Source: Candidatus Gottesmanbacteria bacterium UBA6580 (GTDB lineage: Bacteria > Patescibacteriota > Microgenomatia > UBA10105 > UBA927). From it: a stretch of DNA of 64,000 bases. The stretch is taken from contig DJJA01000003.1 of the NCBI GenBank assembly GCA_002433895.1, forward strand, positions 511,745 through 575,744. The letters are read 5' to 3'. Below are positions 1 to 64,000 of the stretch, in pieces. The first letter of the stretch is position 1, and each line of letters starts with the position of its first letter. The notes beneath the pieces were generated by a model that saw only the letters and a list, made by a program, of their open reading frames with translations, had not been told where the DNA came from and ran no database searches. Position numbers and translations under genes: made by a program.

Positions 1-1024
1 ACCAGACAACAAGGTGGTTTTCTTTTTTCCGTAATCCGCTGATAAGCCAAACGACTCCGAGAAGAAGAAGCGGCGCTTCAATTGGGTGCAGATTGCCATA
101 GCCCTCTATGTTGTGTGCTCGGTTACCTCCACCTTTGATAAAGAGAAATTCGGGTCCGTATGACCGGAGATAATTCTCAAATACCGTACGTACGGCGTAC
201 GTGATGCGGTTATGGGTAAGCCGTGCTGCGAGTGAATGAGGATCACGGTGCTCCTGTCTCGGAAGTTCAATGTGGTTATGTATAACCGTCGGGTCACCGA
301 AAATGCTTATGCCGCTTATTTTCGTGTGATCAGCAGAGAAAGTGACTGAAAGGATTGTTAGCGTCAGTATCACGCCGATGCCCAACGCTATCCAGAAGCG
401 CGGTATTTTTATAAGCTGCTGACGGTAAAAAAATAGTATGCCGGCAAGGAGCAGCGACGTGAATATGTGATTACCGTGGTAGGTATAATACGTCAGCGAA
501 AAGATCACGGCTGCTGCAATAAGGAAGGCGAGCGATTTCTTTTTTACCGCCAACAGATACCAGATAGTGCCGAGAATAGTAAATAGTACTGCGGTAATTG
601 CTTCGGACTCGACCCGCGAGATATGGATATGCCAGGGCATGATCGCGAGCACGAGTGATGAAAGCAGCGCGATAGTTTCTGAAGCAAACAGGAGCTTTGC
701 GAGATAGTAAATTGCAGCGACACTCATAATGCCCGCGATTGCTGAAGGTAACCGTACTGCCAGCTCAGAAAGGCCGAATATTTTTACAAAAGGTATGGTG
801 GTATAGATATACAGCGGTAGCTTCCAGTCTCCGAACGATTCGAAAGACAGTGGCAATAATCTTCCATACTCGTCCTTACCGGTGGTTGCGAGTGAGTATG
901 CAGTGTACCCTATGCTTGCTTCATCGCGGTTGATCCCCGGAGGAACGTTATCGAGATTATAGAGCCGTAATGCCGCCGCAAGAAGGATGATAATGATAAA
1001 AAAATACCGGAAGTTAATTTTCAT
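1..1024 (-). CDS. PMT_2/ArnT-like GT39-family membrane glycosyltransferase, paralog B0 (5' complete, 3' end runs off window)
   Basis: Hand translation of the minus strand from ATG at 1024 gives MKINFRYFFIIIILLAAALRLYNLDNVPPGINRDEASIGYTAYSLATTGKDEYGRLLP...AVRLPSAIAGI...LFIKGGGNRAHNIEGYG, collinear with the three + strand paralogs at 7719-12792. It is absent from the ORF track because no stop codon falls inside the window. Confidence 0.7.
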   Translation of the reverse strand, partial: MKINFRYFFIIIILLAAALRLYNLDNVPPGINRDEASIGYTAYSLATTGKDEYGRLLPLSFESFGDWKLPLYIYTTIPFVKIFGLSELAVRLPSAIAGIMSVAAIYYLAKLLFASETIALLSSLVLAIMPWHIHISRVESEAITAVLFTILGTIWYLLAVKKKSLAFLIAAAVIFSLTYYTYHGNHIFTSLLLAGILFFYRQQLIKIPRFWIALGIGVILTLTILSVTFSADHTKISGISIFGDPTVIHNHIELPRQEHRDPHSLAARLTHNRITYAVRTVFENYLRSYGPEFLFIKGGGNRAHNIEGYGNLHPIEAPLLLLGVVWLISGLRKKENHLVVW

Positions 1025-3251
1025 TTCTTTTTTGGCGAATAATGACGAGTAGTATGATTGTCGCACTGAGGCTCATGATACTCAAGAGCGCGCCATAGGT
1101 CGCACTTTTCGGATGATATTTTATGGTTACCGTGTGAGTACCCGCGGGTACTTCAAGTTTTTTCAGTTGTTCTTCAGTGGGGTAAATTGGTGTTGGTGTG
1201 GTATCTACCCACGCGAGCCAGCCCGGATAATATGTATCGGTGAGCACCAGGGTGCCGGCAGATGAGCTTTCCGTCCGCAAGGTGATATGTTCCGGCGCGT
1301 AAGCACTGATTGTGACTTTCCCTGTATTTAGCGAGGCGCGTGGTTGAGCACGTGTATTTTCATATACTATCCAGTCCTCATATGAATATACTTTCCGGAA
1401 AATATTCGGAGGATATACACCTTCATCACTCCCATTTTCTACGCGATCCAGTATGTAACGTACACTAAGAGCGTTTAATACTTTTTGTTTGTGTATATCC
1501 GACAGCCCCCCGTCACCAAATCCGGATACGATGGCGGCATCAGATCGTGTTGTGTTGTCAAACGCAGCAAGCGGTTTTCCCGTTTTATATGAATAGAGGA
1601 ATTGTCCGTACGATTTAGGATAAAGCGGGTCGTAGCCTTCAGGAGAAAACAGGTGATACTGGGAAGCAAAGTTCGCGGCAATATTTGCGGTGCCATACCC
1701 CCAGTACCGGTCTGGCGCTTGGCTTTTGAGATACGTGATGATCGGGTGGTCAGGAAAAACGAGTGATCGTTCCGCGAATGGGTTAAAACGGTTAAAAAAG
1801 ATAAATAAGTCTAATGTGTGAACAACAAGAAGTATGATAATGGCGTGCGCCCGCCATTTGGGAAGCGCTATGGCAATCCAGAATAATGAAAGTGTCGCGG
1901 CTGAAATAATTGCGCCGTAGAAAAGAGCCCGTATTGCTATCGGGGCATGGATAGTAAGCTCGGGAATAACCGGAAGCTTAGTAAATATTACAAGAAAAAC
2001 AAAGAGCCCGATTACTTCCAGTGTTCTCCGTACAAGTTTTTTAATTGAGTGTGTATCGGACATCCAATAATCGAGTCCCAATCCGCACATCATGGCAAAA
2101 GAAAAAGCAAAAAGAAACGACATGAGTGTTGGGCTGCTGGAGGTAAAAATCGGCACCGGTATCCGGTAGAGTACAGCAGTAATTGGGTGCGCGGTAATAA
2201 GGAGCAGGGTAATAGCGGTGGCTCCGGTAAACCATTTTGTGATGGTGTCTTTCCGGCGGAATGCGGAAAGCGAAAAAAACAACGGTACTAGCCCTATGGT
2301 TGTAACTTTGCCCACAAACGTATCTGTCGGCCAATAGGTGCGGGTGGCTGGGTTGCCAAAAAAATTAGGAAAAGGGAGGGAGAGTAATTGGAGCGGCTGG
2401 ATAAGTATTTTTGTAAATAAATTAGTGGCATCATGCGGCGAGCGTGCAGCATGCATGATGAGTTCAATGCCCGGGAGCAATTGAATACCGGAAATGCCTA
2501 TGCCGAGTGCCGTACATCCCCCTATATATGTCCACATTGTTCGCTTCGCGCGGAACCCGGTGTATATAAGGGTAAATACCAGCGTATACCCATAGACTTG
2601 CGGGTGGCCCGCAAGTAGTGACGCAGCATGCGCGAAGGTGAGTAATCCCAAGCTTGATACCTGTGGTTTTTCCCGGAGGTGCTCGATACAAAAAAGCATG
2701 AGTGGCAACCAGAGAATAACGTGTCCTATGGTGTTGTATTCGAGCCATACCGCCATAAAACCGGAAAACCCGAAAGACAGCGCAGCAAGGAGTGCACCCT
2801 GATACTGCATACCAATTTTCCGGCTATATATGTAGGTAAAAAGCGTGGCGAGGAATGGCTGCAAGATGATCAATAGAGTCCACGCGTCGATTTGAGAGAG
2901 CCACAGGTACAGCGCTCCTAGTGGGTACAGCGCGGCGCTCTGAAAATTAGCAAGGAGCGGAGCTCCTGAAAAATTATACGGGTTCCATAGGGGCAGCTTT
3001 CCTTGACGTAATGCTTCGACCACAAGCGTTTTCCAGGGATACATTTGCCGGATAACATCGGGATATTGTGCTTTATTCGGAACACCCCCTTCGCCATAAC
3101 CGAGATAGGAGGTGGACCGCCACGGCTGGAAATCGCTGACTAATATATCAGCAGGAATAGGTACTTTTCCGGAAAAAATTGTTTGATAAAAGAATAGCGA
3201 TATGATGCCAAAAAGAAAAATGAAGATGAATAGCCACTCGTTTTTTTTCAT
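1014..3251 (-). CDS. YfhO-family polytopic membrane protein (GT-C-type glycosyltransferase candidate) with a C-terminal extracytoplasmic domain
   Basis: Long ORF with many predicted TM helices. N-terminal region reads ...YPWKTLVVEALRQGKLPLWNPYNFSGAPLLANFQSAALYPL, typical of YfhO proteins. C-terminal YYPGW motif, a final TM helix and a basic tail. Start placed at the internal ATG 3251 (MKKNEWLF...), which forms an ATGA overlap with the upstream gene stop. Confidence 0.65.
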   Translation of the reverse strand: MKKNEWLFIFIFLFGIISLFFYQTIFSGKVPIPADILVSDFQPWRSTSYLGYGEGGVPNKAQYPDVIRQMYPWKTLVVEALRQGKLPLWNPYNFSGAPLLANFQSAALYPLGALYLWLSQIDAWTLLIILQPFLATLFTYIYSRKIGMQYQGALLAALSFGFSGFMAVWLEYNTIGHVILWLPLMLFCIEHLREKPQVSSLGLLTFAHAASLLAGHPQVYGYTLVFTLIYTGFRAKRTMWTYIGGCTALGIGISGIQLLPGIELIMHAARSPHDATNLFTKILIQPLQLLSLPFPNFFGNPATRTYWPTDTFVGKVTTIGLVPLFFSLSAFRRKDTITKWFTGATAITLLLITAHPITAVLYRIPVPIFTSSSPTLMSFLFAFSFAMMCGLGLDYWMSDTHSIKKLVRRTLEVIGLFVFLVIFTKLPVIPELTIHAPIAIRALFYGAIISAATLSLFWIAIALPKWRAHAIIILLVVHTLDLFIFFNRFNPFAERSLVFPDHPIITYLKSQAPDRYWGYGTANIAANFASQYHLFSPEGYDPLYPKSYGQFLYSYKTGKPLAAFDNTTRSDAAIVSGFGDGGLSDIHKQKVLNALSVRYILDRVENGSDEGVYPPNIFRKVYSYEDWIVYENTRAQPRASLNTGKVTISAYAPEHITLRTESSSAGTLVLTDTYYPGWLAWVDTTPTPIYPTEEQLKKLEVPAGTHTVTIKYHPKSATYGALLSIMSLSATIILLVIIRQKRNEN

Positions 3252-4882
3252 GCGTGTTGTTTTTTGCGGCTCGACAGGAGCAGTAATCCCATCATGCATA
3301 TAAACGAAAGTGCAGTCACCCCTTCTGCTATCTGGCGGATAGCAGACTCCTCCCAGACAACCCGTATCGTATGTGTCCCTTTTGGCAGACTAAATGTGAT
3401 AAGCCCCCGCCAATTTTGATCCTGAAATTCAATCGGAAGTTTTTGTCCGTTGTTATACACTCTCCAGCCGGGAAAGTACTGCGTACGGTCAACAACCTGC
3501 ACATCTGTTTCCGCATGTACGGTAAATGTATGTATTGTTCCTTTTTTGGTTGCATCGGTAATCGTGCCCGTACCGCTCGCGAGCTCAAACCGCTTTTCTG
3601 GATATGAGCCAGCGGGTCCAGCCGACCAGATAATATCCGTCTCTCCGAAGTATGTGGTGTTTAACGGATAATCCCAAAAATATTTTTCATCTACCCGGTC
3701 AAAGCCAAGCGGGGGCCGGAAATACACGCCGGCACTTATGATGCTGATAAGTGAAATGCTTATAAGCCAGGGAAATGGTATTTTTTTCCAAACGAGTACC
3801 ACCCCCCCTAAAAGTGCCAGTGATAGCGTGGTGAGATTGAGGAGTCTCCAGGGAAATTGAAACATGCGAAGTATAGGGATATTAGCCCAGAAAAATTCTG
3901 AAACGGGTTGCATAACAAAAAGGGCGGCAAGCGTCAGAAATATGGCAAACCATGCCAACTTGTTATGACTGCCTGTTATTTTTTTCTTGTACAGGAGATA
4001 TGCGGCAGAAATGAGGGCAATAACCTGCATCAGCCCTAAAGTTACTGCGATCCCGCCGGTGAGGAGTGTGCCGTTGTTTGTGAAGTTGGGTATGAAGAAA
4101 TTCTGAAGCGGCGCAAAGTGGGATTTATACATATCTTTCATAAATAGATCGCCATAGGTGAATTTCCGCTCAATAAGCGCCGGGAGCCAATAAAATGCGG
4201 AAAGTCCAAGCCCTAATGCGAGGGCACTAAGCGCAGTTATTCGTTTTTTATTGTCGGGGGCAAATACAAGCGCAAAAAGTACCGCAACGCCGAAAAAGAC
4301 GAGGCTGACGGCATTATGCGACACGATAAGGAGCAGTGTAGCGACACTGATAAGTACCACATTTTGCGCTGTATTCTTTTCTTCAAAGCTCCGTGTAATT
4401 GTGTAGAGCACCAATGGAATAAACGCGAGTGCGTACCCTTCTGCCATGTCGCCGCGGACGACCAGATCAACCAGATGAAACGGCGCAAACTGGTAAAGCA
4501 TGGTGGCAACAAACGCTCTGCCTTCATGTTTAAACAACCGCAGGGAAAATAGGTACATGAACACGCCTGATAATAGAAAACTAATAAGGAGCGCGAATTT
4601 AAATGAAAAAACCAAACCGCCTCCGAGAGCCACCGGTATGGAAGTTACCAGATAGGGTATATGGTAAATAAAATTGAAAAGCGGCATGCCATAGCCATAG
4701 TTAAGCTCCCCAGCCCACCGGGGAAGCAGTTGGCCTTCTGTGAGGGCCTTGTAATATGCGGCGATACGCGCAAAATGAACCGGACTGTCATGCGTGTGGG
4801 GAGCAAGCGGGGTCGTGAGTATGCTAATAAACGGCAGGAATGAAATTGCAATAACGAGGATATAATGTTTTAATGATTTCAT
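3248..4882 (-). CDS. YfhO-like/GT-C membrane protein, paralog A1 (HD-x3-H / PRW...GYG.P family)
   Basis: 544-aa ORF. N-terminal motifs HTHDSPVHFARIAAY and LPRWAGELNYGYGMPLFNFIYHIPY are shared with the ORFs at 14345 and 18424. Multi-TM core, then a C-terminal soluble domain with YFPGWRVYNNG and a final TM helix. Confidence 0.6.
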   Translation of the reverse strand: MKSLKHYILVIAISFLPFISILTTPLAPHTHDSPVHFARIAAYYKALTEGQLLPRWAGELNYGYGMPLFNFIYHIPYLVTSIPVALGGGLVFSFKFALLISFLLSGVFMYLFSLRLFKHEGRAFVATMLYQFAPFHLVDLVVRGDMAEGYALAFIPLVLYTITRSFEEKNTAQNVVLISVATLLLIVSHNAVSLVFFGVAVLFALVFAPDNKKRITALSALALGLGLSAFYWLPALIERKFTYGDLFMKDMYKSHFAPLQNFFIPNFTNNGTLLTGGIAVTLGLMQVIALISAAYLLYKKKITGSHNKLAWFAIFLTLAALFVMQPVSEFFWANIPILRMFQFPWRLLNLTTLSLALLGGVVLVWKKIPFPWLISISLISIISAGVYFRPPLGFDRVDEKYFWDYPLNTTYFGETDIIWSAGPAGSYPEKRFELASGTGTITDATKKGTIHTFTVHAETDVQVVDRTQYFPGWRVYNNGQKLPIEFQDQNWRGLITFSLPKGTHTIRVVWEESAIRQIAEGVTALSFICMMGLLLLSSRKKQHA

Positions 4883-4928
4883 GCGTGCCCTGTCCTTATA
4901 GGCATTATAACAAAGAATACTTCATGAC
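4883..4928. promoter_or_regulatory. Very compact divergent intergenic region (46 bp) that must hold promoters for both strands
   Basis: Contains TATAGGCATTATAAC between the divergent start codons at 4882 (minus) and 4929 (plus). Confidence 0.25.
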
Positions 4929-6419
4929 ATGAGAGTTCGGTACATATTGGACTGGTGGAAGCTCGGAATTATTTTTGTCGCCACCCTGCTACGGGTCTAT
5001 AGGCTGGAGACGCTCACGGAGTTTTTGGGCGATCAGGGGAGAACGATGCTTATTATGCGGGATTTTGTCTCGCAAGGAGTTGTGCCGCTTGCAGGCCCCA
5101 CCACACTCTCCGGACATCATTTAGGCCCGATATTCTATTATTTATTATTACCCGGCTATCTATTGACTGGTGAGCCTGTGGGGGTTTCATTGTGGATGGC
5201 GGTGCTTGGGGTAGTTGCCGTCTTTTTGATCTATGAAGCGGTTCGTCAGATGTTTGATATAGGTACGGCCCGGGTTGTTGCGTTGCTTTGGGCAGTATCT
5301 CCGGTATTGGTACGGGCTGACCGGATAATTTGGGAACCAAACCTCGTTCCGATGTTCGGAGTTTTATTTATCTACTTATTATATAAAGCCTACGGGTCAT
5401 GGCGGCCAAGTGCGTGGTTTGGGTTAGGGGTGACGGTTGGGGTATTGGTCCAATTGCATTATCCAAATATATTTTTTGTGGGTCTTACGGGGCTGGTGCT
5501 GTTGGTACCGCTTGTTAGGAAAAGCCGATCGTTGCCCGAGGTAGTACGGGTAACGCTCTCGTGGGTAGCCGGGTTTAGCATCATACTGCTCCCATTTTTG
5601 TGGCATCAGTATACCGTGGGGTTTAAAGATGTGATAGGTATAGCGACGGTTATTGGTGAGGGTGTTGGGGTGACGCTGGGGAAACGGGCGATGGTGTCGG
5701 TCGGCTTGGATTATGCGTATAGAGTATTAGGAAGGGCCGTGCCATGGATGAGTAGGGAACCGGCAGCACTACTTTTGGGTTTGTGGGCTCTTTTCGTCTG
5801 TTTCAGGCCTACGGTGAGAAATATATTTTTTTCCGTATGGTTTGCCGGAGGAGTAGCAGCGATGCTCCGGTATAGCGGTGTCGTGCACGACCATTATTTA
5901 TTTTTTATCGTACCGGTACCGTTTCTTATGCTTGCATCCGTTGTTCACAGCGCGAAACCGGGGGTATGGCGGAATATTCTGTATACTGCAGTAATCATTG
6001 TGTGTTTCGTTCAATTATCACTAACGGATATTTTTCGCACAGGATCCGCGGATATTCCAAGAGTAAAACATGCGGTGGCACTCATGAGTGATATCGTAAA
6101 AGATAAAGACTTTTCATTTACTCTGGTTAATACGGCTTCCTATTCGGATCTGCATTACCGATACTATATGAAGGTTGCGGGTATCCACCCAAAGCCTGCG
6201 GTTGCGGGCGGTTATGCCCGGTTTGTTATCGTATGTGACCGTCCTGATTGCCCAACAGTTTCGGAGCTATCCCGGAGAGAGCAGTTGCCTATACTATGCT
6301 ATGAAGAGCATTGTTCGGAATATTATCCGAGCATCCCGCTATCTTCACAGTGGATATATGCGAAAGACATTCCGGTTACCAATAATTTGGGAAGGCTGTA
6401 TATATTTGACGCCCGGTAA
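4929..6419 (+). CDS. Polytopic membrane protein, GT-C-type glycosyltransferase candidate (ArnT/PMT-like)
   Basis: 496 aa, about 11 hydrophobic helices, with an early loop motif LGDQGRTMLIMRDF. Transcribed divergently from the A1 gene across a 46-bp gap. Confidence 0.45.
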   Translation: MRVRYILDWWKLGIIFVATLLRVYRLETLTEFLGDQGRTMLIMRDFVSQGVVPLAGPTTLSGHHLGPIFYYLLLPGYLLTGEPVGVSLWMAVLGVVAVFLIYEAVRQMFDIGTARVVALLWAVSPVLVRADRIIWEPNLVPMFGVLFIYLLYKAYGSWRPSAWFGLGVTVGVLVQLHYPNIFFVGLTGLVLLVPLVRKSRSLPEVVRVTLSWVAGFSIILLPFLWHQYTVGFKDVIGIATVIGEGVGVTLGKRAMVSVGLDYAYRVLGRAVPWMSREPAALLLGLWALFVCFRPTVRNIFFSVWFAGGVAAMLRYSGVVHDHYLFFIVPVPFLMLASVVHSAKPGVWRNILYTAVIIVCFVQLSLTDIFRTGSADIPRVKHAVALMSDIVKDKDFSFTLVNTASYSDLHYRYYMKVAGIHPKPAVAGGYARFVIVCDRPDCPTVSELSRREQLPILCYEEHCSEYYPSIPLSSQWIYAKDIPVTNNLGRLYIFDAR

Positions 6420-6462
6420 AGCCGCGTAGTCAGAACCGGCCTGATTTAGTACAATAAAAGCT

Positions 6463-7722
6463 ATGTTGGCACAAGTTTTGGACGCAATACTCCTTTTTGC
6501 TTTTTCCATCCCCGTGGTCATGAAATACCGGATTTTGCCAGTTGAAGGCACTCCCTATTGGTTGTTCGGTGTGCTATTTACCATTCTCGCATCACATTGT
6601 TACATATCGCTATATCCCGCGGCGCTCGGGAGATTCCGAAGCCGTTTAGGAAGTATCAAAATGTTTTTTCTGATAGTCACGTTGTGTATCACTCTTGGAG
6701 GAGTTACTGTTACGGCGATGTTTGACCGGGCAAAAACTGCACCTGTGTATGGAGTGCACGATATTATCTTGCAGCAGGAAGCGGCGATGCGGTACCTTAT
6801 CGTGGGTAAAAATCCTTACAAGGAAACATATTTTGGTACTGCCGTTGAAGACTGGCACTATGGCGAATTAGGAAAAGATGCGGTAAATCCGGCGCTATAT
6901 CATTTTGTAATGCCGCCCTGGTATCTGTTATTTCCGTTTGCTTTTTATTACACCGGAATTCCATTGCTTGGATTTTTTGATGGCCGTATGGCGCTACTAT
7001 TTACCATGGCATTATTGCTGGTAACACTTTGGTATTGGTACCGGGATAAAACAATTGCGCGGATTGCGATCACCCTCACGGCTCTTTCTCCCTCGGTTGT
7101 CGATTATTTTGTTGAAGGGAGGAGTGATGTATTTGCGCTTGCCTGGCTTATGGTAGCGATGCTCCTCGTCCGCTACAAACAGTACGTATGGAGCGGTGTA
7201 TTTTTGGCACTCAGCTTTTTAAGTAAGCAAACAACATGGTTTATCCTGCCGTTTTTTGCACTATTTCTTTGGAGTAAAAATGTAAAAAATACCGCCGTAT
7301 TTTGGCTGACTGCGATTGTATCTGGAGCGGTAGTTAGCGTGTTTGTCATTCCGTTTTTACTCTGGGATGCCCGCGCGTTTGTCGACAGCGTGCTGCTGTA
7401 CTTAACAGGAAATACGCCAACCAGTTATCCGGTGAGCGGCTATGGTTTAGGCATGATGCTGTATGATGTTGGTGTTATCCGGGATATCCACGCGTATTAT
7501 CCGTTTATCTTATGGCAGCTTGCCATCGCGTTACCGTTCCTTATTATCGTGCTGCGCTGGCTTTGGAAGAAACCGACTGAATCAGGGGTGATGATTTCCT
7601 ATGCGTTGTTCCTTTTTGTGTATTGGTATTTGAGCAGATACTTTAACAATAGCCACCTTGGGTATTTGTCGATGCTTTTTGTATTGGGAGGGCTTAAGGC
7701 CGCGGACGAAACGAACACATGA
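6463..7722 (+). CDS. Polytopic membrane protein, GT-C candidate (possibly DUF2029/GT87-like mannosyltransferase type)
   Basis: 419-aa multi-TM ORF containing VDYFVEGRSDVFALAWLMV...LSKQTTWFILPFFALFLW. Its stop forms an ATGA overlap with the next gene. Confidence 0.4.
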   Translation: MLAQVLDAILLFAFSIPVVMKYRILPVEGTPYWLFGVLFTILASHCYISLYPAALGRFRSRLGSIKMFFLIVTLCITLGGVTVTAMFDRAKTAPVYGVHDIILQQEAAMRYLIVGKNPYKETYFGTAVEDWHYGELGKDAVNPALYHFVMPPWYLLFPFAFYYTGIPLLGFFDGRMALLFTMALLLVTLWYWYRDKTIARIAITLTALSPSVVDYFVEGRSDVFALAWLMVAMLLVRYKQYVWSGVFLALSFLSKQTTWFILPFFALFLWSKNVKNTAVFWLTAIVSGAVVSVFVIPFLLWDARAFVDSVLLYLTGNTPTSYPVSGYGLGMMLYDVGVIRDIHAYYPFILWQLAIALPFLIIVLRWLWKKPTESGVMISYALFLFVYWYLSRYFNNSHLGYLSMLFVLGGLKAADETNT

Positions 7723-9341
7723 AACGATTAACGTTATCCGGAATTATTCTTTTGGGCATCATGCTTGCCGCATTGGTGCTGCGTACATATAACATCAGCA
7801 GTAACCCGCCGGCTATTTCTTGGGATGAAGCCTCTATTGGATACAATGCGTATACCATATTGACGACCGGCAAGGACGAGCACGGAAAATTATTGCCGAT
7901 CGATACATTTGCCGCGTTTGGGGATTACAAACCACCGATACCCATTTACTTAACAGTGCCGTTTGTTGCTCTTTTGGGTCTGAACGAAGTGGCAGTACGG
8001 CTTCCATCTGCTTTTGCCGGCGTGCTGACCGTTTGGGTGCTGTATTTGCTGGTGTTGGAATTGTTCAAGAGCATGAAAAACAATACGGTAATGGCGTTGT
8101 TATCGGCCGCGGTACTTACGGTATCGCCATGGCATATCATGCTTTCCCGTGCTGGTTTTGAGGCAAATATTGCGTTGCTGTTTTTAGTCACCGGAGCGTG
8201 GATGGTCTTAAAAGCCCGGGAACATCCGGTGTATTTTTATGTTTGCTGGTTGCCGTTTGTCGCGGGAATTTATACCTTTAACAGCACGCGGTATGCCGGG
8301 CCACTGATTGCGGCTTCTCTCCTTGTATACGTGTATCCTTTTATAAAGGTTGCCAAGAAACAATTTATAGCAGGGCTCATCATTGCCGCTATCGCAATAC
8401 TTCCTATTTTCCCTCACCTGGTATCAAAGCAGGCGCGTCTCCGGTTTGAAGAAGTGAGTATATTTACGGATCTGCGGACAGTGCTTACTTCTAACAGTCG
8501 CCGAGAACTTGATGGATTTACCTGGTGGTCAGCAGTGCTGCATAACCGGAGAGTGGGGTATGCGCGTGAATATCTTATTCATTTTTTTGACAACTTGGAG
8601 CCGAGGTATCTGTTTATAAAAGGTGATGGTAATCCAAAGTTCTCTATTCAGGACGTGGGCCAATTGCTGTTGGTGAGCGCGCCGTTTGTCGTCATTGGTT
8701 TATTACGGCTAATCAGGGATTATCCCGGCCTTGCGTTGCTTTTAGGGTGGTGGTTATTTGCTTCCATAGCGCCTACGGCAGTTGCGCGCGAGACGCCGCA
8801 TGCACTGCGTACTGAAAATGGGCTTCCGGTGTACATGATTATTACCGCGTACGGAATATTCACCAGTGTTTTGGGAGCCGTGCGGACGAAAAAAATATGG
8901 CTGCTTTCGTTTTTATATCTTATTCTGTTTGCCGGAAACTTTTCGTATTTTTGGCATAATCTTATGATCCATTACCCGAAAGAATTTTCCGGTGAATGGC
9001 AGTATGGCTACAAACAGGCAATTGAACTGGTGCAGTTAAAGAGAAGTGAGTACGACACCGTGGTACTCACTGAGAGTATCGGTAGACCGTATATTTATGC
9101 GCTTTTTTACGAACGGATGCCGCTTCTGCAATTTGAAAACACAAAAGACGCCTCCTTTGATGCGGCTGGATTTTACAATGTCTACGGTTTCGGACCCTAT
9201 CGGTTTACTAAGGAAAGCGTTGGGAAGTATGAAGGCAGAACCCTTTATATCCTGCCGCCAAAAGATGTCCCCGACGGGGCGGTTATCGTTAAATCAATTA
9301 ATTTATTAAACGGTACGCCGGTGCTGGTTGCATTTGAGTAA
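7719..9341 (+). CDS. PMT_2/ArnT-like GT39-family membrane glycosyltransferase, paralog B1
   Basis: N-terminus reads ...NPPAISWDEASIGYNAYTILTTGKDEHGKLLP...DYKPPIPIYLTVPF...AVRLPSAFAGVLTVW, a PMT/ArnT-type first loop with the acidic DE motif. 540 aa, multi-TM. Confidence 0.7.
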   Translation: MKRLTLSGIILLGIMLAALVLRTYNISSNPPAISWDEASIGYNAYTILTTGKDEHGKLLPIDTFAAFGDYKPPIPIYLTVPFVALLGLNEVAVRLPSAFAGVLTVWVLYLLVLELFKSMKNNTVMALLSAAVLTVSPWHIMLSRAGFEANIALLFLVTGAWMVLKAREHPVYFYVCWLPFVAGIYTFNSTRYAGPLIAASLLVYVYPFIKVAKKQFIAGLIIAAIAILPIFPHLVSKQARLRFEEVSIFTDLRTVLTSNSRRELDGFTWWSAVLHNRRVGYAREYLIHFFDNLEPRYLFIKGDGNPKFSIQDVGQLLLVSAPFVVIGLLRLIRDYPGLALLLGWWLFASIAPTAVARETPHALRTENGLPVYMIITAYGIFTSVLGAVRTKKIWLLSFLYLILFAGNFSYFWHNLMIHYPKEFSGEWQYGYKQAIELVQLKRSEYDTVVLTESIGRPYIYALFYERMPLLQFENTKDASFDAAGFYNVYGFGPYRFTKESVGKYEGRTLYILPPKDVPDGAVIVKSINLLNGTPVLVAFE

Positions 9342-9462
9342 TATGCCGGGTAGTAGAATTTCGACACGATTTCGTTTCGTTGCCGGAATATAGACTGCCC
9401 AAATTTATATTGTATTGTTGATAAAATGAAGGGATATTGAAATCTTGTCATCGTAAAAAGCA

Positions 9463-11148
9463 ATGGTCGAAATTTCACAACTCGGTATGAAAAAATATAT
9501 TTTTGTGTTCATAGTAATGGTCGCTATCGTATTGCGGTTTTGGTCGCTTGGATCTGTGCCGCCATCTCCGGATTGGGATGAGGCAGCCCTCGGATATAAC
9601 GCTTACTCAATACTCAAAACCGGGAGGGATGAGTACGGTACATTTTTGCCCAGAACACTTCGGTCATTTGATGATTATAAGCCGCCACTGTATGTCTATC
9701 TGTCAATTCCTCCGGTCGCGATATTTGGGTTAAGTACATGGTCGGTCCGGTTGCCCTCTGCGGTGATGGGAGTGTTAGCGGTTATCGGAACTTATTTTCT
9801 TGTTATTGAATTGCTGCGTGGTCAAAAAGAGAAAGGCAAGCAGAAAGCGCGCGGAATTCAGCCGGAAACACTGGCAGCACTTACGTCATTTTTATTGGCT
9901 ATCTCACCATGGCATCTGCAGTTTTCACGGATTGCGTTTGAGGCAAATACAGGGGTGACACTTAATGTGTGGGGACTGGTGGCGTTTTTGCGGGGTCTTC
10001 GGTCGTTGCCGTGGATGATGGCCAGCGCGTTCTTTTTTGGATTATCCCTCTATGCCTATCATAGCGAGCGGGTTTTTGTGCCGATGCTTCTTATTATCGT
10101 AAGTATATTGTGGCGTAAAGAATTGTTTGCCGATGCAAAAAAATTAGCAATCGGTATTATTATCGGTATTCTTACCGCTGCCCCTTTGTTACCGGTGGTA
10201 CTGGACAGTACTTCAGTGACGCGCCTGAAGGGAACCAGTTCATTATCGGATCAGACAGGTTTACTGATGCGGTCAACCGCAAAACTGGAGGACGACCGTA
10301 AGTCCGGTAATGTGACTGGCGCACTTTTTGATAACCGGCGTATCGTATACGCAAAAACACTGATTGACGGATATATCAGTCATTTTTCACTGCGGTGGCT
10401 GTTTTTGGTCGGGGATAATGACCGGCATCATGCACCGGATAACGGTCTGTTGTACCTTTGGGAGTTGCCATTTTTCTTATGGGGAATATACGCAGTTTGG
10501 CGAAACGGTGGCAGGCTCGCGTCATTGTTGTTGAGTTGGATACTGATTACCCCGATTGCCGCATCTCCAACTTCCGAGACCCCTCATGCAATACGGACAC
10601 TCGTGGCGCTTCCGGCGCTGCAAATATGTACGGCTTTGGGTATTGTGGCATTCATGGGAAAGCTGCAGGAGACGCGGAAAAGATTATCGGGTGTGCTCCG
10701 GTGGCTGCCTGTTGTGGTGCTCTGTGTCGTGGGCGGATTTGTGATTATTAACACTGTATTTTATCTGCATATGTATCACACGCACTTAAATCATGAATAT
10801 CCGAAATTCTGGCAATATGGTTATGAACAGGCGGTACGGTACGCAGAAGCGCATAAAGAAAAATACGACAAGATAATCGTGTCAACGTCACTCGAGCAAC
10901 CACACATGTTCTTTCTTTTTTATACGAAATATGACCCGAAGAAATATTTGGAAGCGGGTGGTACTGCATCCGGAGGGTTTGCGGAAAACAGAAACCGTTT
11001 TGATAAGTACGAATTCCGGCCGATATCCAATTGGGGGGATGAGCGGCACGATGGCACCATCCTCTATATTGGCTCACCGATGGAAGTTCCCGGCGGTACG
11101 GTCATATCGTACCCCAACGGCACGGACGCGATACATATTTCGGAATAA
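9463..11148 (+). CDS. PMT_2/ArnT-like GT39-family membrane glycosyltransferase, paralog B2
   Basis: Contains PPSPDWDEAALGYNAYSILKTGRDEYGTFLP...DYKPPLYVYLSIPP...SVRLPSAVMGVLAV. The true start may be the second ATG at 9487 (MKKYIFVF). Confidence 0.7.
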   Translation: MVEISQLGMKKYIFVFIVMVAIVLRFWSLGSVPPSPDWDEAALGYNAYSILKTGRDEYGTFLPRTLRSFDDYKPPLYVYLSIPPVAIFGLSTWSVRLPSAVMGVLAVIGTYFLVIELLRGQKEKGKQKARGIQPETLAALTSFLLAISPWHLQFSRIAFEANTGVTLNVWGLVAFLRGLRSLPWMMASAFFFGLSLYAYHSERVFVPMLLIIVSILWRKELFADAKKLAIGIIIGILTAAPLLPVVLDSTSVTRLKGTSSLSDQTGLLMRSTAKLEDDRKSGNVTGALFDNRRIVYAKTLIDGYISHFSLRWLFLVGDNDRHHAPDNGLLYLWELPFFLWGIYAVWRNGGRLASLLLSWILITPIAASPTSETPHAIRTLVALPALQICTALGIVAFMGKLQETRKRLSGVLRWLPVVVLCVVGGFVIINTVFYLHMYHTHLNHEYPKFWQYGYEQAVRYAEAHKEKYDKIIVSTSLEQPHMFFLFYTKYDPKKYLEAGGTASGGFAENRNRFDKYEFRPISNWGDERHDGTILYIGSPMEVPGGTVISYPNGTDAIHISE

Positions 11149-11151
11149 TTT

Positions 11152-12792
11152 ATGCCTATAAAACGATTATTATTCCTCAGCGGAATTTTCATTGTTGCCG
11201 CCTTTTTCCGTTTTTACAACCTTACGCTTGTGCCTCCGAGCCCGTCACTTGATGAGGTTTCTATCGGTTATAACGCGTATTCAATATTGCACACGGGAAA
11301 AGATGAATACGGTGTTTCTTGGCCGCTGCTGCTCCGGGCGTATGACGATTTCCGTCCCGCCCTATATGTCTACTTCACTATTCCATTTGTGTGGTTATTT
11401 GGCTTGACCGCGGAGGCAGTGCGGTTGCCGTCGGTTATGCTCTCGCTTATCACTGTGTATGTGGTGTACTGCATCGGGAAATTGATCGGAAAAAAATATT
11501 TATCGTTTGAACGCTTGGGCGATGTTGCTGCAGCTATACTCGCAATTTCTCCGTGGCATATATACCTATCGCGGTTGGGGCATGAAGCGAATTTGGGCTT
11601 AGCATTGGTCGCCTTGGGTGTATATTTTTTCCTCCGTGCAGTAGTGACATCGAGCAGAAATGCGTGGTTATTCGCGGCCATTTCGTTTGGGTTATCAGTG
11701 CATGGGTACCAGAGCCAGAAAATAATCAGTCCGTTGTTATTGATTTTCGGAGGCGCATTATATTGGAAGGCAATATGGCATGAAAAGAAAAAGGTGATGT
11801 TTGCGGCCGCCGTCGGACTTATTATCGCAATACCAGCGGTCACCGTGACGTTGTCGCCGCAAGGGATGGTCCGGTTCCGGGGTACGAGTGCGTTTGCTGA
11901 TGATGCAGCGATTGTGGTTGCAGCACGGGAAAAATATATAGCCGCAAAAGAATCGGAGAACCGTATCGCACAGATTTTCCAGAGTAGGTACGTCACCAAC
12001 GCTGTGATATTTGCTACAAATTATGTGTCACATTTTTCACCGGCGTGGCTTTTTGCGGGAGGGGAAAGAGAGGCACATAAAGTGCCTGGATTGGGACTTA
12101 TGTATGTGTGGGAATTGCCGCTTCTTTTGTTTGGACTGTGGGCAATTATTGCTTCACGGTTGCCTAGGCGGTTACAAGCATTTTTGCTCATAAGTATTTT
12201 TATTTCTCCTATACCGGCGTCCCTTACGACACAGGCACCGCATGCGATGCGCGCGTATACGTTTATCCCATTGCTTCAGGTTGTGGAGGCATTTGGAGTG
12301 TGGTGGATAGTCCGCAGGCTCAGTAAGCAGCAGCTCCGGATACTTGCGGTAGTTGTCGGGATGGTCGTGTCTATGGGGCTTTCAAAATTCTGGCAGGGAT
12401 ATTTTGTGCGGTTTCCTGTGGAGCAATCGGACGCTTTCCAGTATGCTATGAAAGAGGCGGTTTCTTATGCACGCGTATCGGAAGCAAGTTACCAGAAGAT
12501 AGAATTTTCTAACCAGGGGGCGTTATACCAGTCGTACATGTTTTTTCTCTTCTACACCCGTTTCAACCCCGGTGAGTATCTACGGTTGGGTGGCACGATA
12601 AGCGGTGGGTACGAAGAAGCACATAGTATCGGTAAATACGCGTTCGGTATAATACCAGCGCGATACGAAGATATGAAAAAATCAGTACTGTACATATATG
12701 ATAGCGCTATGGTGCCACAGGGGGCGAAGGTTATAAAACGATTTATAGATGCTGGGGGCAAGGAGGCAATTGTTGCCGCTACAATATTATGA
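11152..12792 (+). CDS. PMT_2/ArnT-like GT39-family membrane glycosyltransferase, paralog B3
   Basis: Contains PPSPSLDEVSIGYNAYSILHTGKDEYGVSWP...DDFRPALYVYFTIPF...AVRLPSVMLSLITV. 546 aa, same architecture as B1 and B2. Confidence 0.7.
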   Translation: MPIKRLLFLSGIFIVAAFFRFYNLTLVPPSPSLDEVSIGYNAYSILHTGKDEYGVSWPLLLRAYDDFRPALYVYFTIPFVWLFGLTAEAVRLPSVMLSLITVYVVYCIGKLIGKKYLSFERLGDVAAAILAISPWHIYLSRLGHEANLGLALVALGVYFFLRAVVTSSRNAWLFAAISFGLSVHGYQSQKIISPLLLIFGGALYWKAIWHEKKKVMFAAAVGLIIAIPAVTVTLSPQGMVRFRGTSAFADDAAIVVAAREKYIAAKESENRIAQIFQSRYVTNAVIFATNYVSHFSPAWLFAGGEREAHKVPGLGLMYVWELPLLLFGLWAIIASRLPRRLQAFLLISIFISPIPASLTTQAPHAMRAYTFIPLLQVVEAFGVWWIVRRLSKQQLRILAVVVGMVVSMGLSKFWQGYFVRFPVEQSDAFQYAMKEAVSYARVSEASYQKIEFSNQGALYQSYMFFLFYTRFNPGEYLRLGGTISGGYEEAHSIGKYAFGIIPARYEDMKKSVLYIYDSAMVPQGAKVIKRFIDAGGKEAIVAATIL

Positions 12793-14348
12793 AAAAAACT
12801 ACCCACCGTGCCGAGCCAAAATTCCAGGCAACACTTCTACACGGCATATCATATATCGTTTTTGGCATTATGGTGGTTGCGGTTGTCCTAGGTATCACGC
12901 TCCGCCTAGTTGAAACTTTCAGCGGTAACTATGTATTTGGTTTTGATCAGGGATTGGATTTTTTGGCGGCACGTTCCATCGCGGTGGATCATAAAATAAC
13001 ACTTATTGGTTCCGAGGCGGGAGCCGGGTTTGCAGGGCTCCCGGGCGTGTTTCATGGACCGGGATACCGGTACATACTGGCGGTTCTTCTTGCGGTGTCA
13101 TCGGGCAATCCATATGGTGCAATCGTGTTTCTCGGTGCACTGAGTGTTGTATTGTTATGGGTATTATTCCGGTTGTCGGATCATATCTTCGGACGCCCGG
13201 TAGCGTGGGCAACAGTATTCTTGGCTGCGGTTTCTCTGCCGCTTATTGGCCAGGGCCGTATGGTGTGGGCGCCGAATTTTTCCGGCCTTGTGGCGCTGCC
13301 TTTCCTTTTTGCGCTGTGGAAGTCGCGGAAAAACGCTCCGTGGTATATGTTCCTTACCGCATTGCTGGCATCTTCCCTGTATCATTTTGAAATTCCCATG
13401 GCGGTACCCGCGGTGTTGGCCTCATTTTTATATTTTTTATTTGTTACAAAAAACCGGCGGGTATATGGATGGGGGTTGTATGTATTTGGTATCTTCCTTG
13501 GGTTCCTGCCCATGTTGCTTTTTGAAGCCCGGCACGGATGGGGGTTGGTAAAGGGGCTGCTTAGTTATGGAGGCCGTATCGGAGCCACAAAAGCAGCAGC
13601 GCCATTTTATCCGCTTAAAGAGTTGATAGGCGACGGAAACGCACTGCTTTCTACTATCCGTGACTCGTTTCATTTCGGAGTACCCTGGGTAAGTGGGATA
13701 TTTCCGGCGGTGTTGTTGGCGGGGGCACTTATTTTTGCGTACCGCGAGAAGAGTAAAGACATCAGACAATTTGTGACCGCACTGTTGTTGCTTATCGGGT
13801 CACATGTGCTGGTGTATTACCCGTACCGTGGGCCGGTATATTCGCACTATCTTTCTTTACTTTATTTCGTATATCCGCTGGTAGCCGCGTATGTTGCGAT
13901 CAAATTATTGTCTACCCGTGTAACCCGATTAGCGGTATATGTTTTGGGACTTCTCATGGTTATAGAGGTACTCTCAGTTTTTCCTAAAACGATAATGTAT
14001 GACTACGCTGATTACGGTGGAACGGCAAAGATGAAAGGAAAAATCGACGCGATAGATGCGATTTACGAACATGCCGCGGGCAAGGGATTTAATATACAGG
14101 TTTTTACTCCTCCCGTACTTCCGCATGCATATGACTATATACTCTTATGGTACGCCGCCAAAAAATACGGATATACGCCGGGGCGCGACCTTAACGGGAC
14201 TGTATATCTATTGATTGAACCCGATCCGGAGAAACCATGGAGTTATAATGGCTGGTTAGAGACCGTCATAAAAACCGGCGAGGTAGAAAGCCGTTGGAAA
14301 TTGCCGAGTGGTTTTATGATAGAAAAACGATTTATGAAAGGAATATGA
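12789..14348 (+). CDS. Polytopic membrane protein, GT-C candidate
   Basis: 519-aa multi-TM ORF with an N-terminal loop FGFDQGLDFLAARSI, a DQG motif also seen in the 4929 ORF. ATGA overlap with the upstream gene. Confidence 0.4.
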   Translation: MKKTTHRAEPKFQATLLHGISYIVFGIMVVAVVLGITLRLVETFSGNYVFGFDQGLDFLAARSIAVDHKITLIGSEAGAGFAGLPGVFHGPGYRYILAVLLAVSSGNPYGAIVFLGALSVVLLWVLFRLSDHIFGRPVAWATVFLAAVSLPLIGQGRMVWAPNFSGLVALPFLFALWKSRKNAPWYMFLTALLASSLYHFEIPMAVPAVLASFLYFLFVTKNRRVYGWGLYVFGIFLGFLPMLLFEARHGWGLVKGLLSYGGRIGATKAAAPFYPLKELIGDGNALLSTIRDSFHFGVPWVSGIFPAVLLAGALIFAYREKSKDIRQFVTALLLLIGSHVLVYYPYRGPVYSHYLSLLYFVYPLVAAYVAIKLLSTRVTRLAVYVLGLLMVIEVLSVFPKTIMYDYADYGGTAKMKGKIDAIDAIYEHAAGKGFNIQVFTPPVLPHAYDYILLWYAAKKYGYTPGRDLNGTVYLLIEPDPEKPWSYNGWLETVIKTGEVESRWKLPSGFMIEKRFMKGI

Positions 14349-16003
14349 TGAAAAAGAAGCTGACCCACATCTTGCTATTTGTCGCGCTTTTGGTTGTGGC
14401 GACTGTGCCACTTTTGGATTTGCTTCATCCAGGTTTCCCCGTTACCCATGACGGGCAGGATCACGTAGCCAGGATAGCAAATTTTTACGCATCTCTTGCT
14501 GAGGGCAATGTCGTCCCACGGTGGGCGGCAAATCTTAACTGGGGATATGGCCACCCCATACTTATGTTTCTTTATCCGTTGCCTTCCTACGTGGCCTCAG
14601 TGTTCCACGCAGCTGGTTTTTCACTCATAGACAGCACAAAGTTGGTATTTGCTGTGGCATATGTAGCGAGCATGATTTTTATGTTTGTGTGGGTGAGGGC
14701 GGCGTGGGGGGTAGCCGCAGGGGTGACCGCGGCGGCGCTTTATGGTTTTGCGCCTTATAGATTTGTAGATCTGTATGTGCGGGGTGCTATCGGAGAACAT
14801 ATTGCCTTTGTGTTCCCTCCGCTTATTTGTTATGGGTTCTTGCTGCTTTCGCGGGAAAAGCACCGGGTATCGATAAAAGGTGTCGCAACTGTTACGGTTG
14901 GTACCACGTTCCTTATCTTGGGACATAACGCGTTAAGCCTCATGTTTTTACCGCTTATTGCACTATATGCATTGTATCTAGCGATCGTCGAAACAAAGAA
15001 ACCGTTATTGTTTGCCGTTGCAGCAGCAAGCAGCGTACTGTCCGGATTTTTACTAAGCGCTTTTTACTGGATTCCGGCGTTTTTTGAAGGAAAATACACA
15101 CTTCGGGATATCGTGACGGCGGGAGAATTTTCCGGCCGGTTTGTGCCATGGCTTTCGTTTCTCTATTCGCCGTGGAGTTATGGAGGTAGTCAGGAATTAT
15201 CGAAATGGTTGGGAGCCGGCCAGCTGCTCGCATTAGGAGCGGGTTTTTTTGCGGTCGAAAAAAACACAAAGCATCAGCGTCTGTTGATTGCGGGCATATT
15301 CCTCCTATTTTTTTCACTTTTCTTTATGACGCAAAATTCATCGCCCATATGGAATACCGTGACACTTCTGCAGAAATTCCAGTTTCCTTGGCGAATTATG
15401 TCGGTTGCGGTATTTATTATCTCCGTTATCGGTGGCCTCACTGTTTCCATTATGGGAAAAAACAGTCTGAAAATGGCAACGCTTATTATTTTTGTCGCGG
15501 TAGTAAGTACCATTCCCATGTGGAGAGCAAAAGAGTACCGGGTGGTTCCTGAGACTTTTTTTAGCGGCATATACAATAGCACCACCGATACGGGGGAAAG
15601 CAGTCCGGTGTGGTCGGTCCGGTTTATGGAAAAACGTGCATCATCGCTGGCGTTTACGGCACCGGAGCCGCATGATATCACCATTGGTCCGCGTACCACT
15701 ACATCGCGGGAGTATACGGTGAATATCAGTAGGCCAGTACGGTTTGTTGAAAATACGTTGTATTTTCCGGGTTGGCAGGTGTTTGTGAACGGTGACCGGC
15801 TGGAGAACGAAAAGCTGATATTTCAGGATCCAAATTACCGTGGTCTTATGACATTTGACTTGGATCCCGGACAGTATACCCTGCGGTTTTTGTTTACTGA
15901 AACAAAACTCCGCGAGTTTTCAAATTACCTCAGTTTGGTGTCATTCGGGCTTTTCCTATTGGGCATTGGTACAATACACATGCTATGGCGAAAAAGAATA
16001 TAA
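14345..16003 (+). CDS. YfhO-like/GT-C membrane protein, paralog A2
   Basis: Contains PVTHDGQDHVARIANFYASLAEGNVVPRWAANLNWGYGHPILMFLYPLPSY. C-terminal domain has YFPGWQVFVNGDRL followed by a final TM. Start chosen at ATG 14345, which gives an ATGATGA overlap with the upstream stop. Confidence 0.6.
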   Translation: MMKKKLTHILLFVALLVVATVPLLDLLHPGFPVTHDGQDHVARIANFYASLAEGNVVPRWAANLNWGYGHPILMFLYPLPSYVASVFHAAGFSLIDSTKLVFAVAYVASMIFMFVWVRAAWGVAAGVTAAALYGFAPYRFVDLYVRGAIGEHIAFVFPPLICYGFLLLSREKHRVSIKGVATVTVGTTFLILGHNALSLMFLPLIALYALYLAIVETKKPLLFAVAAASSVLSGFLLSAFYWIPAFFEGKYTLRDIVTAGEFSGRFVPWLSFLYSPWSYGGSQELSKWLGAGQLLALGAGFFAVEKNTKHQRLLIAGIFLLFFSLFFMTQNSSPIWNTVTLLQKFQFPWRIMSVAVFIISVIGGLTVSIMGKNSLKMATLIIFVAVVSTIPMWRAKEYRVVPETFFSGIYNSTTDTGESSPVWSVRFMEKRASSLAFTAPEPHDITIGPRTTTSREYTVNISRPVRFVENTLYFPGWQVFVNGDRLENEKLIFQDPNYRGLMTFDLDPGQYTLRFLFTETKLREFSNYLSLVSFGLFLLGIGTIHMLWRKRI

Positions 16004-16761
16004 CCCTATCAGTAGCGCTTGCGGTTTACAATGAGGAAGAGAATATCGGGCGGTGTTTGGCGTCGGTAAAAGACATTGCGGATGAAATAATCGTGGTTGA
16101 CGGCGGATCATCAGATAACACCGTGGCGGTTGCCAAAAAATATGGCGCAAGGGTCATAAAAACCACAAATCCGCCGATATTTCATATTAATAAACAAAAA
16201 GCACTGGATGCCGCCCATGGTGAATGGATATTGCAGTTGGATGCGGATGAGGCGGTGAGTAAAGAGTTGGGCAAGGAAATTCTGGAGACCATTTCTTCTC
16301 ATTTTGTGCCAAACGGATACTATATTGCCCGGCATAATTATTTTCTTGGTAATTGGCTCAGGAAGGGCGGGCAATATCCTGACTATGTCATCAGGCTTTT
16401 CAGGAGGGGAAGCGGCAAGTTTCCTCAAAAAAGCGTTCATGAGCAGATAGAAATAGATGGTCATGTGGGACACCTTGAGAACGCGATGGAGCACTATTCA
16501 TATACTTCTATCTCCCAATACTGGAGCAAGGCACGTACGTATATAAAATTAAGCGCGGCCGAATTGAAGGAAAAACCGAACGGCCATTCGGTCGCCACCG
16601 CCGTTTCATATATGTTGGTTAAGCCCGTTACTACTTTTTTCGCAATATATGTTCGTCACAAGGGGTTTGTAGACGGATGGCGAGGGTTTTTATTTGCTTT
16701 GTTTTCTGCGCTACATTTTCCTAACGCGTATCGCTTGTCACGGGTGCGTATGTCATCATGA
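15985..16761 (+). CDS. GT2-family glycosyltransferase (polyprenyl-phosphate sugar synthase-like)
   Basis: Opens LSVALAVYNEEENIGRCLASVKDIADEIIVVDGGSSDNTVAVAKKYG and carries an LQLDADE DxD motif. Confidence 0.75.
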   Translation: MAKKNITLSVALAVYNEEENIGRCLASVKDIADEIIVVDGGSSDNTVAVAKKYGARVIKTTNPPIFHINKQKALDAAHGEWILQLDADEAVSKELGKEILETISSHFVPNGYYIARHNYFLGNWLRKGGQYPDYVIRLFRRGSGKFPQKSVHEQIEIDGHVGHLENAMEHYSYTSISQYWSKARTYIKLSAAELKEKPNGHSVATAVSYMLVKPVTTFFAIYVRHKGFVDGWRGFLFALFSALHFPNAYRLSRVRMSS

Positions 16762-17279
16762 AGCGGTTTTTTGTCGGAGTTATTATTTCGGTACTATATT
16801 GTTTCAGTATGCTGCCAACCGTGCGTGCTGATTATGTGTTGCCCTACCCCGGGTTTATGCCCGGAAATAAACTGTATAAAGTGTCACGCTTCTTGGATAA
16901 AGCAAAAGAGCCGCTCTATTTCGGTCCGCTCAGCGCATACAAATATCACCTTGGTCTGGCTGATAAATACTTGGTGGAGGCGAAGGTGTTATTCGAATAT
17001 AAACAGTATTTGCTTGCGGTAGATGCATTGGCCCGCTCAGACAAAGAATTTACTATGCTTCCCCGGTATCTGGTACAGGCGGGGAAGCAGCGGAAAGATG
17101 TATCCTTGTTCGAACAGCAGCTTTCAGAAGCAGCGTTGATGCACAAGCAAATACTGGAGGAGTTATTGGTACAGCTTCCCGATACATTCACATGGACACC
17201 GGAGAAATCAGCCGCAACCTTATTGCCTCTCAAAGATTTGCTGCAGAGTTCGGTGACTATCCGTTCAAACGTATTATGA
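16758..17279 (+). CDS. Small secreted hypothetical protein (possibly DUF5667-like)
   Basis: N-terminal signal or anchor MKRFFVGVIISVLYCFSMLPTVRA followed by DYVLPYPGFMPGNKLYKVSRFLDKAKE. Tightly coupled to its neighbours by 4-nt overlaps on both sides. Confidence 0.4.
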   Translation: MKRFFVGVIISVLYCFSMLPTVRADYVLPYPGFMPGNKLYKVSRFLDKAKEPLYFGPLSAYKYHLGLADKYLVEAKVLFEYKQYLLAVDALARSDKEFTMLPRYLVQAGKQRKDVSLFEQQLSEAALMHKQILEELLVQLPDTFTWTPEKSAATLLPLKDLLQSSVTIRSNVL

Positions 17280-18427
17280 CAACACTTTCAAAAATATTCA
17301 TGATCGGGGCTTTGTTGGTATTGATGATTTTTTCATTTGGATTTAAAGATCCACACCTGGAGCTGTTTTCATATCCACCGGTGGTGGAGATGCTTACTGT
17401 ACTCACCGCATTTGTTTACGGGCAGCCGTTTGCCGCTTCGGTAGTATACGGTGCAATAGTGACCGCGTTGTTTTGCGGGTATGCGATCATAATGGCCACG
17501 TATAAAGCAAGCCGGCCAAAGGCTTTTCCCCGTTGGATAGTGTCGCTCATTGCCCTTGCGGTTTTTTCTTTTCCGGCGCTTTCTTACGATGTATTCAATT
17601 ATATTTTGACGGCGAAAATGACGTTTTACTACCAGGAAAACCCGTATATAGTTATGCCGATCGAAATTCCAAATGAGCCCATGTTGGCCTATACCCGCGC
17701 GGCTAATAAAGTAGCACTTTATGGACCATCCTGGATAGCGTTGACATCATTTCCGTATATAGTAGGGAGGACGAGTGTGACGGCGGCAATTTTTTCTTTT
17801 AAAGCGTTTGTCGCGCTATTTTATTGCGCCCTCGTCTATATGATTTACCGAAAAACGAAACGGTGGGATCAGGCAATGTTTTTTGCTCTCAACCCTCTCA
17901 TTATCCTGGAAGGATTGGTTTCCGGACATAATGATCCTGTCATGATGGCACTTGCCGTAGCAGGGTTATTGTTATGGCACAGAGCCTCTACGCACTACAA
18001 GGTGGCAGGCATCGTGCTATTTACCGCGTCGGTATTGGTAAAGGGCGCGACTATAGCGCTTTTGCCTTTATTTATTTTTTCATCGTGGACGTGGGAGAAA
18101 AAAATTGTTTGGGGATACTGGCTTATGTTCGGTATTTTTCTTTTAAGCCCACTTCGAGAAGAGTTGTATCCATGGTATGCCACGTGGTGGCTTACGTTTG
18201 CGTCGTTCGTGCCAATACGGAAAAACTCATTTATCCACGCGTTTTCGTTTGCTGTATGCGTCGGGCTTATGCTTGGTTACCTCCCCTGGATAGCCACCCG
18301 TGAATACGGTGGTATTACTCCGGCAATACGAACCATGCTGACCGTCGTTCCGCCGGTAATGTATGTGCTGTATTACTTCCGTCATTATTTTATAAACCGC
18401 AAACGTTATTATAAAAAACGGGCATGA
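17276..18427 (+). CDS. Polytopic membrane protein, GT-C candidate
   Basis: Multi-TM ORF. Start moved to the internal ATG at 17276 (MTTLSKIF...), which creates an ATGA overlap with the upstream stop. Contains SGHNDPVMMALAVAGLLLWHR. Confidence 0.4.
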   Translation: MTTLSKIFMIGALLVLMIFSFGFKDPHLELFSYPPVVEMLTVLTAFVYGQPFAASVVYGAIVTALFCGYAIIMATYKASRPKAFPRWIVSLIALAVFSFPALSYDVFNYILTAKMTFYYQENPYIVMPIEIPNEPMLAYTRAANKVALYGPSWIALTSFPYIVGRTSVTAAIFSFKAFVALFYCALVYMIYRKTKRWDQAMFFALNPLIILEGLVSGHNDPVMMALAVAGLLLWHRASTHYKVAGIVLFTASVLVKGATIALLPLFIFSSWTWEKKIVWGYWLMFGIFLLSPLREELYPWYATWWLTFASFVPIRKNSFIHAFSFAVCVGLMLGYLPWIATREYGGITPAIRTMLTVVPPVMYVLYYFRHYFINRKRYYKKRA

Positions 18428-19962
18428 AGCCGTATCTGATCGTACTGCTGTCAGCATTTGCCGCTGCTTTCTCGCTTTTTGGATCGCGGTATATTCCGAC
18501 TCACGACGGTGAGTATCATATTATCCGGTTTTGGCAGTTTTTTACCATGCTGTCATCGGGCACGCTTTTTCCCCGGTGGGCACCTGACTTAAACAACGGT
18601 TATGGTGTGCCATTGTTTACATTTCAATACCCGTTTCCCAATTACATCGGCAGCGCGCTTCATTTTCTGGGCCTTAGTTTTGTCGATAGCGTAAAGTGGA
18701 CGTTAGGAATTGGATACCTTGTCGCGGTTACCATGAGTTTTGTATGGTTGCGCAGGATATTTGGCAAATCTGCTGCGGTTATCGGTGCTATTACCGGGGC
18801 GTTTGTGCCGTATTGGTTCGTAGATTTATATATCCGCGGGGCTGTTGGTGAGGTGTGGGGTATCGCGTGGGTGATGGCGAGCATGGCAGCAGTTGCTGCC
18901 GGGAAAAAAATATGGATAGCACTATCTGTATTTTTCCTTGTGGTAAGTCACAATATTATGGCGCTGTTGTTCGTGCCGATGATAGGACTATACGCGCTTG
19001 TTAAGAATGTGGCGCTGGTGCCTGCCGTTATGCTCGGTATTGGAATGGCATCATATTTTTGGATGCCTGCGCTGTATGAACAGCAGTTTATTCAGGGGCT
19101 AAGCCCCGTGAATATTTTTGAGCATTTTCCTGACGTATCACAACTTCTTATTCCTTCATGGGGAAGCGGATTCCGGGGAGCGACGGGTGGCGGAAATGAA
19201 ATGTCTTACCAAATAGGGATTGTTCCCTTGATGCTTCTTATTTCCGCCGGTTTCCTGGCTATCACAGGACGGGGTAAACAATATAAGAAAGAAACGTTAT
19301 TTGCGCTAATCATGTGTAGTGGGGCCGTTGTGTGCATGCTTCCTGTTTCCCAGTTGCTTTGGCGCATACTTCCGCTTGCGCATTTTATTCAGTATCCATG
19401 GAGATTGTTATCGGTTGTTTTGATTATGGTACCGGTTATCGCGTCACAGGTAGCAGCGCGGTACCGTTTTGGATGGGGTATCGCGTTATGCGCAGTGCTT
19501 TTTGCCTACGGATATTCCCGTCCGGTCACGTATGAGCCGCGGACGGATAGTTACTATCTTTCTCATGAATCCCTCGCGAAAGGGACTTCTTCTCTGGGTA
19601 ATGCATTTCAGACACTGTGGTTTACTTCCGGAAATTCGACGATGCCTCGTGAAGCTGTGCTGTCTTCGGGTCTTGTGCGTGTCCGTAAGGAAGCGCCTAC
19701 GGTGTTTTCCCTCGATATTTCGGCCTCGGGTGCCGGAACGCTGACTATGCCTGTAGCGTATTATCCCGGTTGGGCGCTCGCTACTTCGGGCGATACACGT
19801 ATTGGAATGCCTGATGCACAAGGACTTCTTACCTTTTCTACGCCCGAGGGAAAATACCGAGCGGCAGTCAGCCTCCAATTAACCTGGTGGCAAATCGCTG
19901 CAATTTGTATAAGTATCCTTTCGTTGTCGGTTGCGGCCGTATCATTTATACTCAGGAAGTGA
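18424..19962 (+). CDS. YfhO-like/GT-C membrane protein, paralog A3
   Basis: Contains PTHDGEYHIIRFWQFF...LFPRWAPDLNNGYGVPLFTFQYPFPNY. C-terminal domain has VAYYPGWALATSGD and a final TM helix. Confidence 0.6.
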   Translation: MKPYLIVLLSAFAAAFSLFGSRYIPTHDGEYHIIRFWQFFTMLSSGTLFPRWAPDLNNGYGVPLFTFQYPFPNYIGSALHFLGLSFVDSVKWTLGIGYLVAVTMSFVWLRRIFGKSAAVIGAITGAFVPYWFVDLYIRGAVGEVWGIAWVMASMAAVAAGKKIWIALSVFFLVVSHNIMALLFVPMIGLYALVKNVALVPAVMLGIGMASYFWMPALYEQQFIQGLSPVNIFEHFPDVSQLLIPSWGSGFRGATGGGNEMSYQIGIVPLMLLISAGFLAITGRGKQYKKETLFALIMCSGAVVCMLPVSQLLWRILPLAHFIQYPWRLLSVVLIMVPVIASQVAARYRFGWGIALCAVLFAYGYSRPVTYEPRTDSYYLSHESLAKGTSSLGNAFQTLWFTSGNSTMPREAVLSSGLVRVRKEAPTVFSLDISASGAGTLTMPVAYYPGWALATSGDTRIGMPDAQGLLTFSTPEGKYRAAVSLQLTWWQIAAICISILSLSVAAVSFILRK

Positions 19963-19966
19963 ACTT

Positions 19967-21037
19967 ATGAATATCGCGATTAATACATTACCGCTTTCAA
20001 CTGAGCATCGCATGCGGGGAACCGGTGTATACACCAAAAATTTGATAGATGCGCTCACAAAGTACGAAAAAAGCCATTCGTATTCGTTTTTTACCCGGTT
20101 AAATGACATTCCGAAAAAAACAGATGTGGTTCATTTTCCATTTTTTGACCCGTTTTTTCTTACCCTGCCGTTTTTTAAACAGTATCCGACAGCCGTCACG
20201 GTGCATGATCTCATACCGCTTGTTTTCCCTGATAAGTTTCCAGCGGGTGTCCGGGGTAAAGTAAAGTTGCAGATGCAAAAAATATCCCTTATGGGGGCGA
20301 AGGGTATTATCACGGACTCGATGTGCAGCAAGAGTGATATTATCCGGCTTATCGGAATGCCGGAAGAGAGGGTACATGTCGTGCCGCTTGCTCCATCGCC
20401 GCTTTATACAAAAGCAAAATCAGCTGACGCGATTGACGGCGTGAGAACGCGATACCGGTTACCGCATCAATACGTGTTGTATGTAGGTGATGTAAACTGG
20501 AATAAAAATGTTCCGGGCTTGTTGCGGGCGTGGAAACAGGTTCGGGCAAAACAGCCAAAGCAAAGTGATCTCAAGCTGGTATTAGCCGGATCAGCGTTTA
20601 CGGATGCCGAACTTCCGGAAACCAGAAATATTTTGAGGGAGATTGAGGTACTTGGGATATCCAAAAGTGTCGTACGGAGTGGATTTGTGAAGAATGAAGA
20701 TATGGCAGCGTTATACGCGGGGGCAAAATGCACAGTGCTTCCATCGTGGCATGAAGGATTTGGGTTTCCGGTATTGGAGTCGATGGCATGCGGAACGCCA
20801 GTGGTTGCGACGAACAGGGGAAGCGTTCCGGAAATAGCGGGTCCGGCGCTTATTGCTGACCCGGGCGACGCCGCGGCGCTTACACGGGCGATACGTGAAG
20901 CAGTGTCGTTATCGCCGGCAAGCCGGAAGGCTATGGTGAAAGCTGGACTTGAATGGGCGAAAAAATTTACATGGAAGACAGTTGCCCATGACACCGCGGT
21001 ATCATACGAACGGGTGCTGGGCACAACATCATTATGA
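19967..21037 (+). CDS. GT4-family glycosyltransferase
   Basis: C-terminal EGFGFPVLESMACGTPVVATNRGSVPEIAG, a GT4 E-x7-E region. Start chosen at ATG 19967, which is preceded by AGGAAG. Confidence 0.85.
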   Translation: MNIAINTLPLSTEHRMRGTGVYTKNLIDALTKYEKSHSYSFFTRLNDIPKKTDVVHFPFFDPFFLTLPFFKQYPTAVTVHDLIPLVFPDKFPAGVRGKVKLQMQKISLMGAKGIITDSMCSKSDIIRLIGMPEERVHVVPLAPSPLYTKAKSADAIDGVRTRYRLPHQYVLYVGDVNWNKNVPGLLRAWKQVRAKQPKQSDLKLVLAGSAFTDAELPETRNILREIEVLGISKSVVRSGFVKNEDMAALYAGAKCTVLPSWHEGFGFPVLESMACGTPVVATNRGSVPEIAGPALIADPGDAAALTRAIREAVSLSPASRKAMVKAGLEWAKKFTWKTVAHDTAVSYERVLGTTSL

Positions 21038-21729
21038 AAACACTCTCTATTATTATTCCCACGTACAATGAGGCCAAAACTATCAACACAGTGCTTACCC
21101 GTGTGTTTGCGTTGGAATTACCCGGCTGGAAGAAAGAAGTAATCGTTGTTGATGACGGCTCCATAGACAATACACGCGCGGAATTAAAGGCGTGGGAAAA
21201 GAAGGTGACGCTTATTACATCGGCAAAAAATCAGGGAAAAGGATCCGCCGTAACGCAGGGGCTCCGCGTCGCGAAAGGTGATATCATCCTCATCCAGGAC
21301 GCTGATTTAGAATATAGCCCGTCTGATTATCCCGTGCTGTTAGCACCATTTGAAAATCCCCAAGTGCACGCGGTATACGGATCCAGATTTTTGGGTGCCC
21401 ATCTTTCTACTATGTTTGTTTACGCTCTTGGCAATAAATTTGTAACCTTAGTCACCAATATCCTCTATAACACCAATATTACCGATATGGAAACCGGCTA
21501 CAAAGCGTTCCGGAGGAGTGCCATTGAGTTTTTTGACATTAAAGCAAAGCGGTTTGATTTTGAGCCGGAAATAACGGCAAAGATTTTGCGGAGCGGCTAT
21601 CAGATTTATGAAGTACCTATATCGTATTATGGCAGGAAGTTTGAGGAAGGAAAAAAACTTACCTGGCGGGATGGCGTTGTTGCCCTCATAACACTGCTTC
21701 GTTGGCGGTGGTGGAAACCCTCAAAATAA
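21034..21729 (+). CDS. GT2 polyprenyl-phosphate sugar synthase (DPM1/GtrB/ArnC-like)
   Basis: Opens MKTLSIIIPTYNEAKTI...VIVVDDGSIDNT and carries LIQDADLEYSPSDYP, the DADL signature of the DPM1/ArnC family. Confidence 0.8.
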   Translation: MKTLSIIIPTYNEAKTINTVLTRVFALELPGWKKEVIVVDDGSIDNTRAELKAWEKKVTLITSAKNQGKGSAVTQGLRVAKGDIILIQDADLEYSPSDYPVLLAPFENPQVHAVYGSRFLGAHLSTMFVYALGNKFVTLVTNILYNTNITDMETGYKAFRRSAIEFFDIKAKRFDFEPEITAKILRSGYQIYEVPISYYGRKFEEGKKLTWRDGVVALITLLRWRWWKPSK

Positions 21730-22988
21730 TGAAAAGGATTGTCGATAAAATATCCGCGTTTGCAGCGCACCCGGTTGCGCGCAGTAGCGCCATCGTACTA
21801 TTTGGAACCACAATGGCGAACGCCGGTGCCTATGCGTATCATCTGGTAGTCGGACGCATATTAGGACCCGAACAGTATGGTGAACTGGGGTCACTGCTTT
21901 CACTCTTGTACTTACTAAACGTCCCCTCTCTTGTTTTACAGATTGTATTGACCCGCTATATAGCGGGTTTCCGTGCCAATAACGAACTCGGAAGGGCAAA
22001 AACCCTGAGTATCTCGTTTATGCGGCGGCTGTCGCTCCTGTTATTTGTGGGTGTGCTTATTATTGTGCCGCTTACGGGTGTTATAGCCGAATTTCTTCAT
22101 ATCGCTCACCCGGTATCTGTTTTCTATATTTATCTTACGGCCGCTCTGTGGTTGTTGGGTATTGTGCAGGCGAGCTTATTGCAGGGACTGCAGCGGTTTG
22201 TCCCGGCTATGGTGATATCCAATATAGCAGCGGTATTGCGTCTGGTGGGGGGAGTAATCGGCGCTACATTCGGAGTGGTAGAAACGGTACTGGCGGGGGT
22301 AATAACCAGCATTATGACGTTTATATCGTATTTTTTCCCGCTCCAGTTTGTATATAAGGCGCAGGCGCAGCCAACAAATATTACCCGGAAAGAAGTGGTT
22401 GCTTACACTATACCCTCATTGTTGTCGATGCTTGCCATAACAAGTCTTTATAGTATGGATATCATTTTGGTGAAACACTACCTGCCTCCATTTGAGGCAG
22501 GACTGTATGCCGCGCTCTCGGTGATGGGAAAAATAATTTATTTTGCATCCAGCAGTGTTTCTTACGTATTGTTTCCCGTGGTTGCCGAGCGGAAACAGCA
22601 AAACGCCGGATCTGAGCGGCTCGTGTATTCGGGCCTTGCCGCAATCGGTTTTGTTTCAGCAAGTATAACCGCAGGGTATTTTCTATTCCCGGAGTTCGCA
22701 CTTTTCTTGCTGTTCGGCGAGTCGTATTATCCTGCCGCTCCGTATTTAGGTTGGCTCGGCGTGTTTCTGTCGTTGTATTCGTTGAATTATATTCTGGTGA
22801 CGATTTTATTGGGGCTCGGGAACGCGCGTGTCTGGATGTTGGTGGGTGTTGCCGCCGTGCTTCAGGTAGTTGGGATTATCATGTACCACCGGGACATCGT
22901 TTCTATACTGACCGTAAATATCGTTGTTATGATTGGCTTGCTACTGAGCCTTATAGTATATTACCGCCATGCAGTCACAAAACATTAA
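21729..22988 (+). CDS. Wzx-like polysaccharide/oligosaccharide flippase (MOP superfamily)
   Basis: About 420 aa, about 12 TM helices, no soluble domain. Start moved to ATG 21729 (MKRIVDKISAF), giving a TAATG overlap with the upstream stop. Confidence 0.55.
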   Translation: MKRIVDKISAFAAHPVARSSAIVLFGTTMANAGAYAYHLVVGRILGPEQYGELGSLLSLLYLLNVPSLVLQIVLTRYIAGFRANNELGRAKTLSISFMRRLSLLLFVGVLIIVPLTGVIAEFLHIAHPVSVFYIYLTAALWLLGIVQASLLQGLQRFVPAMVISNIAAVLRLVGGVIGATFGVVETVLAGVITSIMTFISYFFPLQFVYKAQAQPTNITRKEVVAYTIPSLLSMLAITSLYSMDIILVKHYLPPFEAGLYAALSVMGKIIYFASSSVSYVLFPVVAERKQQNAGSERLVYSGLAAIGFVSASITAGYFLFPEFALFLLFGESYYPAAPYLGWLGVFLSLYSLNYILVTILLGLGNARVWMLVGVAAVLQVVGIIMYHRDIVSILTVNIVVMIGLLLSLIVYYRHAVTKH

Positions 22989-23772
22989 ATTGCTCTCGCT
23001 TATAATTCCGGTATATCACCAGGAAAAAACAATACGGAAACAACTCCAGAATATATTGGGGGAGTTGGCATTACTCGCGACTCCTTATGAACTTATTGTT
23101 GTCGTTGACGGCATGGATGATAAAAGTTTCGAAGAGGCGAAAAAAGTACGGTCCTCCAATTTGGTGGTTACGGGGTACAAGACAAATCATGGAAAAGGGT
23201 ACGCGGTCCGTTTCGGCATGGGAAAATCTCGCGGCGATATCATAGGGTTCCTGGATGCCGGCGGGGACTTAAGCGAATTGGGTCTTTCTATGATGCTTGA
23301 GCATTTTAAATGGTATAACGCAGATATCATTGTGGGGAGCAAGCGCCATCCTGTATCCAAAGTACAATACCCTGTTTCCAGAAAAATATTGTCCTGGGGG
23401 TATCAGCAGCTTACCAAGCTGTTGTTTGGGTTAAATGTCCGGGATACTCAGGTAGGGATGAAATTGTACCGCAGGAAAGTGCTGGAAGATGTCCTCCCGA
23501 GGTTGCTCGTCAAAGCTTTTGCGTTTGATATTGAAATTCTTGCGGTCGCACACCGTTTAGGTTACACGCGTATTTTTGAGGCTCCTGTTGAACTGGATTT
23601 TACTGGGGCGTCTAGTATCACGTCGTTAAGCGTTTGGAAAATAATACTGAACATGCTCAAAGACACGTTTGCCGTCTATTATCGTTTACGGATTCTTCAT
23701 TATTATGATAATCTCAACAAGCGTAAATGGAAGTTTGACGAAGAGCTTAATTTCCGGGTGGCAGTGCCGTAG
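22969..23772 (+). CDS. GT2-family glycosyltransferase
   Basis: Opens LSLIIPVYHQEKTIRKQL and contains LIVVVDGMDDKSFEEAKK and FLDAGGDL. Confidence 0.7.
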   Translation: MQSQNIKLLSLIIPVYHQEKTIRKQLQNILGELALLATPYELIVVVDGMDDKSFEEAKKVRSSNLVVTGYKTNHGKGYAVRFGMGKSRGDIIGFLDAGGDLSELGLSMMLEHFKWYNADIIVGSKRHPVSKVQYPVSRKILSWGYQQLTKLLFGLNVRDTQVGMKLYRRKVLEDVLPRLLVKAFAFDIEILAVAHRLGYTRIFEAPVELDFTGASSITSLSVWKIILNMLKDTFAVYYRLRILHYYDNLNKRKWKFDEELNFRVAVP

Positions 23773-23783
23773 TTATAAACATT

Positions 23784-24809
23784 ATGAAAATTGTTGTCAC
23801 CGGCGGTGCCGGTTTTATCGGGTCAAATGCTGCTCATTATTTCCTTCAAAAAAAAGCTGAAGTAGTGGTATTTGATAATTTGTCACGTGCCCACACTGAC
23901 AAAAATCTGTCATGGTTAACCAGCCACGGCGGTAATCTCACATTTATTCATGGAGATATGCGGTCGGGAGAAGCTTTGGGAAAGCTGATGCCATTTTTGA
24001 AAAAAGCCGACGCGGTGCTTCACTTGGCGGGGCAGGTTGCGGTGACCACGTCAATTACCAATCCCCGTGAGGATTTTGAAATAAACGCGCTTGGGACACT
24101 CAATCTTTTAGAGGCAATGCGGGCAGCCAAAAGCCGCGCAAAACTGATTTATTCTTCAACAAATAAAGTGTATGGAAGCATGGATGACGTGAAGGTGATA
24201 GCAAAACCCACGCGCTACGCGTATGCAGACTTGCCCTATGGCGTAGATGAGTCCCGTACTCTCGACTTCCACTCGCCCTACGGATGCTCCAAGGGATCCG
24301 CTGACCAGTACGTACACGATTACGGCAGGATATACGGGCTCGATACCGTGGTTATGCGGCAGTCGTGTATATATGGGCCACGGCAATTCGGAATAGAAGA
24401 CCAGGGGTGGGTAGCATGGTTTTTAATTGCCATAATATCCGGGAAGCCACTTACCATCTATGGCGACGGCAAACAGGTGCGGGATCTGCTTTACATCGAT
24501 GATTTGGTGCATGCGTACGATATGGTGATTGCCGCCGGAAAGAAAACAAGGGGAGGAATATATAATATTGGAGGAGGTCCCGAAAATACCATGTCGGTAT
24601 GGCACGAATTTGCCCCCATTGTGCGCGCGTTGCATGGCAAGATAACTCCGGTTGCCCGCAAAGGCTGGCGAGCGGGAGATCAAAAAGTATTTATTGCTGA
24701 CATCCGCCGCGCGAAACGCGAATTTGGGTGGGAACCGACAACATCAGTGACCGACGGCGTGCAGCAATTATACGATTGGATTGCGCAGCATACATCATTA
24801 TTTTCATAA
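23784..24809 (+). CDS. NAD-dependent nucleotide-sugar epimerase, CDP-paratose/tyvelose 2-epimerase (RfbE/Tyv)-like
   Basis: Opens MKIVVTGGAGFIGSN...VVFDNLSR. Also contains HLAGQVAVTTSITNPREDFEINALGTLNLLEA...YSSTNKVYG...DFHSPYGCSKGSADQY...DQGWVAWF...YGDGKQVRD, collinear with Salmonella Tyv as recalled from memory. Confidence 0.65.
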   Translation: MKIVVTGGAGFIGSNAAHYFLQKKAEVVVFDNLSRAHTDKNLSWLTSHGGNLTFIHGDMRSGEALGKLMPFLKKADAVLHLAGQVAVTTSITNPREDFEINALGTLNLLEAMRAAKSRAKLIYSSTNKVYGSMDDVKVIAKPTRYAYADLPYGVDESRTLDFHSPYGCSKGSADQYVHDYGRIYGLDTVVMRQSCIYGPRQFGIEDQGWVAWFLIAIISGKPLTIYGDGKQVRDLLYIDDLVHAYDMVIAAGKKTRGGIYNIGGGPENTMSVWHEFAPIVRALHGKITPVARKGWRAGDQKVFIADIRRAKREFGWEPTTSVTDGVQQLYDWIAQHTSLFS

Positions 24810-25654
24810 ATTATCTGAAACCCTCACCTAGCCAACGATTGGAAGATTATCCGCAAGCAGCTTTCGCGCTGCTATTTTCACTCGAGGATAAGCATTTTTG
24901 GTTTCACTCCCGAAATAGAGTGATCAGCCAGGCAATAGAGCGGCACTTTCCGGATCATAAAGGGAAAACATTCCTTGAGGTGGGGTGCGGTACCGGATAT
25001 GTGCTTGCCATGCTGGAACGCATGGGATTGCGGGTAACGGGGCTTGATATGCACGGGGAAGCTCTCCATTTTGCGAAGCAAAGAACCCAAGCGACGCTTG
25101 TTTGCAGCACGCTGGATAAACATAAGGCTGGCGCTAGGTATGACGCGATCGGGGCATTTGATGTCATGGAACATGTAGAAAATGACCACGAATTTCTCGC
25201 GCAGTGTAACTCGCGGCTTTCAGAAGGCGGGAAACTATTTCTGACGGTGCCTGCTGGCATGGAACTCTGGACAGACATAGATCAAGTATCAGGACATAAA
25301 AGACGATACACCCGGAGTGGCCTCATCCAGCGCCTTACCGGTGCAGGATTTACGGTAACCGATATACGGTATTTTGGGTTTTTCCAATATGTCCCGTATT
25401 TTCTGATGAAAAAAGTGGTGGGTTTCAGGATAACGTCAAAAAAAACAAATGAGTTGGCGTTGGTGAGAGAGATGCTCACGCCTCCACCGCCGATTATTCA
25501 AGCACTGCTTATGTTTTTGTTCCGGCTCGAAGAGCTGGTCGCCCGTGTGGCGACGTTGCCGTTCGGTACCTCACTGGTAGTGTCAGCGTATAAAAGTGCC
25601 AGTGTACCTCGGGATGCCTTGAAATATCCGGGTGATAAGAGTAAAAGAAAGTAA
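24728..25654 (+). CDS. Class I SAM-dependent methyltransferase
   Basis: Contains FLEVGCGTGYVLAMLERMGLRVTGLDMHGEAL...LSEGGKLFLTVP. The annotated start overlaps the upstream gene by 82 nt, so the true start is probably downstream, for example the in-frame TTG at 24839. Confidence 0.7.
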   Translation: MGTDNISDRRRAAIIRLDCAAYIIIFINYLKPSPSQRLEDYPQAAFALLFSLEDKHFWFHSRNRVISQAIERHFPDHKGKTFLEVGCGTGYVLAMLERMGLRVTGLDMHGEALHFAKQRTQATLVCSTLDKHKAGARYDAIGAFDVMEHVENDHEFLAQCNSRLSEGGKLFLTVPAGMELWTDIDQVSGHKRRYTRSGLIQRLTGAGFTVTDIRYFGFFQYVPYFLMKKVVGFRITSKKTNELALVREMLTPPPPIIQALLMFLFRLEELVARVATLPFGTSLVVSAYKSASVPRDALKYPGDKSKRK

Positions 25655-25669
25655 TTACATCATAAAATA

Positions 25670-26785
25670 ATGAATATTCTTATTTTTCACTGGCGGGATA
25701 CAAAACATGAGTGGGCAGGAGGTAGCGAGATTTATATCCAAGAAATATCTGAGCGATGGGTGGCATCAGGGCACTCTGTAACGATTTTTTGCGGTCAAAA
25801 TCTTGCCGGTAATATGCCCGGAGATGAAGTGCAGCGGGGTGTGCGAATAATCAGAAAGGGCGGCAGGTTTTCTGTATATGTTTGGGCATTTTATTATTAT
25901 TTGTCCCAATTCCGTACGTGGTGTGATGTCATTGTAGACGCGCAAAACGGTATACCATTTTTTACTCCACTCTACAGTAGAAAACCGAAGACGGTCTTAG
26001 TACACCATATTCACGGTCATCAATTTTTTGTGGAATTGCCATTTCCTTTTAATATCATAGGGTTTTGTATTGAGCATTACCTGTTTCCTCTTTTTTATAA
26101 AAAGGTGCGTATTATCGCCGTTTCTCAATCTACAAAGCACGAACTTGAGAAATTGGGATTTTCTCCGGACGATGTTCATGTGGTGTATAACGGCGTTACC
26201 GGTCATCACTCGCGGAAGGCAGATAACCAAAAGTTTATAACGCCGACCATATTATATTTGGGGCGGATAAAAAAGTATAAGCGCGTCGATCACCTTATAG
26301 AGATCATGCCGGAGATTGTAAAACAGGTTCCCAACGCGAGATTGCTTATCGCGGGGTGGGGTACCGAGGCATCGTCAGTCATAGACATATCCATGCGGGG
26401 AGCACTCCGGAAGAAAATACGAATTATCGGCCCGGTGAGCGAGAAGGAGAAAAAATATCTCCTGCAGAAATCGTGGGTGTTCGTAAACCCCTCTATGAAC
26501 GAGGGGTGGGGGATTTCCATTATTGAGGCAAATTCGTACGGAACTCCCGCAATTGCCTACAATGTCGCCGGGCTATCAGAATCTATTCGTGACAAAAAAA
26601 CAGGGCTTCTGGCACATGACAAGCATGAATTTACGCAACAAATTATACACTTGCTCAAGGACAGCTCGCTGCGTGCTTCGTTGGGTAAGGAGGCGATAGC
26701 GTGGTCACATCAGTTCAGTTGGGAAAAAACGGCGAGTGAAAGCTTACGTCTTATTACCGCTCAGAATAAGACGGCGAAGGTATGA
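25670..26785 (+). CDS. GT4-family glycosyltransferase
   Basis: Contains NEGWGISIIEANSYGTPAIAYNVAGLSESI. Confidence 0.85.
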   Translation: MNILIFHWRDTKHEWAGGSEIYIQEISERWVASGHSVTIFCGQNLAGNMPGDEVQRGVRIIRKGGRFSVYVWAFYYYLSQFRTWCDVIVDAQNGIPFFTPLYSRKPKTVLVHHIHGHQFFVELPFPFNIIGFCIEHYLFPLFYKKVRIIAVSQSTKHELEKLGFSPDDVHVVYNGVTGHHSRKADNQKFITPTILYLGRIKKYKRVDHLIEIMPEIVKQVPNARLLIAGWGTEASSVIDISMRGALRKKIRIIGPVSEKEKKYLLQKSWVFVNPSMNEGWGISIIEANSYGTPAIAYNVAGLSESIRDKKTGLLAHDKHEFTQQIIHLLKDSSLRASLGKEAIAWSHQFSWEKTASESLRLITAQNKTAKV

Positions 26786-28101
26786 AATTATCGAAAAACA
26801 TCACGGCCTTTTTAATAGCCGGTATTGTGATTATTGGCATACTACTTCGTGGAAACCAATACGCAACGTGGCCGAGGCTCGGGGCGACATTTGATGAGTT
26901 CGCTTGGGTGTGGCAGGGTATGAGCATATTAAAAGAAGGCGTGCCACGCTCGTGGTCGTATCATCCGCAGTACAAGGATCGCGAAATAATACAAATTAAC
27001 GGGGCAAATTTTATTCTCGTGCGCCCATATTTGGAGCACCCCCCATTTTTTGGGCTTGTAGCCGGCACATTTGCAATGCTTACCGGTCAATCGGAATTTA
27101 CTGATATACAACTGCCTAAAATCCGCATGTTTTCTCTGATATTGGGAACTGTTTCTGTTTTTTTCGTTTTTTGGCTTGCAGCGCTCATGTATGGTAATTT
27201 CACCGGACTTCTCGCAGCGCTCATCTATGCGATTACTCCAACCGTGGCGGTGGGATCGCGGCTTATGCAAAACGAAAATTTTTTTATACCCATGTGGCTC
27301 GGGATGCTTATATGTTTGTGGTATTACCTCAAAACCAATAACCGGAATTTGCGTACGGCAGTGGGTGTTTTGGGAGGGTTACTTATATTGGCGAAAATTC
27401 CATGGATCGCAGGAGCAATTTCCGCTGCCGGAATACTCTGGTATGTAAAACGGGTGAGTGATGCGTGGAAGGTATTACTCATCTCACTCGCGATAGGCAG
27501 CATATACATTTTTTATGGGTTTTACTTTGATAAAACCGTATTTACCGGGCTTATGGGGTTACAGCTTAACCGGTATGATATAACGTTTGCAGGTGTTTAC
27601 AGTCTATGGCTTAAGCCGTATCTTGCTGATCGTCTATTTTTGGACGGATGGATATACGGGGGATGGCTGGCACTACTTGTGCTCACTTCTTCAGTTAAAA
27701 AGCACTGGTTTTTGCTTTTCGCGGTTTTTTCTTACGCGGTGCTCTATGCCATCGGAATTCCGGATGAACCTGGGCACGGCTGGTACCGCTATCCGTTTTA
27801 TCCGTTCCTTTCGATAGCGACAGCGGTTGTCGTACGGGAATACATTTGGCCAAATCCGTTTTACCGTTTTACTTTTCTTTTGCTCGTTGGGTTACCGCTT
27901 CTTTCCGTTACGTGGGGAGTGAGTTATGGTTTTTCGTATTTTATATACCGCGGCTATATTCTATGGTCGCTTATTTCTTTCTTGCCATACGTGGCGCGGC
28001 ATAAATTGTCATCGCGGCTTACCGATGTGTCTTTCATTGCCCAATGTATTTTTATTTTTTCCCTCACCGTGTGGGCTATACTGGGGTATAATGAGCAGTA
28101 G
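26782..28101 (+). CDS. Polytopic membrane protein, GT-C candidate (GT39/ArnT-like)
   Basis: 439 aa, multi-TM, with a first loop RLGATFDEFAWVWQGMSILKEG carrying a DE motif. Confidence 0.45.
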   Translation: MKLSKNITAFLIAGIVIIGILLRGNQYATWPRLGATFDEFAWVWQGMSILKEGVPRSWSYHPQYKDREIIQINGANFILVRPYLEHPPFFGLVAGTFAMLTGQSEFTDIQLPKIRMFSLILGTVSVFFVFWLAALMYGNFTGLLAALIYAITPTVAVGSRLMQNENFFIPMWLGMLICLWYYLKTNNRNLRTAVGVLGGLLILAKIPWIAGAISAAGILWYVKRVSDAWKVLLISLAIGSIYIFYGFYFDKTVFTGLMGLQLNRYDITFAGVYSLWLKPYLADRLFLDGWIYGGWLALLVLTSSVKKHWFLLFAVFSYAVLYAIGIPDEPGHGWYRYPFYPFLSIATAVVVREYIWPNPFYRFTFLLLVGLPLLSVTWGVSYGFSYFIYRGYILWSLISFLPYVARHKLSSRLTDVSFIAQCIFIFSLTVWAILGYNEQ

Positions 28102-28106
28102 CGCCT

Positions 28107-28958
28107 ATGATCGGATCACTTTATTTTCGGCATCCTGAAATTCTTTTGGAATCACTGTCGCAAATGAATGACAGTTATACCCAAAACGCCAAAAAGCCCG
28201 CGAAAGGACTGATGCGTAACCTGCAGCAACTCTATATTTTTCTATTTGGTATTCCTGAAATCGGATTTCAAGTGCGGAGCATGTATTACCGCTGGGCGCT
28301 CAGCGTCGTGAAACGGCACATAGCACCCAAAAGGGTATTGGATGCGGGGAGTGGCATTGGGAATTATGTATTTGATATGGCGCGTATGTTTCCTGGCGTA
28401 CACGCAGATGGGTGGGAAATTGACAGGCGGAAAATGCAATTCGCGCAGCGTTTTTCAACTGAACTGAAGATAACCAACGCACACTTTTCTTACGGTGACA
28501 TTACCAAGAAGCCGAACATTGCGGGCACGTATGATTTCGTTGTAAACGTGGACGTATTGGAACATATTAAAGAGTACAAGAAGGCACTCGCAAATATTCA
28601 TTTGCTGCTTAAGCCCGGAGGATATCTTTTTGTGCATACGCCGCAAGAAAATCAGAAACGGTTTTTCCGGCAATTTGAAACGTGGGAACACGATGATCAT
28701 GTGCGTGAAGGATTTAAGCCGGACGTACTTAGACGGGATTTGGAGCGCATTGGGTTTGAGGTGCTCGCAGTTAGGAACTCGTTTGGATTTTTCGGAAGTC
28801 TGGCGTGGGAATTTAATCATTTGTTATTGGGGCGGCACATGATGCTCGCGGGTTTACTGTATCCTCTTTTGTACGTATTTGCATCCCTCGATCCGGTGGT
28901 ACGGAATAATAGTGGTCTATGTGTCGCTATTCTTGCACGAAAAAATCCTAATGTATGA
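28107..28958 (+). CDS. Class I SAM-dependent methyltransferase
   Basis: Contains VLDAGSGIGNYVFDMARMF...VDVLEHIKEYKKALANIHLLLKPGGYLFVHTP. Confidence 0.75.
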   Translation: MIGSLYFRHPEILLESLSQMNDSYTQNAKKPAKGLMRNLQQLYIFLFGIPEIGFQVRSMYYRWALSVVKRHIAPKRVLDAGSGIGNYVFDMARMFPGVHADGWEIDRRKMQFAQRFSTELKITNAHFSYGDITKKPNIAGTYDFVVNVDVLEHIKEYKKALANIHLLLKPGGYLFVHTPQENQKRFFRQFETWEHDDHVREGFKPDVLRRDLERIGFEVLAVRNSFGFFGSLAWEFNHLLLGRHMMLAGLLYPLLYVFASLDPVVRNNSGLCVAILARKNPNV

Positions 28959-29785
28959 AAAAATTGGTGTCTGTTATTATTCCGACCAAAAATTCTGCAG
29001 GGATGCTCCGTAATTGCCTCCGGTCTATCAACAATCAGACGTATACACATATTGAAGTGATTATCGTAGATGGCGGTTCTTCTGATGATACTGTACGCAT
29101 ATCCCAGGAATATAACGCCAAGATATATACGTTTAAACCAAAGGTGAAAGAAGGAACGTTTGATGCCACCCATAAACGAAATTACGGTGTCGCAAAGGCA
29201 AGCGGAGATTATATCTATTATGTGGATGCGGATATGGAGTTGGATAAAAATCTCATAAAGGAAGCAGTACAGTTGGCTGAAGAAGGATATGACGCACTTA
29301 TTATTCCCGAGATTTCATTTGGCGTGGGCGTGTGGGCAAGCGCCAAGGATCTCGAGCGGCGGTGCTATTTCGGGGATACTACCATAGAGGCGCCGCGTTT
29401 TTTCAAAAAATCAGTCTGGGTGTCGCTCGGTGGGCTGGACGAAAATCTTGCCGGCGGCAGGGATGACGGAGACATGTATTTTAAGTTGCTGGAGCATTCC
29501 TACAAGGTTGGCAGAACGAGTAGGTATATCCGGCACAACGAAGGGGAATTGACGGTTAAAAAGTTATTCATGAAAAAACTGTTTTATGGAAAAGATGTTT
29601 TAAAGTATGTAAAAAAGCGTCCGGTGGTCGGGATAAAAAGCTATATGCCGTTACGCTGGTCGTATATCCGGAATTGGAGATTGTTTTTGCGGCGCCCAAA
29701 AGATGCCTTCTTTTTTGTGCTGATGAAAATAATTGAAAGTACCGGAGGGGTAGTCGGAGTGGTGAGTTCAGTTATATCTCGCTAA
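28955..29785 (+). CDS. GT2-family glycosyltransferase
   Basis: Opens VSVIIPTKNSAGMLRNCLRSINNQTYTHIEVIIVDGGSSDDT and carries YYVDADMEL. Confidence 0.85.
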   Translation: MKKLVSVIIPTKNSAGMLRNCLRSINNQTYTHIEVIIVDGGSSDDTVRISQEYNAKIYTFKPKVKEGTFDATHKRNYGVAKASGDYIYYVDADMELDKNLIKEAVQLAEEGYDALIIPEISFGVGVWASAKDLERRCYFGDTTIEAPRFFKKSVWVSLGGLDENLAGGRDDGDMYFKLLEHSYKVGRTSRYIRHNEGELTVKKLFMKKLFYGKDVLKYVKKRPVVGIKSYMPLRWSYIRNWRLFLRRPKDAFFFVLMKIIESTGGVVGVVSSVISR

Positions 29786-29786
29786 T

Positions 29787-30734
29787 ATGGAAAATTACTG
29801 GAAAAACAAAGCAGTACTGGTTACCGGTGCTGGAGGATTTATCGGGTCTCATATGGTGACCGCGCTTGCAGAGAAAGGCGCCAAAGTAACCGCATTTTTT
29901 TCCGCAAACGCAGCCATACCAGAAACACCCGGCGCATTCTCAGCCTCGGGTAATCTTTTATCAATGGAAACTTGTATACAAGCACTGAAAGGACAGGAAG
30001 TGGTGTGTAATATGGCAGCGCTTGATGGAGGTGCAGCCTATAAGCGTTCTCACAGCGAGGAGATATTTACCGTAAATACGACGATAACATCGAATATTTT
30101 GGAAGCAGCGCGGATACACCAGACACGTAAGCTGCTTTTAATGAGCTCAGCCATGGTGTACCCGGCATCACTTTATGGTGTTCTTGATGAAGATAAGGTT
30201 GTTCCGGGTGACACCGCCGATGATGGAGATGGTTACACGCGTTCGAAAAAGAGTATGGAATTGAGCGCGCAACATTACGCAAAGCAATATGGCATGCATA
30301 TTGCCATCGCTCGGCCGGGGAACACGTACGGACCAGGAGATAGTATAGAAAAAGGCAGAATTATTCCGTCATTTATCGACAAAGCACTTCATCATGAATC
30401 AATTACGATAACAGGGATCGGTGAGAATGAAGTGTCTTTTTTGCATGTTGATGATTTAGTAGAGAATTTACTTTCCCTTACTGAATTGTACGCCGTTGCA
30501 GATCCGGTAAATGTAGCGAGTGAGCGATACATACGTATCCGTGAACTTGCGGACATGATCATTAACCTGGCGGGCACCAGCAGTAAGGTTGTCTATACCA
30601 GTGACGCGGCAGATATTCCGCCAAAAAGAGTGCTTTCGGTGGCGAAGGCCAAAAAAGTTATACATTATTCCGAGCACATTTCCTTGGAAAATGGTGTACG
30701 AAATCTCATTGAACAAATGCGCAGAACCAAGTAA
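29787..30734 (+). CDS. NAD-dependent nucleotide-sugar epimerase/dehydratase (SDR)
   Basis: Opens KAVLVTGAGGFIGSHMV and has a YTRSK catalytic motif. Confidence 0.75.
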   Translation: MENYWKNKAVLVTGAGGFIGSHMVTALAEKGAKVTAFFSANAAIPETPGAFSASGNLLSMETCIQALKGQEVVCNMAALDGGAAYKRSHSEEIFTVNTTITSNILEAARIHQTRKLLLMSSAMVYPASLYGVLDEDKVVPGDTADDGDGYTRSKKSMELSAQHYAKQYGMHIAIARPGNTYGPGDSIEKGRIIPSFIDKALHHESITITGIGENEVSFLHVDDLVENLLSLTELYAVADPVNVASERYIRIRELADMIINLAGTSSKVVYTSDAADIPPKRVLSVAKAKKVIHYSEHISLENGVRNLIEQMRRTK

Positions 30735-30745
30735 TATACACCAAT

Positions 30746-31471
30746 ATGTCATTCGTACAACTTCTCAAAAAACAGGCGTTTAAAGTATTTTCAGGTGATT
30801 GGACAAAGGAAGAAAACGAAACGTTTATTTCGTTGATCGAAACAAATCCTGGGTGTAGTCTGGTGGATTTAGGCAGCGGGGAGGGTCGCCTTACTAAGCT
30901 TTTTGCCAAGAAAGCGAAGGCCACAAAAGTTGTGGGTGTTGAGGGTGGGCCGTTGCCAAAGGGCAAAAGCGCTATTACTTTTGTCCGGAGCGACATTAAC
31001 CACAAGCTTCCGTTCAAAAACGGGCAATTTGATGTCGTCATCAGTCATTTTAGTCTCGAACACCTTTATAACACCGGTTTATTTTTGCAGGAATCGAGAA
31101 GAATACTTAAAAAAGGCGGGTATATGCTGATTGCGACAGACAATCTCGCAAATTGGATGAATGTGGCAGCCCTCATTATGGGATGGCAGCCGTTTGTATC
31201 TACGTATGGCGTATCGTCACGGATGCTGGGTAATCCAATGGCGGTCGGGGGAAGTTTTATTGTGAAGGATTTGAGTTTGTTAGGACTGCTGAGTCACAAC
31301 AAGGTTCTGTCGTATCAGATGATTATCGATGCGCTCAAAGAATACGGGTTTGAGGTAGAAGACGTAAGAGGCATCGGTTATCTTATATTTGGCGGATGGA
31401 TATCTAAATTGCTGTGCCGGCTGGACGTGCGCCACTCTCATTTACTAATCGCGAAAGCCCGTAAAAACTAG
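30746..31471 (+). CDS. Class I SAM-dependent methyltransferase
   Basis: Contains LVDLGSGEGRLTKLFAKKAKATKVVGVE...FDVVISHFSLEHL...LKKGGYMLIA. Confidence 0.7.
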   Translation: MSFVQLLKKQAFKVFSGDWTKEENETFISLIETNPGCSLVDLGSGEGRLTKLFAKKAKATKVVGVEGGPLPKGKSAITFVRSDINHKLPFKNGQFDVVISHFSLEHLYNTGLFLQESRRILKKGGYMLIATDNLANWMNVAALIMGWQPFVSTYGVSSRMLGNPMAVGGSFIVKDLSLLGLLSHNKVLSYQMIIDALKEYGFEVEDVRGIGYLIFGGWISKLLCRLDVRHSHLLIAKARKN

Positions 31472-31493
31472 CCCGATATCCTTTAAAGGCCGC

Positions 31494-32744
31494 ATGAGAA
31501 ACGAAGATAATGTGATAGTACTGTCTGAAAAATCCCGGGTGTTGTTTGCAACATTTTCCCCATGGATAAATGGCAGGCGTCTACCAACCAACGGTAGCTT
31601 GGAGCCGCTCCGTGATTTTTTATTACCCCGTGCCGCTGAGATTGTTCTTATCGATCAGCCGTTTCCGGGAAGTGACTTTGTGCTTCCGCGAATAGAGATA
31701 TACCGTAACAGTACAATGACTGCGGGTAAAAATTCGTTTTGGATGTCTTTATTATCCCCATTTCTCCTGATGCAAAACGTATCAGGCACCCGCGTCTCGT
31801 TTAAGGTGCGGGATTTTTGTTCCGTTCTCGATCAGGGTATCCGAAACAAAGGCCAGTTTGATTTTTTTATCGGTTTGGAAAGCATAAATACACTGGCGGG
31901 TATTATTTTAAGAAGATTTGGCAAAGTTAAGCGCGTTGTGTACTATGTATCAGACTACGCTCCCGATAGGTTTGGTAAAGGTGTATTTAATCGCATTTAT
32001 CTATTGTTAGACAGGGTATGTGCGCATCACGCTGATTATATATGGGATGTGTCGAAGGCAATGCAGCCTGCCCGGATTTCAGCAGGGCTGCATCCTGACC
32101 GGTCGGCGCCGGTTATCTACGTCCCGAACGGATTGCTGCCGGAACAAATCCAGTTTGAAAAAAATAATACCGCTTCCTATGGGCGATTAGCGTATATGGG
32201 AACATTGGGTGAAGAAAACGGGCCGGATTTGGCGATCGAAGCTCTCCCGCGGGTGGCAAAGTCTGTCCCGAGTGCGCATCTTGTTATTGTCGGCGGGTAT
32301 CCTGATGACATATCACGTTTGACGGGCTTAGCAAAAAAACTTCATGTTGAAAAAAGAGTAACGTTTCATGGTTTTGTGCAAAGTCCCTTGGAGATGTCAA
32401 AGATATTACGGTCGTGTTATCTCGCGGTCGCGCCATACCGGGCATTTCCGGGATCCGTCCGGTACTTTGCTGACGCCGGAAAAATCCGCGCCTATTGCGC
32501 CGCGGGATTACCCGTGATTACGACTCCTGTTCCGCCTTTGGGTAAGGTTGTCGCGCATCTAGGCGGTGCAATGATTGCAACAGATACCGTCAGCAACTTT
32601 TCCGAGGCAATTATTGAAGTGCTTACGGATAAAAAATTATATGCATCACTACGAAAGGGCGCGATACAATTTGCCAAAGATAGTACGTGGGATCATACCT
32701 TTGCTGAGGCGTTTAGACAGATGACTGTGGTAAGGCGGCGGTAG
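31494..32744 (+). CDS. GT4-like glycosyltransferase
   Basis: 416 aa. The C-terminal half carries a GT4-type nucleotide-binding region (...GLPVITTPVPPLGKVV...). The N-terminus is atypical. Confidence 0.55.
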   Translation: MRNEDNVIVLSEKSRVLFATFSPWINGRRLPTNGSLEPLRDFLLPRAAEIVLIDQPFPGSDFVLPRIEIYRNSTMTAGKNSFWMSLLSPFLLMQNVSGTRVSFKVRDFCSVLDQGIRNKGQFDFFIGLESINTLAGIILRRFGKVKRVVYYVSDYAPDRFGKGVFNRIYLLLDRVCAHHADYIWDVSKAMQPARISAGLHPDRSAPVIYVPNGLLPEQIQFEKNNTASYGRLAYMGTLGEENGPDLAIEALPRVAKSVPSAHLVIVGGYPDDISRLTGLAKKLHVEKRVTFHGFVQSPLEMSKILRSCYLAVAPYRAFPGSVRYFADAGKIRAYCAAGLPVITTPVPPLGKVVAHLGGAMIATDTVSNFSEAIIEVLTDKKLYASLRKGAIQFAKDSTWDHTFAEAFRQMTVVRRR

Positions 32745-32808
32745 TAGGTGATATAGATAGCCATGAGGGAGAAATAGCGATATAATCTCATATATCGGGG
32801 GTAAATAA
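32745..32808 (+). promoter_or_regulatory. Candidate internal promoter and RBS upstream of the GME homolog
   Basis: TAGCCA (32758-32763), a 17-bp spacer, TATAAT (32781-32786), then GGGGGT 6 nt before ATG 32809. Confidence 0.35.
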
Positions 32809-33810
32809 ATGAATACTAAAAACAAAACGAAAATAATCAAAAAAGCATTGGTGTGCGGAGCGGGTGGATTTATCGGCGGACACCTCGTGAAACGCCTTAA
32901 AAAAGAAGGATATTGGGTGAGGGGAGTAGACATTAAGCAGCATGAATACAGCAAAAGCCAGGCAGACGACTTTGTGGTTGGAGACCTCCGTGACCAGAGA
33001 TTTTGTGAAAAAGTGTTTAACCTCCCATTCGATGAGGTATATCAGCTCGCGGCTGATATGGGGGGAGCAGGATACATTTTTACCGGTGATCATGATGCGG
33101 ATGTCATGCACAACTCCGCGCAAATAAACCTCAATGCCTTACATTTCGGGAAACTTGCCAAAATAAAAAAGATATTTTTTTCTTCGTCAGCATGTATTTA
33201 CCCTGAGCGCAATCAAATGGATCCCAATAATCCCAATTGCGCGGAATCATCCGCGTACCCTGCAGCTCCGGACAGTGAGTACGGATGGGAAAAAATATTC
33301 GGCGAGCGTATGTATTTAGCGTACAGGCGAAATTACGGCATGGAAGTGCGCATCGCGCGATTTCATAATATCTTTGGCCCCGAAGGCAGTTGGAACAACG
33401 GCAAGGAAAAATCGCCAGCTGCTATTTGCCGCAAAGTAGCGCAGGCAAAAGACGGAGGCACGATTGAAATGTGGGGAGACGGCAAACAGACCAGGTCATA
33501 TCTTTATATCGATGAGTGTCTGGAAGGGGTGCGTCGGCTGATGAAAAGTACATTTACCGGACCGGTCAATATTGGTTCGGAGGAAATGGTGAGCATAAAT
33601 GAACTCGCAGAGATGGTGATGGATATTGCCGGGAAAAAACTGCAGATAAAACACGTAAAAGGACCATTGGGGGTACGGGGGAGATCATCAGATAACCGTC
33701 TTATCAAAAAAGAGCTTGGCTGGGCGCCGTCTACTAAGCTCTATGATGGCCTCACCAAGACATACGCATGGATAGAGCAACAGGTGAAGCAAAACCGTAA
33801 AGATATATGA
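32809..33810 (+). CDS. gme: GDP-mannose 3,5-epimerase homolog (GDP-L-galactose/GDP-L-gulose forming)
   Basis: Near full-length collinearity with plant GME as recalled from memory: VCGAGGFIGGHLVKRLKKEGYWV; LAADMGGAGYI; SSSACIYPE; RIARFHNIFGPEGSWNNGKEKSPAAICRK; EMWGDGKQTRSYLYIDECLEGVRRLMKS...PVNIGSEEMVSINELAEMV; GPLGVRGRSSDNRLIKKELGWAP. Confidence 0.85.
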   Translation: MNTKNKTKIIKKALVCGAGGFIGGHLVKRLKKEGYWVRGVDIKQHEYSKSQADDFVVGDLRDQRFCEKVFNLPFDEVYQLAADMGGAGYIFTGDHDADVMHNSAQINLNALHFGKLAKIKKIFFSSSACIYPERNQMDPNNPNCAESSAYPAAPDSEYGWEKIFGERMYLAYRRNYGMEVRIARFHNIFGPEGSWNNGKEKSPAAICRKVAQAKDGGTIEMWGDGKQTRSYLYIDECLEGVRRLMKSTFTGPVNIGSEEMVSINELAEMVMDIAGKKLQIKHVKGPLGVRGRSSDNRLIKKELGWAPSTKLYDGLTKTYAWIEQQVKQNRKDI

Positions 33811-34622
33811 AAACAAACTTAGTTATCGGATCAAGCGGATTTATCGGAAAGCCTTTCTGTGAGTTTTTAGAGAGTAAAGGCGAACGGGTTATTCCATTTG
33901 ATATAAAACGGGGCGAGCACGAAGATGCTCGTGCCGCAACGTTGCCACTTACTGATGTAGACAACGTATATTTTTTGGCGTGGGATGTCGGCGGAAGTAA
34001 ATATCTCTATGAGCCCAAGCTTCAGAAAAATCAATTAGATTGGAATTTGGCGCTTATGAAAAATGTTTTTGATCAACTGGAGAAGTCAAAGAAAAATTTT
34101 CTGTTTGTTTCCAGTCAGCTGTCTGAAGAAGTAGACACGGTGTACGGGGTCACAAAGCGGTTGGGAGAGGTGTGGACGTCGCTTTTGGGTGGCGTGTGTG
34201 TACGGGTGTGGAATGCCTATGGTGTTATGGAGGGGGAGGATATCAAAAGCCATGTGATATCTGACTTTATTTATCAGGCGTTCAAAACCAAAAAAATTAT
34301 GATGATGACCGATGGCCGCGAATGGCGGCAATTTACCCATATCACCGATTTATCAAACGCGTTTTATATGTCAGTGAATAGTGAAAATCTGCGGCGAACG
34401 GTGTATGACGCATCGAGTTACGAATGGGTGCGTATCCGGGATATCGCGGATATGATCGGTGACATGACGGGGGCTACAGTCATACCCGGCACCAAAATAG
34501 GGCATGATCCTATTGCTTCTCCCAACATGGGAAGAATTCCGGGTTGGCTTCCCACCATAGCGCTTCGTGACGGTATTGCCCGGATGGTAGAGGAAGCCAA
34601 GAAAATACACCAAAGCCTATGA
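33807..34622 (+). CDS. Short SDR-family NAD(P)-dependent sugar epimerase/reductase (RmlD-like size)
   Basis: Opens LVIGSSGFIGKPFCEFL and has a YGVTK catalytic YxxxK. 271 aa. ATGA-coupled to the GME homolog. Confidence 0.6.
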   Translation: MKTNLVIGSSGFIGKPFCEFLESKGERVIPFDIKRGEHEDARAATLPLTDVDNVYFLAWDVGGSKYLYEPKLQKNQLDWNLALMKNVFDQLEKSKKNFLFVSSQLSEEVDTVYGVTKRLGEVWTSLLGGVCVRVWNAYGVMEGEDIKSHVISDFIYQAFKTKKIMMMTDGREWRQFTHITDLSNAFYMSVNSENLRRTVYDASSYEWVRIRDIADMIGDMTGATVIPGTKIGHDPIASPNMGRIPGWLPTIALRDGIARMVEEAKKIHQSL

Positions 34623-34652
34623 GCGCTGTTAACGTCTAGTAAAGAGAATGTT

Positions 34653-35369
34653 GTGAATATACTCTCCACAATTTACTATTTTTATCAAAGGAAAATACAA
34701 CCCGGTTTCCGGGTAAATAAAACCGATCTCGTTGTCGATATCGGTTCCGGTGATAAGCCATTTTGGAGAGGCGACGTTTTTGTCGATAAACTATCGTTGG
34801 GAAACGCGCAACGCGACACCCAATTCGGTACTATACGTGATATCGGCAAGTTCGTTGATAGCGATGTCGCGCACATGCCGTTTCATGATAAGGCGTTTGA
34901 TTTTTCTTTTTGTTCACACTTACTCGAGCACGTTGATGATCCCGGAGCGGTGATTAAAGAAATTACCCGCGTATCTCGCGCCGGATATCTCGAAGTGCCC
35001 AACGGTATATTGGAAACCATCCGGCCATTCCGGAGCCACTTATGGTTCGTCTACTGGACAAGGAATAAATTAGTATTTGTGCGAAAAAGTAAAAAAATGC
35101 ACGACGTGCTGTCGCAAAACGGGATTACCTATGATCATATGTTGGGGAAAATCCCTTCGCCTTTTATCCGTTTATATTGGAAAGGGAGCATTCCTTACGA
35201 AGTTATTGACACCCTTAAGCCTGCCGAACGTTTCGTGAGTGTGGTGGGTGATGTGGTTCCGCAGCCCGCAAAGGCACTTCATGGGTATACAATTATGGTG
35301 CGGGTAATACGCGCATTATTTTATAAGGAAAAACAGGAACATATGCTCGCCAAGACATTAAAGAAATAA
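34653..35369 (+). CDS. Class I SAM-dependent methyltransferase
   Basis: Contains VVDIGSGDKPF...HMPFHDKAFDFSFCSHLLEHVDDPGAVIKEI. Confidence 0.65.
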   Translation: MNILSTIYYFYQRKIQPGFRVNKTDLVVDIGSGDKPFWRGDVFVDKLSLGNAQRDTQFGTIRDIGKFVDSDVAHMPFHDKAFDFSFCSHLLEHVDDPGAVIKEITRVSRAGYLEVPNGILETIRPFRSHLWFVYWTRNKLVFVRKSKKMHDVLSQNGITYDHMLGKIPSPFIRLYWKGSIPYEVIDTLKPAERFVSVVGDVVPQPAKALHGYTIMVRVIRALFYKEKQEHMLAKTLKK

Positions 35370-35396
35370 TTACCGGTTTATCCGGTGGGAACTTGT

Positions 35397-36002
35397 ATGG
35401 AACGTATATCTCAATTCGTATCCGCAGTCAGACGTAAAGGATTTATAGAAACCTCATTGCACCTTGTTGTGATGGGTATTGGCAGGGTAACTTCCTGGTT
35501 GCGGATAATTGTATTGAGGCTACGCGGGTATGACATTGCTTCCTCAGCGCTTTTGGGAAGTAACATATTATTTTTCCAAAGCACGTGGCGCGCGGTGAAA
35601 GTGGGTAACAATTCACGGATAGGTAATAACGCACGGGTCAGTGCCGGCGGGACTGGGAACGTTGTCATTGCAAATGATGTATTGATCGACGATAGCACCT
35701 ACGTCATGGCGCACGAAAAAATAATCATCGGTAAGAATACGAAAATTGCTGCATTTTGTTTTATTACCGATTTTAACCATGAGTTCCGTGACCGGGAAAA
35801 ACCACTTAAAGATCAGGGGTATGTTACCAAACCGGTGGTGATAGGTGAGAACGTGTGGATAGGTACACACGTGGTGGTGTTACCTGGTGTCACTATTGGG
35901 CCGGGTAGCGTGATCGGCGCGGGGTCGGTGGTGACAAAAGACATACCCGGAAATGTCGTAGCTGTAGGAAATCCCGCCCGTGTCATACGAAAGGCGTCCT
36001 AA
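35397..36002 (+). CDS. Hexapeptide-repeat (left-handed beta-helix) acetyltransferase
   Basis: Repeats IGNNARVSAGGTGNVVI...IGKNTKIA...IGENVWIGTHVVVLPGVTIGPGSVIGAGSVVTKDIPGNVVAVGNPARVIRK. The ORF track starts at GTG 35385. ATG 35397 is preferred because it is preceded by GGTGGGA. Confidence 0.75.
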   Translation: MERISQFVSAVRRKGFIETSLHLVVMGIGRVTSWLRIIVLRLRGYDIASSALLGSNILFFQSTWRAVKVGNNSRIGNNARVSAGGTGNVVIANDVLIDDSTYVMAHEKIIIGKNTKIAAFCFITDFNHEFRDREKPLKDQGYVTKPVVIGENVWIGTHVVVLPGVTIGPGSVIGAGSVVTKDIPGNVVAVGNPARVIRKAS

Positions 36003-38225
36003 ATGAGAATGGAAAAAAAAGTACCCCCACGGATTTGGCTGATGATGAACGTGGTAATCGTGGGCTTGCTTTTATTTTTGCCCTATTATTTATTCGGCGG
36101 GAGATTATTTTTAGGAGGCGATGATACTCGGATTTTTTATGCGTATCCCCGTGAGGTGATGCAAAGCCTCGCAATATATTCGTGGAATACGATTTCATCG
36201 CTCTCTTCCTATACGCCTAACCATCAGTTTTTCCCGTTTTTGGCCATTCTTTCATGGTTAGAGACGCTCATCCAGTCAAAAACTCTGTTGTTTTATTTTA
36301 CTTTTTCATTGCCGCTTATACTGGGATTTATTTATTTCCAGAAATTCGTTCTGCTAATTATAAAAAGCGAGTATTATGCAGCATTTGTTGTCGCGTTGCT
36401 TTATATACTATCTCCCGTGACCATGTTTAGCCAGTTATTATATTTCCTTTCCCCGGCATGGCTGATCGCTCTGTTTCCGATTTATGCCTATTATTTTTTG
36501 AAGTACATTCAACACGGGGGTTCGACGGATGTGTACAAAGTTGTATTTTGGGCAATTTTGTTTTCGTTTGCAAATCTTGGAGTGCCATGGTTGGGTGGAC
36601 TTTTTTTACCATTTATACCAGCAATTATTTTGTTTTTTATCCGGGATAGACGGTCAATTCTTCCGTATGTTAAGCGGAGCGTCATTTTTGGGATTTCGCT
36701 TGCGGTAAGCCAGTTATTTTGGGTCGTGCCATTTGTTATATCACTCTTATATCAGGGGGACATCGGTTATGCCGCCCGGGTGACCGATGCTGCCGCAACA
36801 TTTGCCGCAACCGTCAATGGAACAGCGACCGGTAATGTAATATATCCGCTCCTCACATTTTATCACCGGCAGTTTTTAAGCGATATTAATCAGCCGCTTG
36901 TGGCAATATTTGCTAACTACTATGATTATATACTGCCAATAAGTCTTATTTTTGTCGTGATATTGGCCATGGGGATTTTGCAGTATAAAAAAGTGTTTCG
37001 GAACGAACATTTGTACGTTTTCCACATTTTTTTAATTGCTTTTTTGGCAGCACTATATTTTTTCACAGTAAATATAGGTGTGCTTAAGGACATCTTTATT
37101 CTGATGGGATACATCCCCGGGTTCGGTATGTTCCGGAATTTTACTGACAAGTTTGCGCTCGGGTATATTTTCGTGTATGCGTCTCTTCTATATATATGTC
37201 TATTTGTTATACATAAGACCAGTAAATTTTATCGACTCATCCTCGTTACCGCATTCATTGCAGTATTCCTGAATGCAGCCCCCGTTAAACAGATTGTTGA
37301 TAGTCCATTATGGACGACCAAAGATATTTCCAGAATCCTAAATATCCCCTCTGAATATCTTTCGTTTATGGACGATATCCGTAAAAATATTCCTCCTTCC
37401 GGTCAGATTTTTAGCTTACCACAAAATATCGCTTCGTACGCAATTATTACCGAGGATGACGGGAGGCACACTTACGCTGGTGTATCGCCTGTTAAATTTT
37501 TTACCGGAGTAAATGACCTCAGTGGTAGTGGTTCGTATCCTCCGCAAATAGAAGAGCAGATTAAAGGTGCAATAATAGCGCGAAATTACGAAAAACTATT
37601 GACTATACTCCGTAAAATTAATGTCTCGCATGTAATGGTAACGAACAACACGCCGCCGTCTGTACGAAAATCTTATATGTATAACGCAGATTATCTTTCA
37701 TATCAGGATCAGGCGCTGGTGGACGCAATTGTTGACAAAGAGGTGATGAGGAGCACTCAGGGTAATTACGTATTATATCAACTAAAGAATCCTACAATGG
37801 TGATAACATCTCAGGCTAACATCGACTATATACGTGTATCTCCTATCCAGTACGAAGTGACAGTACGTGGCATATCATCGCCGCAGAAACTCCTATTTGC
37901 GGAAACGTATCATCCCGGCTGGAAAGTATATCCCTCAACGGGAGCTGGAAAAACGGATAATGAAACAACGTTATACACTAAGCTCGACAAAGCATTGTTC
38001 GTTGACTCTCATAAACCCGCATCATCCTATGGTAATGAATGGACAATCGATCCCATGGCTATCAGAGCTTTAGGTAGTTCGTACTACACGTCAAACACAG
38101 ATGGAAGTGTAAACGCAAAAATTGTGCTGTATTTTCAACCGCAGATATACGCTTATGTAGGCGCAATACTCACCTTTTTTTCACTTAGTGTTGTTTTTAT
38201 ATACCTGAAAAAACAAAAGATATGA
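36003..38225 (+). CDS. Large YfhO-like/GT-C polytopic membrane protein with C-terminal extracytoplasmic domain
   Basis: 740 aa. N-terminal loop GGDDTRIFYAYPRE, more than 12 TM helices, then a soluble domain containing AETYHPGWKVYPSTG and a final TM helix. Confidence 0.5.
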   Translation: MRMEKKVPPRIWLMMNVVIVGLLLFLPYYLFGGRLFLGGDDTRIFYAYPREVMQSLAIYSWNTISSLSSYTPNHQFFPFLAILSWLETLIQSKTLLFYFTFSLPLILGFIYFQKFVLLIIKSEYYAAFVVALLYILSPVTMFSQLLYFLSPAWLIALFPIYAYYFLKYIQHGGSTDVYKVVFWAILFSFANLGVPWLGGLFLPFIPAIILFFIRDRRSILPYVKRSVIFGISLAVSQLFWVVPFVISLLYQGDIGYAARVTDAAATFAATVNGTATGNVIYPLLTFYHRQFLSDINQPLVAIFANYYDYILPISLIFVVILAMGILQYKKVFRNEHLYVFHIFLIAFLAALYFFTVNIGVLKDIFILMGYIPGFGMFRNFTDKFALGYIFVYASLLYICLFVIHKTSKFYRLILVTAFIAVFLNAAPVKQIVDSPLWTTKDISRILNIPSEYLSFMDDIRKNIPPSGQIFSLPQNIASYAIITEDDGRHTYAGVSPVKFFTGVNDLSGSGSYPPQIEEQIKGAIIARNYEKLLTILRKINVSHVMVTNNTPPSVRKSYMYNADYLSYQDQALVDAIVDKEVMRSTQGNYVLYQLKNPTMVITSQANIDYIRVSPIQYEVTVRGISSPQKLLFAETYHPGWKVYPSTGAGKTDNETTLYTKLDKALFVDSHKPASSYGNEWTIDPMAIRALGSSYYTSNTDGSVNAKIVLYFQPQIYAYVGAILTFFSLSVVFIYLKKQKI

Positions 38226-41200
38226 TGTCAGCACCAGATATTATTAAAAAATATATTGTCGTACCTATCGCACTTTTGTTGTTCTGGCTTATTATTTCGC
38301 TCATTGTGGTTTCTTCCGAGAGTTTTACTGTTTTGACGTATCCGGAAACCAATAACTCTCGTATTGTAAGCACCGACGACGGGTATTTGATGAAAGGACA
38401 AAAGCTAAGAGGTGAGTTTGTCGCCAGACAAGACAATCTTGGTATAGTGTCGGTAAAAGTGGACAAAGTGAGTTATACCGGCGAAGAAGATTTACTCGTA
38501 TTCAGGATAAAAGAGCAAGGCGCAAGCGATTGGCTACACACAAATGAATATAAAGGCGGAATATTTCGGGGGAGCAGAGTTTTTACTTTTGGCTTTCCGA
38601 TAATTGAGTCATCTCGGGGACACACGTATTATTTTGAATTGGAGTCTTTGAAGGGTACTGCCGTCAATGCTATTCAAATTTCGAACGCAAGCCCCATCAT
38701 TACCAGTAGATATAAGTTTTCTAAGAGTGATATTTTAAATACCTCTTTCTTTCCCGAATTCCTGATTGCGAAAGTACACACATTGTTTATTAACACTGAC
38801 CATTTGTCTTCTACGGTGATATTTCTAATGCCGTTTGTTTTGTACATAATGGGGTTGTTATATAACGCCCGCAATATCAGTGTATTTAAAAAATACCAGT
38901 TCATCGCATTGATGGTGGTCTTATTTATTTTTTACGATACTTTTTTCGCGCGACTGCATTTGGAGATAGTCTTTTTTACCTTATTGGCATTTTGGTTATA
39001 TGCCATTCATATAAACAAGATGAGCCACGCAATTTCTTTATATCTGGCACTTCTGATACTCGTGGTGAGCGTTTGTTTTACATATTCTAAAATAGAATTC
39101 TCTATAAACAGGGCGAGCGCATGGATTTACTTCCTTATCCTAATTGCCGGGGTGCAATCTATATATGGCCTATACACACCAGCCGCTGACTTTATGCGGA
39201 ATATAACCTCAAGACTTTTCGCGCCTTTACATAAATTGGCAGCACCGAAGATAGAAGGTACCACGCTATTAGTTATCGTAGTGATGTTATTTATTTACCG
39301 AAATTGGCTCGGGGGAGGCTTACTGACCGCTCCTGATTTTCCCTACTATTTCACCCAGCGGTTTAGTGAAATCAATTGGTTGCCTTCGGCATGGACAAAT
39401 TTAGGCGCCTCAAGCCTTGGCGAGCCGGGGTTAAGCGGGTTAAATCTGAATACGTATGTAAGTATCGGAACGAAGCTTTTTGTGCAGATTTTCCGGATAC
39501 CATGGGACGTAGCGTCACGTATGCTCTTTTTTTGGCCATTTTTACTAGTGGGCGCTCTCTCATCATATTACTGTGGATATTTCATGCTAAAAAACCGATT
39601 ATGGGCAACGTTATCCATGCTTATTTATCTGTCGAATTCCTACATTCTTATGATTGCCGGTGGCGGCCAAGTTGGTATATTTATGGCGTACGCAATAGCT
39701 CCTCTTGTTCTGGGAAGTTTTACGCGGCGTAGTGTTGTGATCTTTACAATCGCGCTAACACTCATATTGTTGTTTGATCTGCGGATAAGTTTGCTTATAT
39801 TCTTTGTCCTGTTTTTGTACGTTATATGCGTCCTACCAGTGAAGGAGTGGTCAGGTGTTATTCGTTTCGGTATATTGCCAGCGGTTATTACACTTGGACT
39901 TCACAGTTTTTGGTTGCTTCCGGTGATAGCCGCGCGCGGCATTACCTTGCCCGGTGATTTTGCAGATCCCAAATGGCTGACGTTTTTAAGTTGGGCGGAG
40001 TTTTCCAAAACACTATCGTTGCTTCATCCAAATTGGCCAGAAAATATTTTCGGAAAAACGTATTTTATGCAACCTGAGTTTTTGTTGTTGCCGATTGCTG
40101 CCTATGGATCGCTATATTTGCTTATCCAAAAACGCAGAGGGATCATACGCGATGTCTCGGTGAATGCTTTCCCGACATACAGGATACTTATCTTTGTCTC
40201 ATTGCTCGGATTAATCGGCGCATTTTTATCCAAAGGGGTAAACCCTCCAATCGGGGAATTGTACCGCTGGATGTTTGAGCATGTACCGTTTTTCAGCGCT
40301 TTCCGTGAACCAACCAAGTTTTATTTGCTGACATCGCTTTCTTATAGCGTGCTTATCCCATGGTCACTTATGGCAGCAACAACATGGATAGAACATAGAT
40401 TTAAATATGTTTCTGCCGCGCCCGTGATAGTGTTTATTTTGTCAGTTATCACTTGGAGCGGGATTATCCGTCAGGTGTTTTTGGGTGAGGTTCGCGGATC
40501 ATTCTCTCGGGTGACAGTGCCGCCCGCATACCAGCAATTTGCAGGACTAGTAACAATGACGCCGGATTTTAGCAGGACTCTTGCAGCTCCATGGAAAAAT
40601 AGATTTATTTACGAATCAGAAAATCATCCGGTAATAAGTGCAAGTGAGGTGTTTCATACGACTGATATACGCACGCTGGCTGACATTCTTGAAACCGCAT
40701 CTGCCGCTGCGACACTCCGGAGGCTGGCAGTCACTCATATTGTTGTGCCTGATGATTTTATGCACGAAATTTTTCTTACTGATCGGCAATATGATCCTAA
40801 TTTGCAGCGTCAGTTAGTTCGTTCTCTTGATAATCAACAGTATTTTCGCAAAAGAGATGATGTAGTTGGGCTTGATGTATACGCCGCCACTTCGGACAGT
40901 GGATTATTTTATGCAGATGATGATAAGGCAAGCACACTGTTTCCCCACTCCATGTATTCGCCGGCAAAGTATATTGTTACTATTCCTGACTACAATACGA
41001 TTTCTCCTATGGTTTTTGCCCAGGGCTATGATCCCGGATGGCGGCTGTGGGACGGAAACACCGTTATGCCGAGTGAAAAAACGGCTGATGGGCTGAACAG
41101 CTTCAGGATAGAGGTGAGTAAGCCAGTAACTGCTGAAGTGTATTATGAGCCGCAGCAATGGGTGGATAAGGGGTACAAGGTTACCGTTTTCATATTCATT

Positions 41201-42232
41201 ATTGTGATGACCGGAATTGTTATCAGGCAATTTAGCAAAATTCTTCCTCTAAAATTCAGTTATTTGGCTTTTATACTTACACTTGGAATGGCATCGTATA
41301 TATGGCGCGGAGGTTTTATTACACCCCGTGAAGTAATTACGGATCCGAATATACGATGGGGTCAGCAGTGGGGGACTGTGTCTGTTGCAGGGTTTACTGA
41401 AAAGGTATCGCGCTACGGGGGAAGCGAGATGCTATTTGTGGTGCCGGGGGGGTCGGGTGTGAAGATTACCATAGCTCAGTACCGCCCTGAACAGGATAAC
41501 GCAGTGCAGATATGGGTAGACGGAAAAGAGCATGCTGTATCAGAGACGGCGAATGTATCCGAACAAACGATACATATTTTAGCGGAAAAACATCCGCGTA
41601 GCGTACGGGTGCGTACATATTGTTCAGGTGATTTATTTTGTCAGACCCGTATCAGATCCATAAAGCTTCATAATAAAGGAAGCCTTGCGAAAGTGAATGA
41701 GGATCCTGTTACAAAAATGGCAGTATTGGGTGATAGTCTTACATCACTATATGGGCACCATAATTATGTGTATAAAATCGCCGATAAGCTAAACTGGCAG
41801 ATTCATAACGCCTCTTTTATCGGTTCTACATTAACGGATCATCCCGGCGTTCTTCCGGGTATTACAAGGCTAAAGAGTGATATCGTTGCCATAAAGCCTG
41901 ATGTTATCGTGTTGGCCTTGGGGACGAACGACGCGATCCAACGGGTTCCAATTGATGAGTTTGTCCGCACATATGAACAGATGATTGCTGATATACGGGA
42001 GTCGCTGCCTAACGTGAAGATGTATTCGGTAGGGTTACTGGCAAACTACGCAGGAGTAATTCCAGTGGTTGATGGGTATAATAATGCGATAAAGGCTGTG
42101 AGCAAAGCACAAAATGTGTCATATATTCCTATGAACATGATTTTACAAAAGTATGATTTTGTGGATACGATCCATCCGTCAGAAGAAGCGCAGGAAAAAA
42201 TGGCTGAACACGTATTAACATTTATCGAATAA
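38222..42232 (+). CDS. Giant membrane protein: N-terminal extracytoplasmic domain, YfhO-like multi-TM core, YDPGW beta-domain, and C-terminal SGNH/GDSL hydrolase domain
   Basis: 1336 aa. Hydrophobic core from about aa 190 to 760. AQGYDPGWRLWDGN motif and a TM at about aa 975. The C-terminus reads KMAVLGDSLTSLYG...VIVLALGTNDA...VDTIHPSEEAQEKMAEHV, matching SGNH blocks I, III and V (Ser, Gly/Asn, Asp-x-x-His). Confidence 0.6.
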   Translation: MMSAPDIIKKYIVVPIALLLFWLIISLIVVSSESFTVLTYPETNNSRIVSTDDGYLMKGQKLRGEFVARQDNLGIVSVKVDKVSYTGEEDLLVFRIKEQGASDWLHTNEYKGGIFRGSRVFTFGFPIIESSRGHTYYFELESLKGTAVNAIQISNASPIITSRYKFSKSDILNTSFFPEFLIAKVHTLFINTDHLSSTVIFLMPFVLYIMGLLYNARNISVFKKYQFIALMVVLFIFYDTFFARLHLEIVFFTLLAFWLYAIHINKMSHAISLYLALLILVVSVCFTYSKIEFSINRASAWIYFLILIAGVQSIYGLYTPAADFMRNITSRLFAPLHKLAAPKIEGTTLLVIVVMLFIYRNWLGGGLLTAPDFPYYFTQRFSEINWLPSAWTNLGASSLGEPGLSGLNLNTYVSIGTKLFVQIFRIPWDVASRMLFFWPFLLVGALSSYYCGYFMLKNRLWATLSMLIYLSNSYILMIAGGGQVGIFMAYAIAPLVLGSFTRRSVVIFTIALTLILLFDLRISLLIFFVLFLYVICVLPVKEWSGVIRFGILPAVITLGLHSFWLLPVIAARGITLPGDFADPKWLTFLSWAEFSKTLSLLHPNWPENIFGKTYFMQPEFLLLPIAAYGSLYLLIQKRRGIIRDVSVNAFPTYRILIFVSLLGLIGAFLSKGVNPPIGELYRWMFEHVPFFSAFREPTKFYLLTSLSYSVLIPWSLMAATTWIEHRFKYVSAAPVIVFILSVITWSGIIRQVFLGEVRGSFSRVTVPPAYQQFAGLVTMTPDFSRTLAAPWKNRFIYESENHPVISASEVFHTTDIRTLADILETASAAATLRRLAVTHIVVPDDFMHEIFLTDRQYDPNLQRQLVRSLDNQQYFRKRDDVVGLDVYAATSDSGLFYADDDKASTLFPHSMYSPAKYIVTIPDYNTISPMVFAQGYDPGWRLWDGNTVMPSEKTADGLNSFRIEVSKPVTAEVYYEPQQWVDKGYKVTVFIFIIVMTGIVIRQFSKILPLKFSYLAFILTLGMASYIWRGGFITPREVITDPNIRWGQQWGTVSVAGFTEKVSRYGGSEMLFVVPGGSGVKITIAQYRPEQDNAVQIWVDGKEHAVSETANVSEQTIHILAEKHPRSVRVRTYCSGDLFCQTRIRSIKLHNKGSLAKVNEDPVTKMAVLGDSLTSLYGHHNYVYKIADKLNWQIHNASFIGSTLTDHPGVLPGITRLKSDIVAIKPDVIVLALGTNDAIQRVPIDEFVRTYEQMIADIRESLPNVKMYSVGLLANYAGVIPVVDGYNNAIKAVSKAQNVSYIPMNMILQKYDFVDTIHPSEEAQEKMAEHVLTFIE

Positions 42233-42243
42233 TAATTTTACAT

Positions 42244-43914
42244 ATGATATCTTTGCTCAGAAAATTCCTTTTTGTATTTTTTATATTTTTCTTGATTATT
42301 TTTGTAGTTACGTACGGTTTGTTACGTGGATACTTTCAGCAGGATGAGTGGCTGGGGATAGCATTGACTATCAAAGCCTTTAGTCTGCCATGGTGGGATA
42401 TTTTCGTTCCTGGAAATTTGCATTTTTCACCGTTGGGTCAAGCTATCTGGCGATCAATGTACAATGTGTTCGAGCTTCGGGCAGAATATTATTTCATCGC
42501 TCAGCTGATTGTTCACGTGAGTACATCAACACTTGTCTATATCCTGACAGAAAGACTGACGAAGAAGAAAGGGGTGGCAGCAATCACCGGACTGTTGTTT
42601 TTATTAAACGGTCGGGCACACCAGGCATTTACTCACTTAGCGATTTTCCATGTGACGACGACCGCCATGATGTTTATATTACTATTTTTTGTTTATTTAT
42701 CCGGTTTAAAAGAATATGTGATACGGGCTGGGCAGGGATTGATGTTATTTTTGATTTTTTTGGCCGCCGTGTGCACCAGGGAAGAGGGGTATATGCTTAT
42801 CCCGCTTTTTGCTGCGTACCTGTGGTGTTTTGACCGAAAGAAAATTAGCTGGCAAAACGCAAAATTTTATAGTTTGTTTACATTGGGGGTGGGAGCGTTT
42901 ACGGCATTCCGGTTATTCGCGCAGACGTTATATACTACGCCCATACCTATCCAGTATCAGGTGACCGGCGCCGGCGCTGAATACAACATTGTTACCCTAC
43001 CGTTTAAATTTATCGTACAGAACTTAATCTATTCTGAACGAATAGGGTTATTTATGCTCGCAAACACCCAAAAATTGTATCCCGCCATAGAGTCGTTTTT
43101 CACCAGTCACGCGCCGATGTATGACGCAGGATTTTTCTATGTGTATAGCGTTATAGCCAGTGTTGCGGCGCTGTGGTTATGGTTGGTGAGACCCAAAGGC
43201 TTAGAGCCATTAGCGCTGTTTTTTGCGGTATGGATAATGACCAATGCTGCAGTCCTCGCATTCGTTGGCAGGCACATATCGGTGTTGGAGCCGCGATATT
43301 TGTACTACTCGGCGTTTCCGGTACTGTGTATGACGGGAGTATTTATTCACTCGTTATTTACCTATAAAGGAAAGATGCGCATAGTGGAGCTTGGCACCAA
43401 AGCATTTTCAGTTGCACTACTCGTGGCACTGTTACTCACGTCATTTCAGGAAATACGTGACGTGGTAAATAAGCAGTATAGGGACGGAGTTGCAAAGAAG
43501 CAAATTTTTTCCAGTCTTATGAAAGTGCACCCGGAACTTTCTGATAATACTATTTTTTACCTGCAGTGCAGCAAGCCGTGTTATAGGAACCGTGAATTCG
43601 GTGCGGATGTGCGAAATATTCTTCCGTTTTCATCGGGCCCTGGTATGATATTTTTGGTTCACTATGCCGTAGGACAGGAAAAAAAGTGGGGTGACTTTTT
43701 CACACAAACATTTTTGTTTGATACATATGCTGAGGATTATAAGAAAATTGGCAATCGAAGCTTCGGCTATTTCACGACTAAAGAAAAACTAGAAAAAACG
43801 CTTCGGGATAACAATCTTTCTGAGGATATCGTCGTGGCTTTAGAAGTGAACGAACAGGATTATACTTTTACTGACATATCAGAATCATTCAGAAAAACAT
43901 TAACAATTAACTGA
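42244..43914 (+). CDS. Polytopic membrane protein, GT-C candidate
   Basis: 556 aa, multi-TM. N-terminal loop YFQQDEWLGIALTIKAF, then a C-terminal soluble region. Confidence 0.4.
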   Translation: MISLLRKFLFVFFIFFLIIFVVTYGLLRGYFQQDEWLGIALTIKAFSLPWWDIFVPGNLHFSPLGQAIWRSMYNVFELRAEYYFIAQLIVHVSTSTLVYILTERLTKKKGVAAITGLLFLLNGRAHQAFTHLAIFHVTTTAMMFILLFFVYLSGLKEYVIRAGQGLMLFLIFLAAVCTREEGYMLIPLFAAYLWCFDRKKISWQNAKFYSLFTLGVGAFTAFRLFAQTLYTTPIPIQYQVTGAGAEYNIVTLPFKFIVQNLIYSERIGLFMLANTQKLYPAIESFFTSHAPMYDAGFFYVYSVIASVAALWLWLVRPKGLEPLALFFAVWIMTNAAVLAFVGRHISVLEPRYLYYSAFPVLCMTGVFIHSLFTYKGKMRIVELGTKAFSVALLVALLLTSFQEIRDVVNKQYRDGVAKKQIFSSLMKVHPELSDNTIFYLQCSKPCYRNREFGADVRNILPFSSGPGMIFLVHYAVGQEKKWGDFFTQTFLFDTYAEDYKKIGNRSFGYFTTKEKLEKTLRDNNLSEDIVVALEVNEQDYTFTDISESFRKTLTIN

Positions 43915-43918
43915 CTTT

Positions 43919-44533
43919 TCATTTAATTTTTTCTGCGATCACAAACATTCCATGTGAGAGAGGTCTGATGCGCCCGTACTGATTGTATTCCAGAACTCGA
44001 AAACCGTGCGATTCGACCATTTTTATTAAACTTTTCTTGGTAAAAAATCGAATGTGTGGGGTTGTTGGTTCGTAGACGATATCAAATCCAATAAGTGCGA
44101 TAACAATATTTTTTATAAGACCGTGATAAGGAGTGCTGATAAATATTTTGCCGCCATTTTTTAAAATTCTATTCATTTGTGTTAGAAAAATTCTGGCATC
44201 AAAAATATGCTCAATAACATCCCCAGCTATAACATAATCGACCGAATTACTTTTTACGGGAATTTTTTCATCACCTGAAATTCGATAAAATGTTACATCG
44301 GGAAATCTTTTTTTTGCTTTTTTGAGTGCGTATTCTGAGATATCGGCACCGATCATCTTATATGTGCCTACGTCTGAGATGGCCTGAATATACCGACCGT
44401 CTCCGCAACCAAAATCGAGAATAGTACTGTTTTTCTTGGGAAGTGTGCGTTTTATGTTTGGCCACTTCCATTTGAAGTCATTACTGACTCCTATGGCGCC
44501 GTCTTTCCACCATTGATCATAGAATTTTTTCAT
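43919..44533 (-). CDS. Class I SAM-dependent methyltransferase
   Basis: Contains ILDFGCGDGRYIQAISDVG...VIAGDVIEHIFDARIFLTQMNRILKNGGKIFISTP. Convergent with the upstream + gene, with only 4 bp between the two stops. Confidence 0.75.
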   Translation of the reverse strand: MKKFYDQWWKDGAIGVSNDFKWKWPNIKRTLPKKNSTILDFGCGDGRYIQAISDVGTYKMIGADISEYALKKAKKRFPDVTFYRISGDEKIPVKSNSVDYVIAGDVIEHIFDARIFLTQMNRILKNGGKIFISTPYHGLIKNIVIALIGFDIVYEPTTPHIRFFTKKSLIKMVESHGFRVLEYNQYGRIRPLSHGMFVIAEKIK

Positions 44534-44558
44534 GGTGAATAGTATAGCAGTTTGTATG

Positions 44559-45611
44559 TTAATCTTCTCGCTGAGTATTTCCTATTCCATAGGTACCGGT
44601 TGTTTTGGTGATGCCCAATAGGTACAGCGATGCTTCCTTTAATATGAGCCCGGTAAGTAATAGGCATGCGATTGGATGCCAGAATACTACGGGGTCTCGA
44701 TATAAGCGAAATAACTGTATAGTGTCCAATACCGGAAAGATAAACGAAACTGAATAAAATGGAAACAGAATCTGCCTGGCTTTTCGCATTGGACTAAAAT
44801 ATTTTTGTCGGTTAACAATCCCCATGCCTTTCACCTTTTGCAAGAAGTTATTTCTTATTCTCCATGCATATTTTTTAAGAAATTCACCGATATTGGAAAC
44901 ATGATAATGATATATACCGGCCGATGGAACATACGCAACCAAACCCTCTTTTATTAGCTTTATCCCCGATAATATATCATCATTATGACCGATACTTTCC
45001 CTTTTGAAACCCGACATTGTTCCGAATCCCTGTGACAAACCAAGTAGTGGGTGATTCATGGGGTCAAATTTATAAATTGCATACTCAGTCGTCCGTTTTA
45101 TCGGTGTATACAAATTCCCATATGTGCGGGGAGTAGAGGCCCAGCGATAAACAAACCAGGTGAATGGATCAGTTGAGATGTATCCCATATACCGATCAAA
45201 TGAATTCCAGTTCGGTGGGGGAATTGTTTGCGATAGGAATCCCAGAATGTGCATGTGCCTGTTTTCCATGTGGGCACGAACCATTCCTGAGACCCATTCT
45301 GTCGATGATAGCTCATTGTCGGCGTCGGTAAAGAAAAGAATTTCTCCGGTCGCCACTTCGGACGCCCGCGCTTTTCCCGGCTCGTGGAGGACTTCGGGAT
45401 TTTTGATAATGACCGCTTTATATTTTTTCGCAATAGTCAGCGTTTCATCAGTGGAGCCGCCATCCGCAACAATAATTTCAATTTTGTTTTGCGGATAGTT
45501 TTGTGCACGGATAGCACGGAGGCACTGCGGCAAATACCGGGAGGCGTTGAGCGTCGGGATGATAAACGAAACTATAGGTAGCGACAGTTGGCGCACGTGA
45601 GTTTTTTTCAT
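44559..45611 (-). CDS. GT2-family glycosyltransferase with C-terminal membrane anchor
   Basis: Opens VSFIIPTLNASRYLPQCLRAIRAQNY...IEIIVADGGSTDET and carries FFTDADNEL. C-terminal hydrophobic helices. Confidence 0.8.
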   Translation of the reverse strand: MKKTHVRQLSLPIVSFIIPTLNASRYLPQCLRAIRAQNYPQNKIEIIVADGGSTDETLTIAKKYKAVIIKNPEVLHEPGKARASEVATGEILFFTDADNELSSTEWVSGMVRAHMENRHMHILGFLSQTIPPPNWNSFDRYMGYISTDPFTWFVYRWASTPRTYGNLYTPIKRTTEYAIYKFDPMNHPLLGLSQGFGTMSGFKRESIGHNDDILSGIKLIKEGLVAYVPSAGIYHYHVSNIGEFLKKYAWRIRNNFLQKVKGMGIVNRQKYFSPMRKARQILFPFYSVSFIFPVLDTIQLFRLYRDPVVFWHPIACLLLTGLILKEASLYLLGITKTTGTYGIGNTQRED

Positions 45612-45739
45612 ATGGGCGAAAAATAATTGAGGCGCGTGACAACTATATGCGCCGAACTATATAATAGTCTATTCGTATAAAGAATAATATCCGTGAGTCG
45701 TCCTATTAGAGTGGGTTAAATTTCTACTGTTGTCTGAGC
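45612..45739. promoter_or_regulatory. AT-rich divergent promoter region between the minus-strand GT2 gene and the plus-strand GT4 gene
   Basis: 128-bp gap that is the only sizeable intergenic region in the central part of the window. It contains TATATAAT, TATAAAG and TAATAT boxes and a GCGCGTGAC...ATGCGC palindrome. Confidence 0.4.
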
Positions 45740-46912
45740 ATGAAGCGTCGAACACCGAAGACCATAGTATACGTGAATTACTCTCCGTATGAAAATGCGG
45801 GGAAAATACTGGATTATCTCCTGGGGCAGTACTCGGTTGTGTGTCTTTTTTCCTTTAGTTTTTACCGTCTGTCAAACCGAACGAGTTACAACACGCTTCA
45901 GATATATAAAAACGGTTCACTTTCGGAGACCTACCCGTTATTTCAGATTCCCGTAATACCCAAGCTCATATTTTTGTTTTTACCGGTTCAGTCGATCATT
46001 ACGTTTCTTGATATCGTTTTTTACTCACGCATGCTTAAAGCGAAGTTTAAAACGTTGGATCTGTACTTTACGGTGAATGCGTTTACCGCGTGGGTCGGAC
46101 TTTTATTAAAGAAAATCAACGTTGTGAAAAAGACAATGTTTTGGGTATGGGATTATTATCCGCTCACAAAAGAAAAATCGATTGTCATGCTCATGCGTCA
46201 CTTTTACTGGCAATTCGATAAGGTGAGTTCCCACTCGGACATCGTCGTGTTTCAGAATAAGATGCTTTTGGATTTACGTAAACGAATGGGAATATACCCC
46301 AGAACTTCGGCATACGCTATCGTCCCGTTAGGAACTGATAAAATTGCCTATTCATATACCCACAAAAAATTTACCCGAAATACGCTTGTATTCGGGTTTA
46401 TTGGGGTACTTAAAAAAAGTCAGGGAATTGAAATAGTTTTTAACAATGCCGCAGCGCTTAAGAAAATATACGGTGAGGTGCGATATGAAATAGTCGGCTC
46501 CGGTCCTGATGAAGAATATCTGAAATTAATTGCCAAACGCTCCGGTATAAACGCGACGTTTCATGGCTACCTCGAGGGGGAAACGTTTAATGAGGTACTG
46601 CGCGCTACCGATATCGGGATTGCGACGTATGTACCGGATAAAGGGAACGTGTCTCCGTATGGTGACCCGGGTAAAATTAAGCGGTATTTAAGCTTGGGAA
46701 TTCCCGTGATAACTACCGATGTTCATCAGTTGGCGGGGGATATCGAAAAGTCCGGTGCCGGTATGGTGGTTGAATTTTCGAGCTCGCGATCGTTTATGGG
46801 AGCCGTCAAAACAATTTTGGGTAAACACGCGTCGTTTAGTAAGCAAGCATATAATTTTAATCAGCGCTTTTATTATAAAAAAATATACAGAGAAATGTTC
46901 CGCAATATATAA
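45740..46912 (+). CDS. GT4-like glycosyltransferase
   Basis: The C-terminal half has a GT4 fold signature (...VGSGPDEEYLK...LSLGIPVITTDV). Confidence 0.55.
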   Translation: MKRRTPKTIVYVNYSPYENAGKILDYLLGQYSVVCLFSFSFYRLSNRTSYNTLQIYKNGSLSETYPLFQIPVIPKLIFLFLPVQSIITFLDIVFYSRMLKAKFKTLDLYFTVNAFTAWVGLLLKKINVVKKTMFWVWDYYPLTKEKSIVMLMRHFYWQFDKVSSHSDIVVFQNKMLLDLRKRMGIYPRTSAYAIVPLGTDKIAYSYTHKKFTRNTLVFGFIGVLKKSQGIEIVFNNAAALKKIYGEVRYEIVGSGPDEEYLKLIAKRSGINATFHGYLEGETFNEVLRATDIGIATYVPDKGNVSPYGDPGKIKRYLSLGIPVITTDVHQLAGDIEKSGAGMVVEFSSSRSFMGAVKTILGKHASFSKQAYNFNQRFYYKKIYREMFRNI

Positions 46913-46961
46913 GTACGTGCAGCACGGAATGAATATATAGTCGTTGTGTTACAATTTATAT

Positions 46962-47921
46962 ATGAATGAATTGCAAAGTAGTGGCAAGCCGGTTTGTGTT
47001 GTCACCGGCGCGGCTGGATTTATTGGTAGTCATGTAGTGGACGCGCTGCTAAAAAAAGGCTACAAAGTTTTTGCGTTGGATAATTTATTGACCGGAAACG
47101 AAAAAAATCTCACTGAAGCTGAAAAAAATCCTGATTTTACATTCATTAATTTCGACGTAACGCGTGAGCTTCCGGTGTTGGGACCCATCAATTATATTTA
47201 TCACCTGGCATCTCCCGCGTCGGTTCCTGATTACCAAAAGTATCCCGAAGAAACTGCGTTGGTAAATACCGTGGGAACTCGTGGACTTTTGAAGGTCGCA
47301 AAAGCGCACAACGCGAAGTTTTTATTCACTTCCACCTCAGAGGTGTATGGAGATCCCAAGGAGCATCCGCAAAAAGAAACGTATTGGGGTAATGTTAATC
47401 CAAATGGCGTGCGGGCTTGTTATGATGAAGCAAAACGGTTTGGGGAAATGATGACGATGCTCTATGTCAGAAATCAAGGAGTAGACGCGCGGATCGCGCG
47501 TATTTTTAACACGTACGGCCCCAGAATGCGGCCAACAGACGGGCGGGTAATTTCTAACTTTATTAATCAGGCGATACAAAGCAAACCGATGACGGTATAT
47601 GGCGATGGGATGCAGACACGGTCTCTTTGTTTTGTGTCCGATATGGTTTCGGGACTTATCGCGCTTATGGAAAGCGAAAAGACAAAAGGTGAAGTGGTCA
47701 ATCTTGGTAATCCTGAAGAATACACGATGGGGGATTTGGCGGCAAAGATAAAAATGATGACGGGTTCTGATTCGGAAATCACGCATACTGATCTGCCTCC
47801 CGATGACCCGACGAAGCGGCGGCCGGACATTACCAAGGCCAAAACGCTGCTCGGATGGGAGCCGCAGGTCCGGGTGGAAACAGGCTTAACGGAAACTATT
47901 GCTTACTACAAGACGTTATAA
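46962..47921 (+). CDS. uxs: UDP-glucuronate decarboxylase (UDP-xylose synthase)
   Basis: Collinear with UXS enzymes as recalled from memory: VVTGAAGFIGSHVVD; IYHLASPASVPDYQKYPEETALVNTVGTRGLL; TSTSEVYGDPKEHPQKETYWGNVNPNGVRACYDEAKRFGE; RIARIFNTYGPRM...DGRVISNFINQA...PMTVYGDGMQTRS. The ORF-track start at 46944 is a TTG. ATG 46962 is preferred. Confidence 0.85.
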   Translation: MNELQSSGKPVCVVTGAAGFIGSHVVDALLKKGYKVFALDNLLTGNEKNLTEAEKNPDFTFINFDVTRELPVLGPINYIYHLASPASVPDYQKYPEETALVNTVGTRGLLKVAKAHNAKFLFTSTSEVYGDPKEHPQKETYWGNVNPNGVRACYDEAKRFGEMMTMLYVRNQGVDARIARIFNTYGPRMRPTDGRVISNFINQAIQSKPMTVYGDGMQTRSLCFVSDMVSGLIALMESEKTKGEVVNLGNPEEYTMGDLAAKIKMMTGSDSEITHTDLPPDDPTKRRPDITKAKTLLGWEPQVRVETGLTETIAYYKTL

Positions 47922-47924
47922 TTT

Positions 47925-48146
47925 ATGAAGCCACAGGATGCCTTTTTTTTCCTTGCCCTGTTGGTGTTATTCATTATCCGGAAGCCGCGGTTATTTCTTG
48001 TTGCAGGACTTAGTTCTCTTGTGCTCTCCATACCGTTATTTGCGTCCTGGGTATTTTTCACCGCTGAACGTCTGACATGGTACGCTGCTGCTTTTTTTGC
48101 CGCGTTTATTATTATTTCACTCCTAAAGCCTGATACGGTACAATAA
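47925..48146 (+). CDS. Small 2-3 TM membrane protein of unknown function
   Basis: 73 aa, MKPQDAFFFLALLVLFIIRK...SWVFFTAERLTWYAAAFFAAFIIISLL. It fits between the UXS and GalE genes with 3-4 nt spacers. Confidence 0.45.
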   Translation: MKPQDAFFFLALLVLFIIRKPRLFLVAGLSSLVLSIPLFASWVFFTAERLTWYAAAFFAAFIIISLLKPDTVQ

Positions 48147-48150
48147 AGTA

Positions 48151-49137
48151 ATGAAGATACTCGTGACCGGCGGGGCTGGCTATATTGGCAGCAACATGAC
48201 ACGGATGCTTGTTACACGCGGGTATGAACCGGTTGTCCTCGATACTCTTGAGTTTGGCCACCGGGAGGCAATACCGAGCAGTGTGCCGCTTATTGTTGGT
48301 TCCGTTGGTGATAAAGCAGTAGTTGAGCAAATTTTTCGGGATTACACCATTTCAGGCGTCCTTCATTTTGCGGGGTATCTCCAAGTGGAAGAATCAGTAA
48401 AATTTCCCATTAAATACATGCAAAACAATGTGATAGCTCCCATTGTTCTTTTGGAGGCGATGAAGGATGCGGGTGTGAAGCGGATTATTTTTTCTTCTAC
48501 AGCGGCAGTGTATGGCAATCCTCAATCTGTGCCTATTCCGGAAAATCACCGTAAAGCGCCAGTGTCACCGTATGGATTGTCAAAATGGATGTTTGAAGAG
48601 TTGCTTCGGGTGTATGACCGGTCATTTGGGATAAAAAGCATAAGCTTGCGTTATTTTAACGCGGCGGGCGCGTCACTCGATGGCGCGCACGGTGAAGTAC
48701 ACGTACCTGAAACACACCTTATTCCGCTTGCATGTTTGGCGGCGTTGGGCTCAGGCAAGGGATTTGGGATATACGGCACCGATTACGAAACTCCCGACGG
48801 CACGGCGCTCCGCGATTTTATCCACATCGAAGATTTAGCAGAAGCACATATTTTGACCCTTGAGGCATTGGGTAACGGACATGCGTCTGACGTCTACAAT
48901 GTCGGTACAGGAGATGGGGTGAGTGTTCAGGAAGTGGTTGACGCGGTAAAAAAAGAATCCGGTTCTGATTTTGAAGCGAAATTAGCGAGTAGACGTCCCG
49001 GAGATCCCGCGATACTGGTATCAGATCCTACCCGGCTTAAGAAAGAATTTGGTTGGGAGCCAAAGCACTCCAACATAAATTCAATTGTCGCGTCTGCGCT
49101 CAAATGGCACCAAAGCCACCCCAAAGGATATACATGA
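48151..49137 (+). CDS. galE: UDP-glucose 4-epimerase
   Basis: Contains MKILVTGGAGYIGSN...SSTAAVYG...YGLSKWMFEELLRVY...SLRYFNAAGA...DGTALRDFIHIEDLAEAH. Confidence 0.8.
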   Translation: MKILVTGGAGYIGSNMTRMLVTRGYEPVVLDTLEFGHREAIPSSVPLIVGSVGDKAVVEQIFRDYTISGVLHFAGYLQVEESVKFPIKYMQNNVIAPIVLLEAMKDAGVKRIIFSSTAAVYGNPQSVPIPENHRKAPVSPYGLSKWMFEELLRVYDRSFGIKSISLRYFNAAGASLDGAHGEVHVPETHLIPLACLAALGSGKGFGIYGTDYETPDGTALRDFIHIEDLAEAHILTLEALGNGHASDVYNVGTGDGVSVQEVVDAVKKESGSDFEAKLASRRPGDPAILVSDPTRLKKEFGWEPKHSNINSIVASALKWHQSHPKGYT

Positions 49138-49721
49138 GGATAGGCATAGATATCAGTCAGATCGCGTATGAGGGAACGGGTGTAGCGCAGTATGTCCGCC
49201 TGATTACCGAGGCACTGATCCGGGCGCATCCCGAGCATGAATATGTATTATTTGGGGCGTCATTACGGAAGAAACAGATATTTTTTGATTATAGTAAAAA
49301 ACTTCCGGGCAATCCCCGTTTAGTAGTGGTGAGCGTGCCCCCAACGATACTTGATTGGATGTGGAACCGGCTTCATATCGTGCCGGTGGAGTGGTTTATC
49401 GGGCCAGTTGATGTGTTTTGGAGTAGTGACTGGACACAGCCGCCGCTTTCCAAAGCCCGCGGGATTACGACCATCCACGACCTTTCTATCCTGCGTTACC
49501 CCGAAGAGTCGCATAATAAAGCAGAATTACATATCGGAAGCGCGGTACTGCGGCCAAATATTGTTGCTACCCAGAAGCGCCGGCTTATGCGTGCGATAGG
49601 CGAATGCCAGGCGTTTTTGTGTGATTCTGAGGCGACCAAAAAAGACGCCCACACACTCCTTCATATTCCGCTTGAAAAGCTTCATGTCGTGTATCCCGGA
49701 TACAAAGGAGTGTCAGTATGA
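49134..49721 (+). CDS. GT4 N-terminal-domain-only protein (truncated paralog or stand-alone partner of the next gene)
   Basis: Opens MRIGIDISQIAYEGTGVAQY and continues through ...GITTIHDLSILRYPEE...LCDSEATKKDAHTLLHIPLEKLHVVYPG. That is the GT4 N-domain plus interdomain linker, with no C-terminal catalytic domain. A complete GT4 gene follows with a 4-nt overlap. Confidence 0.5.
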   Translation: MRIGIDISQIAYEGTGVAQYVRLITEALIRAHPEHEYVLFGASLRKKQIFFDYSKKLPGNPRLVVVSVPPTILDWMWNRLHIVPVEWFIGPVDVFWSSDWTQPPLSKARGITTIHDLSILRYPEESHNKAELHIGSAVLRPNIVATQKRRLMRAIGECQAFLCDSEATKKDAHTLLHIPLEKLHVVYPGYKGVSV

Positions 49722-50845
49722 TTGCCGCGATTGATGGATATGAAGCAAACGCGAGTGTCCGCGTGGGTATCGGGCGTTATGCCTTTGAGATAATCGCGCA
49801 AATTGCCGCCAGGCAAAGTCAGGCAGATAGATTATTTGATGATGTCCGCGTGTATGTACCGGGTAAAGTGGCGGCACACATGCCCAAAGAAACCCAACAT
49901 TTTCATTATCGGGAGATACGCCCCCGGCAATTATGGACATGGGTAGGGTTTCCGCTTGCCCTTGCCCGTGAGAAGCCCACTCCCGATGTGGTATTTTCGC
50001 CGACTCACTATGTGCCCCGGTTTACCCGCATCCCACGGGTGATGGCTATTATGGACGTTTCGTACCTTTCGTATCCCGAGCTTTTTCGTGCGCAGGATTT
50101 ACATAAATTAGTCCATTGGACGGCATATTCAGTGCGTCATGCCGCGAAAATTATTACAATCAGTGTGTTTTCCAAACGTGCTATAATTGACGCATACCAT
50201 GTGCCCTCAGACAGGGTAGTAGTAGCATATCCGGCACTTCCGGACACCGTACTTATTCGCGCTATGGGGAAGAGTGAAAAAACCACTGCGTTACCTGAAA
50301 AATATATCCTGAGTGTCGGGACGCTCCAGCCACGAAAGAACTTTTCCCGCCTCATCGAGGCAATGGCGCATATTAGTGACCCCGACATCGAGCTTCTGAT
50401 CGTCGGAAAAAAAGGGTGGCTCTATGATGAAATACTGGGTGCCCCCAAAAAATTTGGCGTAGAAAATCGGGTGCGTTTCCTTGATTTCGTGCCTGATGAA
50501 GCTCTGCCGTCATTGTATACGCATGCGAAATGTTTTGTGTTGCCAAGTCTTTATGAGGGGTTCGGCTTGCCGGTGTTGGAAGCCATGGCTCATGGCACTC
50601 CTGTGGTTGTAAGTAGTGGCTCCAGTTTGCCTGAAATAGCGGGAGACGCAGGTATTTATGTCGATCCATCTGATGTTTCCAGCATTATAGATGGCATCAA
50701 CCGCGCACTCACTGAGTCCGCGGCTGACCGCAAAGCACGGATACAGCAAGGTTTACAGCGGGTTAAGGAGTTCACATGGGAGGGAGCTGCCGCAAAGGTG
50801 ATGGATGTCCTTGAGGACGTTGGTAAACAAGGGAGGAACGCATGA
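49718..50845 (+). CDS. GT4-family glycosyltransferase
   Basis: Contains EGFGLPVLEAMAHGTPVVVSSGSSLPEIAGDAGIYVDP. Confidence 0.85.
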   Translation: MIAAIDGYEANASVRVGIGRYAFEIIAQIAARQSQADRLFDDVRVYVPGKVAAHMPKETQHFHYREIRPRQLWTWVGFPLALAREKPTPDVVFSPTHYVPRFTRIPRVMAIMDVSYLSYPELFRAQDLHKLVHWTAYSVRHAAKIITISVFSKRAIIDAYHVPSDRVVVAYPALPDTVLIRAMGKSEKTTALPEKYILSVGTLQPRKNFSRLIEAMAHISDPDIELLIVGKKGWLYDEILGAPKKFGVENRVRFLDFVPDEALPSLYTHAKCFVLPSLYEGFGLPVLEAMAHGTPVVVSSGSSLPEIAGDAGIYVDPSDVSSIIDGINRALTESAADRKARIQQGLQRVKEFTWEGAAAKVMDVLEDVGKQGRNA

Positions 50846-51444
50846 GAATAGTTATTGATTTTTGGGTATATCTTGCAACCCTTACAGGGTTTGTCCCCAG
50901 TCATACGGTACGGTTATTTTTATACCGGTGGTTGTTCGGTGTCCGCATCGGCAGGAATACCTCTATTCACTGGCGGGCACAATTTAATAATCCGGCGGGT
51001 GTCACAATCGGACACAACACCATTATCGGCAACGATGCATTTTTAGATGGGCGGTTCAAGCGTGATGGAACAAATAAAAAAGAAGGCAAAATTGCGAGTT
51101 ACCTTAAACAGTTTTTTGGTGGCGGCTCGCGGCCGCTTACCATTGGCAACAATGTTTCCATTGCCGGAGAGGTGCGGATATACACGATGGAGCATGATAT
51201 CGACAGCGCGACATTTGCAGAGATTGGCGCTCCGGTGGTTATTGAAGATTATGTGGTTATCGGCACCCGGGTGACTATCTTACCCGGTGTGACGATTGGC
51301 CGTGGTGCAGTGGTTGCTTCGGGAGCGGTCGTTACCAAAAATGTGGCGCCGTACGCAGTGATGGGAGGTGTACCGGCAGTATTTATTCGTGAGCGGAGTC
51401 ATGATTTGAAATATACATTAAAGTTTGCCAGATTATTTCAATAA
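50842..51444 (+). CDS. Hexapeptide-repeat acetyltransferase (WcaF/maltose O-acetyltransferase-like)
   Basis: Contains IGHNTIIGNDAFLDG...VSIAGEVRIYTMEHD...VVIGTRVTILPGVTIGRGAVVASGAVVTKNVAPYAVMGGVPAVFIRER. Confidence 0.75.
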   Translation: MRIVIDFWVYLATLTGFVPSHTVRLFLYRWLFGVRIGRNTSIHWRAQFNNPAGVTIGHNTIIGNDAFLDGRFKRDGTNKKEGKIASYLKQFFGGGSRPLTIGNNVSIAGEVRIYTMEHDIDSATFAEIGAPVVIEDYVVIGTRVTILPGVTIGRGAVVASGAVVTKNVAPYAVMGGVPAVFIRERSHDLKYTLKFARLFQ

Positions 51445-51462
51445 TGTCCCCAATAATTTTCT

Positions 51463-52335
51463 ATGGCGTTGGATTTATCCATTATTATCGTTAGCTTCAA
51501 TACCAAAAAACTTACGGAAGATTGTCTGACCTCTGTCATGAGGAGCCTCAAAGATGCCAAACTAACCTGGGAGATAATCCTTATCGATAACGTTTCGACA
51601 GACGGTACCCGGGAAATGCTCAAAAAGAAATTCCCCATGGTCCGTACTGTATTAAATGATGAAAATGTCGGATTTGGAAAAGGGAACAATCAGGGTATCC
51701 GGATGAGCAGGGGTGAGTATATATTATTGTTAAACTCAGATACCATTGTCCTCAATAATTCGATAGTGAAGCTTGTTTCTTACGGACGCCAGCACCCGAA
51801 CGCGTTTATTGGCCCCAAGTTGCTTAATCCCGACCGCAGCCCGCAAAGCTCGTGTGGTCCGTTTTTTAGTCTGCCGGTCGTATTTGCGTCGCTGTTTTTG
51901 AAAGGGGATTATATTGGATTAACGCGTTGGTCACCGACACGCGCCCGTAAGGTCGACTGGGTATCTGGAGCCTGTATACTTGCTCCAAAAAAATTGTTTA
52001 TGCAGGATTTGTTATTTGACGAGAATATATTTATGTACATGGAAGAAATCGACCTCCTTATGCGGGCGCGGAAAAAAGGGTATCCAACCTATTTCTATCC
52101 TCGTAGTCTTATCGTACACTTAGGAGCAGCAAGTTCGACAAACAAGCGAAAAGGGCCGGTGTTGAATATTTACCGGGGATTTCTTTATCTGTACCGGAAG
52201 CACGGCTCGCCTGTAGGCTTGTGGCTTGTCCGCGCTATGCTTAAAATAAAAGCAGTGCTTGCCTGGGTGATCGGGGCAGTATTGGGGAAGGAAACACTCA
52301 AAGACACTTATGCAGAAGCTTATAAAATGGTGTAA
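51463..52335 (+). CDS. GT2-family glycosyltransferase
   Basis: Opens LSIIIVSFNTKKLTEDCL...IILIDNVSTDGT and carries LLLNSDT. Confidence 0.8.
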   Translation: MALDLSIIIVSFNTKKLTEDCLTSVMRSLKDAKLTWEIILIDNVSTDGTREMLKKKFPMVRTVLNDENVGFGKGNNQGIRMSRGEYILLLNSDTIVLNNSIVKLVSYGRQHPNAFIGPKLLNPDRSPQSSCGPFFSLPVVFASLFLKGDYIGLTRWSPTRARKVDWVSGACILAPKKLFMQDLLFDENIFMYMEEIDLLMRARKKGYPTYFYPRSLIVHLGAASSTNKRKGPVLNIYRGFLYLYRKHGSPVGLWLVRAMLKIKAVLAWVIGAVLGKETLKDTYAEAYKMV

Positions 52336-55300
52336 AACATGGGGACTTGCGGCAGCATCGCTTTTTCTCCTGGCATTTATTCCGCTTTATCCAAAACTTC
52401 CGCTATTGGATATACGTAATACCTGGGTATACGTGCGCGTAGAAGATTTTCTGGTGCTGTTCGTGCTGTTGGCATGGGGTATAACTCAGATCAAAGACAA
52501 GCTTCTCATTAGATCTCCAATCACCGTCCCCGTATTGTTGTTTTGGCTGGCGGGAGGTGTGGCGACTATTCACAGTATTTTGCTTATTGTTCCTGTGGTG
52601 TGGGACATATTTCCCAATGTCGCGTTTTTGAGCTTTTTACGGCGGATAGAGTACATGAGCTTGTTTTTTGTGGCGTATGCTTCAGTACGCGATAAGCGGA
52701 TTATCCTCCCTATCGCGGTGACTATCATTTTGACTGTGCTTGCGGTGAGCCTGTATGGTGTCGGGCAAAAGTATATGGGGCTGCCTGCGTATTTGACCAT
52801 GAACGAAGAATTTGCCAAGGGCATACCGCTGCAACTTTCCGCGCTTTCCCGGGTATCTTCGACGTTTGGCGGGCATTACGATCTCGCGGCTTTTTTGGTA
52901 CTCACGCTGCCAATTATCGTCAGTATCATGTTTGCGGCAAAGCATATTGTTTTGAAAGCCGTGCTCGCGGGTATATTTGCGCTCGGGTTTTTTGTACTGT
53001 TTATGACGGTTTCGAGAATTTCGGTATTTGCCTTATTTATTTCGGTTGGATTGGTCTTGTTTTTTCAGCGCAGAAAATTAGTGCTTCTTCTGCTTCCGAT
53101 TGGCGTTATCGGTGTATTGGTGCTCCTTGCATTTGCTCCCGGACTCGTTGACCGGTTCGGCAGTACGGTAAAAACCGTTGACGTACTGGTGGATGCCAAA
53201 ACCGGCCATCCGATAGGACACGTGCGCGTGGTGCCCAATACGTATTTCGAACATAAAATCGTACGGCAGTATTTATATGACAGTATCGGAGACGTTACGG
53301 TACTTGCAAGCCCATCGGCGAAATTCATTGTGCCGTATACCTTGCTCGACCCGGAGGTAGTAGTCCTTACCGAACCCACCGCGCCCACAGGCGAGGATTT
53401 ACCCTCGGGCACCGGATATATCAACTTAACACTTTCTCCAGACATAAAGCGTGTCGGAGAATTTTTTTACGAACCGGATGTGCGGGAATCCACAACTTCC
53501 GCGGAAGCGTATATCATCAATGGCCAGTATCTCATTAAGCGGGCCGCAGCGTATGATTTGTCATTTACCACCAGATTTCAGGGGGAGTGGCCGCATGCGA
53601 TTGCGGCGTTTAAGCGGAATATTTTGGTTGGCAGCGGATATGGATCGGTAAGTTTGGCAGTAGACAATAGTTATCTCCGCATGTTGGCAGAAGTCGGATT
53701 ACTGGGGTTTGTATCATTTATATCTATATTTCTTTTGTTTGGGGTTTATCTATACCGGGTGCTCCCCTCAGTCGAAAATCCGCTCACCAGAAGTGTTGCG
53801 TGGGGGCTGGCTGCTGGAGTAGTAGGGCTTGCGATTAACGCGGTATTTATCGATGTATTTGAAGCATCAAAAGTGGCGTTTACCCTATGGTTGTTGATGG
53901 GATTACTATTAGGCGTGTTGGGCGTGACGGCACCGAAAGTAACGGTACATTTCATGGCGGAAATGAAACGAGTTGCCACAAGTTACCCTGCGGTAATCGT
54001 GTACTTACTGGTCGTCACATCATTGTTGTGGCTGCCGCTTACCAGAAATTATTTTATCGGCGATGACTTTACCTGGCTCAGGTGGGCAGCCGACTGTGCC
54101 AACGTTTCCGCGCTGACCGACGGATGCGGGCTTACCTGGTCGTCCGTGACCACATATCTTACGGAAGCGGGGGGGTTTTTCTACCGCCCAGCCACGAAGC
54201 TCTATTTCGCATTAATGTATCAAACGGTGTGGCTTAACCAAACCGTGTATCACGCGGTATCGCTGGCACTTCATTTTCTGGTAAGTGTGTGTGTATTTTT
54301 CCTGGGACTCAGGTTATTTAAGAGCAAAATGCTGGGAGCGGTAAGCGCGTTTGTTTTTGTGTGGCTAAGTGGATTTTCGGAGGCAGTATTCTGGATTGCG
54401 GCAACCGGGCATATGTTTGCCACTCTTCTCATGCTGCTAAGCTTTTTTAGCTACGGCGCGTGGAGAGAAAAGCATAATGGATGGTTTTTCGTGGGTGCTA
54501 TCGCCACGTTTGCATTGTCGCTCGGGTTTCATGAGATGGGTGTGGTGACGCCACTGTTATACCTTCTCTACGAGTTGGCCTTTTCTGATGAGCCAAAATC
54601 ACTTCGGGTGATGGCGCGGAGTATAGCACACTGGTGGTTGTTGTTGCCGTTACCGGTATACGCAATGATGCGGTTATTTGCAGGAAGCCATTGGTTTAGC
54701 GGCGACTACAATTTTAATCTTTTCAAACTTCCGGTAAACGCCGTCGGAAACGCGTTGGGGTATTTCTTGATTGCCTTGACTGGTTCCTACGGGACCGCGA
54801 TATCACAGGGACTGCGGGTAGCACTTCGTGACAATCTGGCGGTAGCAGTACTACTGCTCGTTTTGGGAATAGTGGGAAGTGCGTATGTATACCGTGGTAT
54901 CCGGGACTCCATAAATCTGTGGGAAAAACGGATTATCCGGTTTTCATTACTGTTTTTCGGTATCTGCCTGTTGCCGTTTTTGGGACTTGGAAATATCGCG
55001 CCACGGTATGGGTATACCGCGTCTATCGGTGTTGTGTTGCTTATGGTGTATGGTATGTCAAAGCTGTATGCGGCGCTTCTTGTCAACGGGCGTGACATCG
55101 CCCGTATAGTGATGGCGGTGCTCATCAGTATTTTTGTGTTGTTTCACAGCGTGAGCATGCATCAGCTGCATCAGGACTGGAATCAGGCAGGGGATAAGGT
55201 GAAGCGGTTTATTATTTCTATGGACAGTGTGTATATCGATGAATGGGCAGTGGCTCCCATGGAGATGCATTTTGTAAATATTCCTATCCGTCACGGCAAC

Positions 55301-55501
55301 GCGTGGGTATTTCCTGTGGGAATTTCAGACGCGCTGTGGTTTGTCTACCGGAACCCCAATATAAAAATATATACCTGGTCATCCGCGGAGGAGGCGTTAC
55401 ATGCCGTAACGTACGGTTCGTTAACCCAAAAAGTATTTATATTTAAGAGTGACGGATCGGTGGAGGAAGTGAAAAAAGAGCCGCCGGTAGATATCAAATG
55501 A
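52310..55501 (+). CDS. Giant membrane fusion protein: Wzy_C/O-antigen-ligase-like domain (N-terminal half) plus GT-C-like polytopic domain (C-terminal half)
   Basis: 1063 aa. The N-terminal half has many TM helices and the ligase/polymerase signature GSGYGSVSLAVDNSYLRMLAEVGLLG (compare the H-N-x-x-L-x4-E-x-G-x-x-G motif of WaaL/Wzy). The C-terminal half has more than 10 TM helices with an early loop NYFIGDDFTWLRWA. Confidence 0.55.
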   Translation: MQKLIKWCKTWGLAAASLFLLAFIPLYPKLPLLDIRNTWVYVRVEDFLVLFVLLAWGITQIKDKLLIRSPITVPVLLFWLAGGVATIHSILLIVPVVWDIFPNVAFLSFLRRIEYMSLFFVAYASVRDKRIILPIAVTIILTVLAVSLYGVGQKYMGLPAYLTMNEEFAKGIPLQLSALSRVSSTFGGHYDLAAFLVLTLPIIVSIMFAAKHIVLKAVLAGIFALGFFVLFMTVSRISVFALFISVGLVLFFQRRKLVLLLLPIGVIGVLVLLAFAPGLVDRFGSTVKTVDVLVDAKTGHPIGHVRVVPNTYFEHKIVRQYLYDSIGDVTVLASPSAKFIVPYTLLDPEVVVLTEPTAPTGEDLPSGTGYINLTLSPDIKRVGEFFYEPDVRESTTSAEAYIINGQYLIKRAAAYDLSFTTRFQGEWPHAIAAFKRNILVGSGYGSVSLAVDNSYLRMLAEVGLLGFVSFISIFLLFGVYLYRVLPSVENPLTRSVAWGLAAGVVGLAINAVFIDVFEASKVAFTLWLLMGLLLGVLGVTAPKVTVHFMAEMKRVATSYPAVIVYLLVVTSLLWLPLTRNYFIGDDFTWLRWAADCANVSALTDGCGLTWSSVTTYLTEAGGFFYRPATKLYFALMYQTVWLNQTVYHAVSLALHFLVSVCVFFLGLRLFKSKMLGAVSAFVFVWLSGFSEAVFWIAATGHMFATLLMLLSFFSYGAWREKHNGWFFVGAIATFALSLGFHEMGVVTPLLYLLYELAFSDEPKSLRVMARSIAHWWLLLPLPVYAMMRLFAGSHWFSGDYNFNLFKLPVNAVGNALGYFLIALTGSYGTAISQGLRVALRDNLAVAVLLLVLGIVGSAYVYRGIRDSINLWEKRIIRFSLLFFGICLLPFLGLGNIAPRYGYTASIGVVLLMVYGMSKLYAALLVNGRDIARIVMAVLISIFVLFHSVSMHQLHQDWNQAGDKVKRFIISMDSVYIDEWAVAPMEMHFVNIPIRHGNAWVFPVGISDALWFVYRNPNIKIYTWSSAEEALHAVTYGSLTQKVFIFKSDGSVEEVKKEPPVDIK

Positions 55502-56946
55502 AAAAAATACATGTTTTTTTAATAACACTCATCGTGATGGTCACGGTGGGGTTACGGCTCTACAAGGTGAACGCGCCGATTGCAGACTGGCACAGTTTCC
55601 GGCAGGTAGATACTGCGTCGGTCGCCCGGTTTTTTGTGCAGAACGGTATTGATCTGATGCACCCCCGGTATCACGATCTATCCAATATCCAATCCGGAAA
55701 AGATAACCCGGAAGGGTGGCGCATGGTGGAGCTTCCGGTGTACCAGGGAATTGCCGCGGGTCTTGCCCGTGGCATACCGGCAGTATCACTCGATGTATGG
55801 TTGCGGCTCGTGACTATCATGGCCGCGGCGGGCACGGCATTGCTGCTCATGCTTATCTTATTTCAGGTGAGTTCACCGGCGGTAGCTTTGGTTGCCGGAA
55901 GTATATACGCAATACTTCCATATAGTGTCTTTTTTGGCCGCACCGTTTTACCGGAAACATTCGCGGTATTTTGGGCGGTACTGAGTGTGTATATGGCAGT
56001 TTTGGCGACCAAAGCGCCCCGTGGTTCGTGGTACATCATCGGAGCGGCAGTCGCCGGTGCCGTGGCGTTGTTAGTAAAACCAACGGCTGGATTTTTGTTG
56101 CTTCCCGCGCCGTACCTCATCATCCGGCATTACCGTGTCTCTCCTAAAACAATGCTGTATCTATCCGCATATGTCCTCATAACACTTCTGCCCTTGCTGT
56201 GGTGGAGGAACTGGATTGCCCAATTTCCTGAAGGAATTCCTGTCTACGAGTGGTTGCTCAATAAAGATAATATCCGGTTTAAGGGTGCGTGGTTTCATTG
56301 GCTATTTGCACAGCGTATCGGGGAACTGTTATTAGGATTTTGGGGGCTTATCCCATTTGGTATAGGTTTGCTTTCTCCCGGTGAAAAAAGGGAAGGGTGG
56401 CTTGCCCATGTGTTCGGGTTTGGATCGCTTTTATATTTAGTGGTATTTGCGGCCGGAAACGTACAGCATGATTATTATCAAATACTGTTATTGCCGGCGG
56501 TGAGTATTTACACGGCAAAAGGATTAGTCTGGATATTTTCGGAGAAACGTTTTCCTGTTGTTTCCCGTTTTTCGGTGATCAGCGTTTGCGTGCTGTTTAT
56601 GCTGGCATTTTCGTGGTTCACTATACGGACCTATTATTGGATTAACCGGCCGGAAATTATTGAGGCGGGAACGGCTGCTGACCGGTTGCTCCCGAAAGGC
56701 GCGAAGGTGATCGCGCCGTATAACGGTGATACGACATTTCTTTATCAGACGGGGCGTCAGGGATGGCCGTTGGGGTTTGATATTGATGAAAAAATTACCA
56801 TGGGAGCCACTCATTACGTGACGGTTTCACCGACCGATGCTGATTTTGAAACAATGGAGTTGGCGAAAAAATATACGGTACTTGTGCGAAATGACCGGTA
56901 TGCCATCATTGACTTAACGAAGCCCAATACAGCAGTTGACCGTTAA
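55498..56946 (+). CDS. ArnT/PMT-like GT-C membrane glycosyltransferase
   Basis: 482 aa, multi-TM. First loop ADWHSFRQVDTASVARFF, compare ArnT D-E-x-R-Y-A. Confidence 0.5.
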   Translation: MKKIHVFLITLIVMVTVGLRLYKVNAPIADWHSFRQVDTASVARFFVQNGIDLMHPRYHDLSNIQSGKDNPEGWRMVELPVYQGIAAGLARGIPAVSLDVWLRLVTIMAAAGTALLLMLILFQVSSPAVALVAGSIYAILPYSVFFGRTVLPETFAVFWAVLSVYMAVLATKAPRGSWYIIGAAVAGAVALLVKPTAGFLLLPAPYLIIRHYRVSPKTMLYLSAYVLITLLPLLWWRNWIAQFPEGIPVYEWLLNKDNIRFKGAWFHWLFAQRIGELLLGFWGLIPFGIGLLSPGEKREGWLAHVFGFGSLLYLVVFAAGNVQHDYYQILLLPAVSIYTAKGLVWIFSEKRFPVVSRFSVISVCVLFMLAFSWFTIRTYYWINRPEIIEAGTAADRLLPKGAKVIAPYNGDTTFLYQTGRQGWPLGFDIDEKITMGATHYVTVSPTDADFETMELAKKYTVLVRNDRYAIIDLTKPNTAVDR

Positions 56947-57007
56947 CTTGCGACTATTAACCAGAAAATGTGTGTTTTGGTCAATAGTTAACCGTGAACT
57001 ATGAATT

Positions 57008-58189
57008 ATGAACATTTTATTTGTTTCCGCCATTCTTCCGTACCCGTTGCGTTCCGGGGGTCAAATCCGTATTTATAATCTCCTCAAGCGGTTAAGTAAG
57101 CATCACGCCGTGACGCTCGTTTCTTTTATCCGCGAGGAAGGAGAGCGTGAATTTCTTGGTGACCTTGATTTTTGTGAGCGCGTCGCGGTGGTTATGCGTG
57201 GCCGCGCATGGCAACCCAAATACATTCTCCGGGCAGCGGCAGGGGCGTATCCTTTTCTTCTTGCGACATATCAGCACGAACAGATGCGTCAGGAGATTGC
57301 CCGTCTTATTTCGGAAAAAACGTATGACATTGTCCATATCGAGCCGTTTTATGTCATACCGTCTTTGCCCGCGAAGCATCCGCCACTGGTAGTTTCTGAA
57401 CATAACGTGGAGTATGAGGTTTATGGAGGTTACGCGCGCCGGTTTTCGGGTATGATCCTCCGGCCGCTGTTACACTGGGATGTTGCAAAAATGAAACACT
57501 GGGAGCGGTTGAGCTGGCGTACAGCGAGTGCCGTTACCGCAGTATCGGAAGATGACGCTGCTGTTATCGAAGCGTACGTGCATCATCCGGTCCCGGTTGT
57601 GCCCAATGGCGTCGATATTGAAAGTTTTCCGTTTCGTTTGCCGAAGGCCGCGGAAAGTCCCATGATATTATTTGTCGGAAATTTCCGTTGGCATCCCAAT
57701 CAGGACGCGGCATACACGCTCGTCGGACGTATTTGGCCGCGGCTTCAGGAGAGAATAAAAAACGCCCGGCTTCGTATTGTCGGTAAGGATATTCCGGCGA
57801 AGCTGCGCCGTATGGCGGAAGGTGTTGGTGGACAGGTAGACGAAAATGCCGAAGATATCGCGTCGGTGTACCGTCAAGCTGATGTGCTGGTAGCGCCGCA
57901 CGCGATTTCGGGAGGCACGAAGTTTAAGATGCTGGAAGCGATGGCTACGGGACTTCCAATTGTGACGACAAAGGAGGGAGTGGCTGGGTTAGCTATGGAG
58001 CAGGATATTCATTTTCTGTCGGCTGAAACGCCAGATGAATTTGTTACCGCGATTGCATCCATATGCGAGAGTGATGTTACGCGTCAGACGCTTGCCAAAA
58101 ACGGCAGAAAACTTATCGAATCCAGATATAATTGGGATAGCATCGCCAAAACGCTCGAGGGTGTATGGCAAAAGGCATCACATGAATAA
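57008..58189 (+). CDS. GT4-family glycosyltransferase
   Basis: Opens MNILFVSAILPYPLRSGGQIRIYNLLK and contains KFKMLEAMATGLPIVTT. Confidence 0.8.
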   Translation: MNILFVSAILPYPLRSGGQIRIYNLLKRLSKHHAVTLVSFIREEGEREFLGDLDFCERVAVVMRGRAWQPKYILRAAAGAYPFLLATYQHEQMRQEIARLISEKTYDIVHIEPFYVIPSLPAKHPPLVVSEHNVEYEVYGGYARRFSGMILRPLLHWDVAKMKHWERLSWRTASAVTAVSEDDAAVIEAYVHHPVPVVPNGVDIESFPFRLPKAAESPMILFVGNFRWHPNQDAAYTLVGRIWPRLQERIKNARLRIVGKDIPAKLRRMAEGVGGQVDENAEDIASVYRQADVLVAPHAISGGTKFKMLEAMATGLPIVTTKEGVAGLAMEQDIHFLSAETPDEFVTAIASICESDVTRQTLAKNGRKLIESRYNWDSIAKTLEGVWQKASHE

Positions 58190-59072
58190 ATCAGGCACAA
58201 CTATTGATCTATCGGTTGTTATTTTAAATTTTAATACCCGCGATCTCACCCGTGCGTGTCTGTTGACGGTGCTAAACTCACGGCTCGGTAAATACCGAAT
58301 GGAAGTGATTGTGTGTGATAACGGCTCGACCGACGGAAGCCAGGAAATGATCGAGAATGATTTCCCCGGCGTTAATTTCATCAAAAATGGGAAAAATGTC
58401 GGATTTGCGGCGGGTAATAATCCGGGTATCAGGCGCGCCAAAGGAAGATATGTGTTGCTCCTCAACACCGATACGGAAGTGCCACCGGAAACGTTTTCCG
58501 CCATGATTGCGTTTATGGATGATCATAAAGACGCTGGGGCGGCAACCTGTAAGATATTGCTACCGGGCGGCTCGATGGATGCGGCGTGCCATCGGGGATT
58601 TCCGACGCCATGGGTCGCGTTTACCTATGTGACAAAACTGGAGAAACTGTTTCCGAAAACCAGACTATTCGGAGAATATCACCAGGGGTACAAGGATTTT
58701 TCGAAGGTGCATGAGGTCGACTGCATTGTCGGCGCGTTTTTTATGGTCAGACGCGCGGTTATAGAGGATGTCGGGTTGCTCGATGAAGATTATTTCATGT
58801 ATGGGGAAGATATCGATTGGGCATATAGAATCCGGTCAAAAGGCTGGAAAATTTTATTTAATCCTGAGGTGACCATCCTACATAAAAAGAAGCAAAGCGG
58901 CCGGGCAAACAACCGTAAGGACCGGAGAATTACCACTGAGATATATTTTCATCAGTACAATTGGTTATTTTATACCAAAAATTACGCGAAGAAATATGGC
59001 TTTCTGCTTACTTTTTTGGTGAATAGCTTTTATACATGCCGGATATTTTTGCTCAAGAAATTCGGTATTTGA
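58182..59072 (+). CDS. GT2-family glycosyltransferase
   Basis: Opens LSVVILNFNTRDLTRACLLTVLNS...VIVCDNGSTDGS and carries LLLNTDTEV. Start moved from the ORF-track 58035 to the internal ATG 58182 (MNKSGTTIDLSVV), giving an 8-nt overlap with the upstream stop. Confidence 0.8.
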   Translation: MNKSGTTIDLSVVILNFNTRDLTRACLLTVLNSRLGKYRMEVIVCDNGSTDGSQEMIENDFPGVNFIKNGKNVGFAAGNNPGIRRAKGRYVLLLNTDTEVPPETFSAMIAFMDDHKDAGAATCKILLPGGSMDAACHRGFPTPWVAFTYVTKLEKLFPKTRLFGEYHQGYKDFSKVHEVDCIVGAFFMVRRAVIEDVGLLDEDYFMYGEDIDWAYRIRSKGWKILFNPEVTILHKKKQSGRANNRKDRRITTEIYFHQYNWLFYTKNYAKKYGFLLTFLVNSFYTCRIFLLKKFGI

Positions 59073-59073
59073 T

Positions 59074-60189
59074 ATGACCATAGGTATAGATGCACGATTG
59101 ATTGATGAAACCGGAGTAGGGAGGTATATCAAAAACCTTATTTCCCAGCTCTCGGCTATTGATACCACAAATTCGTATGTGGTTTTTTTAACAGAGAAAG
59201 CGTTTGGTTCGTTTAAGGCACCTAATGCACGCTGGAAAAAAGTTGAGGCGGGGGTTCGGTGGCATACTGTTAAAGAACAGTTCGTCATGCCCAGGCTATT
59301 TGCCCGTGAACATTGTGATCTTGTACATATCCCTTATCACAATCCGCCGATACTGTATTCCGGATCAATGGTGCTTACTATTCATGACCTTATCATTTTA
59401 CATTTTGATACAGGGAACGCGACCACGCTTCCTATTCCCCTCTATAAACTCAAGCGGTTAGGATATTTTATCGAATTGTGGATCGGGTTACGGAAAGCGA
59501 AACGTATTATCGCCGTATCCGAAGCTACAAAGCAGGAGATTGTTGACCATTTTGGTATTACACCAGAGAAAATAATAGTAACGTATGAAGGGGTGGATGA
59601 GCATATTCTTGCCGCGGGCAGTGAAAAATCGATGGGAGCGATCCAGAAAATTATAGACGGACAGTATGTGTTGTATGTGGGTAACGCGTATCCCCACAAA
59701 AATTTAGATACGCTGCTCAAGGCGTTTGTGTTGCTCCGTAAAAAAAACCCGTCAGAGAGTATAAAGTTGGTGCTGGTCGGTAACGACAACTTTTTTTATC
59801 GTCGTCTGAAAACGACAGCCGCCACACTGGGACTTGATGACGAGGTGGTGTTTTTTGGCCAGGCAAATGACGCTGAACTTTTCCATTTGTATACGCATGC
59901 CCGGGCCTTTGTGTTTCCATCGCTTATGGAAGGGTTTGGGTTACCCGCCCTGGAGGCGCTTTCACTTGGGTGTCCGGTTATTGTGTCCGATATCCCGGTT
60001 TTCCATGAAATATTGGGTGATGCCGCGCGTTACGTCGATCCCCGCAACCCCGCTCTGATCGCCGGGGCAATTTTGGATACAGAACCGTATCATAATACAC
60101 GGCGTGCTCAATTACCCCGGGTGCCGTATAATTGGCGCTCAATGGCAGAACGTACATTAGCTCTCTATGAAGGTAGCATTCGTTTATGA
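59074..60189 (+). CDS. GT4-family glycosyltransferase
   Basis: Opens MTIGIDARLIDETGVGRY and contains EGFGLPALEALSLGCPVIVSDIPVFHEILGDAARYVDP. Confidence 0.85.
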   Translation: MTIGIDARLIDETGVGRYIKNLISQLSAIDTTNSYVVFLTEKAFGSFKAPNARWKKVEAGVRWHTVKEQFVMPRLFAREHCDLVHIPYHNPPILYSGSMVLTIHDLIILHFDTGNATTLPIPLYKLKRLGYFIELWIGLRKAKRIIAVSEATKQEIVDHFGITPEKIIVTYEGVDEHILAAGSEKSMGAIQKIIDGQYVLYVGNAYPHKNLDTLLKAFVLLRKKNPSESIKLVLVGNDNFFYRRLKTTAATLGLDDEVVFFGQANDAELFHLYTHARAFVFPSLMEGFGLPALEALSLGCPVIVSDIPVFHEILGDAARYVDPRNPALIAGAILDTEPYHNTRRAQLPRVPYNWRSMAERTLALYEGSIRL

Positions 60190-61291
60190 TCGTGTGAACA
60201 AATGGGGAGGTGCTGAAAGGGTGCTCCTTGCCCTACATAAAATCTGGCCTGACGCGCCACTGTTTACTGCGGTGTATGACAAGAAACGCGCGGCATGGGC
60301 AGATGTGTTTGAGGTACACCCTTCTTTCTTGCAGCGCATTCCCGGCGCGTCTTTTGCGCATGAATCATTGCCTGGTCTCACTCCTATGGCGTTCGAGGCA
60401 TTTATGTTTGATGAATACGATGTGGTGATTTCCGTTACGAGCGCTGAGGCCAAAAATATTATTACTAAACCCCAAACTCTGCATATCTGTTATTGCCTCA
60501 CACCTACACGGTATTTGTGGAGCGGGTTTGACCAGTACCTGAAGCAGCCAGGATTAGGCAAACTAAGCGCTATCGCGGGATGGGGTTTAAAAACATTTGC
60601 TCCTATGCTTCGGCGGTGGGATGTCGTAGCAGCAAGCAGACCTGATTTTTTTATCGCGATTTCTCAACGGGTAAAGGAACGGATCAGAAAGTATTACGGT
60701 CGCGATGTCGTAGCGGTTGTCTACCCGCCAGTTGATACGGGGAGATTTGTGTCACGCGGATCCGCAACTCGCGCAAACGGCGATTACTTTTTGACCGTAT
60801 CAAGACTGGTGAGTTATAAGAGGCTGGATATAATCATCCAGGCATTTAACGCGTTATCGCTTCCATTGATAATTATCGGGGACGGACGACAGAAACGGGA
60901 ACTCAAAAAAATGGCCGGTCCGTCAATCCGGTTTATCGATCATCATTTGACAGATTCTGAACTTGTCCGATATTATGAGGGATGTCGCGCGTTTGTGTAT
61001 GCCGCTGATGAAGACTTCGGACTTGCCGCCGCGGAAGCACAAGCGTTGGGGGTTCCGGTCATAGCATACAGTCAAAGCGGAGTTGCAGAGGTTGTAAAAG
61101 ATCGTGTATCGGGCGTATTATTTGATCAGCAGACAGTTACGTCACTGAAAACGGCAGTAGGTAAATTTTTATCGTTGCGGTTTTCGAAAAAGGTTTGTCG
61201 CGCTCAGGTAGAAGCAATGAGTGAAGCACATTTTCGTAAAAGTATAAGCGATATAGTCCATTCTTTGCACCAAAAAAATAAACATATATGA
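60167..61291 (+). CDS. GT4-family glycosyltransferase
   Basis: Opens MKVAFVYDRVNKWGGAERV and contains AADEDFGLAAAEAQALGVPVIAYSQSG. Confidence 0.8.
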   Translation: MKVAFVYDRVNKWGGAERVLLALHKIWPDAPLFTAVYDKKRAAWADVFEVHPSFLQRIPGASFAHESLPGLTPMAFEAFMFDEYDVVISVTSAEAKNIITKPQTLHICYCLTPTRYLWSGFDQYLKQPGLGKLSAIAGWGLKTFAPMLRRWDVVAASRPDFFIAISQRVKERIRKYYGRDVVAVVYPPVDTGRFVSRGSATRANGDYFLTVSRLVSYKRLDIIIQAFNALSLPLIIIGDGRQKRELKKMAGPSIRFIDHHLTDSELVRYYEGCRAFVYAADEDFGLAAAEAQALGVPVIAYSQSGVAEVVKDRVSGVLFDQQTVTSLKTAVGKFLSLRFSKKVCRAQVEAMSEAHFRKSISDIVHSLHQKNKHI

Positions 61292-62373
61292 AAGCAATTA
61301 TTTTTGCAGGAGGAGTAGGAACTCGATTGTGGCCACTTTCCCGTAAAAAATCTCCCAAGCAGTTTGAAAAAATTATCGGTGATAAATCCACGCTGCAATT
61401 AGCGGCAGAGCGTTTGCAACCAGATTTTTCGTGGGAAGATGTGTATGTGTCCACTGGCGCGCGCTATGTACCGATCGTACAGCAGCAGTTATCAAAGTTA
61501 CCCCCGCGTCAGGTTATTGGTGAGCCGGAGGTTCGTGATGTCGGTCCCGCAGTAGGACTCATGACAGCTATTTTGGCAAAAGAATCACCTGAAGAGCCGA
61601 TGGTAATTCTCTGGAGTGATCACTTGGTTAAAAAGCAGGAATTGTTCCGCCGGCTGCTTCGCGTTGCCGGAGAGGTAGTGAAGAAAGATCCGGAAAAGAT
61701 TGTCTTTGTGGCACAAAAACCCCGGTTTGCCAGCGAAAATTTGGGATGGATATCATACGGATCCGAAGTGACGGAACAAGATGGTGTTACATTTAACAAC
61801 TTCGTGGACTTCCAATACCGCCCGGACGCCAAAACGGCAAAAGCATATTTTGAGAGCGGACATCACGCGTGGAATTTAGGGTACTTTGTGACCACTCCCG
61901 CGTTTTTATGGAAGCAATATCAGGCGTTTGCTCCGAATTTAGCGACCAGCATCATGAAAATCGCTGATCAATGGGGCACGCCACAGTTTTCGAAAGTATT
62001 GGAAGAAGTATATCCGACACTGGAAAAAATAAGCTTTGATAACGCGATACTTGAAAAATTGGATCCCAGCGCCGCGCTGGTTGTATCAGAAAATATTGAG
62101 TGGAGCGATATCGGCGCATGGGAAGCGCTCAAGGAGGCACTCGAGGAAACAAATGATAAAAACGTGACGCAGGGGAAAGTGATGCTTACGGATACCAACG
62201 ACAGTCTGGTGTATAACTACAACGATAAGCAATTGGTCGTCACCATAGATATGGATGAAGTTCTGGTGGTAAACACTGATGATGTGCTGCTTGTTTGTCG
62301 CAAATCTTCGGTTCCTAAAGTGAAAAAACTGGTCGAATCTATGCACGGTACGGAAAACGATCATTTAACCTAG
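61288..62373 (+). CDS. manC: Mannose-1-phosphate guanylyltransferase (sugar nucleotidyltransferase)
   Basis: Opens MKAIIFAGGVGTRLWPLSRKKSPKQF, the GG-x-GTRLWPLSR...PKQF signature of ManC/CpsB-type enzymes. 361 aa. Confidence 0.75.
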   Translation: MKAIIFAGGVGTRLWPLSRKKSPKQFEKIIGDKSTLQLAAERLQPDFSWEDVYVSTGARYVPIVQQQLSKLPPRQVIGEPEVRDVGPAVGLMTAILAKESPEEPMVILWSDHLVKKQELFRRLLRVAGEVVKKDPEKIVFVAQKPRFASENLGWISYGSEVTEQDGVTFNNFVDFQYRPDAKTAKAYFESGHHAWNLGYFVTTPAFLWKQYQAFAPNLATSIMKIADQWGTPQFSKVLEEVYPTLEKISFDNAILEKLDPSAALVVSENIEWSDIGAWEALKEALEETNDKNVTQGKVMLTDTNDSLVYNYNDKQLVVTIDMDEVLVVNTDDVLLVCRKSSVPKVKKLVESMHGTENDHLT

Positions 62374-62378
62374 GGCCG

Positions 62379-63023
62379 GTGCGCGTTATGTATACTTTTT
62401 TAAAACGGCTAATAGACATCGTCGGCAGCATAGTGCTGGGTCTGATATTTCTCCCCATAAGTATTTTGGTCGCAGCGGCGATCACATTAGATAGTCCTGG
62501 TCCCGTGTTTGCTGATACACCACAGCGGGTTGGTAAAAACGGGAAACCCTTTAAACTTTTTAAATTCAGATCAATGATCGTTAATGCCCATATTAAGCTC
62601 CGTACAGATCCTAAGCTCAAGAAGCTCTATCAGGAATACAAAAGGAACAGTTATAAACTTCGGGAAGATCCGAGAGTGACAATGGTGGGGCGGTTTATCC
62701 GTAAACATTCGTTAGACGAAATTCCCCAGTTTTTAAATGTGTTAAAGGGAGATATGAGCCTCGTGGGGCCCCGGCCGTATTACGCGGATGAGTTGGTCGA
62801 GCAACAGCGCAAATATCCGCACACCAAGGAACTCGTAAAGATTGTGTTATCTGCGCGTCCCGGGATAACCGGTTGGTGGCAGGTATCCGGACGGAGTGAA
62901 GTAAATTTTGATAAACGGATAAAACTTGATGCTGACTATGTGCTGAAACGGAGTTTATTTTTGGATATCTATATATTGTTAAAAAGCCCCTGGGCCATGA
63001 TCTCCGGCAGGGGAGCAGTATAG
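62379..63023 (+). CDS. Initiating polyprenyl-phosphate sugar-1-phosphate transferase (small PglC/WbaP-C-type bacterial sugar transferase)
   Basis: N-terminal TM IVGSIVLGLIFLPISILVAAAITL, then PGPVFADTPQRVGKNGKPFKLFKFRSM...DEIPQFLNVLKGDMSLVGPRP. Confidence 0.8.
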   Translation: MRVMYTFLKRLIDIVGSIVLGLIFLPISILVAAAITLDSPGPVFADTPQRVGKNGKPFKLFKFRSMIVNAHIKLRTDPKLKKLYQEYKRNSYKLREDPRVTMVGRFIRKHSLDEIPQFLNVLKGDMSLVGPRPYYADELVEQQRKYPHTKELVKIVLSARPGITGWWQVSGRSEVNFDKRIKLDADYVLKRSLFLDIYILLKSPWAMISGRGAV

Positions 63024-63056
63024 TCATACAGATTATTTGTAGAGTGCCGGGGTTGA

Positions 63057-63084
63057 CCCCGATAGAATCGGGGTTGACTTTTTT
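63057..63084 (+). terminator. Candidate rho-independent terminator after the phosphoglycosyltransferase gene
   Basis: Stem CCCCGAT (63057-63063), loop AGA, stem ATCGGGG (63067-63073), then TTGAC and a T6 run (63079-63084). Confidence 0.35.
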
Positions 63085-63108
63085 ACCCCTACCCCCGACA
63101 ATAATTCC

Positions 63109-64000
63109 ATGGTTGAAGAACTGAAAAAGATTACTGTTGATACAAAACCGGATACGGTTATGACGGCACCCAAGAAAAAATTTAAGGCAAAATTCGTGCT
63201 TATTCCGCTCGGGATATTACTTGCGGTTATCGCAATAATCGGTGTTATGTTGTTACCGCTCCGCGGGGTGATGGCAAGAGCAAAGGATGTTGCGGCTATC
63301 GGCAGGCAAACCGCTGACGCACTCAAAAATCAGGATCTCGCTGCTACCAAAGATGGTCTATCCAAGACCCGTATTGAATTTACCAAGTTATCAGAAGAAT
63401 ACAACAAAATAACCGGACTCCGGTTTGTCCCGGTTTTGGGGGCATACGTAAACGACGGGTCACATGGGATTAAAGCCGGTTTTGCCGCACTGGATGCGGC
63501 TGACCGCGCGATAGAAGCACTGGAACCTAACGCGGACTTGTTGGGATTTACCGGCGGTGGCAAATTTGTGCAGGGTTCAGCTGATGAGCGCATACAGGTT
63601 GCCGTAAAGACTATGAAAGCACTGACCCCCAAGATAAACGAAATGGCGGGTTCGATTGATACGATGCGGAAAGAGCTGGATTATATAGATCCAAACCGGT
63701 ACCCCACCAAAATCGGTAAAACGGTTGTGCGCGCGAGACTGCAGGAGATGAAAGACGTGATCGACAATGCAGCGAATTTGTTTGTAAATGCACAGCCGCT
63801 GCTCGTCAACTTGCCGGCAATGCTTGGAGAGCCGGAGATGCGACGGTACCTCGTGTTGTTCCAAAATGACAAAGAATTACGTTCAACCGGAGGGTTTCTT
63901 ACCGCATACGCACAGTTCCGGTTAGATAAAGGCAAGATGATCCTCGAAAAATCCTCCGATATTTATGATCTCGATAACGCGTTGAAAAAGAAATTCCCGG
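63109..64000 (+). CDS. DUF4012-like envelope protein (N-terminal part; continues past the window end)
   Basis: ATG at 63109 opens a frame with no stop before 64000: MVEELKK...KFVLIPLGILLAVIAIIGVMLL (single TM) ...RRYLVLFQNDKELRSTGGFLTAYAQ. As I recall, the LxQNxxELRxTGG motif is characteristic of DUF4012 proteins, which often sit next to polysaccharide loci. Confidence 0.45.
   Translation, partial: MVEELKKITVDTKPDTVMTAPKKKFKAKFVLIPLGILLAVIAIIGVMLLPLRGVMARAKDVAAIGRQTADALKNQDLAATKDGLSKTRIEFTKLSEEYNKITGLRFVPVLGAYVNDGSHGIKAGFAALDAADRAIEALEPNADLLGFTGGGKFVQGSADERIQVAVKTMKALTPKINEMAGSIDTMRKELDYIDPNRYPTKIGKTVVRARLQEMKDVIDNAANLFVNAQPLLVNLPAMLGEPEMRRYLVLFQNDKELRSTGGFLTAYAQFRLDKGKMILEKSSDIYDLDNALKKKFP

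What the first reader, a model, noticed from the sequence alone, without database searches (positions are those of the whole stretch)
1..64000. Supercluster of stacked three-component (GT2 synthase + flippase + GT-C transferase) extracytoplasmic glycosylation modules
About 18 GT-C-like polytopic membrane proteins, 7 GT2 DPM1/GtrB/ArnC-like polyprenyl-P-sugar synthases (one with the DADLEYSP signature) and a Wzx-like flippase sit in one locus. They are joined by 9 GT4 enzymes, 5 methyltransferases, 6 SDR enzymes, 2 acetyltransferases, ManC and an initiating phosphoglycosyltransferase. The established CsbB/YfhO (lipoteichoic acid GlcNAc decoration), GtlA/GtlB and GtrA/B/C systems pair one GT2 with one GT-C. 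Here the pattern seems multiplied several-fold, implying a heavily and combinatorially decorated surface glycan or glycoprotein. This density of GT-C paralogs in 64 kb is highly unusual. The acceptor (polysaccharide, teichoic-acid-like polymer, S-layer or pilin protein) is not identifiable in the window.
Basis: partly seen in the sequence, partly recalled or inferred. Interest (0 to 1): 0.8.

Follow-up and report, generated by a model that had tools for sequence, protein, structure and literature searches.

The report
Giant GT-C-rich surface glycan locus
A tiny-genome CPR bacterium (Gottesmanbacteria, about 1.2 Mb) devotes at least 64 kb, probably 85 kb, to one surface-sugar locus containing 18 membrane glycosyltransferases of the GT-C type, apparently fed by only two lipid-sugar synthases and one flippase, and part of this locus is conserved across hundreds of related uncultured species.

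Summary
The window holds 18 proteins with a GT-C domain: 10 pass Pfam thresholds and 8 rest on paralogy, profile comparison or predicted structure. It also holds 7 GT2, 9 GT4-like, 5 methyltransferases, 6 SDRs (one a true GalE), 2 O-acetyltransferases, ManC, a Wzx-type flippase and an initiating phosphoglycosyltransferase.

Just two GT2s (g15, which carries DADLEYSP, and g17) resemble polyprenyl-phosphate-sugar synthases; they flank the Wzx gene. The other five are ordinary cytoplasmic GT-A enzymes. So this is not a stack of 1:1:1 modules. It looks like a hub of two donors and one flippase serving 18 GT-Cs, built onto a PGT/Wzx/WaaL-type pathway.

The organism is a Gottesmanbacteria (Patescibacteria) with a 1.13-1.23 Mb genome.

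- **Conserved core:** the right-hand 16 kb (g39-g50 plus DUF4012) is syntenic in 79 fetched loci, and its marker gene was found in at least 584 species genomes. It includes a 1063-aa WaaL-like + GT-C fusion protein.
- **GT-C array:** the left-hand array is syntenic in a relative with 65% protein identity and is under purifying selection (dN/dS about 0.1).
- **New GT-C families:** two Pfam-less families (g31/g32b and g33/g43C) are shown to be GT-C.
- **Unknown:** the acceptor and the sugars.

Verdict: a new variant of a known kind; interest 0.65.

The parts
2..1024 (-). g00: N-terminal 341 aa of a 544-aa PMT/PMT_2-type GT-C; the rest lies left of the window
   Evidence: Pfam PMT_2 43 bits and PMT 40 bits. 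The full gene is seen in L007. 'RDEAS' motif follows TM1.
1014..3251 (-). g01: YfhO-family GT-C, 745 aa
   Evidence: Pfam YfhO 70.5 bits. The exact protein occurs on 16 contigs.
3248..4882 (-). g02: PTPS_related/AftD-like GT-C
   Evidence: Pfam PTPS_related 60.5 bits and GT-C_AftD E 5e-5. This family links to the g31/g32b superfamily by hhalign at 97.3%.
4929..6419 (+). g03: PMT_2-type GT-C
   Evidence: Pfam PMT_2 36.2 bits.
6463..7722 (+). g04: GT87-type GT-C (PimE-like family)
   Evidence: Pfam GT87 27.2 bits against a cut-off of 25.
7719..12792 (+). g05, g06, g07: three tandem PMT/PMT_2-type GT-C paralogues, related to g00
   Evidence: Pfam. Mutual phmmer E 1e-51 to 1e-100. The profile hits ArnT 5ezm at E 1e-5. 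'WDEAS'-type motif follows TM1.
12789..14348 (+). g08: divergent PMT_2-type GT-C
   Evidence: No Pfam hit itself, but 22 of 36 homologues hit PMT_2. hhalign 99.1% to the window's PMT_2 paralogues.
14345..16003 (+). g09: PTPS_related/YfhO-like GT-C, paralogue of g02
   Evidence: phmmer E 1e-79 to g02. Weak YfhO hit.
15985..16761 (+). g10: cytoplasmic GT2, GmaR/SunS-like; not a polyprenyl-P-sugar synthase
   Evidence: PDB best match is GmaR, E 1.5e-15 over residues 8-197, then SunS.
16758..17279 (+). g11: DUF5667 membrane-anchored protein
   Evidence: Pfam DUF5667 30.8 bits.
17276..18427 (+). g12: MptA/MptB-family GT-C
   Evidence: Precomputed Pfam PF26314 hit on the identical 383-aa product.
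18424..19962 (+). g13: PTPS_related-like GT-C, paralogue of g02 and g09
   Evidence: phmmer E 2e-52 and 4e-47.
19967..21037 (+). g14: GT4
   Evidence: Pfam Glycos_transf_1 112 bits.
21034..21729 (+). g15: DPM1/AglJ-like polyprenyl-P-sugar synthase candidate, 231 aa, no TM helix, DADLEYSP motif
   Evidence: NCBIfam gives full-length matches to AglJ, ArnC, PpgS and DPhHxTase. PDB 5mlz E 1.5e-18 over residues 4-206, then ArnC. Motif seen. No nonsynonymous change against the L002 and L005 strains.
21729..22988 (+). g16: Wzx-type (MOP) flippase, 12 TM helices, lying between the two synthase candidates
   Evidence: Pfam Polysacc_synt_3 35.7 bits and Polysacc_synt 28.4 bits.
22969..23772 (+). g17: second DPM1/PpgS/ArnC-like synthase candidate, 267 aa
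   Evidence: NCBIfam PpgS match over residues 11-224. PDB 5mlz E 6e-9 over residues 6-209.
23784..36002 (+). g18-g30: sugar-modification and cytoplasmic assembly segment. Contains SDRs g18, g24, g27, g28; methyltransferases g19, g22, g25, g29; GT4s g20, g26; GT-C g21 (26782-28101, PMT_2); GT2 g23; O-acetyltransferase g30
   Evidence: Pfam and NCBIfam. In 97%-identical strains, g23-g25 is replaced by another cassette.
36003..38225 (+). g31: Pfam-less GT-C of AftD/YfhO architecture, with invariant GGDD at residues 38-41
38222..42232 (+). g32: three-module fusion. Module a (aa 10-320) is an unknown membrane protein with a beta-rich outer domain; module b (aa 350-1000) is a GT-C of the g31 family; module c (aa 1166-1331) is an SGNH/GDSL esterase
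   Evidence: The modules are separate genes in relatives. hhalign of module b to the g31 family gives 99.9%, E 2e-31. Pfam Lipase_GDSL_2 72 bits. Module a has no Pfam hit.
42244..43914 (+). g33: Pfam-less GT-C, with invariant QQDEW at residues 32-36
   Evidence: hhalign 99.2%, E 4e-19, to the C-terminal half of g43. 4 of 29 homologues weakly hit PMT_2.
43919..47921 (.). g34 methyltransferase (-), g35 GT2 (-), g36 GT4 (+), g37 SDR (+, likely start 46962)
   Evidence: Pfam. g35's best PDB matches are TarS-like enzymes.
47925..48146 (+). Unannotated 73-aa ORF with 3 hydrophobic helices, at the head of the conserved core
   Evidence: Found in the only long gap. tblastn finds it in 47 related loci at 41-81% identity. 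It lies directly before g39 in most of them and directly after the GtrB-type GT2 in 12.
48151..49137 (+). g38: UDP-glucose 4-epimerase GalE
   Evidence: NCBIfam TIGR01179 393.6 bits against a cut-off of 262.
49134..52335 (+). Conserved core, first part: g39 (half-size GT4-like, about 195 aa), g40 GT4, g41 O-acetyltransferase, g42 GT2
   Evidence: Pfam. Same gene order in 79 related loci. g39 is conserved as a short protein of about 180 aa.
52310..55501 (+). g43: 1063-aa fusion of a WaaL-like (Wzy_C) ligase/polymerase domain (about aa 1-545) and a GT-C domain (about aa 550-1063, invariant D585 D586)
55498..56946 (+). g44: PMT_2-type GT-C; follows g43 in 71 of the 79 related loci
   Evidence: Pfam PMT_2 34.3 bits. 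Synteny.
57008..63023 (+). Conserved core, second part: g45 GT4, g46 GT2 (likely start 58182), g47 GT4, g48 GT4, g49 ManC, g50 initiating phosphoglycosyltransferase (62388-63023)
   Evidence: Pfam. NCBIfam: EPS_sugtrans 252.6 bits and GMP_PMI 229 bits, both below the cut-offs for the longer forms. Synteny.
63109..64000 (+). N-terminal part of a 655-aa DUF4012 protein; right-hand end of the locus
   Evidence: L009 gene calls: DUF4012, then RecO, a tRNA synthetase and the dcw cluster. DUF4012 follows the PGT in 48 of 49 related loci.

Best explanation
The window is most of one cell-envelope glycan locus, at least 85 kb long, in a Gottesmanbacteria (class Microgenomatia, Patescibacteria/CPR) whose genome is about 1.2 Mb. 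It appears to work in two layers.

Layer 1 is a core conserved across the class: the small 3-TM protein, g39-g50 and DUF4012.
- The phosphoglycosyltransferase g50 primes a polyprenyl phosphate.
- GT4 and GT2 enzymes extend the chain on the cytoplasmic face from nucleotide sugars (GDP-mannose from ManC, UDP-galactose from GalE). O-acetyl and O-methyl groups are added.
- The lipid-linked glycan is flipped across the membrane. The WaaL-like domain of g43 then ligates or polymerises it onto an unknown acceptor.

Layer 2 acts outside the membrane.
- Two soluble DPM1-like GT2s (g15, g17) load sugars onto polyprenyl phosphate.
- The Wzx-type protein g16, encoded between them, or another flippase exposes these donors on the outer face.
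- Eighteen GT-C enzymes then use them to extend and branch the glycan. These comprise eight PMT_2-type (GT39/83-like), two GT87/MptA_B, six YfhO/PTPS_related/AftD-like, and the g33/g43C pair. Each presumably has its own acceptor and linkage specificity.

This is hub-and-spoke logic: few lipid donors, many GT-Cs. The closest parallel is mycobacterial lipomannan/LAM/arabinogalactan assembly, not a set of stacked 1:1:1 Gtr-type modules.

Shown: gene families, folds, motifs, synteny and purifying selection. Inferred: order of steps, identity of the sugars, which flippase does what, and the acceptor.
For: - **Organism and genome size:**
- **GT-C identity of all 18 proteins:**. Each has an acidic motif just after TM1.
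- **Only g15 and g17 are synthase-like**, and they flank the Wzx gene.
- **Layer-1 parts:** PGT, ManC and GalE; WaaL fold of the g43 N-terminal half.
- **Class-wide synteny of the core:**
- **Linkage in relatives:** a canonical GtrB-type GT2 lies next to the g32b-type GT-C and the small 3-TM protein.
- **The GT-C array is maintained:** it is syntenic at 65% and 41% protein identity and has dN/dS of about 0.1 with no stop codons.
- **Precedents in PMC8035078:** one donor synthase can serve two GT-Cs, one flippase can serve three systems, and a soluble GT-A can work with a small membrane protein and a Wzx-type flippase.
Against: - No acceptor, sugar or linkage has been identified.
- g16 could simply be the flippase for the repeat unit. 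In that case the flippase for the polyprenyl-P-sugars is unassigned; no GtrA-type protein was found.
- Further synthases may be encoded elsewhere in the genome, which would change the 2:18 ratio.
- Some GT-Cs may use polyprenyl-diphosphate oligosaccharides, as STT3 and PglB do, rather than monophosphate sugars.
- Five GT-C assignments (g08, g09, g13, g32b, g33) rest on profile comparison or paralogy, not on a model of that protein itself.
- The WaaL-like domain is below the Pfam Wzy_C cut-off (15 bits), and parts of its model have low confidence.
Confidence: 0.6

Rival explanations
1. This is stacked independent three-component modules. Each GT-C has its own GT2 lipid-sugar synthase, so several separate decorations are made from separate donors.
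For: There are 7 GT2 genes in the window. Some lie next to GT-C genes: g09-g10, g21/g23, g42-g43. In relatives a GtrB-type GT2 is adjacent to a GT-C.
Against: Five of the seven GT2s match the synthase models only over the nucleotide-binding half. Their best matches are TarS, chondroitin synthase, GalT1, GmaR/SunS and rhamnosyltransferase types. None of the seven GT2s has the paired C-terminal TM helices seen in the relatives' GtrB-type enzymes, and only g15 carries the DADL(Q/E)xxP-type motif. Twelve GT-C genes lie together in the g00-g13 array; g10 (GmaR/SunS-like) is the only GT2 among them, and no synthase-like GT2 is present.
Confidence: 0.1
2. This is mainly a protein O-glycosylation machine. 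The PMT-like GT-Cs O-mannosylate secreted proteins (S-layer, pilins, DUF5667 or DUF4012 proteins). The WaaL/Wzy_C-like domain of g43 acts as a PglL/PilO-type oligosaccharyltransferase, and the remaining GT-Cs extend the protein-linked glycans.
For: g00 and g05 pass the Pfam PMT (protein O-mannosyltransferase) cut-off and carry the loop-1 DE motif. ManC is present with DPM1-like synthases. g10 resembles the protein/peptide glycosyltransferases GmaR and SunS and lies next to the DUF5667 gene. From my own knowledge, Wzy_C domains also occur in the O-oligosaccharyltransferases PglL and PilO.
Against: No acceptor protein with Ser/Thr-rich repeats is evident in the window. YfhO, AftD and GT87/Mpt relatives are known from polysaccharide and lipoglycan work, not protein work. 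The g43 N-terminal domain matches WaaL best.
Confidence: 0.2
3. The locus holds two or more unrelated pathways that merely sit side by side. One is a conserved wall-polymer core; the others are lineage-specific systems such as teichoic-acid-like decoration or lipid modification of the ArnT type.
For: The core is conserved across the class, whereas the left-hand array is lineage-restricted. A relative carries an Arn-like gene set (PMT_2, SDR, GT2, deacetylase, formyltransferase) upstream of its g31 homologue. GC drops to 40-41% over g31-g36.
Against: Genes g03-g33 are packed on one strand with overlaps or very short gaps, and the window is 98.5% coding. The only synthase-like GT2s and the only Wzx lie between the array and the rest of the locus. 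The whole region is flanked by housekeeping genes on the right.
Confidence: 0.1

Closest known systems
Mycobacterial/corynebacterial lipomannan-LAM-arabinogalactan assembly (Ppm1 with PimE, MptA, MptB, MptC, AftA-D, EmbA-C and Pmt)
   Same: Many GT-C enzymes are fed by very few polyprenyl-P-sugar donors. The same GT-C families appear here: GT87, MptA_B, AftD-like and PMT. A GDP-mannose supply, GT4 cytoplasmic steps and a DPM1-like GT2 are also present.
   Different: Here everything sits in one locus of a 1.2-Mb genome rather than being dispersed. Initiation is by a PGT and there is a WaaL-like ligase. No decaprenyl-P-arabinose pathway genes occur in the window. Whether the product is anchored to phosphatidylinositol is unknown.
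Three-/multi-component transmembrane glycosylation systems (GtrABC; CsbB/GtcA/YfhO; GtlA/GtlB; GacI/GacJ/GacK/GacL; CsdAB/CD/EF with CflA), reviewed in PMC8035078
   Same: A DPM1/GtrB-like GT-A, a flippase (Wzx-type, as GacK is) and GT-C transferases with an acidic outer-loop motif. The soluble GT-A plus a small 3-TM protein recalls GacI/GacJ. Sharing of a donor or a flippase between GT-Cs has precedent.
   Different: The ratio is 2 synthases : 1 flippase : 18 GT-C instead of pairs. No GtrA-type protein was detected. The GT-Cs probably build much of the glycan rather than adding a single side-chain sugar.
Wzx/Wzy-dependent O-antigen, capsule or secondary wall polysaccharide loci with a WaaL-type ligase
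   Same: PGT, GT4/GT2 assembly enzymes, sugar-modifying SDRs, methyltransferases and acetyltransferases, Wzx, a Wzy_C/WaaL-fold protein, and strain-level cassette replacement.
   Different: The WaaL-like domain is fused to a GT-C domain. The organism is a monoderm-like CPR bacterium without lipid A. No chain-length regulator is recognised. There is an extraordinary number of GT-Cs.
ArnT/ArnC lipid A aminoarabinose pathway
   Same: A PMT_2-type GT-C and an ArnC-like GT2. The window's PMT_2 profile hits ArnT 5ezm. A relative has the formyltransferase and deformylase-like genes as well.
   Different: The window has neither the formyltransferase nor the deacetylase, and no lipid A acceptor is expected.

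Membership tests
GT-C glycosyltransferase superfamily (for the Pfam-less proteins g08, g31, g32b, g33, g43C) | GT-C fold: a polytopic membrane module superposable on PMT, STT3, ArnT or AftD | tested here: met
GT-C glycosyltransferase superfamily (for the Pfam-less proteins g08, g31, g32b, g33, g43C) | Conserved acidic residue or residues in the first extracytoplasmic loop after TM1 | tested here: met
   Invariant GGDD (g31 family), D585 D586 (g43 family), D34 E35 (g33 family) and D24 (g32b family). D53 is nearly invariant in the g08 family. Positions relative to TM1 are shown. Sidedness is inferred from hydropathy only.
Three-/multi-component transmembrane glycosylation system (Gtr, CsbB-YfhO, GacIJKL type) | GT-A (GT2) enzyme of the DPM1/GtrB/ArnC type that makes a polyprenyl-P-sugar | tested here: met
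   Met for g15 and g17 only, and by sequence similarity rather than activity. The other five GT2s do not fit.
Three-/multi-component transmembrane glycosylation system (Gtr, CsbB-YfhO, GacIJKL type) | Dedicated flippase, GtrA-type or Wzx-type | tested here: inconclusive
   The Wzx-type g16 lies between g15 and g17. No GtrA-type hit appeared among ORFs of 150 aa or more. Substrate cannot be tested here.
Three-/multi-component transmembrane glycosylation system (Gtr, CsbB-YfhO, GacIJKL type) | One synthase working with one (or two) GT-C as a functional pair | tested here: not met
   There are 2 synthase-like GT2s against 18 GT-Cs in the window, and no synthase-like GT2 inside the g00-g13 array. 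Only the window and its flanks were examined, not the whole genome.
Wzx/Wzy(WaaL)-dependent lipid-linked glycan pathway | Initiating polyprenyl-phosphate phosphoglycosyltransferase | tested here: met
   g50: EPS_sugtrans 252.6 bits and WbaP-type 237 bits over the catalytic domain, i.e. the short monotopic form, below the cut-offs set for the long forms. Precomputed Bac_transf hit.
Wzx/Wzy(WaaL)-dependent lipid-linked glycan pathway | Wzy polymerase or WaaL ligase | tested here: inconclusive
Protein O-mannosyltransferase (GT39, PMT) | Pfam PMT domain with a loop-1 Asp-Glu motif | tested here: met
   g00 scores 40.4 bits and g05 32.6 bits against a cut-off of 22.7. A DE motif is present in g00 and g05-g07.
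Protein O-mannosyltransferase (GT39, PMT) | Transfer of mannose from polyprenyl-P-mannose to Ser/Thr of proteins | not testable with these tools
   No acceptor protein was identified. The PMT_2 family also includes enzymes that modify lipids and polysaccharides, such as ArnT and GtlB.
Mycobacterial LM/LAM-type GT-C network | GT87/MptA_B GT-Cs together with a PPM synthase and a GDP-mannose supply | tested here: met
   g04 is GT87, g12 is MptA_B_family, g15 and g17 are DPM1-like and ManC is present. This is family-level similarity only.
Mycobacterial LM/LAM-type GT-C network | Phosphatidylinositol anchor with PimA/PimB steps, and a decaprenyl-P-arabinose pathway for the arabinan | not tested
   No UbiA- or DprE-type Pfam hit occurs among the window's ORFs. 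The GT4s were not compared with PimA or PimB.

The most novel reading that the evidence does not exclude
Microgenomatia (Gottesman-, Levy-, Roizman- and Woesebacteria) may build a major, perhaps essential, envelope glycopolymer or glycoprotein coat largely outside the membrane, using a GT-C assembly line analogous to, but independent of, the mycobacterial one. It would be anchored by a WaaL-like + GT-C fusion enzyme conserved across the class, which couples en-bloc ligation to lipid-sugar-dependent glycosylation. In this Gottesmanbacteria lineage the line would have been expanded to more than 20 GT-Cs, occupying about 7% of the genome. That glycan would then be a prime candidate for the surface that mediates attachment to hosts.
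Probability: 0.3. Interest if true: 0.8.

Novelty: new variant of a known kind. Interest (0 to 1): 0.65.

Why it matters
CPR/Patescibacteria are ultra-small bacteria, mostly uncultured, with minimal metabolism. Their cell surface is thought to decide how they attach to and live on other cells, yet the chemistry of their envelope is essentially unknown.

This organism spends at least 5% of a 1.2-Mb genome on one glycan locus (64 kb in the window; about 7% if the 85-kb extent holds). Half of the window encodes GT-C enzymes, all under purifying selection. That argues that an elaborate surface glycan assembled outside the membrane is central to its biology.

The work also gives concrete handles for further study:
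- a core operon conserved across the class, found in at least 584 species;
- a WaaL-like + GT-C fusion protein;
- two GT-C families that Pfam does not yet cover (g31/g32b and g33/g43C);
- a conserved, unannotated 73-aa membrane protein.

In the searchable literature I found no description of any of these. The one relevant paper (PMC6744442) lists Microgenomates-enriched hypothetical membrane families and DUF4012 without assigning them to glycosylation.

Tried and rejected
- **Wrong start codons:** look-ups of g01 and g50 using the longest-ORF starts found nothing. The correct starts are 3251 and 62388.
- **Relaxed Pfam search:** raising the E-value limit to 10 gave nothing usable for g08, g13, g31, g32N or g33.
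- **Profile searches against PDB sequences:** the g31, g43 and g32b family profiles found nothing. Structure comparison was needed instead.
- **Non-significant profile comparisons:** hhalign of the g43 family against the PMT_2 paralogues gave 2.7% probability, the g31 family against the g02 family 1.1%, and the g33 family against the PMT_2 paralogues 10.6%. The links were made only through intermediates: A5 to A1, A5 to A4, and A6 to A2.
- **g32 module a:** no Pfam hit in 8 homologues.
- **GT2 in the left extension:** the 304-aa GT2 beside a YfhO gene looked like a possible CsbB/YfhO pair. It is g42/g46-like, has no TM helix and no DADLQ motif, so I rejected that idea.
- **g39 as a pseudogene:** rejected, because it is a conserved short protein in relatives.
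- **Transporter reading of the polytopic proteins:** rejected.
- **Processive synthase reading of the GT2s:** rejected, because none has the several membrane-spanning helices expected of a synthase-type enzyme.
- **Literature:** searches for Patescibacteria, CPR, Microgenomates or Gottesmanbacteria combined with GT-C, mannosyltransferase, O-antigen ligase or glycosyltransferase found nothing relevant. The WaaL structure paper is not held.

Full report
**What is in the window.** The window is 98.5% coding and holds 51 genes plus one unannotated small ORF. Genes g03-g33 form one tightly packed run of 39 kb on the + strand, and g36-g50 form another of 17 kb.

There are 18 proteins with a GT-C domain:
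- Ten pass Pfam cut-offs: g00, g03, g05, g06, g07, g21 and g44 (PMT_2/PMT), g01 (YfhO), g02 (PTPS_related plus GT-C_AftD) and g04 (GT87).
- g09 and g13 are clear paralogues of g02.
- g12 carries a precomputed MptA_B_family hit.
- g08 is a divergent PMT_2 protein: 22 of 36 homologues hit PMT_2, and hhalign gives 99.1%.
- g32 residues 350-1000 belong to the same superfamily as g31 (hhalign 99.9%) and also link to the g02 family (97.3%).
- g33 is homologous to that C-terminal half (99.2%).

Every one of these proteins has an acidic motif a few residues after its first hydrophobic helix. GT-C genes cover about 32 of the 64 kb.

**The GT2 enzymes.** There are seven GT2 genes, but only two look like polyprenyl-phosphate-sugar synthases.
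- g15 (231 aa, DADLEYSP) aligns over its whole catalytic domain to Pyrococcus dolichol-P-mannose synthase, ArnC, AglJ and PpgS, and g17 (267 aa) does so to the same synthase and to PpgS. Both lack TM helices. They flank g16, the only Wzx-type flippase gene.
- g10 best matches GmaR and SunS, g23 best matches chondroitin synthase, GmaR and GalT1, and g35 best matches TarS-type enzymes.
- g42 and g46 best match EpsD- and rhamnosyltransferase-type models.
- None of the seven has the several membrane-spanning helices expected of a processive synthase.

**Organism and extent of the locus.** Exact copies of the window's proteins occur in NCBI records named 'Patescibacteria group bacterium', and on contigs of 1.13-1.23 Mb. 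The nearest species representative is Candidatus Gottesmanbacteria UBA5942, with 87% identity for g43. Samples include bioreactor sludge.
- On the right, the locus ends with a 655-aa DUF4012 protein. RecO, a tRNA synthetase and the cell-division/wall (dcw) cluster follow.
- On the left, it continues beyond the window. The genes are the rest of g00, a further PMT_2 paralogue (hhalign 100%), two unclassified polytopic proteins, a methyltransferase, a GT2 and a YfhO.
- In a sister genome it continues further, with a GT4, another YfhO-like protein, three GT2s and a 12-TM protein.

The locus is therefore at least 85 kb, about 7% of the genome, with up to 23 GT-C-like proteins.

**Comparative genomics.** The g43 family is 50-60% identical over 1060 residues in more than 1300 proteins. 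It was found in at least 584 species-representative genomes of Gottesman-, Levy-, Roizman- and Woesebacteria.

Across 79 fetched loci the gene order is almost invariant. It runs: [g32b-type GT-C] - [GT2] - small 3-TM protein - half-GT4 - GT4 - acetyltransferase - GT2 - g43 - PMT_2 GT-C - GT4 - GT2 - GT4 - GT4 - ManC - PGT - DUF4012.

In about 25 of these loci the first GT2 is a textbook GtrB/ArnC-type enzyme: about 310 aa, two C-terminal TM helices and a DADLQDxP motif. So the association of a lipid-sugar synthase with GT-Cs is conserved in the core. The g20-g31 segment also has a counterpart in a distant relative, there with Arn-like formyltransferase and deacetylase genes.

The left-hand GT-C array is not a recent accident. 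A relative with 65% protein identity has the same order from YfhO through to the g15- and g16-like genes. A relative with 41% identity keeps three PMT_2 genes followed by a g08 homologue. Against strains with 97.6% nucleotide identity, all 18 genes from g07 to g25 that were compared (g19 was left out) are intact. Their overall dN/dS is 0.09-0.10, and g10, g15 and g17 have no amino-acid change.

What does vary between strains is the sugar-modification segment. g23-g25 is replaced by an unrelated GT2 + SDR cassette in two strains. The g31-g33 region has low GC and divergent alleles.

**How it most likely works.** I read the locus as two layers.
- The conserved core is a lipid-linked glycan pathway. 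The PGT g50 starts the chain. GT4 and GT2 enzymes extend it using GDP-mannose (ManC) and UDP-galactose (GalE, above its NCBIfam cut-off). Acetyl and methyl groups are added. After flipping, the WaaL-like domain of g43 attaches or polymerises the glycan.
- On the outer face, GT-C enzymes extend and branch the glycan using polyprenyl-P-sugars made by g15 and g17 and flipped by g16 or an unidentified flippase.

With 2 synthases and 18 GT-Cs, the logic resembles mycobacterial lipomannan/LAM/arabinogalactan assembly, where a few lipid donors serve many linkage-specific GT-Cs. Several of the same families are present here (GT87, MptA_B, AftD-like, PMT). The review PMC8035078 gives small-scale precedents: a synthase shared by two GT-Cs, a flippase shared by three systems, and a soluble GT-A (GacI) that works with a small 3-TM protein (GacJ) and a Wzx-type flippase (GacK).

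The conserved 73-aa 3-TM ORF at 47925-48146 sits directly after the GtrB-type GT2 in 12 relatives. It is a candidate for such an accessory protein or flippase subunit. Families, folds, motifs, synteny and selection are shown by the data. The order of steps, the sugars, the flippase assignment and the acceptor are inferred.

**Rivals.**
- *Stacked 1:1 modules* is contradicted by the GT2 classification.
- *A protein O-glycosylation machine* (PMT-like enzymes plus a PglL-like use of the Wzy_C domain) is not excluded. It may apply to part of the locus.
- *Several unrelated pathways placed side by side* is possible, but fits poorly with the operon-like packing and the central position of the only donor module.

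**Novelty.** All components belong to known kinds. New as far as I could find in the searchable literature are:
- the scale and clustering of GT-Cs in a 1.2-Mb genome;
- the core operon conserved across the class;
- the WaaL-like + GT-C fusion;
- two GT-C families without Pfam coverage;
- the three-module g32 fusion;
- the conserved small membrane protein.

I rate this a new variant of a known kind, with interest 0.65.

**Limits.**
- I did not examine a whole genome, so the 2:18 ratio and the rarity of this GT-C density are not quantified against other bacteria.
- Only two proteins were modelled.
- The small ORF and g32 module a remain unclassified.

Noticed in passing
window 47925-48146 (+): An unannotated 73-aa ORF with three hydrophobic helices lies in the only long 'intergenic' gap. 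It is conserved (41-81% identity) in 47 related loci, usually directly upstream of g39, and directly downstream of the GtrB-type GT2 in 12 of them. It may be a GacJ-like partner of the soluble synthases or a flippase subunit.
   Followed up: partly
window 28945-31499 (g23 GT2, g24 SDR, g25 methyltransferase); L003 and L004: In two strains that are otherwise about 97% identical, this segment is replaced by a non-homologous GT2 (339 aa) + SDR (310 aa) cassette. The neighbouring g26 drops to 85% and 77% nucleotide identity. This is serotype-like cassette exchange.
   Followed up: partly
window 36000-46000 (g31-g36): GC falls to 40-41%, against 45-49% elsewhere. The exact g31 and g32 alleles occur only on contigs of 38.7 kb or less, whereas alleles of 77% (g31) and about 90% (g32) identity sit in the megabase-scale genomes. 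This may be a second recombining segment.
   Followed up: no
window 38222-42232 (g32): g32 fuses three modules that are separate genes in relatives: an unknown membrane protein with a beta-rich outer domain of about 170 aa (aa 10-320, no Pfam hit), a GT-C (aa 350-1000) and an SGNH/GDSL esterase (aa 1166-1331). Gottesmanbacteria relatives have a fusion of the last two modules only.
   Followed up: partly
window 49134-49721 (g39): This is a stand-alone protein of about 180-195 aa resembling only the N-terminal half of a GT4. It is conserved at the same position in nearly all related loci, so it is not a pseudogene. The likely start is the ATG at 49134, which overlaps the stop codon of g38.
   Followed up: partly
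window 53650-53710 (g43 residues about 447-466): The segment 'LAVDNSYLRMLAEVGxxG' is invariant or nearly so across the family. From memory it resembles the WaaL 'H-x10-G' region, but with Asp in place of the catalytic His. The model has low confidence here (pLDDT below 50 for residues 446-456), and I could not align it to a WaaL sequence.
   Followed up: no
window 15985-17279 (g10, g11): The GT2 g10 best matches GmaR (the Listeria flagellin O-GlcNAc transferase) over nearly its full length, and also the peptide S-glycosyltransferase SunS. It overlaps the start of g11, a DUF5667 membrane-anchored protein. This hints at a possible cytoplasmic protein-glycosylation step.
   Followed up: no
L090:647-5369 (relative GCA_964452165.1): Upstream of its g31 homologue, a relative carries PMT_2, SDR, GT2, Polysacc_deac_1 and Formyl_trans_N genes in a row. 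This set resembles ArnT, ArnA, ArnC and ArnD. The window has methyltransferases in place of the last two.
   Followed up: no
L093:326-9983 (sister genome, 1.17-Mb contig): The locus continues about 20 kb beyond the window's left edge. The extra genes include two more YfhO-type proteins (755 and 779 aa), a GT4, three GT2s and a 483-aa 12-TM protein with no match to any window protein. The last could be a second flippase or a polymerase.
   Followed up: partly
L009:16172-20636: The right flank of the locus lies 3.5 kb from the dcw cluster (MraZ, RsmH, PBP, Mur ligase). The glycan locus therefore sits next to the peptidoglycan synthesis genes.
   Followed up: no

What the first reader, a model, noticed from the sequence alone, without database searches (positions are those of the whole stretch)
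1014..42232. Six YfhO-like proteins share a C-terminal Y-x-PGW beta-domain; three form a distinct paralog family with an HD-x3-H / PRW-x6-GYG-x-P N-terminal signature
The C-terminal extracytoplasmic domains of the ORFs at 1014 (YYPGW), 3248 (YFPGW), 14345 (YFPGW), 18424 (YYPGW), 36003 (YHPGW) and 38222 (YDPGW) all carry Y-x-PGW followed by a hydrophobic stretch and a final TM anchor. The three A paralogs (3248, 14345, 18424) also share HTHD/THDG...H...R and PRWA-x-(E/N/D)LN-x-GYG-x-P-x4-Y-P-x-P-x-Y near the N-terminus. The loop-1 acidic/His cluster is the likely catalytic site by analogy with GT-C enzymes. Three divergent copies suggest three acceptor or donor specificities.
Basis: seen in the sequence. 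Interest (0 to 1): 0.6.

Follow-up and report, generated by a model that had tools for sequence, protein, structure and literature searches.

The report
Six related membrane glycosyltransferases, one island
The six proteins really are distant relatives that share a small C-terminal domain with a Y-x-PGW turn, but that motif is an ordinary hallmark of the known YfhO-type membrane sugar transferases, found here in a candidate-phylum (Gottesmanbacteria) sugar-coat gene island.

Summary
Y-x-PGW occurs exactly six times in the six-frame translation (0.24 expected by chance), once in each named ORF. Profile comparisons place all six copies at the same position: a beta-hairpin turn in an extracytoplasmic beta-sandwich, followed by a membrane helix.

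The six proteins are one GT-C superfamily but four families:
- ORF 1014 is a true YfhO (PF09586).
- ORF 3248 is PF10131. ORFs 14345 and 18424 are its deep paralogs, missed by Pfam.
- ORFs 36003 and 38222 belong to two families with no Pfam or NCBIfam model. They are full-length remote homologues of the others.
- ORF 38222 also carries an SGNH/GDSL domain.

AlphaFold models of 3248 and 36003 match solved GT-C enzymes (AftD, STT3/PglB, ArnT).

The "HD...PRW...GYG-x-P" signature is invariant in the PF10131-type family, but it is that family's version of a superfamily-wide loop-1 pattern. An invariant Asp lies 24 residues before an invariant Trp in the three paralogs, in ORF 1014 and in a Bacteroides RefSeq YfhO, which also carries YYPGW.

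The three paralogs are old orthogroups with separate conserved neighbours: 3248 with YfhO, 14345 with a GT2, and 18424 downstream of 14345.

Verdict: a sound observation of new members of a known kind, of modest interest.

The parts
1014..3299 (-). YfhO-family GT-C glycosyltransferase. 761 aa from the first ATG; the likely true start is M17 at base 3251 (745 aa). YYPGW at aa 690-694 (bases 1218-1232). Final TM helix at about aa 736-754. Invariant loop-1 Asp is D81; PLWNP motif at aa 103-107.
   Evidence: Pfam PF09586 70.5 bits. The C-terminal fragment hits YfhO HMM positions 748-835 at 39 bits. 39,714 representative homologues. ATGA overlap with the stop of ORF 3248.
3248..4882 (-). PF10131-type GT-C glycosyltransferase (544 aa), paralog 'B'. 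Loop-1 signature HTHD32-x3-H36-x2-R39 ... PRW56-x6-GYG65-x-P67 (bases about 4652-4798). YFPGW at aa 469-473 (bases 3464-3478). Beta-sandwich at aa 432-510; TM anchor at aa 514-543.
   Evidence: Pfam PF10131 60.5 bits. 720 homologues in Patescibacteria. AF2 model with pLDDT 88, pTM 0.90. Foldseek best hits AftD, STT3, PglB, ArnT.
14345..16003 (+). Deep paralog 'C' of ORF 3248 (552 aa). THD36-x3-H-x2-R and PRW60-x6-GYG-x-P. YFPGW at bases 15761-15775. C-terminal TM anchor. Its ATG overlaps the stop of the upstream gene as ATGA.
   Evidence: BLASTP to 3248 E 3e-79. Only a sub-threshold YfhO Pfam hit. A separate orthogroup of 18 loci at 44-66% identity, followed by an orthologue of GT2 15985 in 15 of 18.
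18424..19962 (+). Deep paralog 'D' (512 aa). THD28-x3-H-x2-R and PRW52-x6-GYG-x-P. YYPGW at bases 19759-19773. C-terminal TM anchor.
   Evidence: BLASTP to 3248 E 9e-55 and to 14345 E 2e-49. No Pfam hit. Orthologues at 45-60% identity lie downstream of C-type genes in L071, L075, L080 and L087.
36003..38225 (+). Member 'E' of a GT-C family with no Pfam or NCBIfam model (740 aa). Invariant GGDD at aa 38-41 after TM1 (bases 36114-36125). TM core aa 10-432; alpha/beta domain aa 450-595; beta-sandwich aa 601-711 with YHPGW at bases 37908-37922; TM anchor aa 714-737.
   Evidence: 142 homologues, none with a Pfam domain. AF2 model with pLDDT 81, pTM 0.84. Foldseek hits AftD, STT3, PglB, DPY19, ALG12, ArnT, AftA. 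hhalign to the F family 99.2%.
38222..42232 (+). Member 'F' of a rare GT-C family fused to an SGNH/GDSL domain (1336 aa). N-terminal extension aa 1-340. GT-C core from about aa 345 with invariant D372. YDPGW at bases 41027-41041. TM at aa 987-1005 plus a second hydrophobic segment. SGNH domain aa 1166-1331 (bases 41717-42214) with GDS 1170, GTND 1234 and DTIHP 1315.
   Evidence: Pfam GDSL hits only. 17 homologues in 5.8 billion proteins. hhalign to the 3248 family 98%, to the 1014 family 97.5% and to the E family 99.2%. SGNH blocks located.
15985..16761 (+). GT2 glycosyltransferase (258 aa) overlapping the end of paralog C; its conserved partner gene.
   Evidence: Pfam PF00535. An orthologue is present in 15 of 18 C-type loci, directly downstream of C in most of them.
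21034..21729 (+). Small GT2 (231 aa) with full-length similarity to polyprenyl-phosphate sugar synthases (AglJ, dolichyl-P-hexose transferase, PpgS, ArnC, PgfS). Candidate maker of the lipid-linked donor.
   Evidence: NCBIfam hits, all below equivalog cut-offs. Pfam PF00535 119.6 bits.
22969..23772 (+). Second GT2 (267 aa) with PpgS/ArnC/PgfS-like full-length similarity. Candidate lipid-linked donor synthase.
35385..36002 (+). Hexapeptide-repeat acyltransferase directly upstream of E. The order hexapep-E-F-membrane protein is conserved.
   Evidence: Pfam Hexapep. Synteny in L004 and L005.

Best explanation
The six ORFs are members of one GT-C superfamily of polytopic membrane glycosyltransferases, split into four families.

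Families:
- ORF 1014: true YfhO.
- ORFs 3248, 14345, 18424: PF10131-type.
- ORF 36003: an unmodelled family.
- ORF 38222: a second unmodelled family, fused to an SGNH domain.

Shared plan:
- A first TM helix.
- An extracytoplasmic loop 1 with an invariant Asp about 20-24 residues before an invariant Trp.
- A core of about 11-13 TM helices.
- An extracytoplasmic domain that ends in a beta-sandwich.
- One more TM helix.

Inferred mechanism, by analogy with CsbB/YfhO and other GT-C systems. Cytoplasmic GT2 enzymes of the island load a sugar onto a polyprenyl phosphate. The lipid-linked sugar is flipped. Each GT-C then transfers it, outside the membrane, to a cell-surface glycopolymer or glycoprotein, with the loop-1 Asp acting as the catalytic or donor-binding residue.

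Role of the motif. Y-x-PGW is the turn of a beta-hairpin in the sandwich: a strand, then Y-x-P-G, then a strand that starts at W. I read it as a structural element that holds the sandwich together and probably docks it on the membrane core, not as an acceptor-specific sugar-binding site.

The paralogs. The three PF10131-type paralogs are ancient and sit in different conserved gene neighbourhoods, so they most likely act on different donors or acceptors.

What is shown and what is inferred:
- Shown: homology, fold, motif register, conservation, synteny.
- Inferred: lipid donor, acceptor, catalytic role of the Asp, role of the motif.
For: Homology and motif register.

Fold: confident AF2 models of 3248 (pTM 0.90) and 36003 (pTM 0.84). 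Their only significant PDB matches are GT-C enzymes: AftD, STT3, PglB, AglB, AftA, ArnT, DPY19, ALG12.

Loop-1 conservation: D32, H36, R39, R55, W56, G65, P67 in 28/28 sequences; D81, W105 in 33/33; D40, D41, W61 in 33/33; D372, W391 in 15/15. The Asp-to-Trp spacing is 24 in 3248, 14345, 18424, 1014 and a Bacteroides RefSeq YfhO, and 20 and 19 in 36003 and 38222.

Motif as a hairpin turn:
- In the 3248 model, strand 461-468, YFPG 469-472, strand 473-477.
- In the 36003 model, strand 628-632, motif 636-640, strand 640-644.
- Only the Trp is invariant in all four families. Pro and Gly are replaced in the E and F families (Pro 12/33, Gly 5/15).

Context: GT2 candidates for polyprenyl-P-sugar synthesis, a Wzx-like flippase, GT4s, sugar-nucleotide enzymes and seven PMT_2-type GT-Cs.

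Synteny:
- 3248-type followed directly by YfhO in about 55 of 62 loci.
- 14345-type followed by the GT2 in 15 of 18 loci.
- 18424-type downstream of 14345-type in at least 4 other genomes.
- Hexapep-E-F conserved.

Literature: YfhO is the GT-C of the CsbB/GtcA/YfhO system. [quoted passage not shown]
Against: - No biochemical data exist for any member of these four CPR families.
- No GtrA-type flippase was found in the window.
- The GT2 partner of ORF 14345 (15985) does not look like a typical polyprenyl-P synthase: it has only N-terminal matches and no TM segment.
- The loop-1 regions alone do not give significant profile-profile scores. The Asp equivalence therefore rests on spacing, invariance and the flanking full-length alignments.
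- The structural reading of the motif could not be checked against model coordinates (burial or contacts).
Confidence: 0.72

Rival explanations
1. The Y-x-PGW beta-sandwich is a carbohydrate-binding module that holds the acceptor polymer over the loop-1 HD site, and the aromatic Tyr and Trp form the sugar-binding platform.
For: - The domain is an extracytoplasmic beta-sandwich next to the GT-C core.
- AftD, the best structural match, carries carbohydrate-binding modules. A review speculates that S. aureus YfhO has extracellular carbohydrate-binding domains (PMC8035078).
- Trp and Tyr are typical sugar-stacking residues.
- The Trp is invariant.
Against: - The Trp is invariant across four families that should have different substrates.
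- The motif sits in a hairpin turn, and P-G is replaced by other residues in two of the families.
- No CBM family was hit in Pfam by the isolated domains.
- Geometry relative to the Asp could not be measured.
Confidence: 0.25
2. Some of the six, especially the tandem pair 3248/1014 or 36003/38222, are not independent enzymes. They would be subunits of a heteromeric GT-C complex in which one partner may be non-catalytic, as in Pmt1-Pmt2 or EmbA-EmbB.
For: - ATGA start/stop overlaps at 3248-1014 and at 36003-38222.
- The 3248-type to YfhO tandem is conserved in about 55 of 62 genomes.
- The E-F order is conserved in L004.
Against: - Both partners keep their invariant loop-1 Asp.
- Adjacency also fits successive steps of one pathway.
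- No interaction prediction was possible with these tools.
Confidence: 0.25
3. The six Y-x-PGW matches are chance or convergent short motifs in otherwise unrelated membrane proteins.
For: Pairwise BLAST between some of the pairs is not significant on its own (for example 18424 vs 38222, 3248 vs 36003). The C-terminal profile comparison of 3248 vs 36003 alone gives E 0.01.
Against: - 6 observed against 0.24 expected.
- Profile-profile probabilities of 87-99.6% with the motifs in register.
- The same secondary-structure position in two independent models.
Confidence: 0.02

Closest known systems
YfhO (Pfam PF09586): the GT-C enzyme of the CsbB/GtcA/YfhO teichoic-acid GlcNAc glycosylation systems of B. 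subtilis, S. aureus and L. monocytogenes; also S. mutans PgfM2
   Same: ORF 1014 is a member by Pfam score. Shared architecture: a multi-TM core, a large extracytoplasmic domain between the last two TM helices, the C-terminal [YF]-x-PGW beta-domain (YfhO HMM positions 748-835), and the loop-1 Asp-x23-Trp pattern. A Bacteroides RefSeq 'YfhO family protein' carries YYPGW 79 residues from its end and 'QHD...RW..FGGMP'.
   Different: - The other five ORFs fail the YfhO Pfam cut-off.
- The host is a Gottesmanbacteria (CPR) genome. No teichoic-acid pathway genes and no GtrA/GtcA flippase turned up among the window ORFs scanned.
- ORF 1014 is paired with a PF10131-type GT-C, not with a CsbB-type GT2.
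PF10131 'PTPS_related' membrane domain (GT-C/PMT clan, function unknown); NCBI name '6-pyruvoyl-tetrahydropterin synthase-related protein'
   Same: ORF 3248 and most of its orthologues hit PF10131 above the cut-off over HMM positions 7-298. PMC7801869 lists PF10131 among the families homologous to the GT-C-like TMTC membrane region, with 'function unknown'.
   Different: Only the N-terminal half of the Pfam model is matched. The C-terminal beta-domain of 3248 resembles the end of the YfhO model instead. ORFs 14345 and 18424 are not detected by the PF10131 HMM at all.
Mycobacterial arabinofuranosyltransferase AftD (PDB 6W98; Pfam PF11847 GT-C_AftD)
   Same: Best Foldseek match of both models (E 2.8e-6 and 8.9e-6). 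Weak Pfam hit of ORF 3248. Like these proteins, it has a soluble extracytoplasmic region placed between the GT-C core and C-terminal TM helices (the AftD architecture is stated from my own knowledge).
   Different: TM-scores are only about 0.4 and identity is 12-17%. AftD is about 1,400 aa with several CBMs and an acyl-carrier-protein partner. There was no sequence-level PDB match.
Oligosaccharyltransferases STT3 / PglB / AglB
   Same: GT-C fold matches for both models. The alpha/beta domain of ORF 36003 resembles the C-terminal globular domain of AglB-S2 (PDB 3VU0; probability 0.99, TM 0.52, but E 0.1).
   Different: No WWD(YG) motif in any of the six proteins. A terminal TM anchor follows the soluble domain here.
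SGNH/GDSL domains attached to membrane glycan-modifying enzymes (for example OatA or OafA, acyltransferase-3 plus SGNH)
   Same: ORF 38222 ends in an SGNH domain with blocks I, III and V intact (GDS, GTND, D-x-x-H). It is probably extracytoplasmic, because two hydrophobic segments separate it from the outside-facing PGW domain.
   Different: The membrane partner here is a GT-C glycosyltransferase homologue, not an acyltransferase-3 domain. No paper describing a GT-C-SGNH fusion was found in the searchable library.

Membership tests
YfhO (PF09586) | Whole-protein score above the Pfam gathering cut-off (28.5 bits) | tested here: met
   This row is for ORF 1014: 70.5 bits. Its C-terminal fragment alone scores 39.4 bits on HMM positions 748-835.
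YfhO (PF09586) | The same cut-off, applied to ORFs 3248, 14345, 18424, 36003 and 38222 | tested here: not met
   14345 scores 21 bits. The 3248 C-terminal fragment scores 18 bits. 18424, 36003 and 38222 give no hit at E <= 0.1. They are remote homologues by hhalign but not members by the curated threshold.
YfhO (PF09586) | Multi-TM core plus a large extracytoplasmic loop between the last two TM helices (B. subtilis YfhO: 13 TM, 389-aa loop; PMC5836110) | tested here: met
   Hydropathy profiles and the AF2 models show a core, an outside domain and a TM helix after it in all six. The domain is about 90 aa in 3248, 14345 and 18424, and about 230-280 aa in 1014, 36003 and 38222.
YfhO (PF09586) | Operon partnership with a CsbB-type GT2 (two C-terminal TM helices) and a GtrA/GtcA flippase | tested here: not met
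   ORF 1014 is paired with ORF 3248, not with a GT2. No GtrA Pfam hit among the ORFs scanned. The window does hold GT2s (21034, 22969) that resemble polyprenyl-P-sugar synthases, and one GT2 with C-terminal TM segments (44559).
PF10131 (PTPS_related) | Whole-protein score above the Pfam cut-off (26.4 bits) | tested here: met
   ORF 3248: 60.5 bits over HMM positions 7-298 of 621. Most orthologues carry the precomputed PF10131 assignment.
PF10131 (PTPS_related) | The same cut-off, applied to ORFs 14345 and 18424 | tested here: not met
   No PF10131 hit at E <= 0.1, although BLASTP to 3248 is full-length at E 3e-79 and 9e-55.
GT-C fold glycosyltransferases | Three-dimensional similarity of the TM core to solved GT-C enzymes | tested here: met
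   The models of 3248 and 36003 have only GT-C enzymes among their hits at E < 1e-3 (14 hits each). ORFs 1014, 14345, 18424 and 38222 are linked to them by sequence and profile homology.
GT-C fold glycosyltransferases | Conserved acidic residue in the first extracytoplasmic loop | tested here: met
   D32 (28/28), D81 (33/33), D40 and D41 (33/33), D372 (15/15). D32 lies immediately before the first loop-1 helix (residues 33-48) that follows the N-terminal TM helix of the model.
GT-C fold glycosyltransferases | Use of a polyprenyl-phosphate-linked sugar donor on the outer face of the membrane | not testable with these tools
   Inferred only, from the fold and from neighbouring GT2 genes that resemble polyprenyl-P-sugar synthases.
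Oligosaccharyltransferase (STT3/PglB/AglB) | WWDYG-type motif in the C-terminal domain | tested here: not met
   No WWD in any of the six proteins.
SGNH/GDSL hydrolase (ORF 38222 C-terminus) | Pfam score above the cut-off and catalytic blocks I (GDS), III (GxND) and V (DxxH) | tested here: met
   PF13472 72 bits and PF00657 52 bits. GDS at 1170, GTND at 1234, DTIHP at 1315. S1172 is conserved in 14/15 and N1236 in 14/15 sequences.
Carbohydrate-binding module (for the PGW beta-sandwich) | Match to a known CBM family, or a ligand groove lined by the motif | tested here: inconclusive

The most novel reading that the evidence does not exclude
Gottesmanbacteria and related Microgenomates may build a surface glycopolymer with an assembly line made largely of GT-C enzymes. 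The reading has three parts:
1. The translationally coupled PF10131-type/YfhO pair (3248-1014) acts as an obligate heteromeric GT-C complex.
2. ORFs 36003 and 38222 stand for two previously unmodelled GT-C families.
3. The second of these couples extracytoplasmic glycosyl transfer with an SGNH O-acyl esterase or transferase in one polypeptide.
Probability: 0.2. Interest if true: 0.6.

Novelty: new member of a known kind. Interest (0 to 1): 0.33.

Why it matters
The result tidies the annotation of a very large and mostly unstudied protein superfamily.

- YfhO, the PF10131 family (named after an unrelated enzyme) and two families without any model share one architecture.
- They share two diagnostic sequence marks: a loop-1 Asp about 20-24 residues before an invariant Trp, and a C-terminal [YF]-x-x-x-W hairpin followed by a membrane helix.
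- This nominates a catalytic residue for YfhO enzymes. The 2018 study that identified YfhO's role in lipoteichoic acid glycosylation could not predict one (PMC5836110).
- It gives concrete mutants to test.
- It points to conserved gene pairs in candidate-phylum bacteria, whose cell envelopes are essentially uncharacterised.

It does not reveal a new kind of system.

Tried and rejected
2. Profile searches of the PDB with the 1014-family and 3248-family profiles: no hits at E <= 1.
3. hhalign restricted to the N-terminal loop-1 regions: not significant for any pair (E 0.013-0.31). The Asp equivalence is argued from spacing and invariance instead.
4. C-terminal-only hhalign of the 3248 family vs the 36003 family: motifs aligned, but E 0.01 and probability 4%. 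The homology is established through the 38222 family and the 1014 family instead.
5. Metagenome scan for close relatives of ORF 18424: no confirmed relative. Orthologues were then found in the flanks of C-type loci.
6. A strict regular-expression count of the signature in 76 related loci undercounted it and is not used.
7. HMMs of all four families against every ORF of the window: no seventh member. The unannotated membrane proteins 12789, 17192, 42244 and 52310 are not detectably related.
8. Oligosaccharyltransferase membership: considered because of the 3VU0 match, rejected because there is no WWD motif.
9. Literature searches for PF10131, for CPR bacteria plus GT-C or YfhO, and for SGNH plus GT-C found nothing specific.


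Full report
OBSERVATION. The six ORFs exist as described. A scan of all six reading frames finds Y.PGW exactly six times, once in each ORF: aa 690 of 1014-3299(-), 469 of 3248-4882(-), 473 of 14345-16003(+), 446 of 18424-19962(+), 636 of 36003-38225(+) and 936 of 38222-42232(+). Residue shuffles of the same translations give a mean of 0.24 and at most 2. In five proteins the motif lies 66-104 residues from the C-terminus and is followed by a single strongly hydrophobic helix. In ORF 38222 it lies 400 residues from the end.

The three 'A paralogs' align over their full length (E 3e-79, 9e-55, 2e-49; 27-33% identity). They share HD-x3-H-x2-R and PRW-x6-GYG-x-P. Small corrections:
- The tail of the signature is P-x5-Y-P-x-P-x-Y in two copies and differs in ORF 3248.
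- ORF 1014 probably starts at M17 (base 3251), where its ATG overlaps the TGA of ORF 3248 as ATGA.

ARE THE MOTIFS POSITIONALLY HOMOLOGOUS? Yes. I built family alignments from database homologues:
- A2: the 3248 family plus 14345 and 18424, 28 sequences.
- A3: the 36003 family, 33 sequences.
- A4: the 38222 family, 15 sequences.
- A5: the 1014 family, 33 sequences.

Profile-profile comparison gave:

| Pair | Probability | E-value | Extent |
|---|---|---|---|
| A3-A4 | 99.2% | 2.8e-19 | 609 columns |
| A2-A4 | 98.0% | 2e-13 | 503 columns |
| A5-A2 | 99.6% | 1.2e-24 | TM core |
| A5-A4 | 97.5% | 8.5e-12 | 525 columns |
| A5-A3 | 87% | 4e-6 | C-terminal domain |

Every alignment that reaches the C-terminal domain puts the Y.PGW motifs in register. 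Plain HMM searches agree: the A2 profile finds the C-terminal domain of ORF 1014 (iE 2.5e-9) and the A5 profile finds that of ORF 3248 (iE 9e-8). No other ORF of the window belongs to these families.

WHAT THEY ARE. Pfam files ORF 1014 under YfhO (70.5 bits) and ORF 3248 under PF10131 'PTPS_related' (60.5 bits), with a weak AftD GT-C hit. ORF 14345 gets a sub-threshold YfhO hit. ORFs 18424 and 36003 get nothing. ORF 38222 gets only a C-terminal GDSL/SGNH domain.

The homologues of 3248 are Patescibacteria proteins that NCBI names '6-pyruvoyl-tetrahydropterin synthase-related protein'. None of the listed homologues of ORF 36003 (120 of the 142 found) has any Pfam domain. ORF 38222 has only 17 relatives in 5.8 billion proteins.

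AlphaFold2 models:
- ORF 3248 (pLDDT 88, pTM 0.90): a helical membrane core, a beta-sandwich (aa 432-510) and a terminal helix (aa 514-543).
- ORF 36003 (pLDDT 81, pTM 0.84): the same plan, with an extra alpha/beta domain (aa 450-595) before the sandwich (aa 601-711) and the anchor (aa 714-737).

In both models the only significant PDB matches are GT-C glycosyltransferases: AftD (best), STT3/PglB/AglB, AftA, ArnT, DPY19 and ALG12. There is no sequence-level relative in the PDB. So the six proteins are one GT-C superfamily, four families, and only one is 'YfhO' in the curated sense.

THE TWO SIGNATURES ARE SUPERFAMILY MARKS.

The motif. The Trp is invariant in all four families (28/28, 33/33, 15/15, 33/33). 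Tyr alternates with Phe. Pro and Gly are nearly invariant in the YfhO and PF10131-type families but variable in the other two (Pro 12/33 in A3, Gly 5/15 in A4). The C-terminal fragment of ORF 1014 matches positions 748-835 of the 835-position Pfam YfhO model, so the motif lies in the last part of that model. A RefSeq 'YfhO family protein' of Bacteroides finegoldii (WP_022275429.1) has '...FSEVYYPGWQATIDG...' 79 residues from its end, followed by a TM helix. Its C-terminal region aligns with those of 1014, 3248, 14345 and 36003 (E 4e-14, 2e-5, 1e-4, 5e-4).

The loop-1 signature. It is invariant in the 3248 family (D32, H36, R39, R55, W56, N61, G65, P67 in 28/28). However, hhalign aligns 'KALTEGQLLPRWAGELNYGYGMPLF' of 3248 with 'EALRQGKLPLWNPYNFSGAPLL' of 1014. 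PRW..GYG.P is therefore the counterpart of the invariant YfhO PLWNP..G.P. The distance from the invariant Asp to the invariant Trp is 24 residues in 3248, 14345, 18424, 1014 (D81-W105) and the Bacteroides YfhO ('QHD36...RW60..FGGMP'). It is 20 in 36003 (GGDD41...W61) and 19 in 38222 (APD372...W391). Loop-1 segments alone are too short for significant profile scores, so this equivalence is an inference from spacing, invariance and the flanking alignments.

HOW IT PROBABLY WORKS. By analogy with the CsbB/GtcA/YfhO systems and solved GT-C enzymes (PMC5836110, PMC8035078), a cytoplasmic GT2 makes a polyprenyl-phosphate sugar. It is flipped, and the GT-C transfers the sugar outside the membrane.

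The window fits this picture. It is almost entirely a glycan island of a Candidatus Gottesmanbacteria genome. The ORF 36003 protein is encoded identically in assembly GCA_002343365.1, and the best species representative is UBA5942 at 86% identity for ORF 3248. The island contains:
- six ORFs with a significant PMT_2 hit and one GT87 protein (all GT-C-type);
- six GT2 and seven GT4 enzymes;
- a Wzx-like flippase;
- epimerases/dehydratases, methyltransferases and two hexapeptide acyltransferases
.

GT2 21034 and GT2 22969 resemble AglJ, dolichyl-P-hexose, PpgS, ArnC and PgfS synthases over their full length.

The invariant loop-1 Asp lies immediately before the first loop-1 helix (residues 33-48) that follows the N-terminal TM helix of the 3248 model. 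It is the natural catalytic candidate.

In both models the motif is a hairpin: a strand, then Y-x-P-G, then a strand that begins at W. Only the Trp is universally kept, across families that should differ in substrate. I therefore favour a structural or docking role over an acceptor-binding role. Without coordinates this stays an inference. The high pTM values indicate that the sandwich is placed confidently relative to the core.

THE PARALOGS ARE OLD AND HAVE DIFFERENT PARTNERS. Among 80 loci from GTDB species representatives (Gottesmanbacteria, Levybacteria, Woesebacteria, Shapirobacteria and others), 62 are 3248-type and 18 are 14345-type (44-66% identity).
- About 55 of the 62 3248-type genes are followed directly, on the same strand, by a YfhO gene orthologous to ORF 1014 (also L006 and L007).
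- 15 of the 18 14345-type genes have an orthologue of GT2 15985 in the locus, directly downstream in most of them. Often a DUF5667 protein and an orthologue of membrane protein 17192 come next.
- 18424-type orthologues (45-60% identity) follow at the locus ends in L071, L075, L080 and L087.
- The order hexapeptide acyltransferase, 36003-type, 38222-type, ~556-aa membrane protein is kept in a genome where the ORF 38222 homologue is 55% identical (L004). A more distant one (L005) keeps hexapep, 38222-type, membrane protein.

It also raises the possibility that the tandem pairs act together.

ORF 38222. The core family (~990 aa) begins at about residue 345. The first 340 residues (a TM helix, a ~150-aa region and several more TM helices) occur only in it and its two closest relatives. 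After the PGW domain come a TM helix (aa 987-1005), a short basic loop, a second weaker hydrophobic segment, a ~120-aa region and an SGNH domain with GDS, GTND and DxxH intact. If both segments span the membrane, the SGNH domain is outside. That suggests O-acyl esterase or transferase chemistry on the same glycan. I found no description of a GT-C-SGNH fusion.

VERDICT. The 'distinct' N-terminal signature is the family-specific form of a shared loop-1 pattern. The useful additions:
- the link between four families, two of them without any model;
- a candidate catalytic Asp for YfhO-type enzymes;
- the conserved gene pairs in CPR bacteria.

Novelty: new members of a known kind (with ORF 38222 a new domain arrangement). 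Interest: modest.

Noticed in passing
window 1-64000: Almost the whole 64 kb window is one glycan-biosynthesis island. It holds at least 13 GT-C-type membrane proteins: the six studied here, six ORFs with a significant PMT_2 hit (4929, 7719, 9463, 11152, 26782, 55498) and one GT87 (6463). It also holds six GT2 and seven GT4 enzymes, a Wzx-like flippase (21702), about eight epimerases/dehydratases, about six methyltransferases and two hexapeptide acyltransferases. For a CPR genome of roughly 1.1-1.2 Mb (the relatives' contigs are 1.17-1.22 Mb) this is more than 5% of the genome.
   Followed up: partly
window 3248-3251 (- strand); also 14345-14348, 18424-18427, 38222-38225: Start and stop codons overlap as ATGA at four junctions: 3248-1014 (using M17 of ORF 1014), 12789-14345, 17192-18424 and 36003-38222. 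This suggests translational coupling along the island.
   Followed up: partly
window 41717-42214 (+) and 38222-39241 (+): ORF 38222 is a GT-C homologue fused to a C-terminal SGNH/GDSL domain with intact catalytic blocks. It also has a 340-residue N-terminal extension found only in its two closest relatives. The family is rare: 17 hits in 5.8 billion proteins.
   Followed up: partly
window 12789-14348, 17192-18427, 42244-43914, 52310-55501 (all +): Four multi-TM or large proteins (519, 411, 556 and 1063 aa) have no Pfam or NCBIfam hit and are not detected by the HMMs of the four families. Their orthologues keep their place in related genomes: a 556-aa protein after the ORF 38222 homologue in L004, a 517-aa protein in L005, and a 1062-aa protein at L005 17130-20115. 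They may be further unmodelled glycan-assembly proteins.
   Followed up: partly
window 36001-46000: G+C drops to 0.40-0.44 across ORFs 36003, 38222, 42244, 43919 and 44559, against 0.45-0.49 elsewhere in the window. The module may be more variable or of separate origin.
   Followed up: no
model of ORF 36003, aa 450-595: The alpha/beta domain between the TM core and the beta-sandwich resembles the C-terminal globular domain of the archaeal oligosaccharyltransferase AglB-S2 (PDB 3VU0; Foldseek probability 0.99, TM 0.52, but E 0.1). No WWD motif is present.
   Followed up: partly
loci L011, L012, L016-L019 and many others; L060: Many GTDB species-representative records that carry the 3248-type/YfhO gene pair are titled 'uncultured Gammaproteobacteria bacterium' (TPA_asm MAGs). 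One is titled 'Candidatus Pacearchaeota archaeon' (L060, 44% identity). Their gene content here looks like Patescibacteria, so the record titles are probably placeholders or mislabels, or L060 is a mis-binned contig.
   Followed up: no
window 16758-17279 (+): A small secreted-looking protein with a DUF5667 domain lies between the 14345/GT2 pair and membrane protein 17192. It is conserved at that place in 9 of 18 C-type loci.
   Followed up: partly

What the first reader, a model, noticed from the sequence alone, without database searches (positions are those of the whole stretch)
1..12792. Four-member tandem array of PMT_2/ArnT-like (GT39) paralogs, one on the opposite strand at the window edge
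B0 (minus, 1-1024), B1 (7719), B2 (9463) and B3 (11152) share the loop-1 block P-P-x-I/P-x-WDEA-x-GYNAYSIL-x-TGKDE-x-G-x-x-P and D(Y/F)(K/R)PP-x-Y-x-Y and AVRLPS-x-x-x-G. Protein O-mannosyltransferase (PMT) homologs normally occur as a single copy in Actinobacteria. A four-fold tandem expansion points to diversified lipid-linked-sugar transferases. B0 was missed by the ORF track because it has no in-window stop.
Basis: seen in the sequence. Interest (0 to 1): 0.55.

Follow-up and report, generated by a model that had tools for sequence, protein, structure and literature searches.

The report
Conserved membrane glycosyltransferase paralogs, CPR bacterium
Four (really five) old, diverged copies of a membrane sugar-transferase gene sit in a very large cell-surface glycan gene cluster of a tiny uncultured Gottesmanbacteria-like bacterium. 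The same arrangement recurs across its relatives, so it is a lineage-wide feature already labelled in databases, not a surprising recent expansion.

Summary
B0 (1-1024, minus), B1 (7719-9341), B2 (9463-11148) and B3 (11152-12792) are homologous polytopic proteins: BLASTP E 1e-50 to 1e-101, 27-38% identity. All score above the Pfam PMT_2 cut-off. B0 is intact (544 aa) on longer contigs, and a fifth paralog follows it just outside the window.

The organism is a Patescibacteria/CPR bacterium (Gottesmanbacteria-like, 46% GC), so the Actinobacteria benchmark does not apply. The copies are ancient. Each has its own orthologs at 40-88% identity in the same position across Gottesman-, Woese- and Levybacteria, B1 lies directly upstream of B2 in 71 of 74 loci, and there are no gene-conversion tracts.

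The B2 model has a GT-C fold closest to AglB, ArnT and STT3. Specific GT39, GT83 and GT66 features are not met.

The genes lie in a glycan locus that fills the whole window. It holds at least 14 GT-C genes, a DPM1/ArnC-like polyprenyl-phosphate-sugar synthase next to a Wzx-like flippase, ManC and a priming phosphoglycosyltransferase.

The most likely role is transfer of sugars from a polyprenyl-phosphate-sugar donor to distinct acceptors outside the membrane, as GacL-type enzymes do. Close relatives are already annotated as GT39 or ArnT-like. Interest is modest.

The parts
1..1024 (-). B0: N-terminal 341 codons of a 544-aa PMT_2-type GT-C glycosyltransferase. Its start overlaps the stop of the upstream YfhO gene by 11 nt.
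   Evidence: Translation is open to base 1. PF13231 43.0 bits and PF02366 40.4 bits. The full 544-aa gene is intact in L007:12228-13862. A fifth paralog of 557 aa follows it outside the window.
1014..3251 (-). YfhO-family GT-C (745 aa as called on public contigs), upstream of B0 in the leftward operon.
   Evidence: PF09586 YfhO at 70.5 bits. Exact protein found on 16 contigs. Orthologs sit in the same position in most related loci.
3248..4882 (-). PTPS_related / AftD-like GT-C membrane protein, first gene of the leftward operon. It is one of three paralogs, with 14345-16003 and 18424-19962.
   Evidence: PF10131 at 60.5 bits. 27-33% identity to the two paralogs.
4929..6419 (+). Distant PMT_2-type GT-C (P5), first gene of the rightward operon. 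It is not a member of the B subfamily.
   Evidence: PF13231 at 36.2 bits. hhalign against the B profile gives E 3e-5 over the N-terminal 140 residues only.
6463..7722 (+). GT87-like GT-C (related to the polyprenyl-phosphate-mannose-dependent mannosyltransferase family). Its end overlaps the B1 start by 4 nt.
   Evidence: PF09594 GT87 at 27.2 bits against a cut-off of 25. Orthologs at 42-89% identity lie directly upstream of B1 in most related loci, about 53 of the 80.
7719..9341 (+). B1: PMT_2-type GT-C glycosyltransferase, 540 aa.
   Evidence: PF13231 35.9 bits and PF02366 32.6 bits. Its orthogroup spans 76 species loci. A B1 ortholog lies directly upstream of the B2 ortholog in 71 of 74 loci.
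9463..11148 (+). B2: PMT_2-type GT-C glycosyltransferase, 561 aa. Orthologs align from residue 9, so the true start may be the ATG at 9487.
   Evidence: PF13231 at 27.9 bits. AF2 model with pLDDT 82 and pTM 0.85. Foldseek matches AglB, ArnT and STT3. Orthologs at 43-88% identity in 80 species loci.
11152..12792 (+). B3: PMT_2-type GT-C glycosyltransferase, 546 aa.
   Evidence: PF13231 at 47.1 bits. Its orthogroup spans 36 loci with NJ bootstrap 89 of 100.
12789..14348 (+). X: 519-aa polytopic protein (about 9 TM) with no Pfam hit and weak similarity to P5. It is present in some related genomes and absent in others.
   Evidence: No family at E<=1. BLASTP to P5 gives E 5e-7. About 9 TM segments. 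Absent from L014 and L016.
14345..16003 (+). Y2: PTPS_related/YfhO-like GT-C paralog.
   Evidence: 33% identical to 3248-4882 at E 4e-78. Weak YfhO hit. Orthologs are conserved downstream of the B genes.
17276..18427 (+). MptA_B/GT87-like polytopic protein (G87b).
   Evidence: Precomputed hit to PF26314 MptA_B_family on the identical gene in L001. Orthologs in most related loci. No hit in my own Pfam scan.
18424..19962 (+). Y3: third PTPS_related/YfhO-like paralog.
   Evidence: 27-28% identity to 3248-4882 and 14345-16003, at E 1e-53 and 2e-48.
21034..21729 (+). GT2 enzyme of the DPM1/ArnC/AglJ type. It is the candidate polyprenyl-phosphate-sugar synthase that would make the lipid-linked donor for the GT-C enzymes.
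   Evidence: Best PDB matches are Pyrococcus dolichol-phosphate-mannose synthase 5mlz (E 1.5e-18, residues 4-206) and ArnC. NCBIfam gives AglJ at 7e-35, plus dolichyl-phosphate hexose transferase and PpgS, all below the equivalog cut-offs. It lies within 10 kb of B2 in 33 related loci at a median 66% identity.
21729..22988 (+). Wzx-like (MOP superfamily) flippase directly after the synthase. Start as called on public contigs (419 aa); the longest ORF begins at 21702.
   Evidence: PF13440 at 35.7 bits against a cut-off of 23, and PF01943 at 28.4 bits. Adjacent to the synthase ortholog in 15 of 20 loci that carry both.
61288..63023 (+). ManC-like mannose-1-phosphate guanylyltransferase (61288-62373) and a Bac_transf priming phosphoglycosyltransferase (62379-63023). 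These give pathway context at the far end of the same locus.
   Evidence: TIGR01479 at E 9e-68 and PF00483. PF02397 at 200.8 bits and TIGR03025 at 9e-75.

Best explanation
B0, B1, B2 and B3, plus a fifth copy just left of the window, are ancient paralogs of a PMT_2-type GT-C membrane glycosyltransferase subfamily. This subfamily is characteristic of Microgenomates-type CPR bacteria.

**Proposed mechanism**
- The DPM1/ArnC-like GT2 at 21034-21729 charges a polyprenyl phosphate with a sugar on the cytoplasmic face. Mannose is plausible, because a ManC lies in the same locus.
- A flippase moves the charged lipid outward. The adjacent Wzx-like protein is the candidate.
- Each B enzyme then transfers that sugar at the outer face of the membrane, using the acidic residues of its first extracytoplasmic loop (two DE pairs 17 residues apart).

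**Division of labour.** The donor-side residues are shared by all paralogs, while each paralog is a separately conserved orthogroup. The copies therefore most likely differ in acceptor site or linkage. Together with the YfhO-, PTPS_related- and GT87-type GT-Cs around them, they would decorate or extend a cell-envelope glycan or glycoconjugate that the rest of the 64-kb locus primes and assembles.

**What is shown and what is inferred**
- Shown: homology, fold, conserved residues, ancient orthogroups, conserved synteny and locus content.
- Inferred: the donor, the acceptor, and one distinct reaction per paralog.
For: **Family and fold**
- PMT_2 scores exceed the gathering cut-off for all four.
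- The B2 model (pLDDT 82, pTM 0.85) matches GT-C enzymes only: AglB 5gmy, ArnT 5ezm/5f15, STT3 6ezn, AftA, DPY19, Emb and Pmt4.
- A family profile reaches ArnT 5ezm by sequence at E 2e-5. It aligns the family KPP...FGL...R(L/V)P block to ArnT KPPFHMW...FGL...ARL.

**Catalytic competence**
- All five paralogs keep both DE pairs.
- Positions conserved (same majority residue, >=80%) in all four orthogroups analysed, in 266 sequences from 80 loci, are concentrated in the first loop. They include D39, E40, D56, R96, S155, R156, P374 and R378.

**Ancient, maintained paralogs**
- Ortholog identity is 40-88% against 27-38% between paralogs.
- The NJ tree places each window copy in its own clade, spanning 76, 80, 36 and 43 loci.
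- B1 lies directly upstream of B2 in 71 of 74 loci.

**Donor pathway in the same operon**
- The GT2 at 21034-21729 best matches dolichol-phosphate-mannose synthase, ArnC, AglJ and PpgS.
- It abuts a Wzx-like flippase, and this pairing is conserved.
- ManC and a priming phosphoglycosyltransferase lie in the same locus.
- Genes overlap by 4 nt along the operon.

**Precedent**
- PMT_2-domain GT-Cs of monoderm bacteria (GacL, GtsC, CsdD, CsdF, GtlB, GttB) are the third component of systems that glycosylate wall polymers from C55-P-sugar donors. One example uses the Wzx-type flippase GacK (PMC8035078; PMC11127046).
Against: - No biochemical data exist for any member.
- Neither donor sugar nor acceptor can be read from the sequence.
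- The synthase scores are below the NCBIfam equivalog cut-offs. The Wzx-like protein could instead flip a repeat unit for a Wzx/Wzy pathway.
- Exact-clade bootstrap support is only moderate for B1 (18), B2 (47) and B0 (19).
- Positions strongly conserved within each orthogroup but different between them are few, only 3. Specificity differences are therefore not demonstrated.
- The C-terminal extracytoplasmic domain could not be assigned to a fold.
- The match of the DE pair to the catalytic Asp of ArnT and PMT rests on fold similarity and on my recollection of those structures, not on a residue-level superposition done here.
Confidence: 0.65

Rival explanations
1. The B proteins are true protein O-glycosyl (PMT-like) transferases. 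Each would modify a different set of secreted or surface proteins, such as pilins, S-layer proteins or adhesins, rather than a polysaccharide or lipoglycan.
For: - B0 and B1 also exceed the PF02366 PMT cut-off.
- The DE motif in loop 1 is present.
- Pmt4 and Pmt1-Pmt2 are among the Foldseek matches.
- NCBI names close relatives 'glycosyltransferase family 39 protein'.
- The locus GT2 weakly resembles PgfS, and the YfhO gene weakly resembles PgfM2, of the streptococcal adhesin glycosylation system.
Against: - No PMT_4TMC or MIR domain is detected, and B2 and B3 miss PF02366.
- The PMT structures rank below AglB, ArnT, STT3 and AftA, and cover only about half of the model, with TM-score 0.27-0.29.
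- In monoderm bacteria, characterised PMT_2-domain GT-Cs act on wall polymers (PMC8035078).
- The surrounding locus looks like a polysaccharide pathway: a priming phosphoglycosyltransferase, many GT2 and GT4 genes, a Wzx-like protein and sugar-nucleotide modifying enzymes.
Confidence: 0.18
2. The B proteins are ArnT-like lipid-modifying enzymes. They would add sugars to membrane lipid or glycolipid head groups to alter surface charge or resistance.
For: - ArnT is the only solved protein that the family profile reaches by sequence.
- ArnT gives the most even two-way TM-scores among the structural matches, 0.51-0.54.
- An ArnC-like synthase lies in the operon.
- JGI names relatives '4-amino-4-deoxy-L-arabinose transferase-like'.
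Against: - The sequence match is weak (E 2e-5) and limited to TM2-TM6.
- No aminotransferase, formyltransferase or deformylase of an Ara4N pathway was found among the window ORFs scanned.
- From general knowledge, CPR bacteria are regarded as lacking lipopolysaccharide.
- Five conserved paralogs are hard to explain with one lipid acceptor.
Confidence: 0.07
3. The array is a recent, lineage-specific tandem expansion, possibly homogenised by gene conversion.
For: Three copies are head-to-tail with short gaps. Tandem layout is the usual signature of local duplication.
Against: - Paralog identity is only 27-38%.
- The longest shared exact nucleotide word is 10-13 nt. The only blastn matches are 35-78 nt at the conserved loop-1 motif.
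- Each copy has positional orthologs in Gottesman-, Woese- and Levybacteria.
Confidence: 0.02
4. Some paralogs work as obligate hetero-oligomers, for example a B1-B2 pair comparable to Pmt1-Pmt2 or EmbA-EmbB. In that case the number of copies would reflect complex subunits rather than separate reactions.
For: - The B1-B2 adjacency is almost invariant, in 71 of 74 loci.
- Among the structural matches are known GT-C heterodimers, EmbA-EmbB 7bvf and Pmt1-Pmt2 6p25.
Against: - All copies keep the full set of putative catalytic residues, so none looks like a non-catalytic partner.
- No interaction evidence could be computed here.
- This reading is compatible with the best explanation rather than exclusive of it.
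Confidence: 0.12

Closest known systems
PMT_2-domain GT-C enzymes of multi-component transmembrane glycosylation systems in monoderm bacteria (GacL, GtsC, CsdD/CsdF, GtlB/GttB, YkcB; review PMC8035078)
   Same: - Same Pfam family (PMT_2), GT-C fold and monoderm-type host.
- The genes are linked to a GtrB/DPM1-type GT2 and a flippase. For GacI-GacK-GacL the flippase is a Wzx type, as here.
- Several parallel GT-C copies per genome also occur there: three Csd pairs in L. lactis and three pairs in B. subtilis.
   Different: - Here five paralogs of one subfamily, plus at least nine other GT-C genes, are concentrated in one conserved locus. The known systems are isolated GT-A/GT-C pairs.
- No direct sequence comparison with those proteins was possible here.
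- The acceptor polymer of CPR bacteria is unknown.
ArnT (GT83), undecaprenyl-phosphate-L-Ara4N:lipid A transferase (PDB 5ezm/5f15)
   Same: - It is the only solved structure that the family profile reaches by sequence (E 2e-5).
- Foldseek E 3e-7 and TM-score about 0.5 in both directions.
- Similar size, and a polytopic domain followed by a C-terminal soluble domain.
- An ArnC-like donor synthase lies nearby.
   Different: - About 13-15% identity.
- No Ara4N pathway genes in the window.
- The host is a CPR bacterium without a known lipid A.
- Five paralogs rather than one gene.
Protein O-mannosyltransferases (GT39: yeast Pmt1/2/4, actinobacterial Pmt)
   Same: - GT-C fold.
- DE motif in loop 1.
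- B0 and B1 pass PF02366.
- NCBI labels close relatives GT39.
   Different: - No MIR or PMT_4TMC domains, and B2 and B3 miss PF02366.
- PMT structures align to only about half of the model.
- The organism is not an actinobacterium, so the single-copy expectation does not apply.
Mycobacterial/corynebacterial extracytoplasmic GT-C ensemble (EmbA/B/C, AftA-D, MptA/B, PimE) that builds arabinogalactan and LM/LAM from decaprenyl-phosphate sugars
   Same: - Many different GT-C enzymes cooperate on one envelope glycan using polyprenyl-phosphate-sugar donors.
- GT87/MptA_B-like and AftD-like hits occur in this locus.
- AftA, Emb and AftD are among the structural matches.
   Different: - The resemblance is at the level of the system only.
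- There is no orthology to the mycobacterial enzymes.
- Here the genes are packed into one operon-like locus, and the product is unknown.

Membership tests
Pfam PF13231 PMT_2 (GT-C membrane glycosyltransferases) | HMM score at or above the curated gathering cut-off of 26.1 bits | tested here: met
   B0 43.0, B1 35.9, B2 27.9 (only a 46-residue stretch) and B3 47.1 bits.
GT-C fold glycosyltransferases | Polytopic helical domain, with an extracytoplasmic first loop carrying conserved acidic residues, and structural similarity to solved GT-C enzymes | tested here: met
   - AF2 model of B2 with pLDDT 82 and pTM 0.85.
- All significant Foldseek PDB hits are GT-C enzymes, at E 7e-8 to 1e-3.
- D39, E40 and D56 are universally conserved in loop 1.
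- Sidedness of the loop is inferred, not measured.
GT39 protein O-mannosyltransferase (PMT) | PF02366 PMT N-terminal domain above cut-off | tested here: inconclusive
   Met by B0 (40.4 bits) and B1 (32.6 bits) against a cut-off of 22.7. No hit for B2 or B3 at E<=0.01.
GT39 protein O-mannosyltransferase (PMT) | C-terminal PMT_4TMC domain, and in eukaryotic members a MIR domain in loop 5 | tested here: not met
   No such Pfam hit in any of the four at E<=0.01. The C-terminal 115 residues form a soluble alpha/beta domain in the model.
GT39 protein O-mannosyltransferase (PMT) | Transfer of mannose from polyprenyl-phosphate-mannose to Ser/Thr of proteins | not testable with these tools
   This needs biochemistry or glycoproteomics.
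GT83 ArnT | Sequence and structure similarity to ArnT | tested here: inconclusive
   Profile against 5ezm gives E 2e-5 over TM2-TM6 only. Foldseek gives E 3e-7 and TM about 0.5, no better than AglB or STT3.
GT83 ArnT | Ara4N donor pathway (ArnA/B/C/D) and a lipid A acceptor | tested here: not met
   An ArnC-like GT2 is present. No aminotransferase, formyltransferase or deformylase was found among the window ORFs scanned. Genome-wide absence could not be tested.
GT66 oligosaccharyltransferase (AglB/PglB/STT3) | WWDxG motif in the C-terminal domain and a PF02516 STT3 hit | tested here: not met
   No WWDxG in any of the five paralogs. No PF02516 hit, although AglB is the top Foldseek match.
Three-component extracytoplasmic glycosylation system (GtrB/GtrA/Gtr*, GacI/GacK/GacL type) | GT-A polyprenyl-phosphate-sugar synthase encoded with the GT-C | tested here: met
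   - 21034-21729 matches DPMS 5mlz at E 1.5e-18 and ArnC.
- It matches AglJ at 7e-35, below the equivalog cut-off.
- It is conserved near the B genes in 33 loci.
- It lacks the C-terminal TM helices of GtrB-type enzymes (231 aa).
Three-component extracytoplasmic glycosylation system (GtrB/GtrA/Gtr*, GacI/GacK/GacL type) | Dedicated flippase for the lipid-linked monosaccharide | tested here: inconclusive
   A Wzx-like MOP protein abuts the synthase (PF13440 at 35.7 bits), and is adjacent in 15 of 20 loci. It could instead flip a repeat unit. No GtrA-family protein was identified.
CAZy family assignment (GT39, GT83 or other) | Membership by CAZy/dbCAN family models | not tested
   No CAZy or dbCAN library is available in these tools.

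The most novel reading that the evidence does not exclude
The conserved Microgenomates super-locus may encode an undescribed CPR envelope glycopolymer. The locus covers at least 64 kb here and extends at least 10 kb further left. It holds at least 14-17 GT-C enzymes of four families, plus one DPM1-like donor synthase.

On this reading the polymer is largely assembled outside the membrane by a GT-C assembly line. That would be functionally analogous to mycobacterial LM/LAM/arabinogalactan synthesis. The invariantly adjacent B1-B2 pair would act as a heterodimer like EmbA-EmbB, and the product would mediate attachment to host cells.
Probability: 0.25. Interest if true: 0.6.

Novelty: new member of a known kind. 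Interest (0 to 1): 0.3.

Why it matters
CPR bacteria have genomes of about 1 Mb and very limited metabolism. This one still devotes a contiguous block of at least 64 kb, roughly 6-7% of its 1.13-Mb longest contig, to surface glycan genes, with an unusual density of GT-C enzymes. The core layout is kept across several candidate phyla.

That points to a surface glycoconjugate important for their presumed episymbiotic lifestyle. None of the literature searches I ran turned up a description of its chemistry or enzymology.

For annotation practice, the case shows that 'GT39' or 'ArnT' labels derived from PMT_2 hits should not be read as protein O-mannosyltransferase or lipid A modification in these organisms.

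The paralog array itself is not a surprise. The family is large, with 5,323 clusters at 50% identity and E<=1e-30, and it is already annotated.

Tried and rejected
- **Exact look-up of the upstream ORF.** The 761-aa ORF 1014-3299 found nothing. The publicly called gene starts at Met17, giving 745 aa, and that form worked.
- **Gene conversion.** blastn with word size 7 and an exact-word scan between the four genes found only motif-level matches. Rejected.
- **tRNA and Rfam scans.** Both were empty for the window.
- **Promoter and terminator scan of 1-17000.** Promoter-like counts were at or below the shuffled expectation. Terminator-like sites were modestly above it (31 against 19.7 +/- 4.6), but most lie inside coding sequence. 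Uninformative.
- **Single-sequence search of solved structures with B2.** Only a spurious DAD1 hit appeared. The family profile reached ArnT only.
- **C-terminal domain model.** A three-sequence alignment gave pLDDT 51.6, too poor to search.
- **hhalign of gene X against the B profile.** Not significant, at 1.6% probability, so X is not counted as a family member.
- **Literature.** Seven searches (CPR, Patescibacteria, Gottesmanbacteria or Saccharibacteria combined with GT-C, PMT_2, mannosyltransferase, glycosyltransferase or cell envelope) found no description of these arrays. One Saccharibacteria paper mentions GT87 and dolichol-phosphate mannosyltransferase genes in a phosphatidylinositol-mannoside context (PMC6031116).
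- **First NJ run.** It was invalid because of a distance overflow and was repeated correctly.

Full report
**1. What is in the sequence**

- B1 (7719-9341, 540 aa), B2 (9463-11148, 561 aa) and B3 (11152-12792, 546 aa) are complete plus-strand ORFs.
- B0 is an open minus-strand frame from the ATG at 1024 to base 1: 341 codons with no stop.
- The four proteins are clearly homologous. BLASTP gives E 1e-50 to 1e-101 and 27-38% identity over nearly full length.
- tblastn finds exactly these four members in the 64-kb window.
- All four exceed the Pfam PMT_2 gathering score. B0 and B1 also exceed the PMT (PF02366) score.

**2. Completing B0, and a fifth copy**

- Public contigs match the window with 0 mismatches over window 1-3251 (the 3,251 bases compared) and extend it to the left.
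- On them B0 is an intact 544-aa gene (L007:12228-13862).
- It is followed immediately by a fifth paralog of 557 aa. This copy shares 28-30% identity with the others and carries the same loop-1 motifs.

**3. Whose genome this is**

- GC content is about 46%.
- The exact proteins occur on metagenomic contigs of up to 1.13 Mb and in the MAG GCA_002343365.1.
- The closest named relatives are Candidatus Gottesmanbacteria and the Patescibacteria group.
- The comparison with Actinobacteria is therefore beside the point.

**4. Age of the paralogs**

- Each window copy has a positional ortholog in two other Gottesmanbacteria loci at 44-63% identity. Identity to any paralog there is about 30-36%.
- I examined 80 loci, one per GTDB species. 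Their record titles name Gottesman-, Woese- and Levybacteria, plus many records evidently mislabelled 'uncultured Gammaproteobacteria'.
  - 79 of the 80 loci carry 2-7 family members within about 20 kb; one 4.9-kb contig shows a single copy.
  - A B1 ortholog lies directly upstream of the B2 ortholog in 71 of 74 loci that have enough flank.
- A neighbour-joining tree of 273 sequences puts window B1, B2, B3 and B0 in separate clades spanning 76, 80, 36 and 43 loci.
  - Exact-clade bootstrap support is 18, 47, 89 and 19 of 100, and 96 for the fifth copy.
- At the nucleotide level the paralogs share no exact word longer than 13 nt. They match only over 35-78 nt at the conserved motif, so there is no gene conversion.
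- The duplications thus predate the split of these candidate phyla, and the copies have been kept separately ever since.

**5. What the proteins are**

- An AlphaFold2 model of B2, built from 32 sequences, has pLDDT 82 and pTM 0.85. It shows a polytopic helical domain and a C-terminal alpha/beta domain of about 115 residues.
- Every significant Foldseek match in the PDB is a GT-C glycosyltransferase:
  - AglB 5gmy, ArnT 5ezm/5f15 and STT3 6ezn, with TM-scores of about 0.5;
  - then AftA, DPY19, EmbA/B, Pmt4, Pmt1-Pmt2, AftB and AftD.
- By sequence, a family profile reaches only ArnT, at E 2e-5 over TM2-TM6.
- Positions conserved in all four orthogroups analysed (same majority residue in at least 80% of each) cluster in the first loop: D39, E40, G44, Y45, A47, Y48, D56, G59 and P63. 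Others are R96, P149, S155, R156, P374 and R378.
- All five paralogs keep two DE pairs 17 residues apart.
- By analogy with ArnT and PMT, the first DE pair is the likely catalytic site. This step is inferred from my knowledge of those structures.
- Family-specific tests:
  - GT39: PMT_4TMC and MIR domains are absent, and B2 and B3 miss PF02366.
  - GT66: there is no WWDxG motif.
  - GT83: the match is weak and there is no Ara4N pathway in the window.
- The defensible label is 'PMT_2-type GT-C, subfamily unassigned'.

**6. Context**

- The whole window is one glycan locus.
- Two divergent operons start 46 nt apart at 4882 and 4929, and most neighbouring genes overlap by 4 nt.
  - Leftward: PTPS_related, YfhO, B0, then the fifth copy and further membrane proteins.
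  - Rightward: a distant PMT_2 gene, GT87, B1, B2, B3, X, a PTPS/YfhO-like gene, GT2, a small protein, an MptA_B-like gene, another PTPS-like gene, GT4, a DPM1-like GT2, a Wzx-like gene and more.
- The run of plus-strand genes continues to about 43.9 kb.
- Further along are:
  - two more PMT_2 genes (26782-28101 and 55498-56946);
  - about seven GT2 and eight or nine GT4 genes;
  - six epimerase/dehydratase genes, six methyltransferases and two hexapeptide acyltransferases;
  - ManC and a Bac_transf priming enzyme.
- About 19 proteins in the window are polytopic.
- The GT2 at 21034-21729 best matches dolichol-phosphate-mannose synthase (5mlz, E 1.5e-18), ArnC, AglJ and PpgS.
  - It is highly conserved among the locus genes tested, at a median 66% identity in 33 loci.
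  - It abuts the Wzx-like gene in 15 of 20 loci that carry both.

**7. Mechanism proposed**

- The locus carries a lipid-phosphate-sugar synthase, a flippase candidate and many GT-C enzymes. This is the logic of three-component extracytoplasmic glycosylation.
- In monoderm bacteria the GT-C component of such systems is often a PMT_2-domain protein (GacL, GtsC, CsdD/F, GtlB) that acts on wall polymers. GacI-GacK-GacL uses a Wzx-type flippase (PMC8035078; PMC11127046).
- I therefore read the B proteins as transferases that take a sugar from a polyprenyl-phosphate-sugar donor and act outside the membrane.
- They share donor chemistry but differ in acceptor or linkage, within a larger GT-C ensemble.
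- The donor sugar is unknown. Mannose is plausible given ManC, the GT87-like neighbours and the DPMS-like synthase. The acceptor is also unknown.
- Rival readings are given separately: protein O-glycosylation, lipid modification and hetero-oligomeric subunits.

**8. Novelty**

- Close relatives (members of the same 90%-identity clusters) are already labelled 'glycosyltransferase family 39 protein' by NCBI and 'Ara4N transferase-like glycosyltransferase' by JGI.
- The family has 5,323 clusters at 50% identity with E<=1e-30.
- I found no paper describing these arrays.
- The finding is best described as new, uncharacterised members of a known enzyme kind in a conserved CPR glycan locus. It is useful context but not a surprise.

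**9. Limits**

- The tree is neighbour-joining, without reference GT39 or GT83 sequences.
- The C-terminal domain could not be modelled alone.
- No function has been tested for any member.

Noticed in passing
L007:13864-15537 (immediately left of window base 1, minus strand in window orientation): A fifth B-family paralog of 557 aa, with the same loop-1 DE motifs, follows B0. Beyond it lie two unannotated polytopic proteins (653 and 567 aa), a methyltransferase, a GT2 and another YfhO. The locus therefore extends at least 10 kb beyond the window edge.
   Followed up: partly
window 36003-46000: GC drops to 0.40-0.41 here, against 0.44-0.49 elsewhere. The region holds large polytopic proteins of unknown family: 36003-38225 (740 aa), 38222-42232 (1336 aa, about 14 TM with a C-terminal GDSL/SGNH esterase domain) and 42244-43914 (556 aa). 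It also holds the only two minus-strand genes of this stretch, a methyltransferase at 43919-44533 and a GT2 at 44559-45611. This may be a variable or horizontally acquired island inside the glycan locus.
   Followed up: partly
window 52310-55501: A 1063-aa protein with about 20 predicted TM segments. Its only hit is a faint Wzy_C (O-antigen ligase/polymerase) match at E 0.019. It may be a fused or duplicated polymerase/ligase-like protein.
   Followed up: partly
window 3248-4882 (-), 14345-16003 (+), 18424-19962 (+); 6463-7722 and 17276-18427; 4929-6419 and 12789-14348: Three further sets of diverged GT-C paralogs sit in the same locus:
- a PTPS_related/YfhO-like trio at 27-33% identity;
- a GT87/MptA_B-like pair, grouped on Pfam hits alone, since BLASTP at E<=1e-3 found no similarity between them;
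- a distant PMT_2-like pair.

The B family is thus only one of several ancient duplications here.
   Followed up: partly
window 12789-14348: Gene X lies between B3 and the next conserved gene in this genome and some relatives. It is missing from others, such as L014 and L016. Some Levybacteria-type loci carry several X-like copies, so this is a variable slot in an otherwise conserved block.
   Followed up: partly
window 1-64000: GC skew is positive in every 2-kb bin, mostly +0.08 to +0.18 (near zero at 36-38 and 44-46 kb, inside the low-GC region). This includes the first 4.9 kb, where the genes are on the minus strand. The pattern suggests a replication-strand compositional bias rather than a transcription effect. 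A paper on a complete Microgenomates genome reports an unusual strand disparity (PMC7143001, seen, not read).
   Followed up: no
L020-L096 (record titles): Many species-representative MAG records are titled 'uncultured Gammaproteobacteria bacterium', one 'Pseudomonadales' and one 'Pacearchaeota archaeon'. They carry loci that are syntenic with, and 45-72% identical to, the Gottesmanbacteria/Levybacteria block. These titles look like mislabels or mis-binned contigs.
   Followed up: no
window 9342-9462 and 9463-9487: The only sizeable intergenic gap in the rightward operon, 121 nt, lies between B1 and B2. B2 orthologs align only from residue 9, so the real B2 start may be the ATG at 9487, which would widen the gap to about 145 nt. 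An internal promoter is possible but was not shown.
   Followed up: partly
window 49053-49721: A 222-aa ORF that matches only the N-terminal (Glyco_transf_4) half of a GT4 enzyme. It overlaps the preceding epimerase ORF by about 85 nt and sits just before a complete GT4 gene at 49718-50845. It may be a truncated or split glycosyltransferase.
   Followed up: no
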